Source of the DNA: Botryllus schlosseri
Lineage: Eukaryota
Direction: 5' to 3'
NCBI GenBank assembly: GCA_051294905.1
Contig: CM119372.1
Location: forward strand, 11,782,001 to 11,846,000
DNA: 64,000 bases
The notes under the pieces are model-generated. The model did not search any database and was not told the origin of the DNA. It saw only the letters and a program-made list of their open reading frames with translations. Each line of letters starts with the position of its first letter. The first letter of the stretch is position 1. Below, piece by piece: positions 1-64,000 of this stretch. The position numbers and the translations under genes were made by a program.

Positions 1-122
1 TATTCAGGAATGAGTCGGAGTGTTATCAATTTCTCAATCTCTTAAACTCGCTACACCCGGCCTTGCAATACACAATTGAAAAAGAACGCAATAACTCACT
101 ATCATTTTTGGACGCCTTAGTC

Positions 123-1100
123 CAGTGGTTCTCAACCCTTTTTCCTCCAGCGCCCCCTTTCAGAAATTACCGTGCTCTAGCGCCCCCACACTCACCCCCA
201 CCCCATATTGTAAGGAGTGTAATAAAGACAATTTGTAAGAGGGAGGACCGTAACAGCACTTCGTCAGTCCCCCTAAAAACGATTGTCTTGGGCACCCATA
301 GCGTGATAAACCAAACTTCTTGGGGCTTAGTCAGCAAAGTTTGTGTGGCCTGGTCACCCTAGACGCCGAATTTTTATATAATGCATGAACGAATAGGTGA
401 TAATTGCATATATATGTCGCTACAAAGTTTTTATCCTCTCTGCCCACGTAATCAGATTTACCAGTAGCGCTGAGTGAGCTGTTGTCTTGGAAAATGAACG
501 CCAGGTAAAATTAATAATTGAACATATTCGGACGTGCCCGTTGGTACAAATTACTTCATTACATGTTGTTATTTTGTTACCTCTTGTCCGCTATATAGTC
601 AAAGAATATTGAAACGCATAATCGTATTAAACTTAAGTGAGTACACGGTTCAAAATTGGTATTTATTTACAGGCAAATAATTTTTGTCTGATTGATGTTA
701 TTTGTCCTGTGGGGTGCAGATTGCGACAATATGACAATTCGGCACGAGCGATTTAAGCACCTAAGGACAATTTGACTTATGTACAGCGAAGTTTACGGTC
801 AACAGAAGGACAATCTTCTTCGGCTAAGGTTTTCTCGCTGACGATCTTTATGGCTCACTTTTCGGGGTCCCATATTCGCCATAACTTCATATGTCTTCGT
901 GCATCGTGGCGTGGTAATGGCCGACGCCGAATTACCTATTTCTATTTTCTATGATTATGCCTATTTTTTCGTGGGGGATTCGTCAAAACTTGATGTGTAA
1001 TTTATGTTCAGTCACCGATATAATTTAGGGCACCCTTCGAGCCCATTCTCCCTCAATTGGGGGTATGGGTTGCAGCAGTTTCGGTCCTGGTAAGAGGTCA
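123..1100. mobile_element. hAT-type MITE-derived insertion interrupting PLE copy 1 (right end uncertain)
   Basis: Begins CAGTGGTTCTCAACC at 123 followed by GCGCCCCC subterminal motifs, and replaces RT sequence that is present in copy 2. Confidence 0.55.
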
Positions 1101-1294
1101 AAGTCCAGTCGGTCTTTCCGGGACTTTAGTATTGTAAATATTTCACACGATCACAATGCAAGTTTCAAGGCATAGAGGGGAAATTGACGCAATTCAACGC
1201 AGAAAAGTCATCAGAGCCGAACGAACGAACAACCAAAGATGTTTATATCCATCTACCTTAGATTGGTCTCATTTCCACCCGCTTCGAAAAACGA

Positions 1295-1786
1295 TTGATT
1301 TCTGCGGTCAGTAAGTGTTACGACACAGTCAAAACCAATGTGATTTTTAGGACTACACAAATGCTCCCTTCAACACGCAAAGACGTGCTCCCCGAACTTC
1401 AACAAAGTAATGCAGTGTACGAATATAAGTGCCACTGTGGTTGTAGCTACGTGGGAAGAACTTCAACGCATCTGCAGGAACGCATAAACCAGCATGTCCC
1501 CAGATTTATCAGAACACGTGCATCAGGCTCGGTGAAAAGCTCACCGTTAACTCATCCGCTTAAGCTTGATGCTGACCGATCAAAGGCCATTAGTTCTGCC
1601 ATAGGCAAACATCTGTTAGATAATCCGATTTGTGCGAATAATTATCGAGATTGCAGATTTCGTGTCGTTGGGAGGGGCCGTTCACACTTCCATTTGTGTG
1701 CCTTGGAGTCGACTTTTATCAAAATACACCAACCGAAATTCTGTCAACAAAAGGAGTTCGTGTACCACCTAAAAATAGTACATTGA
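1295..1786 (+). pseudogene. GIY-YIG endonuclease domain of the Penelope-like element
   Basis: AVYEYKCHCGCSYVGRTSTHLQERINQH...SAIGKHLL...FRVVGRG...ALESTFIK is a PLE-type GIY-YIG with CxC. There is an in-frame stop upstream near 1258. Confidence 0.88.
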
Positions 1787-1887
1787 ACGCTTTCTCATTC
1801 GAAATTTCATGCTGGTGACGTCATATTTTGTGATACGATTGTTGATATACAATGTTCTTTCCAATTCTCTGCTAGTTGCTGACGATT

Positions 1888-1921
1888 ACCCCTGACGAGT
1901 GTCAGCCGAAAATATTCGGGT
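1888..1921 (+). ncRNA. Minimal type-I hammerhead ribozyme in the PLE 3' region
   Basis: ACCC-CTGACGA-G-tgtcagc-C-GAAA-atat-TC-GGGT: stem I ACCC/GGGT, conserved CUGANGA and GAAA boxes, palindromic AATATT stem III, and a UC cleavage site after 1917. Confidence 0.8.
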
Positions 1922-2768
1922 TCATTTCAATATGAATATATTATTCAATTGTATATGGAATTTCTGTACCTCCAAGAAGCTATTCAGCTTGAACTTTGTA
2001 TCCCTTACAACGCATACGCAGGGTCGATGCCGCGACTAAAACAAAGGCAGAATAGATATTGCCAACTTATATCATCGTTAGAGCCACTGTTCTGTCGGTT
2101 TATAACTGTATTTAGCAGCCCAATCATCGCATCATTGCCAATTTCATTGTTTGAGAATAAAGGTGTTGCTAGAATTAAACCACTTTGATCCGTAATGTAC
2201 TATTGTGTCTGCAAAGTATTCAAATAGAAAAAGAACATTGATTTTGAGTTAATATTTTGGAATCATTTTACTGGTGCGGCCCGCGACGTCATTTGAGTTT
2301 GACACCCCTGATGTATAGAGACCGTGTATGCCACTTGTTTGATAGGGGTGAGATCAGACTAGTTGAGCTTAAAGGTCGTATCGATAATTGTTATACGATA
2401 CCGGTGTATACTGTATATCCGTTGTTTTCCAGTATCGTCATTGGTGCTGCATGTTTGTCCTGTATTTTGGTTGAATGAAAAAAGGACTCCCTCTCTCCCT
2501 GTCTACTTATCTGTGCAACATTTGCTGAGTAATCACAACATGTTTGATGAAGTCCACAACGCCACATGATTATTGAACGAACAAGGGCGAATATTGCAAC
2601 AGCACTATTCCCTACGCTGATCCAACGAGCATGAATGCACATTTATAATTTGTTTCTGCATGGGCCCGTTCGTCGAGGAAGTCTATTAATTATTATTTAT
2701 TATCTATACGATTCTTTCTTGCGACCCCAATAGTCTTGAGTCTCCTAATTTCTACTGATATTTATATC

Positions 2769-3329
2769 TAGGGTTGCATTTAAAACAAAAATCAATTTAT
2801 AACAAACATGTTCAAAACAAGGCCCTTGTTTAAAACATGTTTTTACTGTTTTTTAGGTATGACGACACGAATATTTAATTGCGACGTCACAGTGGATTGA
2901 GATTGGCAATTGAAAATGTAGGGTAAATATGGCTCCTTCGACGAAAAGGGCTTCCGATCACTGTCATAAACAGACCAAAAATATGCTTAATCAGGACTAA
3001 ATCGTTACGCAGAATTTTACGGTCGGTGGTCACAATCACCAGAACACCCATTGCGTACCAATGATCTGTATCTACGTGCAAAAACTGTTGAACCAAACAC
3101 GATTTCGAGGGTTCCAGCCACCCCACATCGTATACGTCGACTATTTTGGGTGCAAATCGTCCGTAGGCTCATACTACATGGTTTTTCGGACGTATTTACA
3201 CAATTATGGCATAGTTAGACAACGTTTGGGAAAGAAACACAATTTTGTTTTTGTTTTCAAAAATGCATTTGTTTAAAACACTGTTTTAAATAGTGTTTCA
3301 AAACACCGTTTGTTTTAAATGCCGCCCTA
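2769..3329. mobile_element. Non-autonomous hAT-type MITE
   Basis: TIRs TAGGGTTGCATTTAAAACAAA / TTTGTTTTAAATGCCGCCCTA; TSD TTTATATC / TTTATAAC; AAAACA subterminal repeats. Confidence 0.8.
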
Positions 3330-4817
3330 TTTATAACATAACAACATAAAATATCTTGAAAATAGCGCATATATGTAACCTGTAGTCTATAAATTAGCTT
3401 GAGAGTGACCGGACGAATAACATGAGATCACAAAAATGTCCAATCTTTTTTAAATTCCCATGACTACAATCACAGGCGTATATTTTGGCCAAATTTATTC
3501 CACTGCTTGCGTCACTATTTTCATATCGACAATACTGGTAATGGCGTGATTGTGACATCGAGAGGGAACTACGGTGTTGTGGTAATGTTTAAAAATATTT
3601 TAAACCTTCCGCTCTGTTTCATGGCTACGCCTTCGTTCTCAGTTTCATGGTCCCCGCATCTGTCGGTCCTTTATCAACACCTCGCGGTTGCATTGCTGAA
3701 TTCCATTCTCCCAGGCTGCTCTGTAGGGCGCGGCGACCTTTTCCACTGTCAAAGTGGCATTTTTTCGCGGACCGGTCTTCAACAAACACATATATTCAAC
3801 ATTGAATATTTATTGAATTCACTAGGGCTGCGCAATCAGGCAAATACACACATGTATGAAGATCAACCTGATTTTTATGTTTCTATCTGTGATCTTAATC
3901 ACTATTATTCTGAACCTCACCTAACTGGTAAAAGTATACAAATATTTCGCGGACCAGTCACGAACTTCTTGCGGACGGATACCGTTCTGCGGCCCGCAGG
4001 TTGCCAGCCACTGCAGTGTAAAACTTCAACACCTAACAGCACGTTGTTCGTGGTCGAAGGAATTGTTTTCGCTGTATATCCAGAATCCAGATTGCATAGC
4101 AAACGGACGCTTCAGTTTTCGGCAATTTAATCACAGTGCACTACAATGGTGTGGACATAACGATTCGAACGTTTGGGTTACGCCATTCTCTCCCTTCGAC
4201 CAAAGACAATTTCGGCCATATTTAAACCGTCTTGCCGCGCTCGAAATTTTGTAAATCGGGTGTCAATCGAAGACTGTCGCGGTACTCATAACGAAAATAT
4301 AAATGTTATTCATCCCATTGCCCCCGTAGATTAGTTAAGTGAAACAATGCGCTATGGAATACGCAAACTCACGGTGGAGCATGGATCTTGCAGTTGCAAC
4401 TTGTGACGGTCAAAATGTAGTGCAGGGCAAACACAAATCCGGCTGATGTAGCTGTTGTATATATTTCCATCCACATCTTACCTACCTTCAACTGTGGATG
4501 TAGCCTACGTAGCCTGCGTGTGAAGAGTGCTACTGTGATAAGAAATAAGTCGCCATCTGATTCAGCTACCATTTTGGGTTTATAGATTTGTAAATCTGAC
4601 TGTAAAGGAGTCAGAGACTCCCCATCGACGAACCTACCGCACGTCACTGACTGAAACCGGGAATACGGTTTCTGAGTGCGACGACGTCAACGGCGCTACA
4701 TCAGACATCCAAACACGCATATTGCCGTCTTCATTAAAGATGGAGAATTATTTTCTTTCCCAACGGGCCAAATATGAAGCAGAGAATTCGTCGGCAGGCC
4801 GATACAAAAGTTTAGAC

Positions 4818-5879
4818 CAGTGGTTCTCAGCCGGGGGTCCGCGAAAGCATTTTCAGGGGGTCCGCGAAACCTCCAAATTTTCTAAATGCTTGATAAATTA
4901 ATTTAAATTTGTTTATTTCTAAATTAGGACAATAAAGAGGCAGTTTCGCTTCATTACTATTAAAACTTCATGAATCACATCAACGGAATGGCCTTCCGGC
5001 ATAAAATATCTTACAGTGCAAACTCATTTTAAAAAGGCCAAATCGCCAATGGCCTAAATGATCGAAATATATTTCTGTTTAGCGATATTTTGTTGGCGTT
5101 TGTGGAAAAATAAAGTGTTGAGGTAGTAAGGTCAATCTTCAAAATGTTTGCAAAAATCCATTTTCATCTGTGATATAAGTATTTACTAGGGCATATATTA
5201 TGAGTATCTAGGAAGCTGTCGGAAGCGCTGTCAAAAAAGTTACAAAAGCTGCAAAAACTTGCCCTAGTAATTACTATTGCAAAATATATTCAAGATGTGG
5301 TACGGAATAGAAATGACTAGGCTGAATGTGATATGGTAATTGAAAAGTCTGTCTCCGAATTTTGGTGTCATTTATGTTGCGATTATACTCACAAGGTGTC
5401 GTCGGAAGCGTTACCCGTTAATATTCCATCCGCCATCAATAACAACTATCTGTTCATTACATCACATTGCGTCTTATCGCATTGTACTTGTACATTGTGT
5501 GTGTCTTTTTTAGATGAAAATATAATCCGATGATTATTGATATTGATATTATTGATCTGGGGAAACTGATTTTCGGTACTCGTTCATACCAAACCGAAGG
5601 CGTGGATTTTCAAAACACGTGCACGTATTTCAGATGAAGCTGCAGAATGCGCTTTGAAATAATAACAGTCTATCCAATTTCTACATAAATAGTATGATTT
5701 TATTTTCAAGAAAAGTCATTTTGTTACTGTTTATCACTAGCCTCTGGTTAATATTTGCACCAGAGAGATGATAGTTGCACGATACTTGAGCTAAATTTGA
5801 ACTAAAACTTAGCGGGGGTCCACGGGGGTCCGTGACGGTTCAAAGGGGTCCGCGAAGACAAAAAGTTTGAGAACGACTG
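4818..5879. mobile_element. Non-autonomous hAT (Buster/Charlie-like) MITE
   Basis: CAGTGGTTCTCA ... TGAGAACGACTG termini, GGGGTCCGCG subterminal repeats, perfect 8-bp TSD GTTTAGAC. Confidence 0.9.
5187..5266. mobile_element. 80-bp minimal MITE nested in 4818-5879
   Basis: TAGGGCA...TTGCCCTA; TSD GTATTTAC / GTAATTAC; the 3' half matches the right end of the element at 53986-54383. Confidence 0.7.
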
Positions 5880-7381
5880 GTTTAGACTATGTTCTGCGGC
5901 GTGCAGTTTTATTTTTAAATTGAAAGCAGCGAATCACATTGTTAACACATGCTAAGTAGATGCGTCCATTTTAGGTAGCGTCCCTAGCTCTGTGTGGCTA
6001 GGTAAAATAGCCTTGCTGTTTTGCTAGCTTTGCTAGCAGAAGCGCAGAAGCCAAGTATGTGAATTCACTGCATGATTTTTCTCACAATACCGACTCTTAA
6101 TGCCTAGGTCTGCATTAAATGGTCGCCCAATGACAATGGTGAGAACAAATATCGAGTTTGGAAACTCAAGCATGGTGGCTTGACTTGCCATGAGGGCAAT
6201 CCTGTACATATATTTACCCGAACCTAAAATATGTTATATAGGCCATACTCCTGTGCTGTTTTCCGACTCGAAATGAAACGATGTCATCGAAAATTGAACT
6301 ACAGAGTCAGAGTCAGAGTCCCCTAGTTTTGAACTTACGACTATGACGATTTTAGTCATGAATCTATCATTATAGCCAGTTAGTTATTAAAAATAGTGCT
6401 CTACCATTGCCATATGGAATTCAAGTATTCAATGCTTATAGGCTACCAAAAATCCTGCATAAATCGTGATTTTACTCCAATCGTGTTATGATTATGCTAT
6501 GTTATCAATACAATGTAAACTAGATACAGCGTTACTTTACACGTTCCGCGGACAATGACTTCCGCCATATTGCTTCGGTTTAATTTTGCGAATAAAGAGA
6601 AAAAACAAACAAACAAACGCTGAAGCGGGATACCAACGATGTTGCTAAACGATGCGGTTTATCATCGGCCGACTGGTGATTACTGATCAACTCAGTTTTA
6701 TGCCTGGCTTGCTACTCTCTCCCTGTCGTTTGGCTAAGCTGTTTATCTGTGTGCAAGTGTTTAGGTTACCGCTGCGCTCACATGCTACTCTGCAAACCAT
6801 GAAATCAAGCCTTCGTCGAACGCGGTCATCTCGCAGACAGTATAGTAGCGGTATAGATTTATACACCCAGTGGCATACGCTAGTATACTGCATCAGTCTA
6901 ACAAATTACAAAGAGTGACGTGAGACAGCTACAATGGTTGACAGGCAAGTTATCAGCGAGAATTTGACTTACAGTAAACAACAATGTGATATCACATTCA
7001 AGGCGGATATCATAAAGTTGGATTATCGATAAAGTCGATTACCGTGATCATCAGGATTTAACAATCCAGGATTAGGGAAACCGATTGATCGCGGCGCATA
7101 AAGTTAGTATTGTGTCATGATTTAACAAACCGTAACTATAGATAGTAGTTATCTATAAAAACTGCGTAGAGTGTCAGACGTAACGTTATCCAACTTATTG
7201 CGTCGCGATTAGCAGTTATTAATCACACGATTACCATTCTTCCGGATCGACTAACTTTATGATCTCCACCTAAAATAACCGTGTATTTTGTCTGTAGACA
7301 CTGACTTGTTATAATTCATCGGACGATTTTCGGAACCAAATAGATTGCCAAACATCTATTTCATCCAAATGACACGGAATC

Positions 7382-10300
7382 ATGAAAAGAAGGTTTTTTG
7401 TATGCTTAATAATAGCAAATGCGATATCATTTGCATGTTTTATAATACGGCGTCGTGGGACGATTTCGCAGTCGCAACATACCAGACCCCCAAAGGTTGC
7501 GTCAGAGGTAATCTTGCCAACGAAAGCAGATGCTACCACACAATCGATTAAATGGAGAGGTAAATCATATTCATATGCAATATATGCAGTAACCACAAGC
7601 AGATGAACGATAGGCTAACTTTCCCTAGTTCATTTCTTGGTTAACAAATAATTTGACACTTAAAAATAATTGTGTCATATTCGCGATACATTTCAAATCA
7701 AGTCAATATTACGGCGTGAAAGCTGTCAGTATGACTACATTCAAACATTCTGCGTACTTCAATACAGTGTTGGGATCAAGTCACTACCTTCGAGTCACGA
7801 GTCATCTCGAGTCATTGCAGATTTTGACTCGAGTCAAGTCAAGTCAATCGATTTTCAAAGGTGACTCGAGTCAAGTCAAGTCACTCTTTTTTTGGAGGTG
7901 ACTCGAGTCAAGTCGAGTCAAGTCAAGTCAAGTCACGAGTCAAGTCACAATTCAAGTCAAATTGAGTTTTTGACGTACGAGTGATGATTCAAAGTCATTA
8001 CATTTTGCTAGCTGTGTGAAAGACAGATTAATTGATCATTTATCTTGAATCAAATAACGAATATCTAGCTAAATATACATGCAAAAAGACGCTGTATCCC
8101 TCACGCACACGTAGAACTGCTAATAAAATACGGGAGTACTACAGCTACATGATACAGTCAGTTATTATCATTCAAAATATAGGACCTAATGCGAGCTTCG
8201 AGAAGTTGAAACAAATTGATATGGTACAATAGCCTACACTACAGTGTTGGGATCAAGTCACTACCTTCGAGTCACGAGTCATTTCGAGTCATTGGACATT
8301 TTGACTCGAGTCAAGTCAAGTCAATCGATTTTCAAAAGTGACTCGAGTCAAGTCAAGTCACTCGATTTTTGGAGGTGACTCGAGTCAAGTCGAGTCAAGT
8401 CAAGTCACGAGTCAAGTCACAATTCAAGTCAAGTTGCCTTTTCGACGTATGAGGCATGATTACGTCATTGCATTTTGCTAGCTGTCTGAAGTACAGATTG
8501 AGTGGTCATTGATTCTAAGCCAATGAACGAATATAGAGTTAAATATACACGAAAGAAGACGCCGTATCGCTGATATTTACGTAGAACTGAAAAACTGCGT
8601 AAGTAATTTCATAGCCTCAGTTTATAGCTACCAGCCAAAATAGAGAATAGTGAAACGAATTGATAAGATGCAATGCATTACACTTTTACAAATTGATATT
8701 ATACAATTCGAGTCTGCGCCAATGGTTGATGACTATATAAACTATATTCGAATTCAATTTCAATAAAACAAGAGGTTTGGTTACGGTAAGAACAGAAATA
8801 GACATTTCGCTATTAAATTACTTTACGATACTAGTTTACGACATCGTAAGCTTTAAGCTTCGATCACTTCGTCTGCGGTCAATTTATTTGTGACAGAACA
8901 ATGGAGGCTCAGTGAAACGCACGATCATTGAATGAATAATCGCTGTCACGGGTTACTCCAGCGTTTCGTGATCAATTCACCCATATGAAAGATACAGTGA
9001 GTTTTATCAACACCGATTACCAGATGACTTGAAATTGACTCGTGAATTTTGCTCCGAGTCACGAGTCAATCCACATTTCTGATACGTCGAGTCAAGTCAA
9101 GTCAAGTCATTTAAGCAAAGTGACTCGAGTCAAGTCAAGTCATACGAAAAAGGTGACTCGAGTCTGACTCGAGTCAAGTCATGACTCGAGTCATCCCAAC
9201 ACTGCACTACCCGTCTACACATCCGTGAGAATATAAATGCACAAACGACAAACTATATTTGTTCGATTTAAATCATATAAGAGGGTTGGTAAATATGAGC
9301 ACTGCGCAAGGTAAGCATTGAGCCGTCTAAGAAACAGAGGCACATTTCTATTTAGATTAATCTTCTACTACTACTTCGACAACGTAAGCTGTGATCGTTT
9401 AGTTTTCGGTCAATTTATTTGTGATGTAACAATGGAGGATCAGTGTAACATAGAATCAGTGAATGACTGGTTACTCTCACAAGTGACACTGGCGCATCTT
9501 GAACAATCCGAACATACACAAGATACAGTGATTTATTCGACAGTGTTTACTTGATGACTTGAAATTGACTCGTAAATTTTACTCCGAGTCACGAGTCAAT
9601 GCCCATTTTTGAAGCTCCGAGTCAAGTCAAGTCAAGTCATTTACCCAAAGTGACTCGAGTCAAGTCAAGTCATACGAAAAAGTTGACTCGAGTCTGACTC
9701 GAGTCAAGTCATGACTCGAGTCATCCCAACACTGCTTCAATATGGTAATATATGAACGATTCGGGCATATAACATAATCCATGTTTCACGTACAGGTGTT
9801 TTGATTCAGAGCAACTTCAGATCGGGCTCCAGTTTCTTCGGAGAATTATTCAATCAACGTGATGATGTTTATTATTCCTATGAGCCTTTAGTAAACGCAA
9901 AGAAAGGAAACACAACGGAAATCATTAATACTTTGAAAGGGACGTTTTCGTGTAATATTAATGATGCATCAAACTTCGAATATTCACCGGATCCTTATCT
10001 ATCACGCCAATGCAAACGTAACAACGTGTGTTTCAGGTGATCCTTCTATATTTATTGAGACACATCTATATTATCAATGTGGCAGTCGGGAGTAGAAATA
10101 CGTAGCCACTGACGAGAGGTGCCTTCCTATTGTTCGACTTTATTAAGGTCATATGATTTCATCATGTCCCGATGGATCCGTCAAGAAACTGCATGTGAAA
10201 CAATTTTCCCAGCACCTCTAAAATTTATATGCTCTCTCGTATATGCTCGTGACCCACCAAGATTTCCGAATTATAGCCTATGGCGTCTTTTGTCATGGCA

Positions 10301-13300
10301 GACCTGGGCCCAGTTTAGGCCGTAATATATCGCACCGATCACAACTAGTAAGGTAAAATTGTATGTTTCGTGGGCATTGACTCTAAAATATTCTTTCAAA
10401 AACAAGGAGATATTCGCGATTTGCCGACCATGATGCCATCATAATAATACAGTACAGCACGTGATGTGACTTGGTCATTGGATCAGTGGGTATTGGGTAA
10501 TTTGACCGAGGAACACGAAAGTGATTTTTTGTTTGTTTGAGGTATTCATGGTGTTTTTAGACTATACATGGGCCATTTGCATTCGTTATTATTATTCCAT
10601 ATCGTCATGTATCACGGCCCACTTTCCCCGTCCCACCTCCAACACATGGGAAGGGATTCTCGAGTCGACCTCGGTCAGACTGGAACCCGCAAGGACTCTT
10701 CTTTACCGCTCAGCGATAAACGCTTGTGGCGATGCAAAGGTTGCACACTGGCCTATTTCACAGCCTTACAATTGTTGTTTCGATGCATCAACCTATGCTC
10801 GAATCCAATCTATATGATTTCTTTACTCTAATTTCAGAAACCGAATGAAGGCGTTGTGCAGCAAGGGGCTTTGTACGCAACCTGAATCCTGCACCGAATG
10901 CAGTCCCTTAAACTCATTTGTGATGTCGAAAATATGCGAAGCCAAAAAGTTGACCGCGAGTAAAGTGATACGACTTCCCAGCCTACAATTGGTGGAGCCG
11001 TTGATGAACGATGCACGATTTGATCTGAAAGTAATCCACCTCGTTCGTGATCCCAGAGGAATAATGTCGTCCAGAATGAACCTGGCGCAATCGGTAGACA
11101 TGAAATCTACTTGCAGGAAGATCCTTAGAAATGTTCAAATGGGATTAGAACATACTCCATATTGGCTTCGTGGTCGCTATCTACTAATTCGGTAAGCATC
11201 GGGTTGTTATTACATAGTTTCTGGACACTGGTTCCAACCTCATTCAATAGAGAAATGTATCGGTACATTTTTGGCTTATAGGTGCGGATCTAACGTGTCC
11301 TCACGTAGATTCACTTTACACATGTATTCACTCTAATATATGCTATGCCCAGGCAATATTATATTTAGCATTTCGGGAACCAAATGCCAAAACTGCGAAA
11401 AATAAAATTCGGAAAATGCCAAAAATAAGGCCGTTTAACAACATAGATTTTCATGAAAGTTTTTGATAAAAATGTCAACAAGAATTGCCAGGAGTTTGTA
11501 TGAAGCGACAAAACAAGTGCGTAAACCAGAATTCTTAAATTAGGTTCCGTGAATCCTTTGGGGGTCTGCAGACTACTATCCAAGGGGTCCATGAAAGGAA
11601 AATGAAAAGGCAAAAAAGTCCAGTGATTAAATCTGGATTTACGGCCAATCTGTGGATTCATTAATCTAGCGATCAGGAAATAGATGATATCCAGCGGTTA
11701 GGAAGTAGACGGTATATTAAGCGATTAGGAAGTAGATGATCTCCGCACCCGAAAGTAGAAATCAGTAATTTCGGAATCTGTGATAGAGGGCCCTAATTTT
11801 TGAATTTAGCTCAATGTGCCTATAGCAAATTTCATCCCCCTTTAACTTGCTATTGAAAACTGTCTGCATGTTCATTGTGAAATACTAATAGATTGTGTCA
11901 CGTTTTCCAATAGGGACATAGTGTCATCAAAAGAAATGGTGCAAAAGGCCCCAAGATCATATACGTACCATACCTTTAGTCCTTTCCTAATTTTTCATTG
12001 CCGGGTGGATAATTTTTCATATTATATTGATTTACCAAAGTCACTCATGCTTTCTGACCATTGGTTGGGTAGGGAAGGTTGCGATCCAAACGTGTCAGAA
12101 ACCCTTTTGAATTGTTAGCGTAAGTATTGTGACCTGTGTGAATGCAGGTAAATTTGCAGGCATACTGAATGGCAATTGAGAATAGATAATGCAGAAGCAC
12201 TCGGTTTTGTATCGGGTACATTTGGTCTCGAACATCGCTTTCAATTTGCATTTAAATATTGCTGTTTCATGACACAGTGCGGATACTGCATGTTTTGCGA
12301 CATCCGTTTCATAACAAAGACCAAACTGAAGCGTTTTACATGGTTAATTCGAGTCTATAAATATGAACTCATGGCGATGGCGAAATTACAAAAAATAAGC
12401 TATTGTGTTATTTTTGTCATATGCCAAAAATAACACGGCCTGGCTATGCCAGATAAGACTCTCTGCCCGCGGCGCCCATACAGGATATATTTGTAGGCTA
12501 ATTAAAGTAAAAACAGATATCTCCGTTCGATAAATCACTGCGCATTGTATTGGGGCAGACACGGACAGCGGAGAACCAGTACGGCCCGTCTCGAATGTTG
12601 TGTAGCAAGCAACACGTGTGCAATATCCAATAAAAAGGAATTAAAGCTCCTGTGACATTTTTGCCTTGAGCTGTTTCAAATGTACATTTCTTGATGGGAT
12701 ATGTCTTCACCTCTGGCTCTAAATGATGTTTGTGCTATATCTTTTTCCAGGTACGAAGACCTGGCACTTGATCCATACAACAGCATGCGAAAAGCCTATG
12801 ACTTCGTCGGGTTAGAAACGACGGGAGAAATGCGAGAATGGCTTAGAATCAACACAATGGTAAGATGGTTGCAGGCGACACTGGAATTGGTGGTTTCCTT
12901 CCGTCTGTCATGAGTCGTTTATTGTTATTTTCTCGTGCTGCAATATTCAGAACTGATAAACTTTCCTATATACTCGGAATATTCTATAGGACGCGCGGTC
13001 GAACAGGATGTGATTGGGAAAAGATACGGAACTCTCTGTAATATCAGGCGGGGCCAGTATCTATTATGCTACACTTCGATAAGCCTATCCGAATGTTTCT
13101 TTCGATAGTCAAGGCTTGTTGTATTAGAATTGCACACCACACATCATTTTCGCACTTGCACGTATAGATAAGGGTTAGACATTGTAGGCTACAACCTTTA
13201 CAGCAGGAGGGACATCTTTAAATTATCTAATGAACATGGTATCCTCATCTTTATGTTGGACGAAACGCAAATATACTTTCACAAATCAATTTCCGCGTCA

Positions 13301-14085
13301 GATTTCAATCACTCTACTCTAAAATGGTAACGCATTTGTTTGTACAAAAATCCCCATATTAAGCTGGTAGACTGGGTCAACAAGCGGGGTCGATTAACCG
13401 ATCAGACCAAGGGTGCCAAACTCAATTTGATCGCAGGCCGGATTCAATCATGTTGATCGCTTGCGGGCCGGACCACTTAACATACCAAAATGTTACCACT
13501 ACATCCATACCTCCGTTTTTCAGTGTAATTTTTCAATATCAGGCCTATGCATGAAATATTACACTATTGCGAATGATAGGGGCCCTATTATGGCAACATT
13601 TTTATAACAAACAGCGGAATTGGCAAATATAATATGACTGGCCAAGTAACTACGCAGTGATAAACAACTCAAATAGTTGACCCATAGCCCGCGGGTCACG
13701 ACAACACCAGTTAGAGCAGTGAACGGTGCCTATATAAACAGCATACTTCTTTCAGGGCATCACAAGATTGACTTCAGATCCGAAGGCGCAACTATTATGG
13801 GATATCAGGCGACGGCAGAGGCAGACAATTCCGGCAGTGACATTCGAAAAGCTCATCCTGTCGCACGCCTTCACGACAATTCGTCAATCGAACGCAACGT
13901 GGTGGGCATGGGTGAATTCACTGGATCGAAAAACAATTGAAAGTGTTCAGAAAGACTGCGCTGAAGTCATGGACCTTCTTGGCTATAAGATCATAAACTC
14001 TACGGAAGAAATATCTAGATTTAGTATTTTAAATGAATTGGCGAACATTGCGACTGGACGACATCGAACTTCTGTCGTAGCCTAG
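7382..14085 (+). CDS. Carbohydrate 6-O-sulfotransferase (CHST1/CHST3-like Gal/GlcNAc 6-O-ST family), type II Golgi membrane protein, about 403 aa; exons 7382-7559, 9796-10036, 10838-11191, 12751-12859, 13756-14085
   Basis: N-terminal basic plus hydrophobic anchor (MKRRFFVCLIIANAISFACFII); 5'-PSB motif FRSGSSFFGELFNQ...YEP; 3'-PB motif KVIHLVRDPRGIMSSR; RYEDLALDP; C-terminal VQKDCAEVMDLLGY. All introns are GT-AG with consistent phases (1,2,2,0); total 1212 nt. Confidence 0.9.
7765..9734. mobile_element. hAT-type MITE with GAGTC/TCAAG subterminal arrays (outer copy) in sulfotransferase intron 1
   Basis: TIR CAGTGTTGGGAT / ATCCCAACACTG; perfect 8-bp TSD CTTCAATA. Confidence 0.9.
8242..9204. mobile_element. 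Second copy of the same MITE family nested inside the first
   Basis: Same TIRs and near-identical terminal ~200 bp; flanked by a CACTA duplication. Confidence 0.9.
11350..12442. mobile_element. hAT-type MITE in sulfotransferase intron 3
   Basis: CAGGC...GCCTG termini, ATGCCAAAA subterminal motifs, perfect 8-bp TSD GCTATGCC. Confidence 0.75.
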
Positions 14086-15162
14086 ATGCCATAATGTCTA
14101 ACATTTTAACAATTAGATAGACGGTTTGTTGTGTAGAAACTATTTCGGTGAGTCATATTCATATATAACTGTGTGGGTCCTTATTATTGTTGCATGTTTG
14201 CAAGTTGCAACTACATCGTTTTATGATATCACACATTATTGATTTCACCTACAAACCGTTGTGAGTTAGTAAATGCAGCAACAATGCCCTTTCCGGATTA
14301 CACGCGTTAATAACATTTTATTCCAGCGTCTATGTAGTGTATGCTCATTGCTCATCAACTATATATCTAAAGATCGTTTTTTGAAAATATTTAATATTTC
14401 TAATATGTCACGTGACTTGCATTTATTTTCAGTAAATTAAATGCTTCTGCATTTCCATATTTACAGTAGACAGATATGGAAGCTGGCTAGCGGGGAATGC
14501 ACAGTGGTGCGATTTCGCAATATCTCAGTGCAGTCTGTCCCACCAAGTGTTTGGTTGTATGGAAATGCCATGTACACTTGTACAGTTGCCTAGGATGTCA
14601 GCGAGTGTGTGTGTAGTTAAGGACCGAGTTGTGCGAACTGGGACTTTTGTATTGCAAATGACAAAGTATACCAAGTTGTTCACTATTCAGGACGTGTCGT
14701 TATCAACCAGGATCTTGCGAGTTTCCTCCAGGTAACTTACGTGGAGCATCTTGTTATTACGTGCACCCGCTATGGACTGTCGTTATACTCCTACTAAAAA
14801 TCGCAACACTCCTACCTGCCACACCAAACTCAACGAAAGACTGGGGAGATGGCGTAATGGTGGGAGTCGGCGCCACTCACGCGGGCGGTCCTGGTTCGAG
14901 TACTGTTGTCGGAGGTTATTCTGGGCTCCTCGTACCAGTCGTCCCTCGTGTCGCTGTTCTTACGACGATGACGACAACAAAAAGCATCGATGAAGATTGA
15001 AGAATGATGATAGCAAGACTGCAAGGACTGACGAATGAAGATAAACATCAAAAAGACTATCAGATCAGCAGACCGCAACTGCTGGTCGTTTTGGCAACCT
15101 TCTTACTATTCATTTCATCGCATTGTGTCTGGAGTGGCAGAAGATTATTGATTGGTTATAAT

Positions 15163-15993
15163 TAGGGCAATTTTTTTGAAATGTCAAAAATAGTCAAAAT
15201 TGTAGCGTTGGGTCAAAAAATGTCAAAATTGTAAACAAAGTCAAATTTTTTACAACGTGCATTTCGTTTGTATCGTAGACTTTGCACTGTCGGGGAACTT
15301 TATCACTTGACATTTTACAGCTTGTAGCCTACTTCATAGGCCTACCGTTGTAGACGGCCCATTGTCTGCTCATTGTGAATCATAAACATCCAAATAAAAC
15401 AAATAGGCTGACATGGTGTTATGCTCATCGTACCGCAAATTCCTAACTGAAGCAAGACTGCGTGGGCATTGCATGGTTCTTATATCAAGAAGCGCATTAT
15501 GAAAAATTGTGATGTAGACACCATTGTCAGAACGGAGCAACATGGTGTGTCACCAGCAGTGTACGCACGCACGTCGCACAACTTCAATGTTGTTAGCCAA
15601 CAACTGCCTCTGTTGAACGTTCTTTCTCCATTCTTGGCAAGCTACTTAGTAAGGACAAACACTTTCTACCCGAGAATGTAGCAAAGTATCTTTCGTTACA
15701 CTGCAACAGATTTTAATTACTTCTACCATAATACGTGATGTAACTACTGGAATTCTTCATAAAAATTCTTCATAAAAATTGTCAGTTTTTGAGTCAAAAA
15801 GGTTTTATTCAGACCGAACTACTTGGCAAGGACAGACAGTTCGAACCAGATATGAAGATAAGTAGTACAATACTAACATTATGTAGGAATACACCTAATT
15901 TGCGTACATTAGGTCTGAATTTGGTCAAAATTCATTTTTTCAAGGTCAAAAAATATCATAATGTAGATTGTGTATGTAAAACAAATTGCCCTG
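15163..15993. mobile_element. hAT-type MITE
   Basis: TAGGGCAATTT / AAATTGCCCTG termini, GTCAAAA subterminal repeats, perfect 8-bp TSD GTTATAAT. Confidence 0.85.
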
Positions 15994-16298
15994 GTTATAA
16001 TATTGATTGACTGCTTTGGTGAGACACGCGCTTTCATGACATCGTGGGCATTTCTTCGTGTGCCCGCTTGTGTTCCATTCCCGGTTGCATTGTGATCGAG
16101 TTTGGCATTGTGACGCAACAATTCTGTCAGGCAAAACGAGAACGAAGCTAAGAAGAAAGAGCCAGACAGTATTGTTGTCACAATGTCAAACTCGATCACA
16201 ATGCAAAACGAGAGCGAAGCTAAGAACCTATCTGACCCATCGATCTCGCCTTCCATGACATGCCACCCCATTTTTTGTCGTCTTGCTTCATTCTACAG

Positions 16299-18636
16299 CA
16301 GGGCTCTTCAACGGGGTGTATCGTACACCGCAGGATGTACCATAATTTTTAAAGGGTGTACCATTCGGAGGGGGTGTACACTGTACAGGAGTGTACCGGA
16401 TCTGCATGACAATAGACCGATATGTGATGACTATATATCACAATAAATAGGCAAGTTTATGCTTCGGAACGGGTTAACCGGATGTACAATATGATAAAAT
16501 GTTCATACCAACCGTATGCAGCTTGTAAATTACAATACTTTTATGACATCATAATCAAATGTTTCTCCTCATTTCGCCTATGGCAGGGGTGTCAAACATA
16601 CCGCCCGCTGGCCGCATCGGGCCCGCCAAACGATTTTATCCAGCCCGCGAAGCAATTCTGAACAGATTGAAAAATTATTGTATTTTACAGCACATTTGTA
16701 AGAAATGTTGAGATTTTTGCAGGAAATACTTCCATGCTAATATGTCCCATTATAACCACCTGGGTACGGCGCTGTGGTTTCACTCTAGTTACCACTAGTA
16801 ACAATAAGTCTGTGAAATTGAAATCCAAATTCAAGAAGGCTAAAAGTGCACATCAAGTTCAGAGATTTATACAAATATAGACCAAAAAGTAGTTATTCGC
16901 CGAAGCGAAAACGCCAAGGCGAAACCGTTATATGCAGTTTACATGGAAAATATATTAGGTGCACAAATATATATTTGAAATATCTGTGGTCGCAGTGCTG
17001 TGTCACTTTTTTCGACCCAATATCCCCAGACATGAGAGAAACCTGACTCGCGGTGTAATAATGATAAACCAACGCATATGCAGTATGCAGGGATAACGCC
17101 AGATTACGACTAAATCAAAGGGAGCATGCCAATTTATATTGTTGTTACCGCCACTGTTTTAGCGGTTCTGAACTGTATTCAACTGCACATGCACATTGCA
17201 CAATCAACGTATTTTTGCCAATTTGATTGTTCGCGAATAATGGTGTGGCCACTTGCAACTTTAAAGCCCCTATGATCCACGTATGATCTATTAATTAGAT
17301 ATGCTTGTGAAGTAAGAAAGTTAAAAGCAAAAGTACGAGGTAAGATTTTAGAATCAGTTGACTAGTCCGGCCCGCGAGCCAGTTGAAGGATTGAATCCGG
17401 CCCGCGACGCAATTTGGGTTTGACACCCCTGGCCTATGGTAATGGACTTATGGGTTTGTTTTGGAATATAACAAGGTGGAGTTAGCACGTGTTCACTGTT
17501 CAGCTATGATTATCTGTCTATAATGATTCTCGAAGAAACCGCCACATTTTGAATAGGTGCCTCCTGCGACAAGCATAAAAATGGCGCAGTATATACACAA
17601 TTGCAGGAGTGTAGCCAGGGGGTCGAGGTTGAGAACTACTGTGTTAGGTGGTGGTCCGGCAACCTCGAGCCGTGATTATTATTTAGCATTTCCTATACGT
17701 TGCAGCCTTGCTCATCCTGATTTCGATTAGGCCAGGGGTGGCCAACCGGCCGTCGTACGGCCGCATGCAGCCGTAAAACCATAATTATGCGGTCGTTTGC
17801 ATGATACTCAAATTAGCGCGTGTTGGCGTGCGGCAATATTCAATTTGAATTTATGAATCAGTTCCCAAATCTTTGAAAGATTTTATTTCAACATACAAGT
17901 TTTCTTCACACTTAGCGCGATTCAGGGTGACTTGAATTTTTCGTTTTCACTTTAATATTGTTCTTCCAATCTGAGCCCCACCGTACAAATGCGAGCCGCA
18001 AAAGAAAATGATGTACCCCGCATAAAAATTCGAAGTTGAAATCGTGTACGTCTCACGAATGAAGGTTTTTCTCTGGTACGTTTGAATGATTCCAATATAT
18101 TTCGACTATACCGACAATCCTGACGGGAGGTCAAGAAATAAAAACATGCAACAAAGTGATTAATAAAAACAGGGAGATGCATTTTTTGTGCCCAAAATTT
18201 TCGAAGACACCCCTCCATCAGCTCTACTGGATAATCTGATCTCGTGGGCTAATAATGAATAAAATTTCGACAGTGATATGTAAAACTACCAACATTATCG
18301 ACGAAATTCATTCGAGAGGTTGCAAAAATTTTCGGGCTCCGCGCGACTAGTTACCTAATCCTAATAACTCATGCGGGGATGTATCTCAATAAATCAGTGA
18401 CGGCACAAAACACCACAAGCGCTCTTCCCGATGCAAAGTTCCCAGTTATCAATTCCACATCAGTGTTTGTCGTATAGATGGGCTAATACGACTCTCCGCT
18501 ATGATGTGGCCTTAAGCTATATATGTATTCGAAGTGCGGCTTATTACGGAATCGGTATATTATGTGGTCAGGGGTGTACAAGTTTTGAGTAAACGTTAAA
18601 AGGGTGTACAACGACGAAAAAGGTTGAGGAGCACCG
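16299..18636. mobile_element. hAT-type MITE (GGGTGTAC subterminal repeats) containing nested elements, inserted into a LINE 3' UTR
   Basis: CAGGGCTCTTCAAC ... GTTGAGGAGCACCG; TSD TTCTACAG / TTCTATAC. The rejoined flanks match the uninterrupted sequence at 24064-24166. Confidence 0.8.
16584..17431. mobile_element. hAT (Charlie/Buster-like) MITE nested in 16299-18636
   Basis: CAGGGGTGTCAAAC / GTTTGACACCCCTG, GGCCCGC repeats, perfect TSD GCCTATGG. Confidence 0.9.
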
Positions 18637-18704
18637 TTCTATACTATCTTCTTTTACCTTTCATCCAGTGTGCTTTGCATGCCTCCTCTTCACATCGCCT
18701 AGGT

Positions 18705-19543
18705 CAAGGGTGGGCAACGTACGGCCCGCGGGCCGGATCCGGCCCGTGACGGGATTTTAAGCGCTCCGCGGAGAGTTTCCGATAATGCGGCCCACAGCCG
18801 AAAAAGAGGCCGTGAAATCTCTTGTTCAGTTCTGGTCTACATACATTTGCGAGCAAACATTTTCGACAATGAAAATCAAAAGACAAAGCTGTGTTTTAAT
18901 CTAACTGATGCTCACATGCAGTCTTTGCCGAGGGTTTTTACGTCCGTCATGCAACCAGAGCTCAAGGAACTTTGATCTACCAATGATCTCATTGACTTCA
19001 ACAGCTATTGAAGTATATTAATGAAATAAATTCAATAAATAATGTTTTTAGCTTCTATATGCTGTCAACTAAAAATGCACATTATGTACGGTTTTATAGG
19101 TGTATAAAATATTGTATAGCAGTGGCTCTCAAACTGGGGGCGTGAAATCATCTGAGGGGGGCGCGAAGGTGCGGTCAACTGAAAAAATTTTCACGCTTCG
19201 CGCGATTTATCCCCGATTCATAGTTGTTGTTCTGTGTATAGTCCAGATTTCATATTCCATATTCCCTCATCAACAGCCATAACCTTCAACGCCATCAAAC
19301 TATCCACTGAGATTACTAGCATTGTGGTTGCATTTTGTGATATGACGATAACGGGAGCGCGAAATTTTTCACTACCATACAGGGGGGGCGTGTCCAAGAA
19401 AGTTTGAGGACCACTGTTGTATAGGTATAGGTGAAACTTGCATAGATGGATACAGGATTATTGTATCGATTTAGGAATCCGGCCCGCCAAGTACTTAATT
19501 TTCCTATATCCGGCCCACCGACTAGAGAAGTTGCCCGCCCCTG
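18705..19543. mobile_element. hAT (Charlie/Buster-like) MITE
   Basis: CAAGGGTGGGCAAC / GTTGCCCGCCCCTG; TSD GCCTAGGT / GCCTAGGC. Confidence 0.85.
19120..19416. mobile_element. hAT MITE nested in 18705-19543
   Basis: CAGTGGCTCTCAAACT / AGTTTGAGGACCACTG; perfect TSD TTGTATAG. Confidence 0.9.
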
Positions 19544-19937
19544 GCCTAGGCCAAGGTGGGTGTCTGATTCCTAAGACTACTCCAATTCGTTTCGAAACCT
19601 TCCTATCTTTTCATTGTATCGCATTTTTGTGCTGTATTGAGCTGATGAAAATTGCTAATAAACCGAAAAAGAGCCAGATATCATATAGTTACGTCACAAT
19701 GCCAAACTCGATTACGATGCAAAATTTGAGACTGATTTTGGGGGGTTCTAGGACCATGAGCAGAATAAAATTGATATTTTCGTAATCAGTACAGCAGCAG
19801 CTTTCCATTGATGCCCCATTTATCGACTTTAACGCTTGGCAAGCCGGTTAAAAATGGCCGTATAGTTGCCTTTGGTCACATGGAAAGAATGACGTAATCC
19901 AAATGCAGTGAGCCGTTCAATCTAGCTGTGTCCACAG

Positions 19938-21988
19938 CAGGGCTGTGGAGTTGGTAAATTTTACCACCGACTCCGGCTCCGACTCCGACTCCACACATTT
20001 TCAATATACCGACTCCGACTCCTGAGTCTTTAAACGTACCGACTCCGACTCCGACTCCTGAGTCTTTAAACGTACCGACTCCGACTCCGACTCCTGAGTC
20101 TATAAACGTACCCACTCCGACTCCGACTCCCGACTTCGACTCCAGCATTATTACCAATTTACTTCGAAAATTATATGCCACATTGTCGGTTGAATGACTA
20201 GCCTATCATACAACCATTAAACATATGATTGACGGTGGCATGCAAAATTGTTTCACTGTGGCACAGGTCGAATTATCCACTATGCAATTAACATGAAAGA
20301 AAGATTTGCTAAATATCCTTCCTTTTTCAAATTTTTATAACATGGACTCTCTAATATCCTGAAATATATGAATCATTCAAATATGGTAGATATCCATTCC
20401 TGTATAATAAAAATGTAGATTAAAATCCAAGTGTAGCTCTTGTGTATGAGTCAGCAACTAATATATAGAGATTGAACTTACTAATTTTGTCATTGCACAC
20501 TATCCTGATTAGAAGCACACACACTCTTACTTCTAATAGAGATTGGTCATAAATGGAATTTAGTTAGGTAGTCAAAGGCCATAGCATATGTCTAGTCTAC
20601 ATGTACTTAATCAAGTATTCAAGGATTGGGACTTGCAGTCTTTCTTAATCATCTGCGCGACCCAAACAGCTGAGCTACACTACAAATATTTTTAATTTTG
20701 TCAAGTGGGAAGCATCGTTTGGTCATATTTACATTATTTTTACAATTTTACAAAACCAGTCGATGCATCTGCTCTGTCACAGTATCATGGTATAATTCCC
20801 AAAATTGCATCAATTTTGACTGCATCGCGAAAACGCATATTGCGATTTTCTTCCCCTGTGCAACTGAGTTGTAATTTGCAAGTAATGTCTAATTTTATCT
20901 ATATCAGGGGTGGGCAACTTTTTCGGTCAAAGGGACACATGAGATTTACGAACCATTGCGCGGGCAACTGGAATGTTGATAACCTTATTTTAGTTGTCCG
21001 ATAGGAGCTAACCGAATTAGGTAACATTGCAAACAAGACTTATATTAATACGCTCTAAAATTGATAACAATATGTCATGCAACTGTGCAGCGCACAATCA
21101 GGCCGTGGTCGCGCAGAGCGCGAAATTTTTTGCAAGATAATGACTGAATTATATCAATAAATATGTTGCTAACATACATTGGGGGTCACATCTGTATACC
21201 ACTGGGCTCATTTGGCAAGGACAGGATTATTCGACGTTTAGACATAGCAAAATCGACGGTATCAGTGAACATGCCTCTATCATTTTGTGCAAATGTTTTG
21301 TCGACGATCTCGCTGCGAGTGCACAAGCGAAGCCACATGTTGGACGACACGTTATCTCTTAATTGCGAATATAGTTGGACTCAATTCTGTGAATAATATG
21401 TATTTATAATTTTCAGAAGGGAGCTCAAATACTGAATGCAAGAAATCTAGTGACAATGAATCATGCGAAGTACCGAGAAAAATTTCAAGTAGAATAATGC
21501 TGCTATGAAATATTCTACTTCATGGTCATATACGAAGATCTGGGATATATGTGGCTGGCCCCTGGATACGTCAATGCGTCAGAACTGTTGTTTTAGTCAT
21601 CATCAAATTTTGGTTGGCCTTGCAATTGTACATGATGTCATGAATAATTTCGAGAATTACCTCGCAGGCCACACCTAACCTTCTCGTGTGCCAAATTTGG
21701 CCTGCGTGCCACGGGCTGGCTGCACCTGATCTGTATGGTTATTAATAACAGTGATTGGTGATACATAAAAATTCTATTGAAAAATCTTTGAAAGCAAATG
21801 TTTTCATGATAGAGAAGTTGGAGTCGGAGTCGGAGTCGAAGTCAGGGTCATTCTCACAAACTCCGACTCCGACTCCAGTCAGTATTTTCCCCACGACTCC
21901 GACTCCGACTCCACCTATTATAGTTTTCACGACTCCGACTCCTACTCCATCAAGCGAAAATTACCCAGACTCCGACTCCACAGCCCTG
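19938..21988. mobile_element. MITE with (GACTCC)n subterminal arrays
   Basis: TIR CAGGGCTGTGGAGT / ACTCCACAGCCCTG; flanking duplication (G)TCCACAG; GACTCC tandem arrays at both ends. Confidence 0.88.
20905..21728. mobile_element. hAT MITE nested in 19938-21988; same family as 28431-29085
   Basis: CAGGGGTGGGCAAC start; TSD ATCTATAT / ATCTGTAT; internal sequence homologous to 28431-29085. Confidence 0.85.
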
Positions 21989-22087
21989 TCCACAGTCACG
22001 CCATATAGGACACTATGGTGATAGCTCACGTTCACGTACCACAGTTTCAGAGATACTGGGTCTACATAGTTCCAGAGCAAACACTAC

Positions 22088-22446
22088 ACAGGGTTGTTCG
22101 AAAAAACTTTGCTTTCAGATTTCACTGGCTACTGGATAAAATTGTTAGGTTGGTTAAAAAAAAACGCTGCTGATGCCAACAACAATTCCAACCAGTAGAA
22201 GCGAGATTTTTGCAGTAGAAAGTTTTGAATTTATCAATAAAAATAAAATAAAATATTTCAAAATTTCTCTGTCGTCCACATAAAATGGTTAGGCTGTAAC
22301 TAGAGATGACGCATATCAAATTTGTCTCAATTCCAACCACTTGAAGCGAAGTTATTGCAGTAGAGAAATTTCTAATTCCATGATTTTATTATAAATAATT
22401 AAAGATTTAGTCACCGTAAATACTATTTTATTCAAATCCAAATTTT
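22088..22446. mobile_element. Diverged arm of the fold-back MITE family seen at 49340 and 58926
   Basis: Shares CTGGCTAC...AAAATTGTTAGG and CCGTAAATACTATTTTATTCAAATCCAAATTTTT blocks. Confidence 0.6.
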
Positions 22447-22469
22447 TCTGTGTAACATACATGCATAAT

Positions 22470-23628
22470 TGAACAGCTTCTTGGAGGTACAGAACTTCAA
22501 TATACAATTGAATAGTATATTCATATTGAAATGAACGCGAATATTTTCGGCTGACACTCGTCAGGGGTAATCGTCAGCAACTAGTAGAGAATTCAAAAGA
22601 ACATCGTATATCAACAATCGTATCCCAAAATATGACGTCAGCAGCATGAAATGTCGAATACGAGAGCGTTCAATGTACTATTTTTAGATGATACACTAAC
22701 TCTTTTTGTTGACACAGCCTTGGCGGGTGTGTTTTGATAAATGTCGACTCCAAGGCACACAAATGAACATGTGAACGACCCTTTCCGAGTATGCGAAATC
22801 TGTCGTCTCGATAATTTTTCGCACAGGCGGGATTATCCAACAAGTGTTTACCAATTGCAGAATTTATGGCCTTTGATTGTTTCGCATCAATCTTGAGCGG
22901 ATGAGTTAAGGGTGAGCTTTTCACCGAGCGTGTTCTTATGAATCTCAGGGCGTGCCTGCAAGCGCTTTGACGTTCTTCTCACGTAGCCACAATCACAGTG
23001 ACGCTTAAATTCGTAAACTTGTTGAAGAAGGGAAGCACGTCTTTGCGTGTTGCAGAGAGCAGTTGCGTTGTGGTAAAAATCACGTTGGTCTTCAATGTGT
23101 CGTAACTCATATTGACCGCTGAAATTAATTGCTTTGCAAAGCGGGTGGAAATAGGGCCTATTCAAGGTAGATGGATGTAAACATCTTTGGTTGTTCGTTC
23201 GGTAGACTCTGTTGACTTTTCGGCGTTGAATTGCGTTACATTCCTCTCTATGCTGCGGTTGATGACATGTTCAGGGTAACCGTTATCAAGTAGGATTTTG
23301 CGGATGTTGTCAAGTTCTAAGTTCAGTTTACTACCCGAACATATCATCAACGCTCTATTCACGAGGCTGCCTATGAGGTTGATTTTTCTGCGTCTAGTAC
23401 TAAATAAATTCCAACGAAGGTATTGGCCAGTGAATGCCGGTTTCATGAAGATGGATGTTTCAAATTTATCGGTATCATGCTTTGCGACTAAAACGTCTAA
23501 AAATGACAATGAGTTATTTCGTTCTTTTTAAATTGTGAATCGCAGATCCGGGTGAAGCGAGTTTAAGTGAATGAGAAATTGATCACAGTCCAACTCATTC
23601 CTGAATATGACAAAAGTGCATGATGTAT
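22470..23628 (-). mobile_element. Decayed Penelope-like retroelement, copy 2 (RT C-terminus, GIY-YIG, 3' region), frameshifted
   Basis: Minus-strand ORFs SFLDVLV...KPAFTGQYLRW...LVNRALMICS...LDNGYP and SAIGKHLLDNP...LESTFIK...YHLKIVH; 3' region highly similar to 1790-1986. Confidence 0.92.
22535..22568 (-). ncRNA. Minimal hammerhead ribozyme in PLE copy 2 (stem I mismatch)
   Basis: Reverse complement reads ACCC-CTGACGA-G-tgtcagc-C-GAAA-atat-TC-GCGT: identical core with one G>C change in stem I. Confidence 0.7.
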
Positions 23629-23904
23629 AGGCCTAGGCATCCCGTTTTATATAGCTTCTATATGACATCCGCTAGATGACAGTATAATACCACGAGTTAT
23701 CTTGGCGTTGGTGGTCTTATCTGCCGGGTATTGCCGGGCTGCTCAATGACTCTCACTATTTAACCAATAATATATAATAATCAATAATAGCCAGATTATA
23801 CCTCATCTGATCAAGACACACACAATGTACTTGCGAAAAGAGGATAAGACACAATGCTTAACTCCACACACGCGTCCACGTCGTTCAAATATCATATGAT
23901 CGAC

Positions 23905-24199
23905 CGAAAAGATCATCGCCCTATCAAATATGCCGGACCTGATGTGTGGAACAGTATCCCGCCGGCCATCCGACAGTCGACGAGCATGTCCACATTCAAG
24001 TCGAAATACAAGCAATTACTACTAAATAAATACAGTCCATCCTCAAGATTACCGGACCACGACTGACCTATCGATCTCGCTTCCCATGACATGCCGCCCT
24101 ATTTCTTGTCGCTTTCTTTTTCTATACTATCTTCTTTACTTTCATTCAGTGTGCATGCCTCCTCTTATTGCTAATAAACCAGTGATGATGATGATGATG
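23905..24199 (+). mobile_element. 3' end of a CR1/L2-clade LINE (ORF2 C-terminus, 3' UTR, AATAAA, (TGA)n tail)
   Basis: IKYAGPDVWNSIPPAIRQSTSMSTFKSKYKQLLL resembles CR1/L2-clade ORF2 termini; AATAAA near 24173 followed by a TGA microsatellite. Confidence 0.75.
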
Positions 24200-25499
24200 T
24201 TATTAAAATTGCGTTATCCAGTAACCGGGATTTGTGACCGGAGTGTTTCTACTCTATTTTGATATTTCATGGTTATTTCATAGTGCGCCCTCTTTTCGTG
24301 GCGTACAAGTACAATTTTCAGTTCATCTTATTAACCGTGGTGCAAAGGCCTACAAGAGATAAGCACCATATCTTTTTAGGAAATAAACAACAGCAACAAC
24401 CAGGGAGAGCGACTCTTTGTTGGTAAGTTATGGAGTTCCTGCCTTGTCAATACCAAATGCGACATAATATGATGAAAGGAATAATAGAGGCAGGACGATA
24501 CCGAACCGAAATGACCGGGTACGATGTCTTACTCTGGCATCCACCTCTGCCTCGGGCATGATGCCAAATTGTTTGATCCTGATCTTTTTCGTGTCTGTCA
24601 AACAGATCTTCCTTGGTCTTTTTCGTTCGATTCATTGTTTCCGTCCGTCATTGAGTCGTGGGTCTTGTCGCCGTAAGAACTAGTGACTCAGGGGAAGAGG
24701 AGAGATCCACCCTCCGACGCTCGGCGGTAATTGAACCTGGGCCGTCAGCGTACTTAGCTGTGGATTTCTCGATTATAAATGACTCCAATGCACTCATAAA
24801 TACGCTCTGCACTCAAGATAGAGTATTAAATGTTCAAGTAGGTATTTTTACTTCGAAATATGTCGAGTAATTGTGAAAGTATATCGTGAAGTAGGTAGTG
24901 CGTAGTACAGTGCGTATAAACCCAAAGTTTTCAGTTGTGTAAACTCCCACAGCCTGGCACTCAGCAAGGTAAGTCGACCACGGTACAATGATGGTACGAA
25001 TGGTACGATATTACGGCAGGATTGTCCTGCCGTGGTATGTGTACTGTGCAGTACAACGTGGAAAGGGCGTTGCCTCAACAGCATAGCCGAAGTCAGGATG
25101 ATAATATGGGAGGAGCGGTCGAGTTTCACGTCATGGATCCAGTGTGACCCAGTAAAAACCTGACATATATTGCGCCAGTTTGCTATACGAATGATTGCAC
25201 ATGCAATCTTAACTCGAGTTATTAAAATACAGCAACGACTAATTTATATTTCGATCATCTCTATGCCTCAGGTTTCACTTCGGGGATCACAATTTAAAAC
25301 CTCATTTGAAATTCAATTACAGTCAGTTATCATAACGCATATTATTCTATTCATTCATAGCTGAACTGAACACCTTCAAACTACGTACAGTATCATTATG
25401 AAATTGGCGAGCTATCCGAATACCAGAGAGTAGCTTGCTAACGCATTGTCAGACCGAAAAAAATCCACTACAAGCGAGATAATTTTGCATCACCATCTT

Positions 25500-25624
25500 C
25501 TCGCAGACTGTACCGGCGAATGCTCGACGCAGCTGTTCCAGCGTCTGCTTCTATAAATACGGCAACGTATATTGTCATGGGGTTTAGCTTAACAACAAGT
25601 AATGGTCGATTATTGGGAATTTAG
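25500..25624 (+). promoter_or_regulatory. Candidate muscle-gene promoter and first non-coding exon of the nebulin gene
   Basis: E-box CAGCTG near 25530, TATAAATA near 25552, and donor-like AG|GTGAGG at 25624; supported only by position upstream of the nebulin exons. Confidence 0.25.
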
Positions 25625-26960
25625 GTGAGGTGACCGAGGGGTGAGACTGGTGAACTACGACCAAGTGCAGTTTGTGTTCGGATAAAATTGCAACAGGAAC
25701 ATCATGCAGAGGAAATAGTTTTGATATTGTTGAGATTCACGATAATATCGCTAACCAAGCTACATATTCGGCCTGGAAATTTGTAGCCTTACGGAGATAC
25801 CGTAGTAGTTGGACATGCGATCAAATGCAGCTCTTCGATACTCGATGACTGCACTGCACAGTGCACACAGCAGTTCGCCTGAAGCTCTATTTTGCCACAG
25901 GGCAGTATCATGTTCGAGGGCCAACTATTGAAATCGCTAACGTAGAATGCATTTACAGTAGTATTTTTGATACGAGAATTCGATTCCGGGACGTGACAGA
26001 CTCGTAGATGTAGCAACAATGCAGAGCCCTTTGTTTATGCTACGATTGTGTGAAATGCTTGGGAGCTGTAATGGTGTATCGCTGATTGAATTATTGATTC
26101 TGGTTGTTCATATCAGCTTGGTACATTAGTGAATAGTGATTTATAACCCTTCTGTTGAACTGGTGGATTAGCTGAAATCTCTTCGATACTGTTGTGACTC
26201 AAAGTCAGGATATACGAGTTTGACCAAGATCTCGATAGGAAAATTCAACCAGGCGTGAAGCGGTTTTACAGAAGTCGGCATTCCAGATATTGTTGAAGGT
26301 ATGCATAACACGATTCCGTGAAATGTATGTGAGGTTTGTGTATCGTGATTCCATCTTACCTCGATCTGTACATTGTTTCTGCAGATAAATTACCTTCCAT
26401 TTACTCAGTCACGGGGTAGGAGACACATAACCCTGTCCCTCGCTAATATAAATGCATTGTTTATCCTTTATTTTGTGGCCTAATGGTGCCCACGGTGGAT
26501 TTATTTTGGTATGACCAATTCATGAAAACTTTGATTCCTTTTCTAATTCAATTCGGATGATAAGCTATTGGATTTAATTTCGTTAATCAGATTAATATCC
26601 GCAGCAAGACCCTCATGATTGCAATTTTAGTTCTTGACCGAATAGATTTGTATATCGTCAAATTGCGCGGAATGTTAGTTGTAAATAGCAGTGGCTCAAT
26701 CGTGTGGAACTATTTCACTAATTCGCTCAACCTCAACAGTCAACTGAAACAATACCGGCATTTCAACGACAGTACCGGTAACTAAAGCGTAACATTTACG
26801 TTCACGTATGTGCGGTGTTCGTTTTCAACGGCGATGTCTCCTGAGGCGCACAGCCTGTTCCTTATGCAGTGGCTTTTACCTCTCTTATTCCGCTCTTCAG
26901 AATTTTTCTATGAGAATCCGAAATATCTTCTCCACCCATTTCTCTTGACATAACCTGAAT

Positions 26961-29900
26961 ATGAGCAATAAAGATGAGGTAAGTTTATTCCCAAGCATGT
27001 GTGGATACCATGTACCCTACTGAAGAGTCACCTTTTGAAAGCTATACGAACGTCAATGACTGGTCTTGTCATTTGTTTTTCATAATGAACCGCATGCTGA
27101 CGCCTGTCGAATGTAGGCCGGGTATTGTAAACGAGGTTTTCTGCCAATTGACTGGTACCGTATGAGGGCAGTACAAAAAAAAAACTTAGCCAGCAAAAAA
27201 TGCGTCAGGATTTCTTTACCTGTCTCTTGATGGCAAAATCGGCGTATGATTGGTTTGTATAATATAGTGAACAAGCTCGGGCAAATAGGGGTATTAACAG
27301 TTTCAGTGATTCCATTCTACCCGTTTTTATTGCACAGGGGCCTTGGCTTAATGACGCTACGTGGTTATAATGACCTCGGACTGATGTTGCCTAGTATATA
27401 GGTTTCACATATATCGTTCGGGTGAGGATATGGCTTAAAATAGTGTCACCGTTATGTGTATGACTACAGACGGACGTTCCCATGTACCCCGAGTACCTTC
27501 CGAAATTTTTGATAAAAATGCCAACGAGAAAATCAGATTGCCCAATTGATCACGTATCGAACTGACGCGGACACTACCAAATGATTTGTGATTGGTCAGA
27601 AATCATTTCGTCATCACTATCCGGCAGCAGGCAGTTGTTGCCAAACACCTCAGCTCCAATCCGAAGTTTAATCAATTTCGCGTATGGGAATCGTGTCATG
27701 AATGCACTCAAAATACCCTTTACCCGTTTTCGTATGTACCGAAATGACACCAGACATACCAGAGAATATAGCTCCTTTAAGACAGTTGCCTCGTTGTCAC
27801 TTACAGATACTGCAATCAACTCCACTAACCACCTCGAAAAGATTCATTACATCCTATTGGGAATGGGGGACCTTGTCGACTATGATCGTGGACGTGTTGT
27901 AATATTAGTTTTAGATTACCCTACATACGGTTGCAAGCCCATTTGAGGCATACAATAGGCTGGTGGAAGGGGTCTATGACTATAAGCTGGGAACCACTTA
28001 TTTAGCCTATGTTCAATTGTTCATGTAAGAAACCTATCGCGGGTGTTTATGACGGTAATATGTAAATGAGCAACTTTCATTCAACTCCCAAATAACGAGT
28101 TAATTGCATTTATTGCTATTAATGGCTCCAAAATACAAGCTGTTACAGATGAATGAAACCGAAATGTTCGAACCAGAGTCGATCTTGTTCCGAATTTGAG
28201 CATTAAATCCTAGTCTAAATCCAAATTATGAATTAGTTTCGTATCATGTCTAAGAACAATTATTCTGTATCTGGTAGGTATGGACTCGAACTTATCCTGA
28301 AAATAATTTTAACGTGTCTGAATCCAAGTCCTAATCAGGAACGTGAGTTCAGTGGAGGCAAGTGAGGCAGTGACTATCCTGTCGTCAGACTAAGTAGATA
28401 GTGAAGGCATTATTGGTTATTGATGTAAATCAGAGGTGGCCAACGTTTTCGACCAAAGGGCCACATGAGATTTACGAACCATGTCATGAAAACTCTATGT
28501 GCTGTGCAACTGTGTAGTAGGCATTGATGTCCTGGTCACGCGAAGAGCGAAATTTTTCCAAAGGTTTATATTGGGGGTCGCGACTGTACAACAACTGGGC
28601 TCATTTGGCAAGGACAGGATTATTCGGCGTTTAAACATAGCAATATCGAAGGTTTCGATGAACATGCCTCTATCATTTTGTGCAAATGTTTCATCGCCAA
28701 CGATCTCGCTGCGAGCGCACAAGCGCAGTAGCAGGTTGGACGGCACGGTATCACCTAATTGCGAATCTGGTTAGATCAATTTTCAGGACGGGCTCCAATT
28801 CTAAATGCAAGAAATCGAGTGACAATCAATCATGCGAAGTGCTAAGAAAAATTTCAAGTCAAATAAATCTCCTACGAAATATTCTACTTTATGGTCATGG
28901 TCATACAAGAAGAACTACGATAAATGTGGCTGGCCCTTGGTTACGCCGATGCGTCGGAACTGGTGTTTTAGTTATCATCAAATTTTGCGGTCAGGCTAAT
29001 TAAATTTTGGTTGGCCTTGCAATTTTACCTGATGTTATAACTAATTTCGAAAATTACCTCGCGGGCCACGAGTTGGCCGCCCCTGGTATAAATGGTATTT
29101 GTCCAGTGGTGTTCATGAATGACAATTTTGAACTGGTTTACTACCACAATTACACGATTTTCGGATATATTGGTCACAAATAGGGCGACAGGAGAGGTGA
29201 GACAGAGACTATAGCCAATCCTCACCTGTGATAACAATCCAAGCTCAGAATTTAAAATAACAATAGTATCAATCGGATACTATAGACCAGGGATCGGTAA
29301 CCTTTTCAAAAGAGCCATATTGACCCTATATTTTCAATTGTAATCCTGGAAGAGTCATGAAATGACTCCCGTTGACTGTTACGTCACAATTGAAAGCCAA
29401 TTTTCTTCGTTTTTATTCCGTAGCTGCCGACTTGTGGCACGGCCCACTTCTAGGCATCTATATGACACCGTTTACTCGTATGACATGCGGTGAGGTAGTA
29501 CCTTCTTACGTATAGCCTAAATGCGAAGAGTGCTGATGTGTTAAGAAAGAACTTAATCAGCTAACGTTTTCGATTTATGTATTTGCGAAGCCGATTCTAA
29601 GCGGGATGTATCTCCAGAACCGCGAACCCCACCACACCTGACTAGTCCTAATGCAATATAGAGAAATTCTTCGAAATCCGACCCTAGAACCATCTAATTT
29701 TTTACTCAAATTCGTGTTCTTCTCATCCAATTATGAATCTGGAACGTTCAATGGCACCGTCAATTTGCCATGACAAGCATAAACTGAACGTGTTGCGATG
29801 GAATTTCGCACGTAGTAACCGGGTAAAAATTCGGAAATGTATTTATTTGCATGGAGATTCATACTACATCAATTCAAATCTCAGTCACCAAGCTACCTTA

Positions 29901-32900
29901 CGGAACGCTTGCCGAGATAATAACTGTATTCGTCGTATTATTATTTCGAAACGAAGGCGCAAATCCAAAGACGCGATACGGAGGTAACTCCCGGCTCCAA
30001 CGGCGGGAAACGAAAAAAGAAAGTTCTCGTAAAAAAGAAGAAAGGTCAAAATAGTCCGACTGAAATCAAACCAACGTCACCGCCTGGGACGAGCGAAACC
30101 TACTACGAATACCCGATTGGAGAGTACAGCGTGGAAGGCACAGATCACCCACAAATTGATGGCGAGGATGGTCCCTCGGGAATGCAGACTACGAGTTACT
30201 ACGTCACTGAGCAGCCGTCTGATAGCGAGGACGCGGTACAAAACTCTGAAAACATCAGGAACGGCGGTGGCAGCATTGAAATTTTGTCCATTGCGGACGA
30301 TGACCCAAGCTATGTAAATACCACCGAATTGGAGGTTCGAAGCCCTGAGTGCTGGCATGTCGTGTTGCATAGCCGTCACACGCCCGCATTTGCATGCTGT
30401 ATTGCACAAATCACCTCAAAATTCCAGGTAATGAGCGGTAGAATTAGGAAGAAAGGTTGTATTCTTATTAGATATCTTCACAACAAAATAAAATATACAA
30501 TCCAGGAAGCGACCTGCTCAAGAAAATTTGCGTGATTGGAATAAACTTTAAAATTTCAGTGAAGTCAAATTGCCATTACTGTGCAATACGTGAAGAGTTA
30601 GATTACAAAATAGCGATAAATGAAGAAATAGCAAGAGTTAAATGAATAGATTATTGAAAACAAAGAATACATCAGGATTTTTGCTATGATTTTTTAACCT
30701 AGTGGTCCATGGTATTTCGTAGAATATATATTAGTTCCTAATAGAGTGACTTTTGAACTGTCAAATCGGACGTTTGCTGTTTTATTTTTTGGATTCGGGA
30801 TTTTGCTTACGACGCCATTAGCGCTGATGATCACCGACACAATGTGATTTTCGCATCGCATCATTTTCTTGCATTCAATGTTGAGCTCCGTGTATTTCGA
30901 TTGCTTTTCCACTGCTCCTATTCGTATGTTTTGGTCAGCTTGAATGGTCAGTTCAATAAATAGACATTACGTTTTGTCTTTTTATTTAATTTGAAAGTAA
31001 CTCTCGGTGCTCCATATTTCGTGGTTAGTCCTTGACTGGTATATCCCAAATGATAGTAACTTGATCATTCGTATTGGTCAGTTGACGTACCATTTGTTCG
31101 TTAGTGTGGTGTTGTTGAATTGTTTGCAGCATTCGAGGTTCGAGATTATTATTAGTATATCACAACAGTGGCGTTTATCCCCTACCAGGGCCAGCTTGTA
31201 CACCAAGATAGTAGCTTTGTGAAGTTCATTCTTTCATTGACTTGATCATGTTGCAGAAAGACTTCATCCCATTCTGCATTCGGACTCGCTGACATGCGTC
31301 CGGGTAATTCTTATTGCCGACCTACAGTGCCGCTCCCTTTCTCTCTGGGCTTTTATATGCACTGCAGTCGCAGTGAGGTCGATCGGCGATGAGGATGTGT
31401 GTTGTTTTGTTTAATCGAAAAGTGTTTCGGAATTGTCACGGGAAGTCAATTGCACCTTCTCTCTTCCTCAACCACATATAGCGTTTGCGTGAGTTTATGT
31501 GAAGTAGTCAATCAGCTTCAGTGACGTATTTTGTACCCCAGTGACACACACGCGAATCATACAGCAGAAGTCACACTGACTTGCAGTAAGTATCCATTAT
31601 ATTATTTTTGGTTTGCGACAAGGAATTTTGTCAGAAGGGATCTTATCAAGGCGCGAACCGCGGCCCCGTGCGAACCCATTTTTATTCGTGATCGTCCGAT
31701 AGACAGACTACTGTAGCGTTTGCTGGTCGTAATCCAACCGGCCAACCCTAATCGATGGCTATAGCCCATCGCCTGACTCACCTGTCCTAATCACCTATCC
31801 GAAATCCTGTAACCATAAACCACCGACACCTGTCGAGACACAGAATTTGGTATTAGTGTTACGTGACTAGCGCCCAGCCCTTGCCCCAATCGCTTCCCTG
31901 AACGGGCCGGTGGCACCGTCGCCGCATGCAGAACAGTTTCGGGTGGAGCTTGCTATCCTGGAGATCGGGACTGTCGATTTCCATCTGTCGACGGCTTTAG
32001 GGCGATCGCATAACACATTTATTGTCCTAAGCGTATGTCCCAAATCACTTGATCAAAATGACGAATGTCCAAATCGGCATTTTCCATGTCGAAAGTTTCA
32101 AAATGTGTCATATACCAACTGTACGGATTGTCCGGTTACCTTTTTGTAGAACAGACCAATCCAACAGTCATATCACTCTCTATAATACTCTTATCCATTT
32201 CTCGCATTCATGTATGTAACATTTCTCATCGTTAATTTCCATCATTTGCATAATCGCCAAAGCTTCACCCATCCTTTGAAATAAATGGCGATGAATAGCA
32301 TTCCATGCTCGATACATGCGTACATTTACTACGCCCATCCGCAATAAAATGATATACACAGTGGATTATATTTTGACGATGTTATACATACGCTCAATAA
32401 TTCACAGGGATTCGAAGGTAATAATACGGAGATGGCGGACAACAGCAAATGGAAGGGAAAAAACCTCTCGTACATGACCCCGCAGATGATGCATGCATTG
32501 AAAATGTCACAAACACAAAGCCAGGTGAGGCGATTGCTGATTGTCTGAGAATTGAATATCAATCGCTCGACGCGCCACGACTGTACGTACGTCATCGCAT
32601 AATGAATATCCATCCATGTGTAATGTGTATGTATAATGCATGCGGCTGTCCAGTGTGAATATCTCGCGTTACATCGTTTCCTCGCGAATCACAATCAATC
32701 ATCGGATTCACAAAAGATACTGAACGCCGGCCAGTGGCAAATTTGTTTGGATGAATTCTGAAGCTAATTTCGTTGATAAGCCTACTATACTTCAACAATA
32801 CGGAGCTGAGCAATAATATGTAGCTTGATGTCATAATTAACCATCTTCAGGAACGTATCTACCCAATTCGGGGCGGTAGGCAGTCCTACGTACTCGCGAG

Positions 32901-35900
32901 CATCGAATCTAATTCGCTGTAACTGCGGAATCGATGTCAAAAACAATAGCCTAATATTATTTTCAGTATAGCGGACATTATTATCAAGTTACTCGTGGGC
33001 AAGAATATGAATGTATTTACTCTCGCATATTAGAAACTAATGACTAATTGCCTCTGTCACAATTCGATAGAAACTTAATATCGCGTATTTCGAATTGAAC
33101 TAGTGGTTGGTAACAATTGTAACTCAGTAAGTAACAAAATATCGTAACTGCGGGTGAATTTCTTCAAGTGGAAAGTCTAACTTTGATTTGTAATTATCTT
33201 AATATTATTACCGCTTGCCGAAACTCGCCAAGTGGGACTTGAACTCGCACAAAGCAACCTTCTTAGAATACCTATAAAAAGACCTACAACGAACAAGTCA
33301 AGGGGAAAGGAAGTGCGGCCACGGACACGGTCGAGACAAGACGCGTCAAAAAATTGACCACCGAGCAGAGTCTGGTGCGTAGACCAGCAGAACCGTAAAC
33401 ATTGGCACGTCCACAATTAAATGCGCAGCGATTTAGAAATGTGTATCCAATTGTTGATAGCTGAATTACCACAAAGACTTTGAGAGCGCGAAATCGAAGG
33501 GATACACGGCAGTAACCGAGACCCCGGAACTGCAACGAATCAGGAAGCAGCAAACTCACCACGATGTAAGTCCAGTCGCCGTAATCGTACACGCGAAATG
33601 TACTCTACTAATGCCTACGAAAGGTTTCCCTTACCAAACGGCTCGCTTCTCTCTTCGGTCTCCGCTTATCATTGATCGGGAAATCATTTCCTTCATCCTT
33701 CTTAATCACGCAAAGATACAGCTCACACATCCATACCTGTCGTGCTATCACGATGAATCATTCGTAACAATCGACGCGCATGGCTGATCTTTCTAACTGT
33801 TGATCTGTTACGCTTTTCGCGGACTCTTCTCACTTCTGTCGATCCCCTCCGCTATCCTTTTCGATGCAAATGGTGCCTGCCTTGCCTCCTGGCGAATTGC
33901 AAACCCAGCTTGACTACACGAGGGAGATGAAGAGAATTCAAGACCAATACAATCTGGACGGATGCTTGTCCACCTTGCCAGAAATCGATATCGCTAAAAA
34001 GGTGTCGGAGCAATCGAGCAAGGTAAGAAGCAAATCGAAGGCAACTACTATCTTGTATCCCTCATATCTTATCAAAGCAATTCTGACATCATCACGCCCG
34101 TTGATAGTTTACGAAAATGAGAATATCATGGTTGAAATCATACTAAATCATGCGGAAATTCCTGGATGTTCAAAATAGATATTGCAATGAATTGGATTTC
34201 TAAACTAAATGGACATAATGTTGATACTAGCTACGTTATATAATTCGAATTATCATCGTTATGTGAATTATCATTATCAGTATCCGTGTAGATATCTTGC
34301 CTTGGTAATTCAGTGTCGATTGGCGTATGCTTCATTGTTGGCGACAATTTCTTTTGAATTGTCTCCAGAAAGGGTACCGAGAAGACTATGAACGAAACAA
34401 ACACGCTTCGGCATTCGGTAAAGTTTACACGGATGTGTTAGCGTACAAAGTTGCCCGAGCCGCCAATGATGCCATAAGTGAAGTATGTGGCGGGTTCGTT
34501 GAGCGGTAATGTGTCATTTAAAACTGGTTATGCTCTAATAATGCAGAGTAAATACAAAAAGGATTGGGAAGCAGACAAAAACATCATATATTATCCCGTC
34601 AACTTGACGCCGATGTACGAAAACGCGGTAAATTCTCAACAAACCGTCAGTAACGTAAGTCGGCCTACTCCAAATTGCTGATCGCGAGATCTTCCGAAAA
34701 CTATAACGTAGCTACCGCTTCAAAAACGCAGAACTTGTATCGAAGACGAAACGATGAGGACATGGCTTTGAATCACTATAATCCCGTCGATACTAAAGAA
34801 TACGAAAACGTCAAGCAACAGCAAAGCAACATCAGTGACGTATGGTGATAGCATTGGACAAACTAGAATACTGTAAAATGTAACAAATATATTACATCCC
34901 GTTCCAGACGCGTTATAAAGCTCAGTACATGCAAGACAAAAGCAAAGGGTACACTTTTATCCAGCCACCGCACCAGGCGTACATATCTCAAACCTTGAAT
35001 GCAATTCTGTCGAACGTAAGTAAAAATGTGACGTATATCGTAGGCTCATTTGAGGCTACAGGCTAGCCGTCGTTCTGAATGAAGATTGAAGATGCTTGGA
35101 TTGGTAGGCCTACCTACATTTTGAAAGCGAAAATATGTGGTACAATTGACTGTCTAGTTGACTTTCGACTAACTTAAAAAACACGCATCCACATAACATA
35201 TAAAACCGAGAGTTTGAATACGTTTCAAGTGGTGTTCGATATTCCACCAGAATATTATTACAAAGCTGTTTTGCAAACAGCACCATTCGTTTATGTCATC
35301 CGGAAGGAAACGCAGCACCTTTTCATATTTATACACCTAATTACACTAGGATCTAGTAAAAAAGGATGTTTTAACAGAAACTGTACACCGAACGAGCGAG
35401 AAAGTTATGGGAACATTATCACCTCGTCGTACCGATACCGCAAATAGCAGTAGCCATTGAGGTGATTACTTTAATTATGTGACATATAACACTTTCAATG
35501 TTATCATCACTAATATCATTTCTTCTCAATCAGACGGCCAAGGCGACTTCAGACAAAGCGTACAAGGCTCACTTTATGGCTGAGATTATGTCCAAGTCGG
35601 GAAGGGCTGATATTAAATGTTATCCCGAGCTGCTCTTGGCTAGAAAAGTCGCAGGTCTCGTTAGTGAGGTAGGCTGCCGTATACTAGGCATATAATAGGA
35701 GCTATGTTATCTTTTGCAGCCACATCAACTAGTAGCAATTTAGTTATGTCCAAAGTATCCCGAAGTATAATTTCATCATGTCTGAACAGAATGCTTACAA
35801 AAAAGACGGTGGGAGTTACAATCTTCCCTACAGCATACCCATTGATGCTCCAGAGTTTCTCAGAGCAAAGAAAGCAGCTGAAGGAAGCAACGTGAGTTAT

Positions 35901-36422
35901 CGATGGTCTGTTGTGGCTAGGCCATACATTGTACTGACTATTCTCTTGTTGGTTGTCTCTACTTGTGCTACTTAACAAAGTTGTTTTGTTTTTCAAATGT
36001 TAGCCTACTGTATTTACTCTTGTGTGTTATCATTTTACACTGTATACTGTCTTAGATTCGTGGATGTAGTTTTGTATCTTGAAAATTATCTATGGCTACT
36101 AGAATTGTCGCTAACTACCTGTTCAAAGATACTAGAGCAAATCTCCAACCTCCTTTTCAAATCGCATAAAGTTTATTGGATTTTATTGGGAATGCCCGAT
36201 GAATAGCCTACTCCAGTTTCTGCTTTAGTAAGATTTTTCAGGCCTGGATTGAATGCTCATTGCTCATATGTGGCATTTCACTTTTGCCGTATAGGCCTGT
36301 ATTACCTGTCACTGATACACCAGTGTTGTTGATCCGAGTGCATATGGTTCTATTCCTGTGTCCAGTGTAATTGTGGCTGTGAATTCTTCGTGTGAAGGTC
36401 ATAGATGCCGAAGCCATCTCTC

Positions 36423-36460
<38 letters not shown>

Positions 36461-39400
36461 TGGTCCATGTAATCAACAATAGCATAGCAAAATACAATTT
36501 GCCCCCGAATAAAATTACTCGAGTAGAATATATTATAAGGCTTCCTGGTTTTCGCTGCATTGTATTGCAATTGCATTAGAAGAAATGAAAGCTGATATGT
36601 ATGATTAATAATGTGATAAATGTAATATGATTAACATCATTATCCTGCAATTTGGTATGGCTTTGCTAAGAGAATTTCTGACAGATGTAGCATACATATG
36701 AGACAGACAAATCTAGACATACAGTCGTGGTTGAATAATAGTCAAATGTTCTTATAATTTATTCAGATAATTTACAAGAAGCAGAAAAATGAAACCCTTT
36801 CAGACTATCGTGGTTATCAAACAATGGAGACTAAACATCATCCTGTGTTGAAGCAGAAGGAAAAGGCTGAAGAGCACAGTGACGTAAGAATCCGGTGTTT
36901 CGTGTTCAGAAATCTATTAAAAATGCTGTCTCACAGATCAAGTATAAAGAAGACTGGGAGTATGATAAAAGCTGTGTGTACTATCCGGTTCACATCACGC
37001 CTGGATACGAATCACTGCTAAAAGCAAACGAAGCCAAAAGTGATGTATGTACCATATGTTTATCTACTATATGTCATTCCTCCTGTTCTCAATAAGGGAC
37101 ACTCATTCTTTGTGTATACGGTACATTATTTACTAATTTGAATATAAAGATATCCTGATATGATATCAAAATGGCAAACTTTAACGATGCTAGCAACGAA
37201 TTTGAATACTAGTGAGGTCCGTAATTTTTTGTGGATTACCTCACGCTCAAACCTAGGCTACATCAATAGCCAAGTCTACTTTTATCTGCACTAATCCAGT
37301 TAGTGATATAATGATGTATTGATTATAACTTCTCATCTCCCAGTTCTGTTTGAATGTTTCGAGATAAAGTCCATCAAATAAATATTGCTCCATTGGTTTT
37401 TAGCAAATCGTTATAAACTCAGAAAGTAAATCATGATTGGTATAGAAAAAGTGTTGTATATGTTAAATTTCTCATACATCAAATTGCCAGCAGACAACAT
37501 GTAAATCAAATTTCAATGAGAAATTCTAATTAGGCGGATGTGTTGAGTCAAACGCAATATTCCCATTTGTTGTTTTATTGATGCTCAGGTGTAACTGTGC
37601 TTACTAAATATTTCATGACAACACTTCTACATGCAGGTACCGTATAAACACCCTCTTCATCTGCCTTTATGTGGCGATCAAGAATAGGTAATTGACTGTC
37701 ACTTATTTCAATTTAGGTCGCATACAAGGAAGAATTCAACAAAACCAAAGCCCAAAACAGATATGATGTTACATCAACTCCAGTATATAAAACACACAAG
37801 GAAATTGAAGAAGCTACCGCGAATGTTAGTTGATATATATAATATGCTGCCGATTTCATGTCTTATGTGGCACTTGTACACCCAGCCAAAGTACAAGCAA
37901 GAGTACGAAAAGAGCAAGGCAAACGTTACCCAGATTGCCGACACTCCGGAGCTTAAATTATTCAAGGATTTGCAGCCGATTCAAAGCAAAACTAAGTATG
38001 GCGCCAAATCCAAGAATATGCAAAAAGATGTCAACATTGGTCCAGGTATTCACATATGCATATAATACATTCGTATACACTTATAAATCAAATACTATGT
38101 AATCATTTCATCAATTGTAGCGCCCAGGTCAGCAATCTTCAATAATAAAGATTTAGGACACGTGGTGTTGAAACTCGTAGGGATCAGACAAATTTCACAA
38201 AAATTTGCTCAATATCATCGAAGCTGGTCAAAGTAATTATCAAAGTAGCAATGGTACAATATTTCAGAAGTTCAAGTAAAAGTGCTTTTTAGGCAAGTTA
38301 GAACTACGTTAAGTAAGGTCGAAAAACAAACTGATCGCAAAATAATCAGAATGGTTGAAAATCTTCTTCACGCATTAGTAAAGCACTTTCAGCCATGTGG
38401 AAATATTAAGAAACGGTATAATTCAACCTGATAAAAAACATTACAAATGACTTTAGATCTGCAAGAGATCGCGCACGCGGTGTCGTCCCAGAAAATATTG
38501 TCCAAGGAGGATTACAAGAAGCATTACAAAGACCATGTGCTCGGTCAGGCTCCACAAGATCCGGCCATGGCTTATCCCGAATATCGGCTCATGAGAGATG
38601 TCTCTGAAAAAATTAGGCCGGTGAGACACGCGGGTCTGATGACAATTAACTCAGCATCTAAACACGGTCATACATTGCAGGCAAACTACAGGAAAGAAGC
38701 AGATCAACAGAAGCAGCGCGTTCAAATGCCGCCTGATCATCCGGATTTCCTCCGTGCCAAGGAAGCCGCTAAGAACCTGAGCGATGTAAATAGACGTATT
38801 TAGTCTATGTGAAGACGCTGTTATCATGCATAATTGACAGGTGGAGTATCAGAAACAGAAGCATGAAACCATTCAAAAACATCGAGGATATCAAAGTCTT
38901 GATCCGCAAGATCACCCGGTGGTCAAACAGAGTCAAGAGGCCATGAAACTTCAATCGGAAGTAAATGCTTAATAAATCATTCTCTTTATCAGAGCACTCA
39001 ATCTGATTAATATATCATCTCAACGTGTGTTTTGCTTTTATGATTCCAGTCAATCACCCCCAGTACTATAATTTCGATTAGCGGGAATGTATTTGATCAC
39101 AAAGATTTTCCTAAACTACTGCCTACGTCTTGTGTCAATTTCACACGCCCGCAAATCAGATAAAACATGAAGTTTTCGCCATACTATCATACAACAATGT
39201 GTTTCATTCCGCTGATAGTATTTGAGCTTGGACACCTGTGATCCCTGTGTGTTCAAAATCCGTACTATAACTACCATGACATCTGAGGAGGGAACTGCAT
39301 TAAGCAAAGCATGCATCATTTCATATCTCTATTCAGTCATGTTTGCGCATTATGCCCAATCATCGCTTGTGTGGTTCATCCAGTTTCTGAAGTCAGAATG

Positions 39401-42400
39401 TGTCTCATCCTTTCATGTAGGGTACCTTATACACAGGGAACCATAAAATATCACCACCAACTTTTGGTAATTGGATTATTTATACATTAGAAAGCCTATC
39501 ACGAGGATTGGGAATACGACAAGAGTGTAATATATTACCCTGTCCACATCACACCTGGCTATGAATCTCAGGCGCAAGTCCGACAAATACAAAGTCAGGT
39601 AAATGTTAGATATGAACTGTGACAAACACAAATTGCTGTCAGTAAAACCCAGTCATATATTTTCCAAGGCCAAATACAAAGAAGGATTCGAGAAGGAAAA
39701 GGATAAAAACACTTACGACGTCACACAGACTCAGCAATACCAAGATACATCGCAGCTTTCAAAATTTATGTCAGATGTGAGTGTCGGCGTTGTTGCCCGT
39801 TTCTTGAGTAACAAGTCGTTTGCATATTTTCGTGAGCACAGGCGAAATACAAGGAGCAGTATGAAAAGAACAAGCATGTGACGTCTCAACTAGAGGAAAC
39901 TCCAGAAATGAAACTTTCCAAGGAACTACGTCCAATTCAAAGCAAGAAAATGTATGCTGAGAAATCAAAAGAAATGCAGAAGACTGTGACAGTGGGTCCA
40001 GGTGAGACATTATTTATTTATTATTATTTCTCAAGCACCACTCTGATGAATATAAGGATTAGTTGCCTGATTCAATTGCTTTATATCTGTAGGAATATTG
40101 GAAGGAATGATTAACTTCTGTGTCAAATCAAAATGACTATGGCTTACTGAAATGGTATCTGCGCACAGAAAATCCCCGTTGCGCACAACACAAAATCGAA
40201 GTGATGACCTTTTTGTTAATCGTTACGCACTGTTGTCCAAGGGACCGCGCAGTGAGTTGCTGACTGCATGCAGACTCGCGAAAAATTAGAGGGAACATTG
40301 TCTGCAAAGTAGTAGTGGGATTATTGTTTTTATGTTGAGTTTTATGCTCACATGTGACTCCTTGTGATACTGTCTGTTCATCAGCATGAATAAGACAATT
40401 GGAAATCACTAGAATAATCACCGGAATATGTTCGGTCCACTCACATAAGTACCAAATTTTCATTCCGCAGACAATCAAGAAATTGCTAACGCCGTTTCAA
40501 AGCAAAAGCTCATATCAGAGGGCGAATACAAGGCAGATTTTAAGAAGAATGTTCTCGGAAAAGCACCACACAATGTTGGTCAGGCATATCCCCAATATGA
40601 GCATCTTCGAAACGTCAGCAAAATGACGAGTCAGGTAACAAACTATTTGGAATCGAGAATGAACTTTATAGTCAACTTTTTCGAACACCGGTGTACTTTA
40701 CAGAAAGAATATACGAAGGAGGCGGACATTTCCAAGCAGCACCACAATCTCCCTGCAGACTACCCACCTCTCGTACAGGCACGGGAGAATGCCAGGAATG
40801 TCAGCGATGTAAGTTTTGCTGACAAAGATTCCACAGGTCTCAAGATCGCTATCCGATTACCTTCCATTCAAGGTGGAATATCAAAAACAGAAAGCCGAAA
40901 CGGTGAAAGGATATCGCGGATTCCAAACTATGGAAGCAAAACACCATCCAGCAGTCCAGCTAGCTGCGAAATCATCCGAATTATACTCTCAGGTGAGTAG
41001 ACCATGTTTAACTGTTGTGTATAAATTGTTCCTACCTGAAATATGACTTTTCCATATGATGTGACTTATTGGAGCATGTTACTTGAATAGGCAGTAAATA
41101 GATTATGAAGATTCGTCTTTCTTCTTTATATGGGCTTAGACAACTTGAAAATTAAGTAACTATGATTCATCTTGAAAATTTACTCTTTACCACACTACCG
41201 TCAGAACGCATATAAAGAAGACTGGGAAGCTGAAAAAGATCTGATGTATTATCCCGTTCATATCACGCCGGGATACGAATCTCAGGCTGAAGCGTCAAAG
41301 CTCCAGAGCGACGTAAGTGAGCCATTTGAAACGGATTGCAGCAAATATATTCACAGCTATCGTGCAATACCAGAAAAAGTACAAAGAAGGTTACGACGAA
41401 GCGAAAGAGAAGAACCGATATTTTGTTACCGAAACGGAACAGTATAAAGCCATGAAAGACACGGGGCTTGCTACTTCCGAGGTATATTCTGGTTTCTCTC
41501 TGTCTACTGATCTCCGTAATCGTGTAAAAAAAAAGTTAAAATGCAGCAAGTTGTTCCAGGCTATTGGCTAGAATTGTACTGGCATACATTACTTCTAATT
41601 ACATTAAGCTTCTCGTTCTATATTCGACGTTCAATTACTTTTGGCCCATCATGGAAATCCATTTAGCCGCTTTGAGTGTTATATCTGCTGCATCAGCTAA
41701 TATATCCCCGTTCAGACTAGCAACAACTAATCAGAAGATGTTAGTTCGACATTGTCCATGTAATAGGATAGCGATTACCGCACATTTATCGGTGCCTATG
41801 AATAAGTGATCCAATAGTAACAATCCTTATTCTCTGATATCACCCATTACGAGAGAAGATACCATACCGTATTATACAACTTCCACTTTTGCAGAGAAAT
41901 TACAAAAAAGAATACGAGAACACGAAATCCAATGTCGTCTCAATGAAAGAAACAAATGAAATGATTCGCGCAAAGGAACTGCGCCCGGTGCAAATGCAAA
42001 AACTCTACACGGATGACTCAAAAAGAATGCTTCAAAACGTGAACATAAGCTCAGGTACTGATTTCTTTTCAGACTTTTCAGACAAAGGGCAATAGGATTT
42101 AAATGCAGGGAATCCCTTTTTATTTTTAACAAATTCATACGTATTATCATGCATAAATCATTTGTACTATTTATTCAAAATACAGAACTTTTTCATTTCA
42201 GGCATACTCATCTAAATAAGCTCCCAAACTTACGTTGGATTGCCACAAGCTATTGAGTTTGAAAGCTTTTTTGCTGCAATATTCACTGGTTTGAAACATT
42301 ACCAGATTTACAAACTGTTATGGCTCCAGATATAATTTAGAAGCATGTCAGGCCTCGCAAGCCAATCTCTGGATTGTGGATTTCGGAAACCTAAGCGTGC

Positions 42401-45400
42401 AGACTGCAGATGTAACATAGGAGTTGATGCACTTATTCACAATTTATTACATGGACCAGCGAAAATTGATTGGGGACCTGACACTGACACCGCTGTATTA
42501 GAATACTTAGTTATGTAGTGGTTTACTACTCTTTACGACTGTAGATTAAAATTATCTGATGACTTGTGTATAATGAAATTTGAAAAATTCCGAAATATCT
42601 CATCTTCAGATCTTCAAAGCATCTCGCATGCAGTTGCGACTCAGAAAATGTCGTCAAAGGATGCTTACGCTGCCGAATACAAACAGACAATGGTCGGGAA
42701 GAGTCCGCACAATGTCGCCGTGGCGTACCCCGAATACGAACACCTACAGAAGGTAGCGAAAGACAGCAGCACTACCGAATATACGAAAGACGCGAAGAAG
42801 CAGAGCCACCATCACAATCTGCCGGTGGACTATCCCGAATTCGTTCGGGCAAAGGAGAACGCTAAAAACGCCAGCGATGTGAGGAATCTGAATTTTGAAA
42901 TGTATGTTTCAAAGCGTTGTTTGATTTTTAATCAAACTTCAACTGTAGATGGAGTACAAGAAAGATTTGCGGAAAGTTACCGATTCGTATCGCGGATATC
43001 AGACGATGGACAGTGCAGAACACCCTGTCGTTAAACAGGCCGTGAAAGCAACCGAGTTATCTTCAGAGGTTGGTATTTCTAATACTGGAAAAGCAGACTG
43101 TGATCATCACCACCACCAGCACACAGGATGTCATTTTTTTTATGTATTACCTAATTTCTCTAACGGAGCACAACTCGTGTTATTAGTAGCGGCATCGGAA
43201 ATTTCCTGATTCTATGTCTTTACGGGATCCCTTATCGCTTTTTCTGTCTATAATTTTTCATTATGGCTATCTAAAACTTGATTTCAGGAGTCAAGTTCGC
43301 CACAAAGCTCTCGCCCGTGCCTTATATAGTCTTATATAGTCAGCCACACATAGTCTGCTTACCGCACTACCCAAATACATGATTCGATCGTACATGTCAT
43401 ATTCAATAATAGAAAATAAAATTGCGGTCTGACCCCATTGATGTTGATACATTGGTTAACAAGCTGAATTTTATTATTTATCATGATTTATACACATAGG
43501 ATTAATTGGTTCACCTGACAAAGTTGATCGATTTCTAATAATTTCCTCAACTTACATTACAGAAAGCGTACAAGGAAGACTGGGAATATGACAAGAGCAT
43601 GATTTGCTACCCAGTGCACATCACGCCAGGCTATGAAGCAATATCTGATATCAAAAATATTCAAAGCGATGTAAGTTATAAATGTTGAAATGCGTGACAT
43701 TTCGTAATATGAATTCAATTCAAGGCGATGTATAAGCAAAATTATGAAAATGAGAAGGAAAAGAACGCCTATCTCGTTACCGACACTGAACAATACAAGA
43801 CTATGAAGGAAACTGACCAAGTCACCTCAAAGGTAATCAGTATTTCAAGACTGTCTATCACGGAATTGTACTGTCACGGAGAATAGCTTATTTTCAACTT
43901 GTGACGTCTGAATGGCTATGTTCTAACTAAAGTGTCTTGGCACATTTACAAGTGTTGCTTCTTTCACCAGAGAAAATATAACGAGGAACACGAGAAAAAC
44001 AAAGCAAAGATAATATCAATGCAAGAAACTCCAGAAATGAAAATGGCCAAAGACCTCAATCCATTTCAGAGTAAAAAACTTTACTCGGAGAACTCCAAGG
44101 AAGCAATGAGGAATGTCAATGTTGGAATGGGTATAAGAATTCACTTGACTTTCCATTCGAAATAAATGAAAGACCCAATCCATCGCAGATATACAAGAGA
44201 TCGCTCACGCTGTTTCCACACAAAAGATGGCTTCAAAGGACCAGTACATCGATGACTATAAAAGGAATGTGGTAGGGAAAGCTCCGCATGATGTCAATAA
44301 TGCATATCCGGAATACGAGATCTCCAAGAAAGCTTCTATTCTTGCTAGCAAGGTAGATTTTTATCGCTACGCACCCAAAAGGTGAAATTAATTGGGATTT
44401 TTCAAAAAGAACGTATACAAAAAAGAAGCCAAGAAAGCCATGCATCAACACAACTTACCGCTCGACTATCCGGAGTTTGTGCAAGCAAAAGAAAATGCGA
44501 AAAACACTAGTCAGGTGTGAATATCGCTTCAATTTGTCTGTGAATCTGTACGAACATTTCTCACGGTTACAGATTGAGTATACCAAACAGCGGGCCGAGG
44601 CGATTAAATCCTATCGCGGGTTCCAGACGATGGATAGCACCGAACATCCCGTGGTGAAGCAAGGCTTGAAAGCGGCTGAACTCATGTCGGATGTATGTAT
44701 TTGGCAATTAAATTTGAGGTTATCATATTGGCTTACGCAAATAATCTCGGGTTCAATTACAGAAAGCTTATCGCGAAGACTGGGAATACGATAAAGCCAT
44801 GATCTACTATCCAGTTCATATTACTCCGGGATACGAATCGCAGGCAGAAATTGGCAAAGTGCAGAGTGATGTAAGCTTGCGTGAGTTCTTTGTGCTTAGC
44901 TATTTTTACATAATATCCATGTTCAGGTGAAATACAAAGAAGATTTCGAGAAATCGAAGGAGAAGAATGCGTACGTGGTTACTGACACGGAAGCCTACAA
45001 ACAAATGAAAGACGTCGAAACTGCATCGTCAACCGTGACTAATATTATAAATTATTGTGAATGACAGCTTTTCACCAACTCCTGTCTTATTTCTGTAGGT
45101 AAAGTATCAAGAAGAGTATCTGAAAAACAAGGGGAAAATGCTAAGCATCGAAACCACTCCCGAAATGCAGCTATCCCAAGAGTTACGGCCGATTCAAAGT
45201 AAAAAATGCTACACAGAGCAATCGAAATCGCAACAGAAATCCGTGCACATTGGGCAGGGTAATAATCGTCTCATCATGTGTCGATATGACCATATGTAAG
45301 TCTGTATATATCTACAGATCTCCAGGAGATTGCGCATGCTGTGAGCACTCAAAAACAGTCTTCCGACGGCGTGTACAAAAATGAGTTCAGGAAAATGATC

Positions 45401-48400
45401 GGACAAGGACCGCATGACCCTGACCAAGCTTACCCGGAGTATAAGCATCTACGTGAAGTTACCAAAGCCAACAGTAAAGTAATATCGTCCATACTATGCC
45501 ATTGGTGTGTGGTAAAGTTAAGCTGATCACTATTTAGGCTGAATATCAGAAGGAAGCCGAGAAGATAAAACACCACCATAATCTTCCCGTCGACTATCCT
45601 GAGTTTGTCCAAGCCAAACGGAATGCGATTAATGCTAGCGATGTGAGTAATTACTACTGAAGGACGATGAATCATGTGACTTATGATATCCTTGTCACAG
45701 GCACATTATCAAAAACAAAAGAAAGAGGTTATCGACTCTTATCGTGGATTTCAAACAATGGACAGCAAAACACACCCGGTGGTTCAGCATGGAATCAAAG
45801 CTGCTGAATTGGCTTCTGATGTAAGCTTTTGATTCCCTTTCAAATTACCCGGCGTTCTTAAATTTTGCAACCAACTGTAGAAAGCGTACAAGGAAGACTG
45901 GGACTACGAGAAAAGTTACATATATTATCCGGTCCATATTACGCCGGGCTATGAATCGCAAGTAGAGGCCAGGAAGGTTCAAAGCGATGTGAGTTTTGTG
46001 TGTTGATTTATTTGCGTTGTCAATTTAAGTATATTTTCACTCCATGCGCAGGCTATATATAAAGAAGATTTCAAAAAGTCAGCAGTCGAAGGAAACAAAT
46101 ACAATGTAACAGAAACGGATGGGTACAAAACTCAGAAGGAGAATCTACAACACACATCAGATGTAACATAAAGATTATTATATCCATCTTGTTTCTTGTT
46201 TGCCAAGCTGGCGCTTTATTAACCACGGCACAGAAGATATATATCACCGGTCATCATCCATTTGCGACCCAAATGCGATCTTACATACTACATTCATGGT
46301 TCATATGGCATACTGCGATGAAATCACTAGATATGAAAATTGTTGAACTTACTGCATCAATTACCCTGATGATATTTTAGATATTATATTTCAACTCTGT
46401 GAAGCATACACCATAGCAACTACATTTTTGGTCTCATTCATCGTCAAGTGTACCTTATATATAGAGACGGGACATTGCAGCACAAAGGACTAATGATTTC
46501 AAGTTGAAAATTTTTTTAAAGACGATTGTTACAAAATACAGTAATGTGCAGCAGCAATAACAATTATTTACATTTGACGTCCAATGTATTAACACTGAGC
46601 ATGTAAAGTCTCCGTCTGTAATTTATGAATTCATTCTTTTAGAGAACTTACAAGGCGGAATATGAAGCTCTGAAAGGCACATTGATTCCGATCGACGAGA
46701 CCCCGGAAATGAAACTATCGAAAGAATTGCATCCCGTTCAGAGCAAGAAAATGTACTCCGCCATTTCTAAGGAAATGCACAAAAATGTAACATTCGGATC
46801 TGGTAAGCGGATGACATTCTTTACTTTTACATACAATCGAATTGACTGACTCGAAACATTCAATGGAAAGATACGCAAGGAATTGATCACGCAGTCGGTG
46901 CGCAGAAGCTGTCATCAAAAACCAAATACAAAGCAGATTTTGAGAAGAATATTGTCGGCAAACCTCCTCAGGACACGGGGATCGCGTATCCAGAATACAA
47001 GCATCACAGCGACGTCGGGAAAATGATCAGCCAGGTGTTTTATCGACGGACTCAAAACAAAATAATTACAATATGGCAACAACCACTACATTCATATTGC
47101 CAAATTTATTCCTCTCCGAGCTTTTCGAACGACTCTCATCAGGAGCGAACATAAGTCAATGTGGAGTGAAATGAATCAATGCTAAATAAAAATAATATAA
47201 ATTAACAAAACGAGGGAATCCGTTTGCCAGTTTGATTATATTGATTGTTGCAACATTGAAGTTTTGTACCTCCATAGGCCCATTTAAAATAACTACAGTT
47301 GAACAATTCCGTTTGTTATTCAGCCGAACTATACGAAAGATGCGGAAAGCAAAATGCACACTCACAACCTCCCTTTGGACTATCCTGAATTTGTGAGGGC
47401 AAAAACCAATGCCAAAAATGCAAGTGATGTAAGAACTCTCACAGAAATACTGTAGGCCTTTGTCAGGCATGTTGCATCCATTTAAGATCGAGTATCACAA
47501 GCAGCAGAAGCAAGTAATCGACTCGTACCGCGGCTTCCAAACGATGGACAGCAAGGACCACCCTGTCGTGCAGCAAGGCATGAAGGCCGCCGAGTTAATT
47601 TCTGACGTAAGAAAATGCGTGATTCGCTTCACCCCAAACGGTGCTAACCGCAGACGTTGAAACAGAAACTTTACAAAGAGGATTGGCAAAATGATAAGGA
47701 CATGATCTACTACCCGGTTCATATCACGCCAGGTTATGAGTCGCAGATTGAGGCCGGCAAGACTCTGAGTGAAGTGAGTGTGTTCGGTGACGGTTTTGCA
47801 AACTTATACTGATGCGAACCGCTCCCAGGCGAACTATAAAAAAGATTTTTCCAAGACAAAGGAACAGAATCGGTACTTTGTCACCGACACTGAACAATAC
47901 AAGGAGATGAAGAGAATTGATGAGTCAAGATCCAGCGTAAGTATTTTTAATGTAGGCTCGAATTATTTTCATTCATTGGTATTTAATGCTGAAATGTTAC
48001 AATTATAACGTTTAAAGGGGCACTGCACTCTAAAAATGATGTGGTATCAAATTGAAAGGCAAAACGAAAAAAATTTGGCCGCTGCCCTTTTCTTCAGAAC
48101 GCCACTGTAATGGAGCTGCAATTTATTGAAATTTCCACAACAGCTTCACGCTCCAGCAGTCACGATGAGATCAAACTTTATATAGTTGTCAGCCGATGTT
48201 ATGAAGGAAATATGTCGTACACGCCAAGGTGGTTTAGATACCTCGTTCAACGGAAGATGTTCAGTCAGAAGATTTATGTCAAAATCGGGCCTAGTGTATT
48301 CTATTTCTGTCGTGTACGACATATTTCCTTCACAACATCGGCTAACAACTATATCAAATTCGATCTCTGCGTGACTGCTGGAGCGTGCAGTTCTTGTGGA

Positions 48401-51400
48401 AATTTCAATAAATTGCAGCTCCATTACGGTGGCGTTCTGAAGAAAACAGCTGCGGCCAAAAATTTTTTTCGTTTTGCCCTTCAATTTGAGACCGCATCAA
48501 TTTTAGAGTGCAGTACCCCTTTAAAATGACGAGATAGCGTAGTGGTTCGACTTATTTATTGGTAGAGTCCGATTCCCAGCCCTGTCAGGCTAAAAAAAAA
48601 CTGGTTTGCCACTAAAACTGGATCATCATCTATCAAGCAAGTTGGTGTCCTATTGTAGATGATAAATGATGCTGAACACATATCTACACGGAATACTTAT
48701 GACTGAGACATCCCGGTAACACGAAAACTCGATTTAATACACAGTATTAAATTACAACGAGGTGTCTCCAATGGGGTGCGACATGCTTAACAAGTACCTG
48801 TAGTCCTCTGCACCGTCCGCTAATTCATGATCTGCAATATTTGATTCGTATTTTTATCTTGAAAGATCAAATATAAGGAAGCCTATGAGAAAACAAAGCA
48901 CGACTGTACTGACATCGAGGAAACGCCCGAGATGAGACTTTCAAAAGAACTGAAACCGGTTTTAAGCAAGAAAGTTTACGAGGGGAAATCGAAAGAATTA
49001 ATGAAGAACGTACAAATGAATTCCGGTATGCACCTGTTGGTTCATACAAAACAACGCTCTAGATATGTCAAGTCATCATAACGATGTGAATTTCAAATCC
49101 AGACGTGCAGGAAATCTCCCACGCGCTCTCAACGCAAAAGCAACAATCCAACGAAAGGTACAGAGAAGAATACACGAAAGAAATGCACGGCAAAGGGCCG
49201 CACGATAGCGCCGTCGCGTATCCGGAATATGATCACCACAGAGATGTCGCCAAAATGCAAAGCCAGGTAACATTCATCATTTATAATAATAATAATGATG
49301 ATAATTTATAGTGTCCCGAATATAGCAAGATATCATCATTGACTTTTTTTCTCAAATTGTACTGGCTATTTGATCAAATTCTTAGGTTATCTAATTTAAG
49401 CCTACACCCCAAATTTGGTTCAATTCCAGCCAGTAACCGCGTTGCTACAGGAGTACAAAGTTTCTGTTTATTATATAAAGATTAATAAACAAAAATCTCA
49501 AAATTTTGTGTTCACCCCATGAAAGTATTAGGTTGTCTATAGAAACGATGCTCACCAAATTTGGGTCAACTCCAATCACTGTTAGCGGAGTTCTGGCCGT
49601 CGAAAATTTTGGATTTGAATAAAATAGTATTTACGGTGACCAATTCTGTAATTATTTATTATAGTTGTGCCCACCTTAAATACTATTTTATTCAAATCCA
49701 AATTTATCGACATCAATAACTCCGCTTACAGCGGTTGGAATTGAGCCAAATTTGGTGAACGTCGTTTCTGTAGACACCACAACACTTTCATGGGGTGAAC
49801 AGAAAGTTTTGAAATTTTTGTTCATTTCTTTTTATATAATAAATAGAAAATTTGTACTCCTGTAGCAATGCGGTTACTGGCTGGAATTGAACCAAATTTG
49901 GTGTGTAGGCTTAAATTAGGTAACCTAACAATTTTATCAAGTAGCCAGTACAATTTGAGAAAAAAAGTCGTTTTTGAATACCCCTACTGTACACTGTACA
50001 GTGTACGTACATATGCGCAATAAAATGTAAAAAGTAAAACGATATGTGTAAAATACGGAGTGCATAGTTATAGGGAAAGAGGGAACACTCCTGTAGTTGG
50101 ATAAAATAAAGCGGTTCTGGTTTTACGTATCAACCATTGCAGAGCGAATACACCAAAGAAGCCGAGAAGTTGAAACACCATCACAATCTGCCGCTGGACT
50201 ATCCCGAGTTTGTCCGTGCTAAGGAAAATGCGTTGAATGCCAGTGACGTGAGTCGAGTCCGATTAAACTCGTAATTGAACCGCGATGGATTGCCAAATTA
50301 TTCAGATAAACTACCAAAAGCAGAAGAGACATGTCATCAGCGAGTACCGGGGATTTCAAACCATGGATAGTCAGGAACATCCGATTGTTAAGCAAGGTAT
50401 CAAAGCCGCGGCGCTGGCGTCAGACGTGAGTGTATATGCCAAGTGTATTCTTGTGCTTATTGAAATCATCTCCTATTTTATATGCTCTCTTCAGAAAGCG
50501 TACAGGGAAGAATGGGAATATGATAAGGACTGCATTTACTACCCCGTGCATATTACTCCGGGTTACGAGCAGGCTATGGAAGTCGGAAAAATCCAAAGCC
50601 AGGTTAGCGACATTGAGTTAATAGCCTGCAGATCGAAGCGTGTAACAGATCCAATTTCAAGTCAACTGTTTTGGCAGACATGTCAGTACGAACAGTGACC
50701 CATAGTTTAGGGTTGCCATACGTCCGGAAACTGTTAAAACTGCGTCCGGGAGGAAATTCTAAAATATGCCTAAATGTCCGGAATTTTGAAGGCTTGAAGT
50801 AAGCTCATTTTTTTTGTAAATCAACCTAAACAAGACTATTTTTGGACAGATTTTTGCTACATAAAATTTTTCTTCGCGCCGGGCGCGACTTAGTATCATA
50901 TATATTGGTACCCTCGCAAAAACTGCGATCAAAAAATAAATAAAAAATTACATTCATTTACAAAAAGAAGTCTAATTGTTATCGCAATTACAAGATAACG
51001 GTATTCATAGAGTCGTCGTTTTAGGTCGTTTGGATGCTTTATTCAAAGATGGTGGTTCTAAAGCTGGGGGTAGTTTGCCTTTATTCTGGGGTTCGCGAAG
51101 ATGTTGAACCTAATTAACTTTTAAAATAGGCTGTGAGTATGTCCTGGCAAATGTGCCGACCTTTAATTAGTAATCAGCTAATCAAATTTTGAGCTGGGAC
51201 ACGGCACATTTTCAAATTGGAAATGGATTCGCGACCGTAAAAGGTTGAAAACCACCGGATGTGCGGTGTTTATATAGCTAAGTGGTGAAGTACACACCCG
51301 CATTAGGCTGATAAATATTCTTATCGGTGTGACATGAACATGACCTGATGATAAACAATTACGCCCCTTGCATTTTCGAAGTCATCATCCTACACCAGCT

Positions 51401-54400
51401 ATATTCTACCGCTGACTCTGATTATGTGGGCGGAGAGAGGATTAAAATTATACAGTAATATATGGAAGAACCAATATTATTGACACAATTCATTCAAATC
51501 ATTTGAACGACTAGATGCATATAGTAAACCCCCAGAAGTTGCATCGAATACCCTATGATGGGCCCAAGATCAGTGTTTATTTGGGCGGGATAGGGCTGAA
51601 AATATGTGGCTTCGGCCCAGGTTACAACATACAATACACGACCACATACTCCTGAACCGGATCGCGACCACCTCTAGTCGATAGACAAAGCGTTGCTGAT
51701 GTGACGTCGTATCGATCGACAATGTTTTGAAATCCGCTAGTGGGCGCTGAAGATCGTCCGGAATTTGTGTAACAAAAATTTGGTAACCCTACCATAGTTA
51801 AGACATAGAGTGAAATAATTTAATGTTGTATATTCTACATAAGAGTATGAAGAAGGATGCAGATTTAGCTACGAGAACGGTAGCATTTTAGGGGATCGAT
51901 CACCTGGAAAGACATAAGTTAGTCTATAATCTTCAAGGGAATTGTCATTGCTCTAGCAATCCTCAATTTATAACTTGGGTTCTTGTGCCCTTTTATGAAT
52001 GCGACGTTTCTAAAAATATATCACTCAAAGATCCAATATGGTTCTCAGGTTGCCTATACCAAAGATGGCAGCAAAGCCCAAACGAAAAATAAGTACAACG
52101 TCACCGACACTGATATGTACAAGACAGCAAAGGACGCCTCGAATCTGTCAGAGGTATGTGTCACTTGAATCGACTTGGCGGTACTCTTGATACAACGTTG
52201 TTCACATTCCCCGTGCAGCAAAAATATCGGGAGGAATATGAGGCAAACAAAGGAAAGAATCATACCCAGATGACGGACACCCCAGAAATGGCAATATCCA
52301 GGGCGTTACGTCCGCTTCTGAGTAACAAAAAGTATTCAAGTGATGCGAAATCTGTTATGAACAAATACAACTTGGATTCAAGTATGTTTTGAGGTTTATA
52401 GATATATTGTCAGCGTATAATAGTACTTTCCTGCAGGTGTTCAGGAAATCGCGCATGCTCTGTATGCTCAAAATTTCTCTTCGAAAGCAAAGTACATCGA
52501 CTATTACAAGAAAAATATTGTTGGTAAATCTACCGCAGATCCAAATGCTTTCCCTGAATACGAACACGCTCGGAACGTTTCAAAGCAATCCAGCAAGGTG
52601 TTGCTGTACTGTGTTACAGACATTGACAATATCAATTTCTCAAACGTTATATCATTTTGCAGCATGAATACGCGAAAGACGCAGACAAGATGATGCACGA
52701 TCACCACTTGCCTCTTGATTATCCGGAATTTGTTCGCGCTAGAGAAAACGCCAAGAATGCGAGCGATGTAATAATATAATGATGACATAAAATCACAGGA
52801 AAATATAATTTGGGCTGGGTATACCTACGTATCCAGGAGATGATATTTAATGTATGTTGCTTACATCAATTTGACGGTTCTATGGAACCTATGGAACATA
52901 CTATGTGCAGGAAAAATGCCAACAGCATCAATTTTGTACCTTTTGTGTGAGCGAAAAACAATTATTACTGAAGGATCTTCTGCGACAAACTCATGAAAAT
53001 TTGAGGCTACCAAACGCGATTTACATCAGATAATTCATATAGTCTATTGGCTGTATATTCGTGTGTTGTACTTGGTCGTTTTGAGATTCATGTCCTAAAT
53101 AGGAGGGAGTAGAGGACCCTGCGACATTACATACATGCATTAACAGGCGGTCCGTTATGAGGGTTGTTAACAACTTTGGCTTTTAATTGACTTGTTTTGA
53201 CATTTTCCAGATGGAATATAAGAAGCAAAGAAAAGAAGTGATCGATTCCTATAAGGGTTTTCAAACCATGGATAGTAAAGAACATCCTGTTGTGCAGCAG
53301 GGCATAAAAGCGGCGGAGTTGATGTCTGGTGTAAGAATTATTTCACTGAACGCTAGCGAGGATCGCACCTTTGATTTTTATTGTAAAATTCTAGAAAGCT
53401 TACAGAGAAGACTGGGAGTATGACAAGGGTTGCATATATTACCCGGTTCATATTACACCGGGATATGAGCAAGCGATGGAGGTCAGCAAGATACAAAGTG
53501 ATGTAAGTGTACTTTGTGCTTGCGTTTTATGCTTTTGTCAAATATCTGCACATTTATACTTCAGGCTGCATATAAAAAACAACATGCTACCGATAAAAGT
53601 AAGAACAAGTTTACCGTTACTGATACGGATGCGTACAAGACTGCAAAGAACGCATCGAAGCAATCTGACGTAAGTGTTCAGATAAAACGTAGAATACGAG
53701 CCAGATACCTTGCTATCATAAAGCCGTAGTCGTCAAGACAATATATGCCAAGTTACAAAATCAATGAATAAATCAAACCTTGTTAAAATGGGGCATATCA
53801 CACATGCAATATCGAATCATATTACCAAATACAATACAATGACTCTCAACCATTGACTCAAGCAATGCTTGCAGTTTCGACCCTTTACCATTCCATTAAT
53901 ACAGTTATTTTGTTGCTATAAATTGATCGCATGCGGTAGAATGTCATGCTATCGAGAAATTACCTTTCTACTGTAATCTAATTATTAAGGCAAGTTTTTT
54001 GTTGCTGTTAAATCCGTGGAAAGCTGCATTTATTCATTTATTTTCGAAAAAACTTGCAGAAGTTGCATTTTGACCACATTTTGCTCGGTTGACTAAAAAA
54101 AGGTCAATTTTCCGGCTCAGCTCCCGAATTACCCGTAAAAGCGTTACTTCGGTGCTGATTTACGGTGTTTCAGTCGAATTTGGCCGTGTATTTCACCAAA
54201 ATCGAAAATACTTCCATGAAACATCGAAAAAGTTGCATGGAAAACATAGACAAAAGTTGCAAAAAGTTGCACTATAAGATTCCTTCAATCAGCTTAAAAC
54301 AGCATTCTACATATCTTACGAGTATTTAGGAAGCTGCCGGAAGCTGTAAAAAAAAGTTGCAAAAGTTGCTAAAACTTGCCCTACTAATTATTCATTTTTA

Positions 54401-57400
54401 TAGACCGAGTACAAAAAAGAGCATGAAGCCAACAAAGGCAAGGGTTTCACCCAAGTGAAAATTACACCGGAAATGGTGATTTCACAGTCGGTTCAGCCAT
54501 TTTTGAGCGAAAAATGGTACGCGGACGCTGCTAAACGAACGATGCAAGAATACAACTTGGACTCATGTAATATCTCAACAATGTGTTGCAGGAACACAAT
54601 TTTTGATTCATTTTCTACCTCTTCAAGCAGCTGTCCAAAGCATAGCACATGCGCTCCACACTCAGAAATCTGCGTCCGACGCACCGTACCTGAGTGATTT
54701 CAAGAAGAACATGGTTGGAAAATCTCGACAGGATCCAGCCAACTCCTATCCCGAATACCACCATGCAAAGAAAGTTTCGAAATTGATGAGCAAAGTATTT
54801 TGGCCTGCCTTTATCAAATTTTACGTTGGTGTGATGAAGCATTTTTGGTTTGCAGAAAGAGTACCTGAAAGACGCCGACAAAATAATGCACACACACAAC
54901 ATCCCTTTGGATTATCCTGTATTTGTCAATGCAAGACAAGTGGCGAAGAACGCCAGCGATGTGAGATATTGCATAAGTGTAGTGGTGCAACATTATGCAT
55001 ATTAAACTGATTGTGTTTGACATATTTGCAGGCTGAGTACAAGAAGCAGTTGAAGGATGTTATCAATTCGTACAGAGGTTTTCAAACCATGGACAGTACG
55101 GAGCATCCCATTGTGGTGCAAGGGATTAAAGCTGCAGATCTAATTTCTGAGGTAAAAATATTGACTTTAAAATTCACAATACGTAGATCTTTCAGCGGGA
55201 AGTCTCAGTATGAGCTTGTACCCACAAAATATTACCTTATAGTGTTGATTATGAAATATGTTGCCTTACAAGTAGACCTATGTCATTATTTTATGTCGCA
55301 TTAACCAATCAGCGACACATTTGCCTGTATTAATACTCACCGATCCCAGCTATGTCCATTGTATCTAGTTATGTGATGACATTTTATATCTAAATCCTTG
55401 CAAAAGTATTGTAAAGAAATATTGCCCATCTATTGGTTATAAACCGTCAACACGGGAATATTACCAATTTATATTGGTAACAGTTTGAACCTTAATGATA
55501 ACAATTTTTCCAAACAGAGTGATGAATTTTTTGAATTACCGCATTTTTCATAACAATTTTATGTAGTGGCGCAATTTCTCTCGGCAATACCAACTTTTTC
55601 ACAATGATTGCCTTTAAAACAGAAACAGAATAATGATAACAATTAGTCATCGTCAAGGAATTTGAAATTTGAAATAGAGTAGCGAGGTGAAATTCATGCA
55701 GAGATCTAAAGCGAAATTTCGCCTTCGTTTCGATTGCTGAAGCTATAATCCACAAATAAATTGTTTTCTACAAATCAGAAAAAGTACAAAGAAGACTACT
55801 TGGCGGACCGCGACCTCATATATTACCCCGTGCATATCACTCCCGGATACGAAACGGCTGTCAACGCCAGCAAGTTTGGCAGCGAAGTATATGAATAACA
55901 TCTAATCGCTTGCAGCCCTTAAAACGAGTAACACATCGAATGCGTTCCAGGTGGGATACAAGCGCAAAGGGCAAATGGAACAAGACAAGAACAATTACAT
56001 TTACACAGAGACGGAACGTTACAAAACGGATAAGGTTTTGGACAACCTGAAAGAAGTGAGATCATGGCTACGGGTCACATCTCTCCTTTTGCTTAACCTA
56101 ATCGCGTCTTTGTCTTTAGCTCAACTACAAAGAACCAGCTGACAAGTTCACGGCGATGAAGGTCACTCCTGAAATGGAGCTGTCCAAACTGGTACAAGGC
56201 ATCCTCAGCGACACCCATTACACGAAGCAAGCCAGGAAAATGTTTGACAAATACGACCTCAACATAGACGAACAGAAAATAGCCCACGCCCTCTCTGTCA
56301 GCGAGGTGAGTTCAAATTCCCTGATTATCCCGATCCTTATTTCCTCGCGTCAAGCGGTACCTTCCTGATGCAGAAAACTTCTCCGAATACCTATCTGAGA
56401 GATTTCAAGAAAAACATTGTCGGCAAGACTGTCACTGACACGTCGATTGCTTATCCGGAATACGAACATTTCAAGGACGTCTCGAAGATGATAAGCAAGG
56501 TATGATGCTGATTGCTACCAACGTCACAAACATTATTTATAAATGCATTTTTCCTTAGAACGAATATGTAAAAGACGCCGAGAAAATACTGCATCACCAT
56601 AATCTACCTTTGGATTACCCAGAGTTTGTCCGCGCCAAGGAGAGTGCTAAGAACTCAAGCGATGTGAGTTGAGAAATGCCGCTTGACGTAAATCTACATT
56701 GAGCTACCCGTTGTTGTTTTCTCATCAGATACATTATCAAAGGCAGCGGCAACAAGTCATCGATGCGTACCGGGGTTTTCAGACAATGGACAGCACGGAT
56801 CATCCTGTCGTGCAACAGGGAATAAAAGCAGCAGATCTCATGTCTGATGTAATGAAAATTATTGAGTGCATATTCGACGCGTCACGGCCTTTGTTTGGCT
56901 GATTTGTGTGTAATTCTATTACCTTACTTCAATATCAATCAATTCCTTGCAAATATTAGAAGACATCTATAATATGGGGTAGCTGAACAGGCCCTGAGTC
57001 ATGTTCGAATGGTCCCGAATTGCAGAGCAATATATTGTTGTATGTCACTGTCATAGCCGACAAGACAGCGTAATGGTAGAACGTCGGGCTTCTTGATTGG
57101 TAGGTTGTGGATTCAATCCCTGGCAGGGTCAAACCAAAGACCTGATCAGTAAGACTGGTATCTGTGACTTCCCCGCTTGGCGCTGAGCATATCTGGGATA
57201 GTATGGACGGGTGGTGCAAGACCAAGAAAACCTTGCAAGGGTACATTCGCATTTCCTTGTCCAGCGGCACATACACTACTGCACTCATGGTGCATATGCA
57301 CATATCATGTGTGTGTATCGTGAGTCGCTGCAAAAATATCAAGGATAAAAATATATAACATCTTATACCTGTGTGTTGTTTCGAAAGTTTGTCAGTAACA

Positions 57401-60400
57401 ACTTACTTCTACTTGTTCTTCTGCTTCTACTTACTTTTGAAATTCTCAACTAGATTTTGTCTACTTACGATACTCACTCAGGTCGTTATGGTTTTAGACT
57501 ACTTCTACTTCCACTTGAGTATCAACAATGACTACTTTGATCACCTCTGTCTGCATCCAATGTGTTGATGATGTGTCCTGTACGCGAATAATTATCAGAT
57601 TTCAAGTTATGCTTCACATTTCCAGGCTAAATACAAAGAAGACTACATGATCGACAGAAACATCATTTATTACCCGGTGCATTTAACTCCTGGATACGAA
57701 TCGGCTACAAACGTCAGCAAATTTCAGAGCGACGTAAGGAGTGCTTTCGGTGCGATCTGAGCGTCGTAACTATCTCGATTTCATCATACACAGGCACTGT
57801 ATAAAAGTCAGCACAACAAAACTAAAGCTGACAACAAATTTAATCCAGTTGAAACCGATCTGTACCAGACTGCAAAGGAAACGCAACGTACTGTAAATGA
57901 GGTATCACCTCATTCTTCTCACTGTCCAAGATATCATGTAGCCACCTATGATCTTTCCCACAGAAAAATTACAAAGACGACGCTCGCCAAAAGCTGTCCA
58001 CCGACTTCACGCCAATAGATGACACGCAAGAGATACTGATGTCAAAGAAATTGAAGCCTTTGCTGAGTCACAAAATATACGCCCAGCAGGCCAAGCAGAT
58101 GTTGAACAAATACAATCTGGACGCTGGAATCCCGGTATGTCCAGATGTACACAGTAGCACATACTGCTGATATTCAAGGTTCTAAGTCCTAAACACTAAA
58201 TAAAACAGCTCTATTTCAGAAACGATTTGCCGTGCTAGTACTCAAATACTTTTTTAGTCTAGTAAAGGCAATGAACATTTTGTCATTTGTCATTGAGTCA
58301 AGGATAATAATTATATTGTTCACGTGCAGGAAATAGCACAGGCACTCTTTGCGACACAACTCCTGTCAAAGAAACATTATCAAGAGCAATACCAGAAAGA
58401 GCAAGTGGGAAGTGCTCCCCACGATCTCACCATGTCCTACCCGGAATGTGACCATGCGAAGCACGTGTCGGAATTAGTCAGCAAGGTACGCGACGCTGAT
58501 TATCTATAGATTACGAGCGCATCAGCATACTTGCTTTTGTCCGACAGAAAAATTATGCTAAAGCAGGAGAAGAGTTGCAGCATAGCTTCAAAATGCCGGC
58601 GGACATGCCGGAAATAGCGAGAGCAAAGGAAACTACGGAAAACACCAGCGATGTATTTAAAATTTAACGCTACCAAATCTCATAATACTAACGGTCAGTT
58701 TCTATGTCGCTAGGTCAAATACAAAAGGCAGCTGCACGAAGTCAACGAAAAGTTCCGCGGATTCCAAACCATGGACCCGAAAGACCACCCTTCGATACAG
58801 CAAAGTCAAAGGGCTGCCGGTCATTCCGATGTAAGATCGCTAAATTAGATATAAATATGTTTGATCGCTCTTCATTCGACAGCCACTGTAGCCCAGACGT
58901 GACCCAAGCCCGGGTAAATGCGCAGTAGGGCTCTTCAAATATGACTTTTTTTCTCAAATCGTACTGGCTACTTTATAGAATTGTCAGGTTACCTAATTTA
59001 AGCCTACACACAAAATTTAGTTCAATTCCAGCCAGTAACCGCTTTGCTACAGGAGAAGAAAGTTTCTATTATCTAAAAATAAATAATAAAAATTTTGAAA
59101 ATTTTCTGTTCACCCCATGAAAGTGTTAGGCTGTCTATAGAAACGATGCTCACCAAATTTGGTTCAATTCCAACCAGTGGAAGCGGAGTTATTGCCGTCG
59201 AAAAATTGTGATTTGTATAAAATAGTATTTACGGTGACCGATTCTTTGTTTATTTATTATAGTTGTGCTAACCGTAAATACTATTTTATTGAAATCCAAA
59301 TTTTTCGACGGCAGTAACTCCGCTTTCGCGGGTTGGAATTGAACCAAATTTGGTGAGCATCGTTTCTATAGACAGCCTAACACTTTCATGGGGTGAACAG
59401 AAAATATTCAAATTTTTTATTAGTTATTTTTATATAATAAATAGAAACTTTCTTCTCCTGTAGCAACGCGGTTACTGGCTGGAATTGAACCAAATTTTGT
59501 GTGTAGGCTTAAATTAGGTAACCTAACAATTTTATCAAGTAGCCAGTATGATTTGAGAAAAAAAGTCATTTTTGAAGAGCCCTAATGCGCAGGGTTGCAG
59601 CAGCAGGAAGGCAGGGTTATAATGACTCGAGTCGCGATTTTACGGAATATGACTCGACTCGACTTGAGTAAATCTGTGTATTGACTGGACTTGTACTCGA
59701 GTCATTGCGCATGACTCGGACCAAGTCATATGACTCGAGACTGTGACGGCCAAGACCGACATTTCGTTTGTAATTTCAAAGAGAAGTAAAGTTACCACAC
59801 TATTGGTATTTCGTCTATTAGTATTGGTACTTGAAAATGCGACCAGGAACTGTTCAAAGTGATGAAAAATAGTATATTATGAATGCGAAGCATTCAATAT
59901 CACCAAGCAGAGTTGTGAAAAGTGGGTTTCACAAGGCTTCAACTCGAAACTGAACAGTCAACACAATGACTTGGAATCGGACTCGAGTCATAGCACTATG
60001 ACTCGGACTCGGACTTGTCTCGGTGGTGAATTGAAAATGACTCGACTTCACTCTAATGAAAATGATATATTGGAGATAGACTTGTGACTCGGAAGCTTGT
60101 GACTTGGTTACAACCCTGTAGTAAGGACAACTGACGTAAAACTTTAGCCAAATCATTGAGCACCAGAGGTAGTTAATGAAGAAGTACTTATACTTTTTCG
60201 AAGTACTCAGCTAGGTTGTACTATTTTTTAGGCAAATCTCTGCCTACAATAGTTACTTTTTTACTTGTATATCGCTACTTCAACTTGCGCTTGATTGGAA
60301 AATTATGTCGTTTCTTTTACATCTGTTTGTGTGTGGTTGTGATAAAGGATTCTTCCATTTCAAATTCGGGTATATTTTTCCAGTTGAAATACAAGGAGGA

Positions 60401-63400
60401 TTACGAGATGGACAAGAGTTACATCTACTTCCCGGTACATTTGACTCCTGGGTATGAATCGGTGCAGGGTCAGAAGGCGCAGAGCGAGGTGAGTACGTTT
60501 TTGCAAATCTGGTCAACAAATTGCGTTACCGTTTCGTTCTCTCAAAGTCTGTGTACAAGCAAAAACACAACAGCGAAAAAGCGGCAAATCGTTTCAACGT
60601 CACCGACACTGAGCAGTATCAGGCCAACGTGGTGCTGAAGAACTTGATCGATGATGTAAGATTTAGAATCGTGAGTTATTGTTTTACGTCGGTGCTCACG
60701 AGAGGCAATCTTGTTTCAGCGAATTTACAAAAAAGACTTGGAAACAATGACAACAGAATTCTCTTCGGTACCCGATTCCGTGCAACAACTTCACCTGAAC
60801 GCGGTTCAAACTCTAACGAGCCAGGTGAGCAGTATATCCCATTCTAAAGATGATTAAGTTTTGATAACAATACCGTGTTAACACATATCGTCGATTACAG
60901 AAACGCTATTCCGACGACGCAAAAAAGACCCTTGATAAGTACAACATCGACGCCAGCGAATTGCAGATTTCCCACGCGTTAGCCACTGCGCCGTTATGCT
61001 CCTCTGTCCGTTACAAAAACGACTTCAAAAAAGACGTTGTCGGCAAGCCGAGAAGCAAGCAGGACTTGGAAACCTATCCCGAGCACTTAAATGCCGGCAA
61101 GGTTTCAAAACTGACCAGCAAGGTGATCTGATTTTACCTATAAAGAGGTGGTCAGGAATGACGTACTCGACTAGGTTTTGTGTACTTGTGGTACTTACCC
61201 AAGTGATTATGATTTTAGACAACATCTACTTATACTTTACAGTTTTCAGGCAAAACTAAGCCTAGAATGTATACTTTTCCTTATTTGAAAATCACCGCTG
61301 CAACTTGTACTAGAGTAGAAATTTATATTTGAGTACCAACTATGACTATTTTGAGCTACTTGGCAAAAGGTGGAATACGCAAAAGACGGAGAAGCAGCGC
61401 GTCACCAATTCACGTTGCCGGCCGACATGCCAGAAATCGAGCTTGCCAAAACCGCCGCTAAAAACGCTAGCGATGTGAGACTGTCATATTATTTAAAGTC
61501 AAACAGCACCACTGCATTTGCTTCATCGTGCATTTCAGCTTATTTACAAGAAGCAAAGGGCGGAAGTTATCGGTTCGTACCGCGGCTTTCAAACGATGGA
61601 CAGCAAAGACCATCCTGTTGTGCAGCAGGGACTCAGAGCGGCGGACTTGATCTCGGATGTGACCGCTTGCCGTTAAACGTTAAATTTCATCATCTGCAAG
61701 TACTTTTTTTTCAGATAAAATACAAAGAAGACTACATGATCGACAGAAATCTTATTTATTACCCTGTACACATAACGCCCGGGTATGAATCTGCGATAAA
61801 GGCCAGCCAGTTCAACAGCGATGTAAGTCCATTACGGCGATGATTTTTTATTTTTAACACATTTACCACCAATGATGAATAAATGATATACCTTTGTGCT
61901 TTAGGCTTATTTTCAACTTGTAAATGTTGTGGACTACGCTTCTGGTCAATGAGTGTTGTTCGCATTATCGTATGGTACGGTTTTGAAAGTTACTACAAGC
62001 GTCTGTGATATTAAATTATTTTAAATCCATGCGAAGATTTTGAAGTTATTGAATCTGAATTGAACATAATATTAATACCATAAACTCTTACAGTTCAACT
62101 ACCAAAAATCCGCTAAGAAGAATCTCGGAGATGTGCATTACAATGTGACGTTGACCGAAGCGTACAAAGACCTGAAAGACAAGGAAAAACTATCTGACGT
62201 ATGACGATATTTCACATCCAGCACAACGAGATTAAAATTCACACTCCGTTTTTGCAGCATGCATACAAAGAACATCCGTCGAAGGTTTTGTTCACGCAAA
62301 TCGCAGACGCTCCGGACGTCAAACACGCGAAGGCGGTGCAAGCGTTGACGAGTTACTCGTTCTACAAAAATGCAGCGAAGAAAATGATGGATAAGTACAA
62401 CTTGACCATCGACGACCAGCACACAACGCATGCATTGCTTGCCAGTAAGGTAAGTGACCGTGAATACTTCAATTTTTCTGAAATATCACTTTTTATAAGT
62501 TTCTTTATTTGACGGAGGAAATTTTCGAATTGACAGAGTGCATTTAAAAAAAATTCTTGAGCCTTGCATTATTGGAGTTCTGTTAGAATACAAAAATAAA
62601 TAAAAATCATCGGTATCAGTTTATTAATATTTTCATCGTATCATAACATCACAAGACTGTAACACAATGAAAATATAGGGTCAAAGTTGTTTCAATACAG
62701 TGTTCTAGATTTGTGAGTGCAAAACAACTTTCCACTTTGTATCTTTCAATACCTAATTAAACAACCCGGCGGTTTATAAAATGAAATAATTTTTCGAAGC
62801 TCTTCTCCGGTGTCAACTACAAGAGCGATTATGACAAGAACGTCAAAGGAACAATGCTGGCAAAAACAATGGAAAGCTATCCAGAGCATCAGAACGCCAT
62901 GAAAGCTTCGAAGAATCTAAGTCAGGTAAGTTGCTGGAATCATGAAGATAAGATTATATTTATGTTGAATGCTCTTGAATATTTGCATGACAACTAACGG
63001 AATAACATCTCAGGTGGAATACCAGAAAATGGCCGACGAGTTGAAACACTTCTACTCTCTTCCCGTTGACATGCCGTCAATCACTCACGCCAGGCAGGTC
63101 GCTGAAATGCAAAGCAATGTAAGTATGGTGGTAAGCTGTAAAAATCCTGTCGTAATGAACCTTGTGTTTAGATAAACTATGTGAAATCGCGCAAAGAAGT
63201 CATTGACGGGTTTCGAGGATTTCAGACCATGGACAGCAAAACACATCCCGTCGTGCAGCGGGGAATTAAAGCGGCTGATTTGATTTCCGAGGTTGGTAAT
63301 ATTGTGGATGTCGCCAGCAAGTTCTTGGTGCTTAGTGCTCGAGAGTGTCTTCTTCACTTTTCTGTTGTACAAGACTTTTAATAGATTTGCATTTCTTCTA

Positions 63401-64000
63401 TATGGGGCTAGTGATGTAGCTGCTGTAGGAATGAATATGGTTTCAAAGTAACATTTTTTACCTCATCCCATGGTAACCTTGAACATTTTTGGAGTTCCAC
63501 ATAGATAAAATGTTTCTAGGAACAATTGTATGGCTCATTGTTTCAAGTATCCTTTCAACTTTAGCACTTAGCTCTCACTAATATTTCATCATGCGCAGGA
63601 TATTTCACACCAAACATAGAAACTGATGTCATTTTGTATTCTCAGCGCAAATACAAGGAGGAATATTTGGCCGATCGAAATCTAATCTACTATCCAGTCC
63701 ATCTCACTCCGGGATACGAGGCTTCCACGAGTGCTAGCAAATTTGCCAGTGATGTAAGAAAATATGTGCGGCACACTCATACATGTAATATTAAGCTCTG
63801 TAATACAGGCTGATTACAAGAAATCGTACAGAAGCGAACTGTCAAACTATCACAACTTTCCGGCAGAGCAGACTCCGACGTACAAATCCGCTAAAGAACA
63901 CGATGAATTAACTAATGAAGTCGGTATTTGTATTTCTGCAAAGTCAAGCAAGCGTCAGTAATGTCAATGCCATTCTTGTTTAGAAACGATACAGGCAGAA
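26961..64000 (+). CDS. NEB: Nebulin-family giant actin-binding muscle protein, multi-exon, about 3,800-3,950 aa encoded in the window, 3' end beyond the window
   Basis: About 90 GT-AG exons, mostly 105-120 nt and phase 0, splice into 35-40 aa modules with SxxxY joints and TPE/YPE cores, organised as seven-module super-repeats. Exons are secure from 32408; the start exon (MSNKDE, 26961-26978) is tentative. Orthology to vertebrate NEB versus NRAP cannot be proven here. Confidence 0.88.
28431..29085. mobile_element. hAT MITE (family of 20905-21728)
   Basis: CAGAGGTGGCCAAC / GTTGGCCGCCCCTG; degenerate TSD ATGTAAAT / GTATAAAT. Confidence 0.85.
29957..30427 (+). CDS. Putative N-terminal exon of the nebulin gene (basic patch followed by an acidic Tyr/Ser/Thr-rich segment)
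   Basis: Stop-free frame AQIQRRDTEVTPGSNGGKRKKKVLVKKKKGQNSPTEIKPTSPPGTSETYYEYPIGEYSVEG...; phase-0 donors at GAG|GTTCG (~30334) or CAG|GTAATG (30427); the acceptor is weak. Confidence 0.45.
32408..34482 (+). CDS. Nebulin N-terminal simple repeats; exons 32408-32524, 33267-33374, 33461-33565, 33909-34022, 34369-34482
   Basis: GFEG...MTPQMMHALKMSQTQSQ | NTYKKTYNEQVKGKGSAATDTVETRRVKKLTTEQSL | LNYHKDFESAKSKGYTAVTETPELQRIRKQQTHHD | LDYTREMK...LPEIDIAKKVSEQSSK | KGYREDYERNK...AISE; all phase 0 with GT-AG boundaries. Confidence 0.85.
34547..36883 (+). repeat. Nebulin super-repeat 1 (divergent)
   Basis: YYPVNLTPMYE module through YRGYQTMETKHHP module; 7 modules. Confidence 0.85.
36428..36456. repeat. 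(CT)n microsatellite
   Basis: About 14 CT units in a nebulin intron. Confidence 0.9.
36937..38960 (+). repeat. Nebulin super-repeat 2
   Basis: EDWEYDKSCVYYPVHITPGYE ... HRGYQSLDPQDHP. Confidence 0.9.
39491..40992 (+). repeat. Nebulin super-repeat 3
   Basis: Six exons, seven modules. Confidence 0.9.
41205..43068 (+). repeat. Nebulin super-repeat 4 (five exons; one intron missing)
   Basis: Fused exon 42610-42878. Confidence 0.9.
43563..44692 (+). repeat. Nebulin super-repeat 5
   Basis: Six exons, seven modules. Confidence 0.9.
44763..45820 (+). repeat. Nebulin super-repeat 6 (254 aa)
   Basis: Exons 44763-44870, 44927-45034, 45099-45258, 45318-45478, 45538-45642, 45701-45820 total 762 nt. 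Confidence 0.92.
45881..47606 (+). repeat. Nebulin super-repeat 7
   Basis: Six exons, seven modules. Confidence 0.9.
48016..48520. mobile_element. Fold-back MITE with TTAA TSD (Kolobok-like AG...CT termini)
   Basis: TTAA|AGGGGCACTGCACTCTAAAA ... TTTTAGAGTGCAGTACCCCT|TTAA; about 200-bp inverted arms. Confidence 0.85.
49340..49986. mobile_element. Fold-back MITE (left tip lost); same family as 58926-59584
   Basis: About 300-bp inverted arms around a short spacer; close match to 58926-59584. Confidence 0.88.
50495..53330 (+). repeat. Nebulin super-repeat 9
   Basis: Six exons, seven modules. Confidence 0.9.
50708..51791. mobile_element. hAT-type MITE with TCCGG subterminal motifs; probable small nested element at about 51048-51258
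   Basis: TAGGGTTGCCA / TGGTAACCCTA; perfect TSD CCATAGTT. Confidence 0.88.
53395..55151 (+). repeat. Nebulin super-repeat 10
   Basis: Six exons, seven modules. Confidence 0.9.
53986..54383. mobile_element. hAT-type MITE with AAGTTGC subterminal repeats
   Basis: TAAGGCAAGTTTT / AAAACTTGCCCTA; perfect TSD CTAATTAT. Confidence 0.88.
55779..56848 (+). repeat. Nebulin super-repeat 11
   Basis: EDYLADRDLIYYPVHITPGYE ... YRGFQTMDSTDHP; module-4 intron at a different position. Confidence 0.9.
57056..57356 (+). mobile_element. tRNA-derived SINE
   Basis: A-box-like AGCGTAATGGTAG and B-box-like GGATTCAATCCC, followed by a non-tRNA body and an A-rich end. Confidence 0.6.
57626..58830 (+). repeat. Nebulin super-repeat 12
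   Basis: YYPVHLTPGYE ... FRGFQTMDPKDHP. Confidence 0.9.
58926..59584. mobile_element. Complete fold-back hAT-type MITE
   Basis: TAGGGCTCTTCAAA / TTTGAAGAGCCCTA; about 310-bp inverted arms; perfect TSD ATGCGCAG. Confidence 0.92.
59612..60118. mobile_element. hAT-type MITE with GACTCG subterminal arrays
   Basis: CAGGGTTATAA / TTACAACCCTG; degenerate TSD CAGGAAGG / TAGTAAGG. Confidence 0.75.
60384..61658 (+). repeat. Nebulin super-repeat 13
   Basis: YFPVHLTPGYE ... YRGFQTMDSKDHP; modules 4 and 5 lie in one exon, 60901-61122. Confidence 0.9.
61715..63291 (+). repeat. Nebulin super-repeat 14
   Basis: YYPVHITPGYE ... FRGFQTMDSKTHP. Confidence 0.9.
63646..64000 (+). repeat. Nebulin super-repeat 15 (partial, runs off the window)
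   Basis: RKYKEEYLADRNLIYYPVHLTPGYE exon, the next module exon, and the start of a third exon. Confidence 0.85.

Follow-up and report, generated by a model that had tools for sequence, protein, structure and literature searches.

Tunicates and vertebrates are sister groups. Vertebrate nebulin-repeat proteins include NRAP, which has a LIM domain at its N-terminus and lacks an SH3 domain. Amphioxus nebulin was reportedly treated by Hanashima et al. in 2009. Passages of a preprint (bioRxiv 10.1101/2021.10.06.463400) give vertebrate nebulin 22–28 super repeats and place the motif WLKGIGW where simple repeat 3 ends, as a hydrophobic contact proposed for the TnT linker. In tunicates, a nebulin gene of Ciona has been reported (Nishikawa et al. 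2019, Gene 716:144036, as cited in a passage of PMC12198301).

In a 64,000-nucleotide window of Botryllus schlosseri DNA (positions below count from its first base), sequence comparison points to almost the whole super-repeat part of a nebulin gene of this tunicate (sea squirt). Fourteen complete seven-module units, U1–U14, were rebuilt from the + strand between 34547 and 63291 (Table 1); their 84 exons, each flanked by AG..GT, add up to 10,680 nt or 3,560 aa with zero stops. In the alignment each unit carries seven Tyr-anchored modules (98 in all), and module order is constant across all 14. The original prediction of a giant nebulin with a seven-module super-repeat, in at least 14 tandem units of about 254 aa, was therefore sound: the complete units measure 250–256 aa, a 15th begins before the window ends, and the predicted start, 34547, is the exact first base of the first U1 exon. 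Pairwise identity among units is 31–65% (median 44%), so they are neither collapsed nor recent copies but old ones.

Table 1. Coordinates of the nebulin features in the window.
Feature	Span	Strand	Length (aa)	Exons	Remarks
Nebulin-like single modules	32348..34506	+			5' part of same gene, upstream of super-repeat region
U1	34547..36883	+	254	34547-34654, 34732-34839, 34908-35015, 35378-35461, 35534-35668, 35790-35891, 36767-36883	7 exons; most divergent; AG..GT, phase 0, no stop
U2	36937..38960	+	255	36937-37044, 37717-37824, 37886-38045, 38457-38620, 38681-38785, 38841-38960	6 exons
U3	39491..40992	+	255	39491-39598, 39669-39776, 39842-40001, 40471-40634, 40704-40808, 40873-40992	
U4	41205..43068	+	255	41205-41312, 41374-41481, 41895-42054, 42610-42878, 42949-43068	5 exons; one intron lost
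U5	43563..44692	+	255	43563-43670, 43725-43832, 43971-44130, 44189-44352, 44410-44514, 44573-44692	
U6	44763..45820	+	254	44763-44870, 44927-45034, 45099-45258, 45318-45478, 45538-45642, 45701-45820	
U7	45881..47606	+	256	45881-45988, 46052-46162, 46643-46802, 46871-47034, 47324-47428, 47487-47606	
U8	47666..50425	+	255	47666-47773, 47829-47936, 48866-49025, 49103-49266, 50143-50247, 50306-50425	
U9	50495..53330	+	254	50495-50602, 52049-52153, 52219-52381, 52437-52597, 52663-52767, 53211-53330	
U10	53395..55151	+	255	53395-53502, 53565-53669, 54404-54566, 54631-54794, 54856-54960, 55032-55151	
U11	55779..56848	+	250	55779-55886, 55951-56055, 56120-56305, 56374-56499, 56559-56663, 56729-56848	Shifted intron positions
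U12	57626..58830	+	255	57626-57733, 57794-57901, 57964-58134, 58330-58485, 58548-58652, 58714-58830	Shifted intron positions
U13	60384..61658	+	255	60384-60488, 60548-60655, 60720-60824, 60901-61122, 61370-61474, 61539-61658	
U14	61715..63291	+	252	61715-61822, 62094-62198, 62258-62449, 62800-62925, 63014-63118, 63172-63291	
15th unit	63646..64000	+		63646-63753	Start only, runs off window; module-1 exon with AG/GT

Exons were found by running six exon-type HMMs, built from one unit, over the window, which returned 83 non-overlapping exon matches, all on the + strand. In 65 of these both AG and GT lie exactly at the HMM-predicted place; the remaining exons were fixed by hand, and U6 served as the reference unit for module boundaries. 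The nebulin SDxxYK motif is split at exon junctions, as in vertebrates. The exon left by the lost intron of U4 holds modules 4b, 5 and 6, while in U13 module 3 has its own exon and modules 4 and 5 are fused. Window exons match Pfam Nebulin (PF00880) at 27.3 and 32.9 bits, above the cut-off of 20.1, and the family gives E 3.2e-06 on 42609-42878 in U4. The best named matches are Ciona intestinalis H2XZS0 (E 6.7e-54) and H2XXK9 (E 2.1e-53), both with the same motifs; phmmer over 1.84 billion proteins returned lamprey, teleost and pig nebulin, turtle and lamprey NRAP, and amphioxus C3ZH63. Nebulin fragments of Ciona bearing these motifs are already in UniProt.

Upstream of U1, an ORF at 32348-32545 has a weak Pfam Nebulin match (E 0.0033), and module-like ORF pieces lie at 33270-33362, 33464-33547, 33879-34055 (matching the N-terminus of Ciona P0001) and 34369-34413; the true first exon was not found upstream of the super-repeats. 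In DNA fetched past the window end, about three degenerate units are followed by single repeats to ~23.7 kb; next come a linker of the nebulin kind and, ~28 kb out, an SH3 exon. Linker motif and SH3 exon, both on the same strand ~25–28 kb beyond the window, emerged when C-terminal sequences of pig and teleost NEB and relatives served as tblastn queries, and the SH3 exon is 67–70% identical to vertebrate family SH3 domains. No LIM domain was found by Pfam on 148 of 201 upstream ORFs of at least 55 aa, by tblastn with NRAP N-termini or by a Cys/His pattern scan, searches in which small LIM exons could escape detection; LIM-pattern regex counts were made on NRAP proteins. NRAP identity was rejected on the SH3 exon and on these three LIM searches.

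Contigs from run X1, a run of unrecorded library type, link as many as six of the predicted exons, in order and at the predicted junctions, in partial support of the exon model. One joins 45099-45255 to 45317-45478 (U6), another covers 60898-61119 (U13), and in a third 52437-52595 (U9) and 54404-54566 (U10) lie 440 nt apart, exactly the summed length of the four intervening predicted exons plus 2 nt. Among the contig matches listed, none spans a whole unit. Contigs of run X14 include the introns, as expected of DNA. Almost no exon reads come from the bulk RNA runs X22 and X24; this weak coverage counts against the favoured reading, and it also fails to argue against decay or artefact.

Each unit had been described as seven SxxxY modules marked by four once-per-unit motifs. 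The seven modules hold, anchored on Tyr and in fixed order, but a literal S...Y occurs 5–8 times per unit, because Ser is sometimes replaced. Likewise, loosened forms of the four motifs occur once per unit in 13–14 of the 14 units, while the strict strings are rarer: YYPVH[IL]TPGYE in 11, YRGFQTMDS..HP in 7, HNLP.DYPEF..AK..A.NASD in 4 and GK.P.D...AYPEY in 3. Six-frame regex searches of the window gave 13 matches to YYPV[HN][ILV]TP, 11 to [AS][YF]P[EQ][YC], 12 to [YH][RK]G[FY]Q[TS][ML][DE] and 15 to [LMI]P.D.P.[FLI], all on the + strand and none on the other; one of the last, at 51548, lies inside an intron and is probably a chance match. The absence of WLKGIGW was correctly called, with no match to WLKG[IVL]G in six frames of the window and W.[KRQ]G.[GC] in none of the 14 units. 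Six other tunicate-type proteins repeat full-length units every 247–256 aa and show variants of these motifs, and WLKGIGW is absent from all tunicate-type proteins examined. Thirty-six position-specific columns are conserved in the window and these six proteins, 10 of them in module 7 (M7) and 6 in module 1 (M1), making modules 7 and 1 the most position-specifically conserved part across tunicate-type sequences. The motif pair in M7 and M1, proposed earlier as a contact site, is indeed adjacent across the unit boundary and the most conserved, but its two motifs stand about one module (one actin subunit) apart and therefore form no single contiguous site.

Whole tunicate units were aligned with 42 vertebrate NEB/NRAP super-repeats, in which W.[KRQ]G.[GC] recurs every 241–250 aa (pig, teleost and lamprey NEB, and NRAP). 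Profile-profile alignment by hhalign places tunicate M1 on the W.KG.G module with a score of 207.5 (E 4.6e-29), ahead of 172.5 and 171.1 for the next registers; with 29 tunicate-type units the figures are 205.3 against 180.2 and 171.8. Wrong registers still score 160–180, since all modules are mutually homologous. All seven diagonal cells of the 7x7 module matrix are positive after centring. The raw matrix has its top score on the diagonal for only two of seven tunicate modules (M2 and M5), rising to six after centring and only three with 29 units. For NRAP units register +4 equals or beats register 0. One-to-one module correspondence, named at the outset as the mark of simple divergence, is thus seen at the level of the whole unit and not cleanly module by module. 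Common position-specific thin-filament constraints could add some convergent signal to a register match of this kind. The suggestion that the seven-fold register arose independently is not supported by a whole unit colinear with vertebrate NEB/NRAP, with one preferred register and M1 on the WLKGIGW module. This colinearity favours the other branch of the original prediction, a contact motif that was replaced, or diverged, inside a super-repeat common to both groups; from these alignments the likelier reading appears to be a common ancestral super-repeat whose contact motif has diverged.

We put at about 75% the joint explanation that this is a tunicate nebulin, that its super-repeat was inherited from the tunicate–vertebrate ancestor, and that M7-M1 is a putative docking site. 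The gene would be a single pre-duplication counterpart of vertebrate NEB/NRAP/NEBL, laid out as 14 well-kept and about three degenerate units, then single repeats, linker and SH3 domain, with its seven-module unit inherited from the common ancestor, not invented twice. Each module of 35–40 aa would sit on one actin subunit, and seven modules (~255 aa) would make one unit, matching the period of 7 actin : 1 tropomyosin : 1 troponin. Family membership and the in situ structure of mouse nebulin suggest that the protein would bind along actin and lie on the thin filament in striated muscle, where it may act as a ruler. In the preferred register the tunicate stretch D-K-x-x-I-Y-Y-P followed by V-H-I-T-P-G-Y-E stands where vertebrates have W-L-K-G-I-G-W-x-P. 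We infer that this M1 stretch is probably the tunicate docking site, present once per period, for the regulatory complex, and that the near-invariant insertion of 9 residues around R-G-F-Q-T-M-D, one module earlier in M7, belongs to it. For vertebrates, the troponin-T linker has been put forward as partner.

The unit might be shared while its M7-M1 motifs serve something other than troponin, such as tunicate-specific actin packing (e.g. a longer loop) or another partner (tropomyosin, a KLHL40-like chaperone or a myosin-side factor), a possibility that we take seriously but would bet against. In vertebrates, the pairing of WLKGIGW with the TnT linker is, in the preprint passages, itself a proposal from superimposed densities (bioRxiv 10.1101/2021.10.06.463400), and reviews, in the passages concerned, still name WLKGIGW a tropomyosin or troponin/tropomyosin site (PMC7754682, PMC7109182); ExxK, the proposed second TnT contact, also reads in the alignments as spaced differently from the end of the module in the M1 consensus of tunicates. 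Against this, each motif appears exactly once in every seven modules, one motif takes the WLKGIGW-homologous position, and no position-specific feature is more strongly conserved between distant sequences of tunicate type.

We consider it unlikely that the tunicate unit was built independently from a single-module array to the same 7-actin period, its likeness to the vertebrate unit being generic similarity plus convergence. Several observations lean that way, namely the lack of WLKGIGW in all 14 units and in the tunicate-type proteins examined, a unit of ~255 against 243–245 aa in which the longest tunicate module (40 aa) faces the shortest vertebrate one (31 aa), and single modules that often score higher off the diagonal. 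The amphioxus comparison adds to them: its best registers disagree (rank 306 of 5,040 to tunicates, 47 of 5,040 to vertebrates), so that amphioxus fits no transitive register scheme. Bjorklund et al. reportedly argued in 2010 that super-repeats expanded independently in amphioxus and in vertebrates, which would also favour separate origins. However, one register leads all others by 25–35 hhalign units, and in-order module pairing ranks 4th of 5,040 permutations (12th with 29 tunicate-type units). In global pairwise alignment, moreover, register 0 is best in 241 of 546 unit pairs where chance would give 78, the other six registers taking 25–87 each; and since tunicates are sister to vertebrates, one origin is more parsimonious. 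Finally, a decaying, non-functional duplicate or a repeat assembly artefact is barely credible: no finding speaks for it, and it is already contradicted by 3,560 open codons in 84 exons with canonical splice sites and by the exon-joined X1 contigs, and at odds with units only 31–65% identical and position-specific conservation common to Ciona and six other proteins.

Returning to the favoured inheritance of a shared super-repeat, amphioxus nebulin (Branchiostoma floridae C3ZH63) has five units of 244–251 aa, also without W.KG.G, and we therefore treat WLKGIGW as a vertebrate feature and not as family-defining. In two of its five units one module carries P-Q-H-I-T-P-V-Y and gives the best match to tunicate M1 (37.9 in the amphioxus-by-tunicate matrix), a type of string absent from six vertebrate proteins. 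Amphioxus differs in its inconsistent overall register to tunicates and vertebrates and in a large non-repeat insert mid-protein. NRAP (turtle XP_042711188.1, lamprey XP_032805784.1) also has nebulin repeats, but in W.KG.G-marked super-repeats with a period of 241–243 aa, whereas the B. schlosseri gene ends in SH3, has no LIM found, and keeps an ambiguous register to NRAP (+4 about equal to 0). Ciona intestinalis H2XZS0 and H2XXK9 share its module types and signature motifs, with 40–58% identity to the query window exon, although the public models run to only 896 and 586 aa and, by HMM coordinates, have modules out of order relative to the B. schlosseri units.

Compared with vertebrate NEB (lamprey XP_032807711.1, teleost XP_048862253.1, pig A0A8D1G5Z3), the tunicate unit has I-Y-Y-P-V-H-I-T-P-G-Y-E instead of W.KG.G, is longer overall, and carries the R-G-F-Q-T-M-D insertion in its 40-aa module 7; the array holds 14 good and about three degenerate super-repeats, against the 22–28 given for vertebrate nebulin in the preprint passages. 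The two are likewise built of nebulin repeats with conserved Tyr and SDxxYK at exon junctions, mostly one module per exon, arranged in colinear seven-module super-repeats in one register, and in both a long tandem array leads to C-terminal single repeats, a P-G-S-I-F-D linker and an SH3 domain.

A six-frame scan of the window returned 13, 11, 15 and 12 matches to loosened patterns for the four signature classes, YYPVH[IL]TPGYE (module 1), GK.P.D...AYPEY (module 5), HNLP.DYPEF..AK..A.NASD (module 6) and YRGFQTMDS..HP (module 7), all on the + strand and none on the − strand. Six exon-type HMMs, built from one clean unit as seed, gave 83 non-overlapping exon matches, every one on +, with AG and GT exactly at the predicted ends in 65 of them, and the remaining ends were settled by eye. 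The resulting model contains 14 complete seven-module units (U1–U14) of 250–256 aa each, encoded by 84 exons with AG..GT flanks on all 84, and its coding length of 10,680 bases (3,560 codons) is stop-free. In the usual plan the exons of a unit carry module 1, module 2, module 3 with half of 4, the rest of 4 with 5, module 6 and module 7, respectively; the exon with module 3 and half of module 4 ends in phase 1, giving U2–U10 their only phase-1 intron, within module 4, and the other junctions, all phase 0, split the nebulin motif between SD and xxYK. One intron has been lost in U4, and some introns lie at shifted positions in U1, which has seven exons, and in U11–U14. Such changes between otherwise equivalent units (U4 versus the rest, U11–U14 versus U2–U10) date sub-blocks of the array and could serve for ordering duplications. 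Since the units are only 31–65% identical pairwise (median 44%), they are old copies. The original prediction had each signature marking every unit once; as strict strings they occur in just 11, 7, 4 and 3 of the 14 units (modules 1, 7, 6 and 5), and it is in loosened form that they appear once per unit, in 13–14 of 14. The exon structure of a tunicate nebulin is thus now modelled almost in full.

Features of the nebulin locus and its surroundings (window positions unless stated)
Feature	Position	Strand	Remarks
Matches to the four motif classes	34.5–64 kb	+	six-frame scan
Units U1–U14	34547–63291	+	complete
15th unit, start	63646	+	HMM exon match
Module-like exons upstream	from ~32.35 kb		
Intron loss or repositioning	42610–42878, 56120–56499, 57964–58485, 60720–61122, 62258–62925		
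(GA)n/(CT)n-type simple repeat	36350–36480		short; long intron between U1 modules 6 and 7
High-depth intronic stretches	~47.5–48.8k, 49.5–52.1k, 53.5–54.8k, 58.8–60.8k		
Mirror-image long ORF pairs	48.05–48.55k, 49.3–50.0k, 58.9–59.6k	both	
Single nebulin repeats	to ~23.7 kb past window	+	
SH3 exon	~28 kb past window		
ORFs with weak sulfotransferase (PF00685) matches	10818–12910	+	10818–11192, E 0.0018; 12695–12910, E 0.00025
Nebulin-repeat ORF of L001	1417–1632 of G000:C6:13858607–13861687	+	another contig; PF00880, 32.6 bits

Contigs from the public sequencing run X1, whose library type is not on record, join predicted exons, and in one of them two exons lie 440 nt apart, the summed length of the four intervening predicted exons plus 2 nt. 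Contigs from run X14 read through the introns, as expected of DNA. The bulk RNA runs X22 and X24, of each of which ∼6% was read, gave next to no exon reads; most of what they yielded fell on intronic high-copy repeats. In four intronic stretches contig depth is thousands-fold above that of the exons next to them, many reads can be placed at two sites, and mirror-image pairs of long ORFs occur on both strands; these high-depth stretches resemble inverted repeats of the MITE or SINE kind, present in high copy number. In the ORF list the simple repeat within U1 is visible as stretches of E-R-E-R and S-L-S-L.

In the 120 kb examined downstream the nebulin gene continues, on the + strand throughout, with about three degenerate units, followed by single repeats, a nebulin-type linker and an SH3 exon 67–70% identical to the SH3 domains of the vertebrate family. 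Upstream of the array, beyond the module-like exons, neither a LIM domain nor the first exon was found by tblastn, a regex scan or Pfam searches of 148 of 201 ORFs of at least 55 aa. The upstream ORFs with sulfotransferase matches probably belong to a separate intron-containing gene. A second nebulin-repeat locus, L001, has one exon with two canonical nebulin repeats and is probably the LASP-type gene of B. schlosseri.

The window exons score above the Pfam cut-off for Nebulin, and a 90-aa exon has its best named matches in Ciona intestinalis H2XZS0 (E 6.7e-54) and H2XXK9 (E 2.1e-53), which carry the same signature motifs. When 1.84 billion representatives were searched by phmmer with a Ciona fragment, 22 proteins passed E ≤ 1e-30, the named ones being lamprey, teleost and pig nebulin, turtle and lamprey NRAP, and amphioxus C3ZH63. 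Six unnamed proteins (P0005, P0006, P0008, P0010, P0011 and P0013) show contiguous full-length unit matches every 247–256 aa, with variant forms of the window motifs and no W.KG.G. No protein from the same species was present among the 151 compared, the best local identity being 89% over 36 aa to unnamed fragments, and tunicate nebulin is represented in the public protein sets searched by short or unnamed pieces only. The window gene is an expected orthologue, and Ciona fragments with these motifs are already public; a 2019 paper by Nishikawa reportedly deals with Ciona nebulin transcripts. The terms "Ciona" and "amphioxus" do not occur in the searchable text of a 53-species vertebrate survey or a 2020 review (PMC7754682, PMC7109182), and the register and motif replacement described below may be unpublished.

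The W.[KRQ]G.[GC] motif of vertebrate proteins recurs every 241–250 aa. We aligned a profile built from the 13 regular window units to a doubled vertebrate one (54 full-length units, 42 after removal of near-duplicates). The best register places tunicate module 1 on the W.KG.G module (register 0; score 207.5, E 4.6e-29), the next two rotations scoring 172.5 and 171.1, and a larger set of 29 tunicate-type units behaves likewise (205.3 versus 180.2 and 171.8). When window and vertebrate units are aligned globally in all seven rotations, 241 of 546 pairs score best in register 0, against 29, 69, 65, 87, 25 and 30 for the other six. In the 7×7 module matrix the centred diagonal is positive in 7/7 cells, and in-order pairing ranks 4th of 5,040 permutations in one matrix and 12th of 5,040 in another. 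The raw top score lies on the diagonal for only 2/7 modules; after centring the diagonal is top for 6/7 in one matrix and only 3/7 in another, and for NRAP units register +4 is about equal to register 0. On these sequence comparisons we conclude that the whole unit is homologous to, and in register with, the vertebrate unit, while individual modules lack the length and the distinctness for confident one-by-one pairing. The single best register argues against an independent origin of the seven-fold arrangement, one of two explanations originally offered for the missing WLKGIGW; that absence itself is borne out, WLKG[IVL]G having no match in any of the six frames of the window.

In the aligned register tunicate D-K-x-x-I-Y-Y-P stands where vertebrates have W-L-K-G-I-G-W-x-P, with V-H-I-T-P-G-Y-E next. 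Module 7 is 40 aa long in tunicates compared with 31 in vertebrates, the surplus being a near-invariant R-G-F-Q-T-M-D stretch. In the teleost nebulin P0004, the N-terminal units at 668, 912, 1156, 1400 and 1644 lack the first Trp of W.KG.G, the sequence there being D-Y-x-x-x-[VY]-K-G-x-[GP]-W; in U11–U14 module 1 likewise starts with E-D-Y.

Amphioxus C3ZH63 (P0015) has five units of 244–251 aa without W.KG.G. P-Q-H-I-T-P-V-Y occurs in two of the five, in the module that best matches tunicate module 1 (37.9), as part of K-G-K-G-N-F-P-Q-H-I-T-P-V-Y (residues 172–185 and 414–427), which contains the tunicate-type P-x-H-I-T-P-x-Y core; no such string is present in the six vertebrate proteins examined. 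We rejected amphioxus as an outgroup polarising the motif, no single register of its five units being consistent with both other groups: its best overall registers are mutually incompatible (rank 306/5,040 to tunicates, 47/5,040 to vertebrates). K-G-K-G-x-F-P resembles a bridge to L-K-G-I-G-W-x-P, but the single repeats of turtle NRAP have three further copies of it, so that it probably belongs to nebulin modules in general.

From family membership the window modules should each bind one actin subunit, and the unit should span the 38.5-nm regulatory period (bioRxiv 10.1101/2021.10.06.463400; PMC7109182). The in situ structure has mouse WLKGIGW closing simple repeat 3, as a proposed hydrophobic contact for the troponin-T linker (bioRxiv 10.1101/2021.10.06.463400), PMC7754682 names it a tropomyosin site, and between this linker and the tropomyosin of older work the partner of the once-per-period motif is disputed in these sources (with PMC7109182). 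Among 36 columns conserved in both the 13 regular window units and 16 units of six other proteins, module 7 has 10 and module 1 has 6, which fits a putative once-per-period contact site whose binding partner we infer. We tentatively suggest, giving it roughly three chances in ten, that WLKGIGW is a vertebrate invention and the regulatory contact is older, tunicates using a different, bipartite site. This would consist of the R-G-F-Q-T-M-D...H-P insertion that closes one module and of I-Y-Y-P-V-H-I-T-P-G-Y-E, which closes the module after it; two amphioxus units would retain the P-x-H-I-T-P-x-Y core. On this reading nebulin would have co-evolved with the troponin-T linker, and tunicates would offer a natural swap experiment on nebulin tuning of thin-filament activation.

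The nebulin super-repeat is the textbook example of a protein ruler in step with the 7-actin regulatory period. In tunicates, the invertebrates most closely related to vertebrates, the seven-module unit is in register with the vertebrate one, but another invariant motif takes the place of WLKGIGW, which indicates residues to mutate or exchange and suggests that the ruler period is separable from the particular contact motif, two features usually treated as one.
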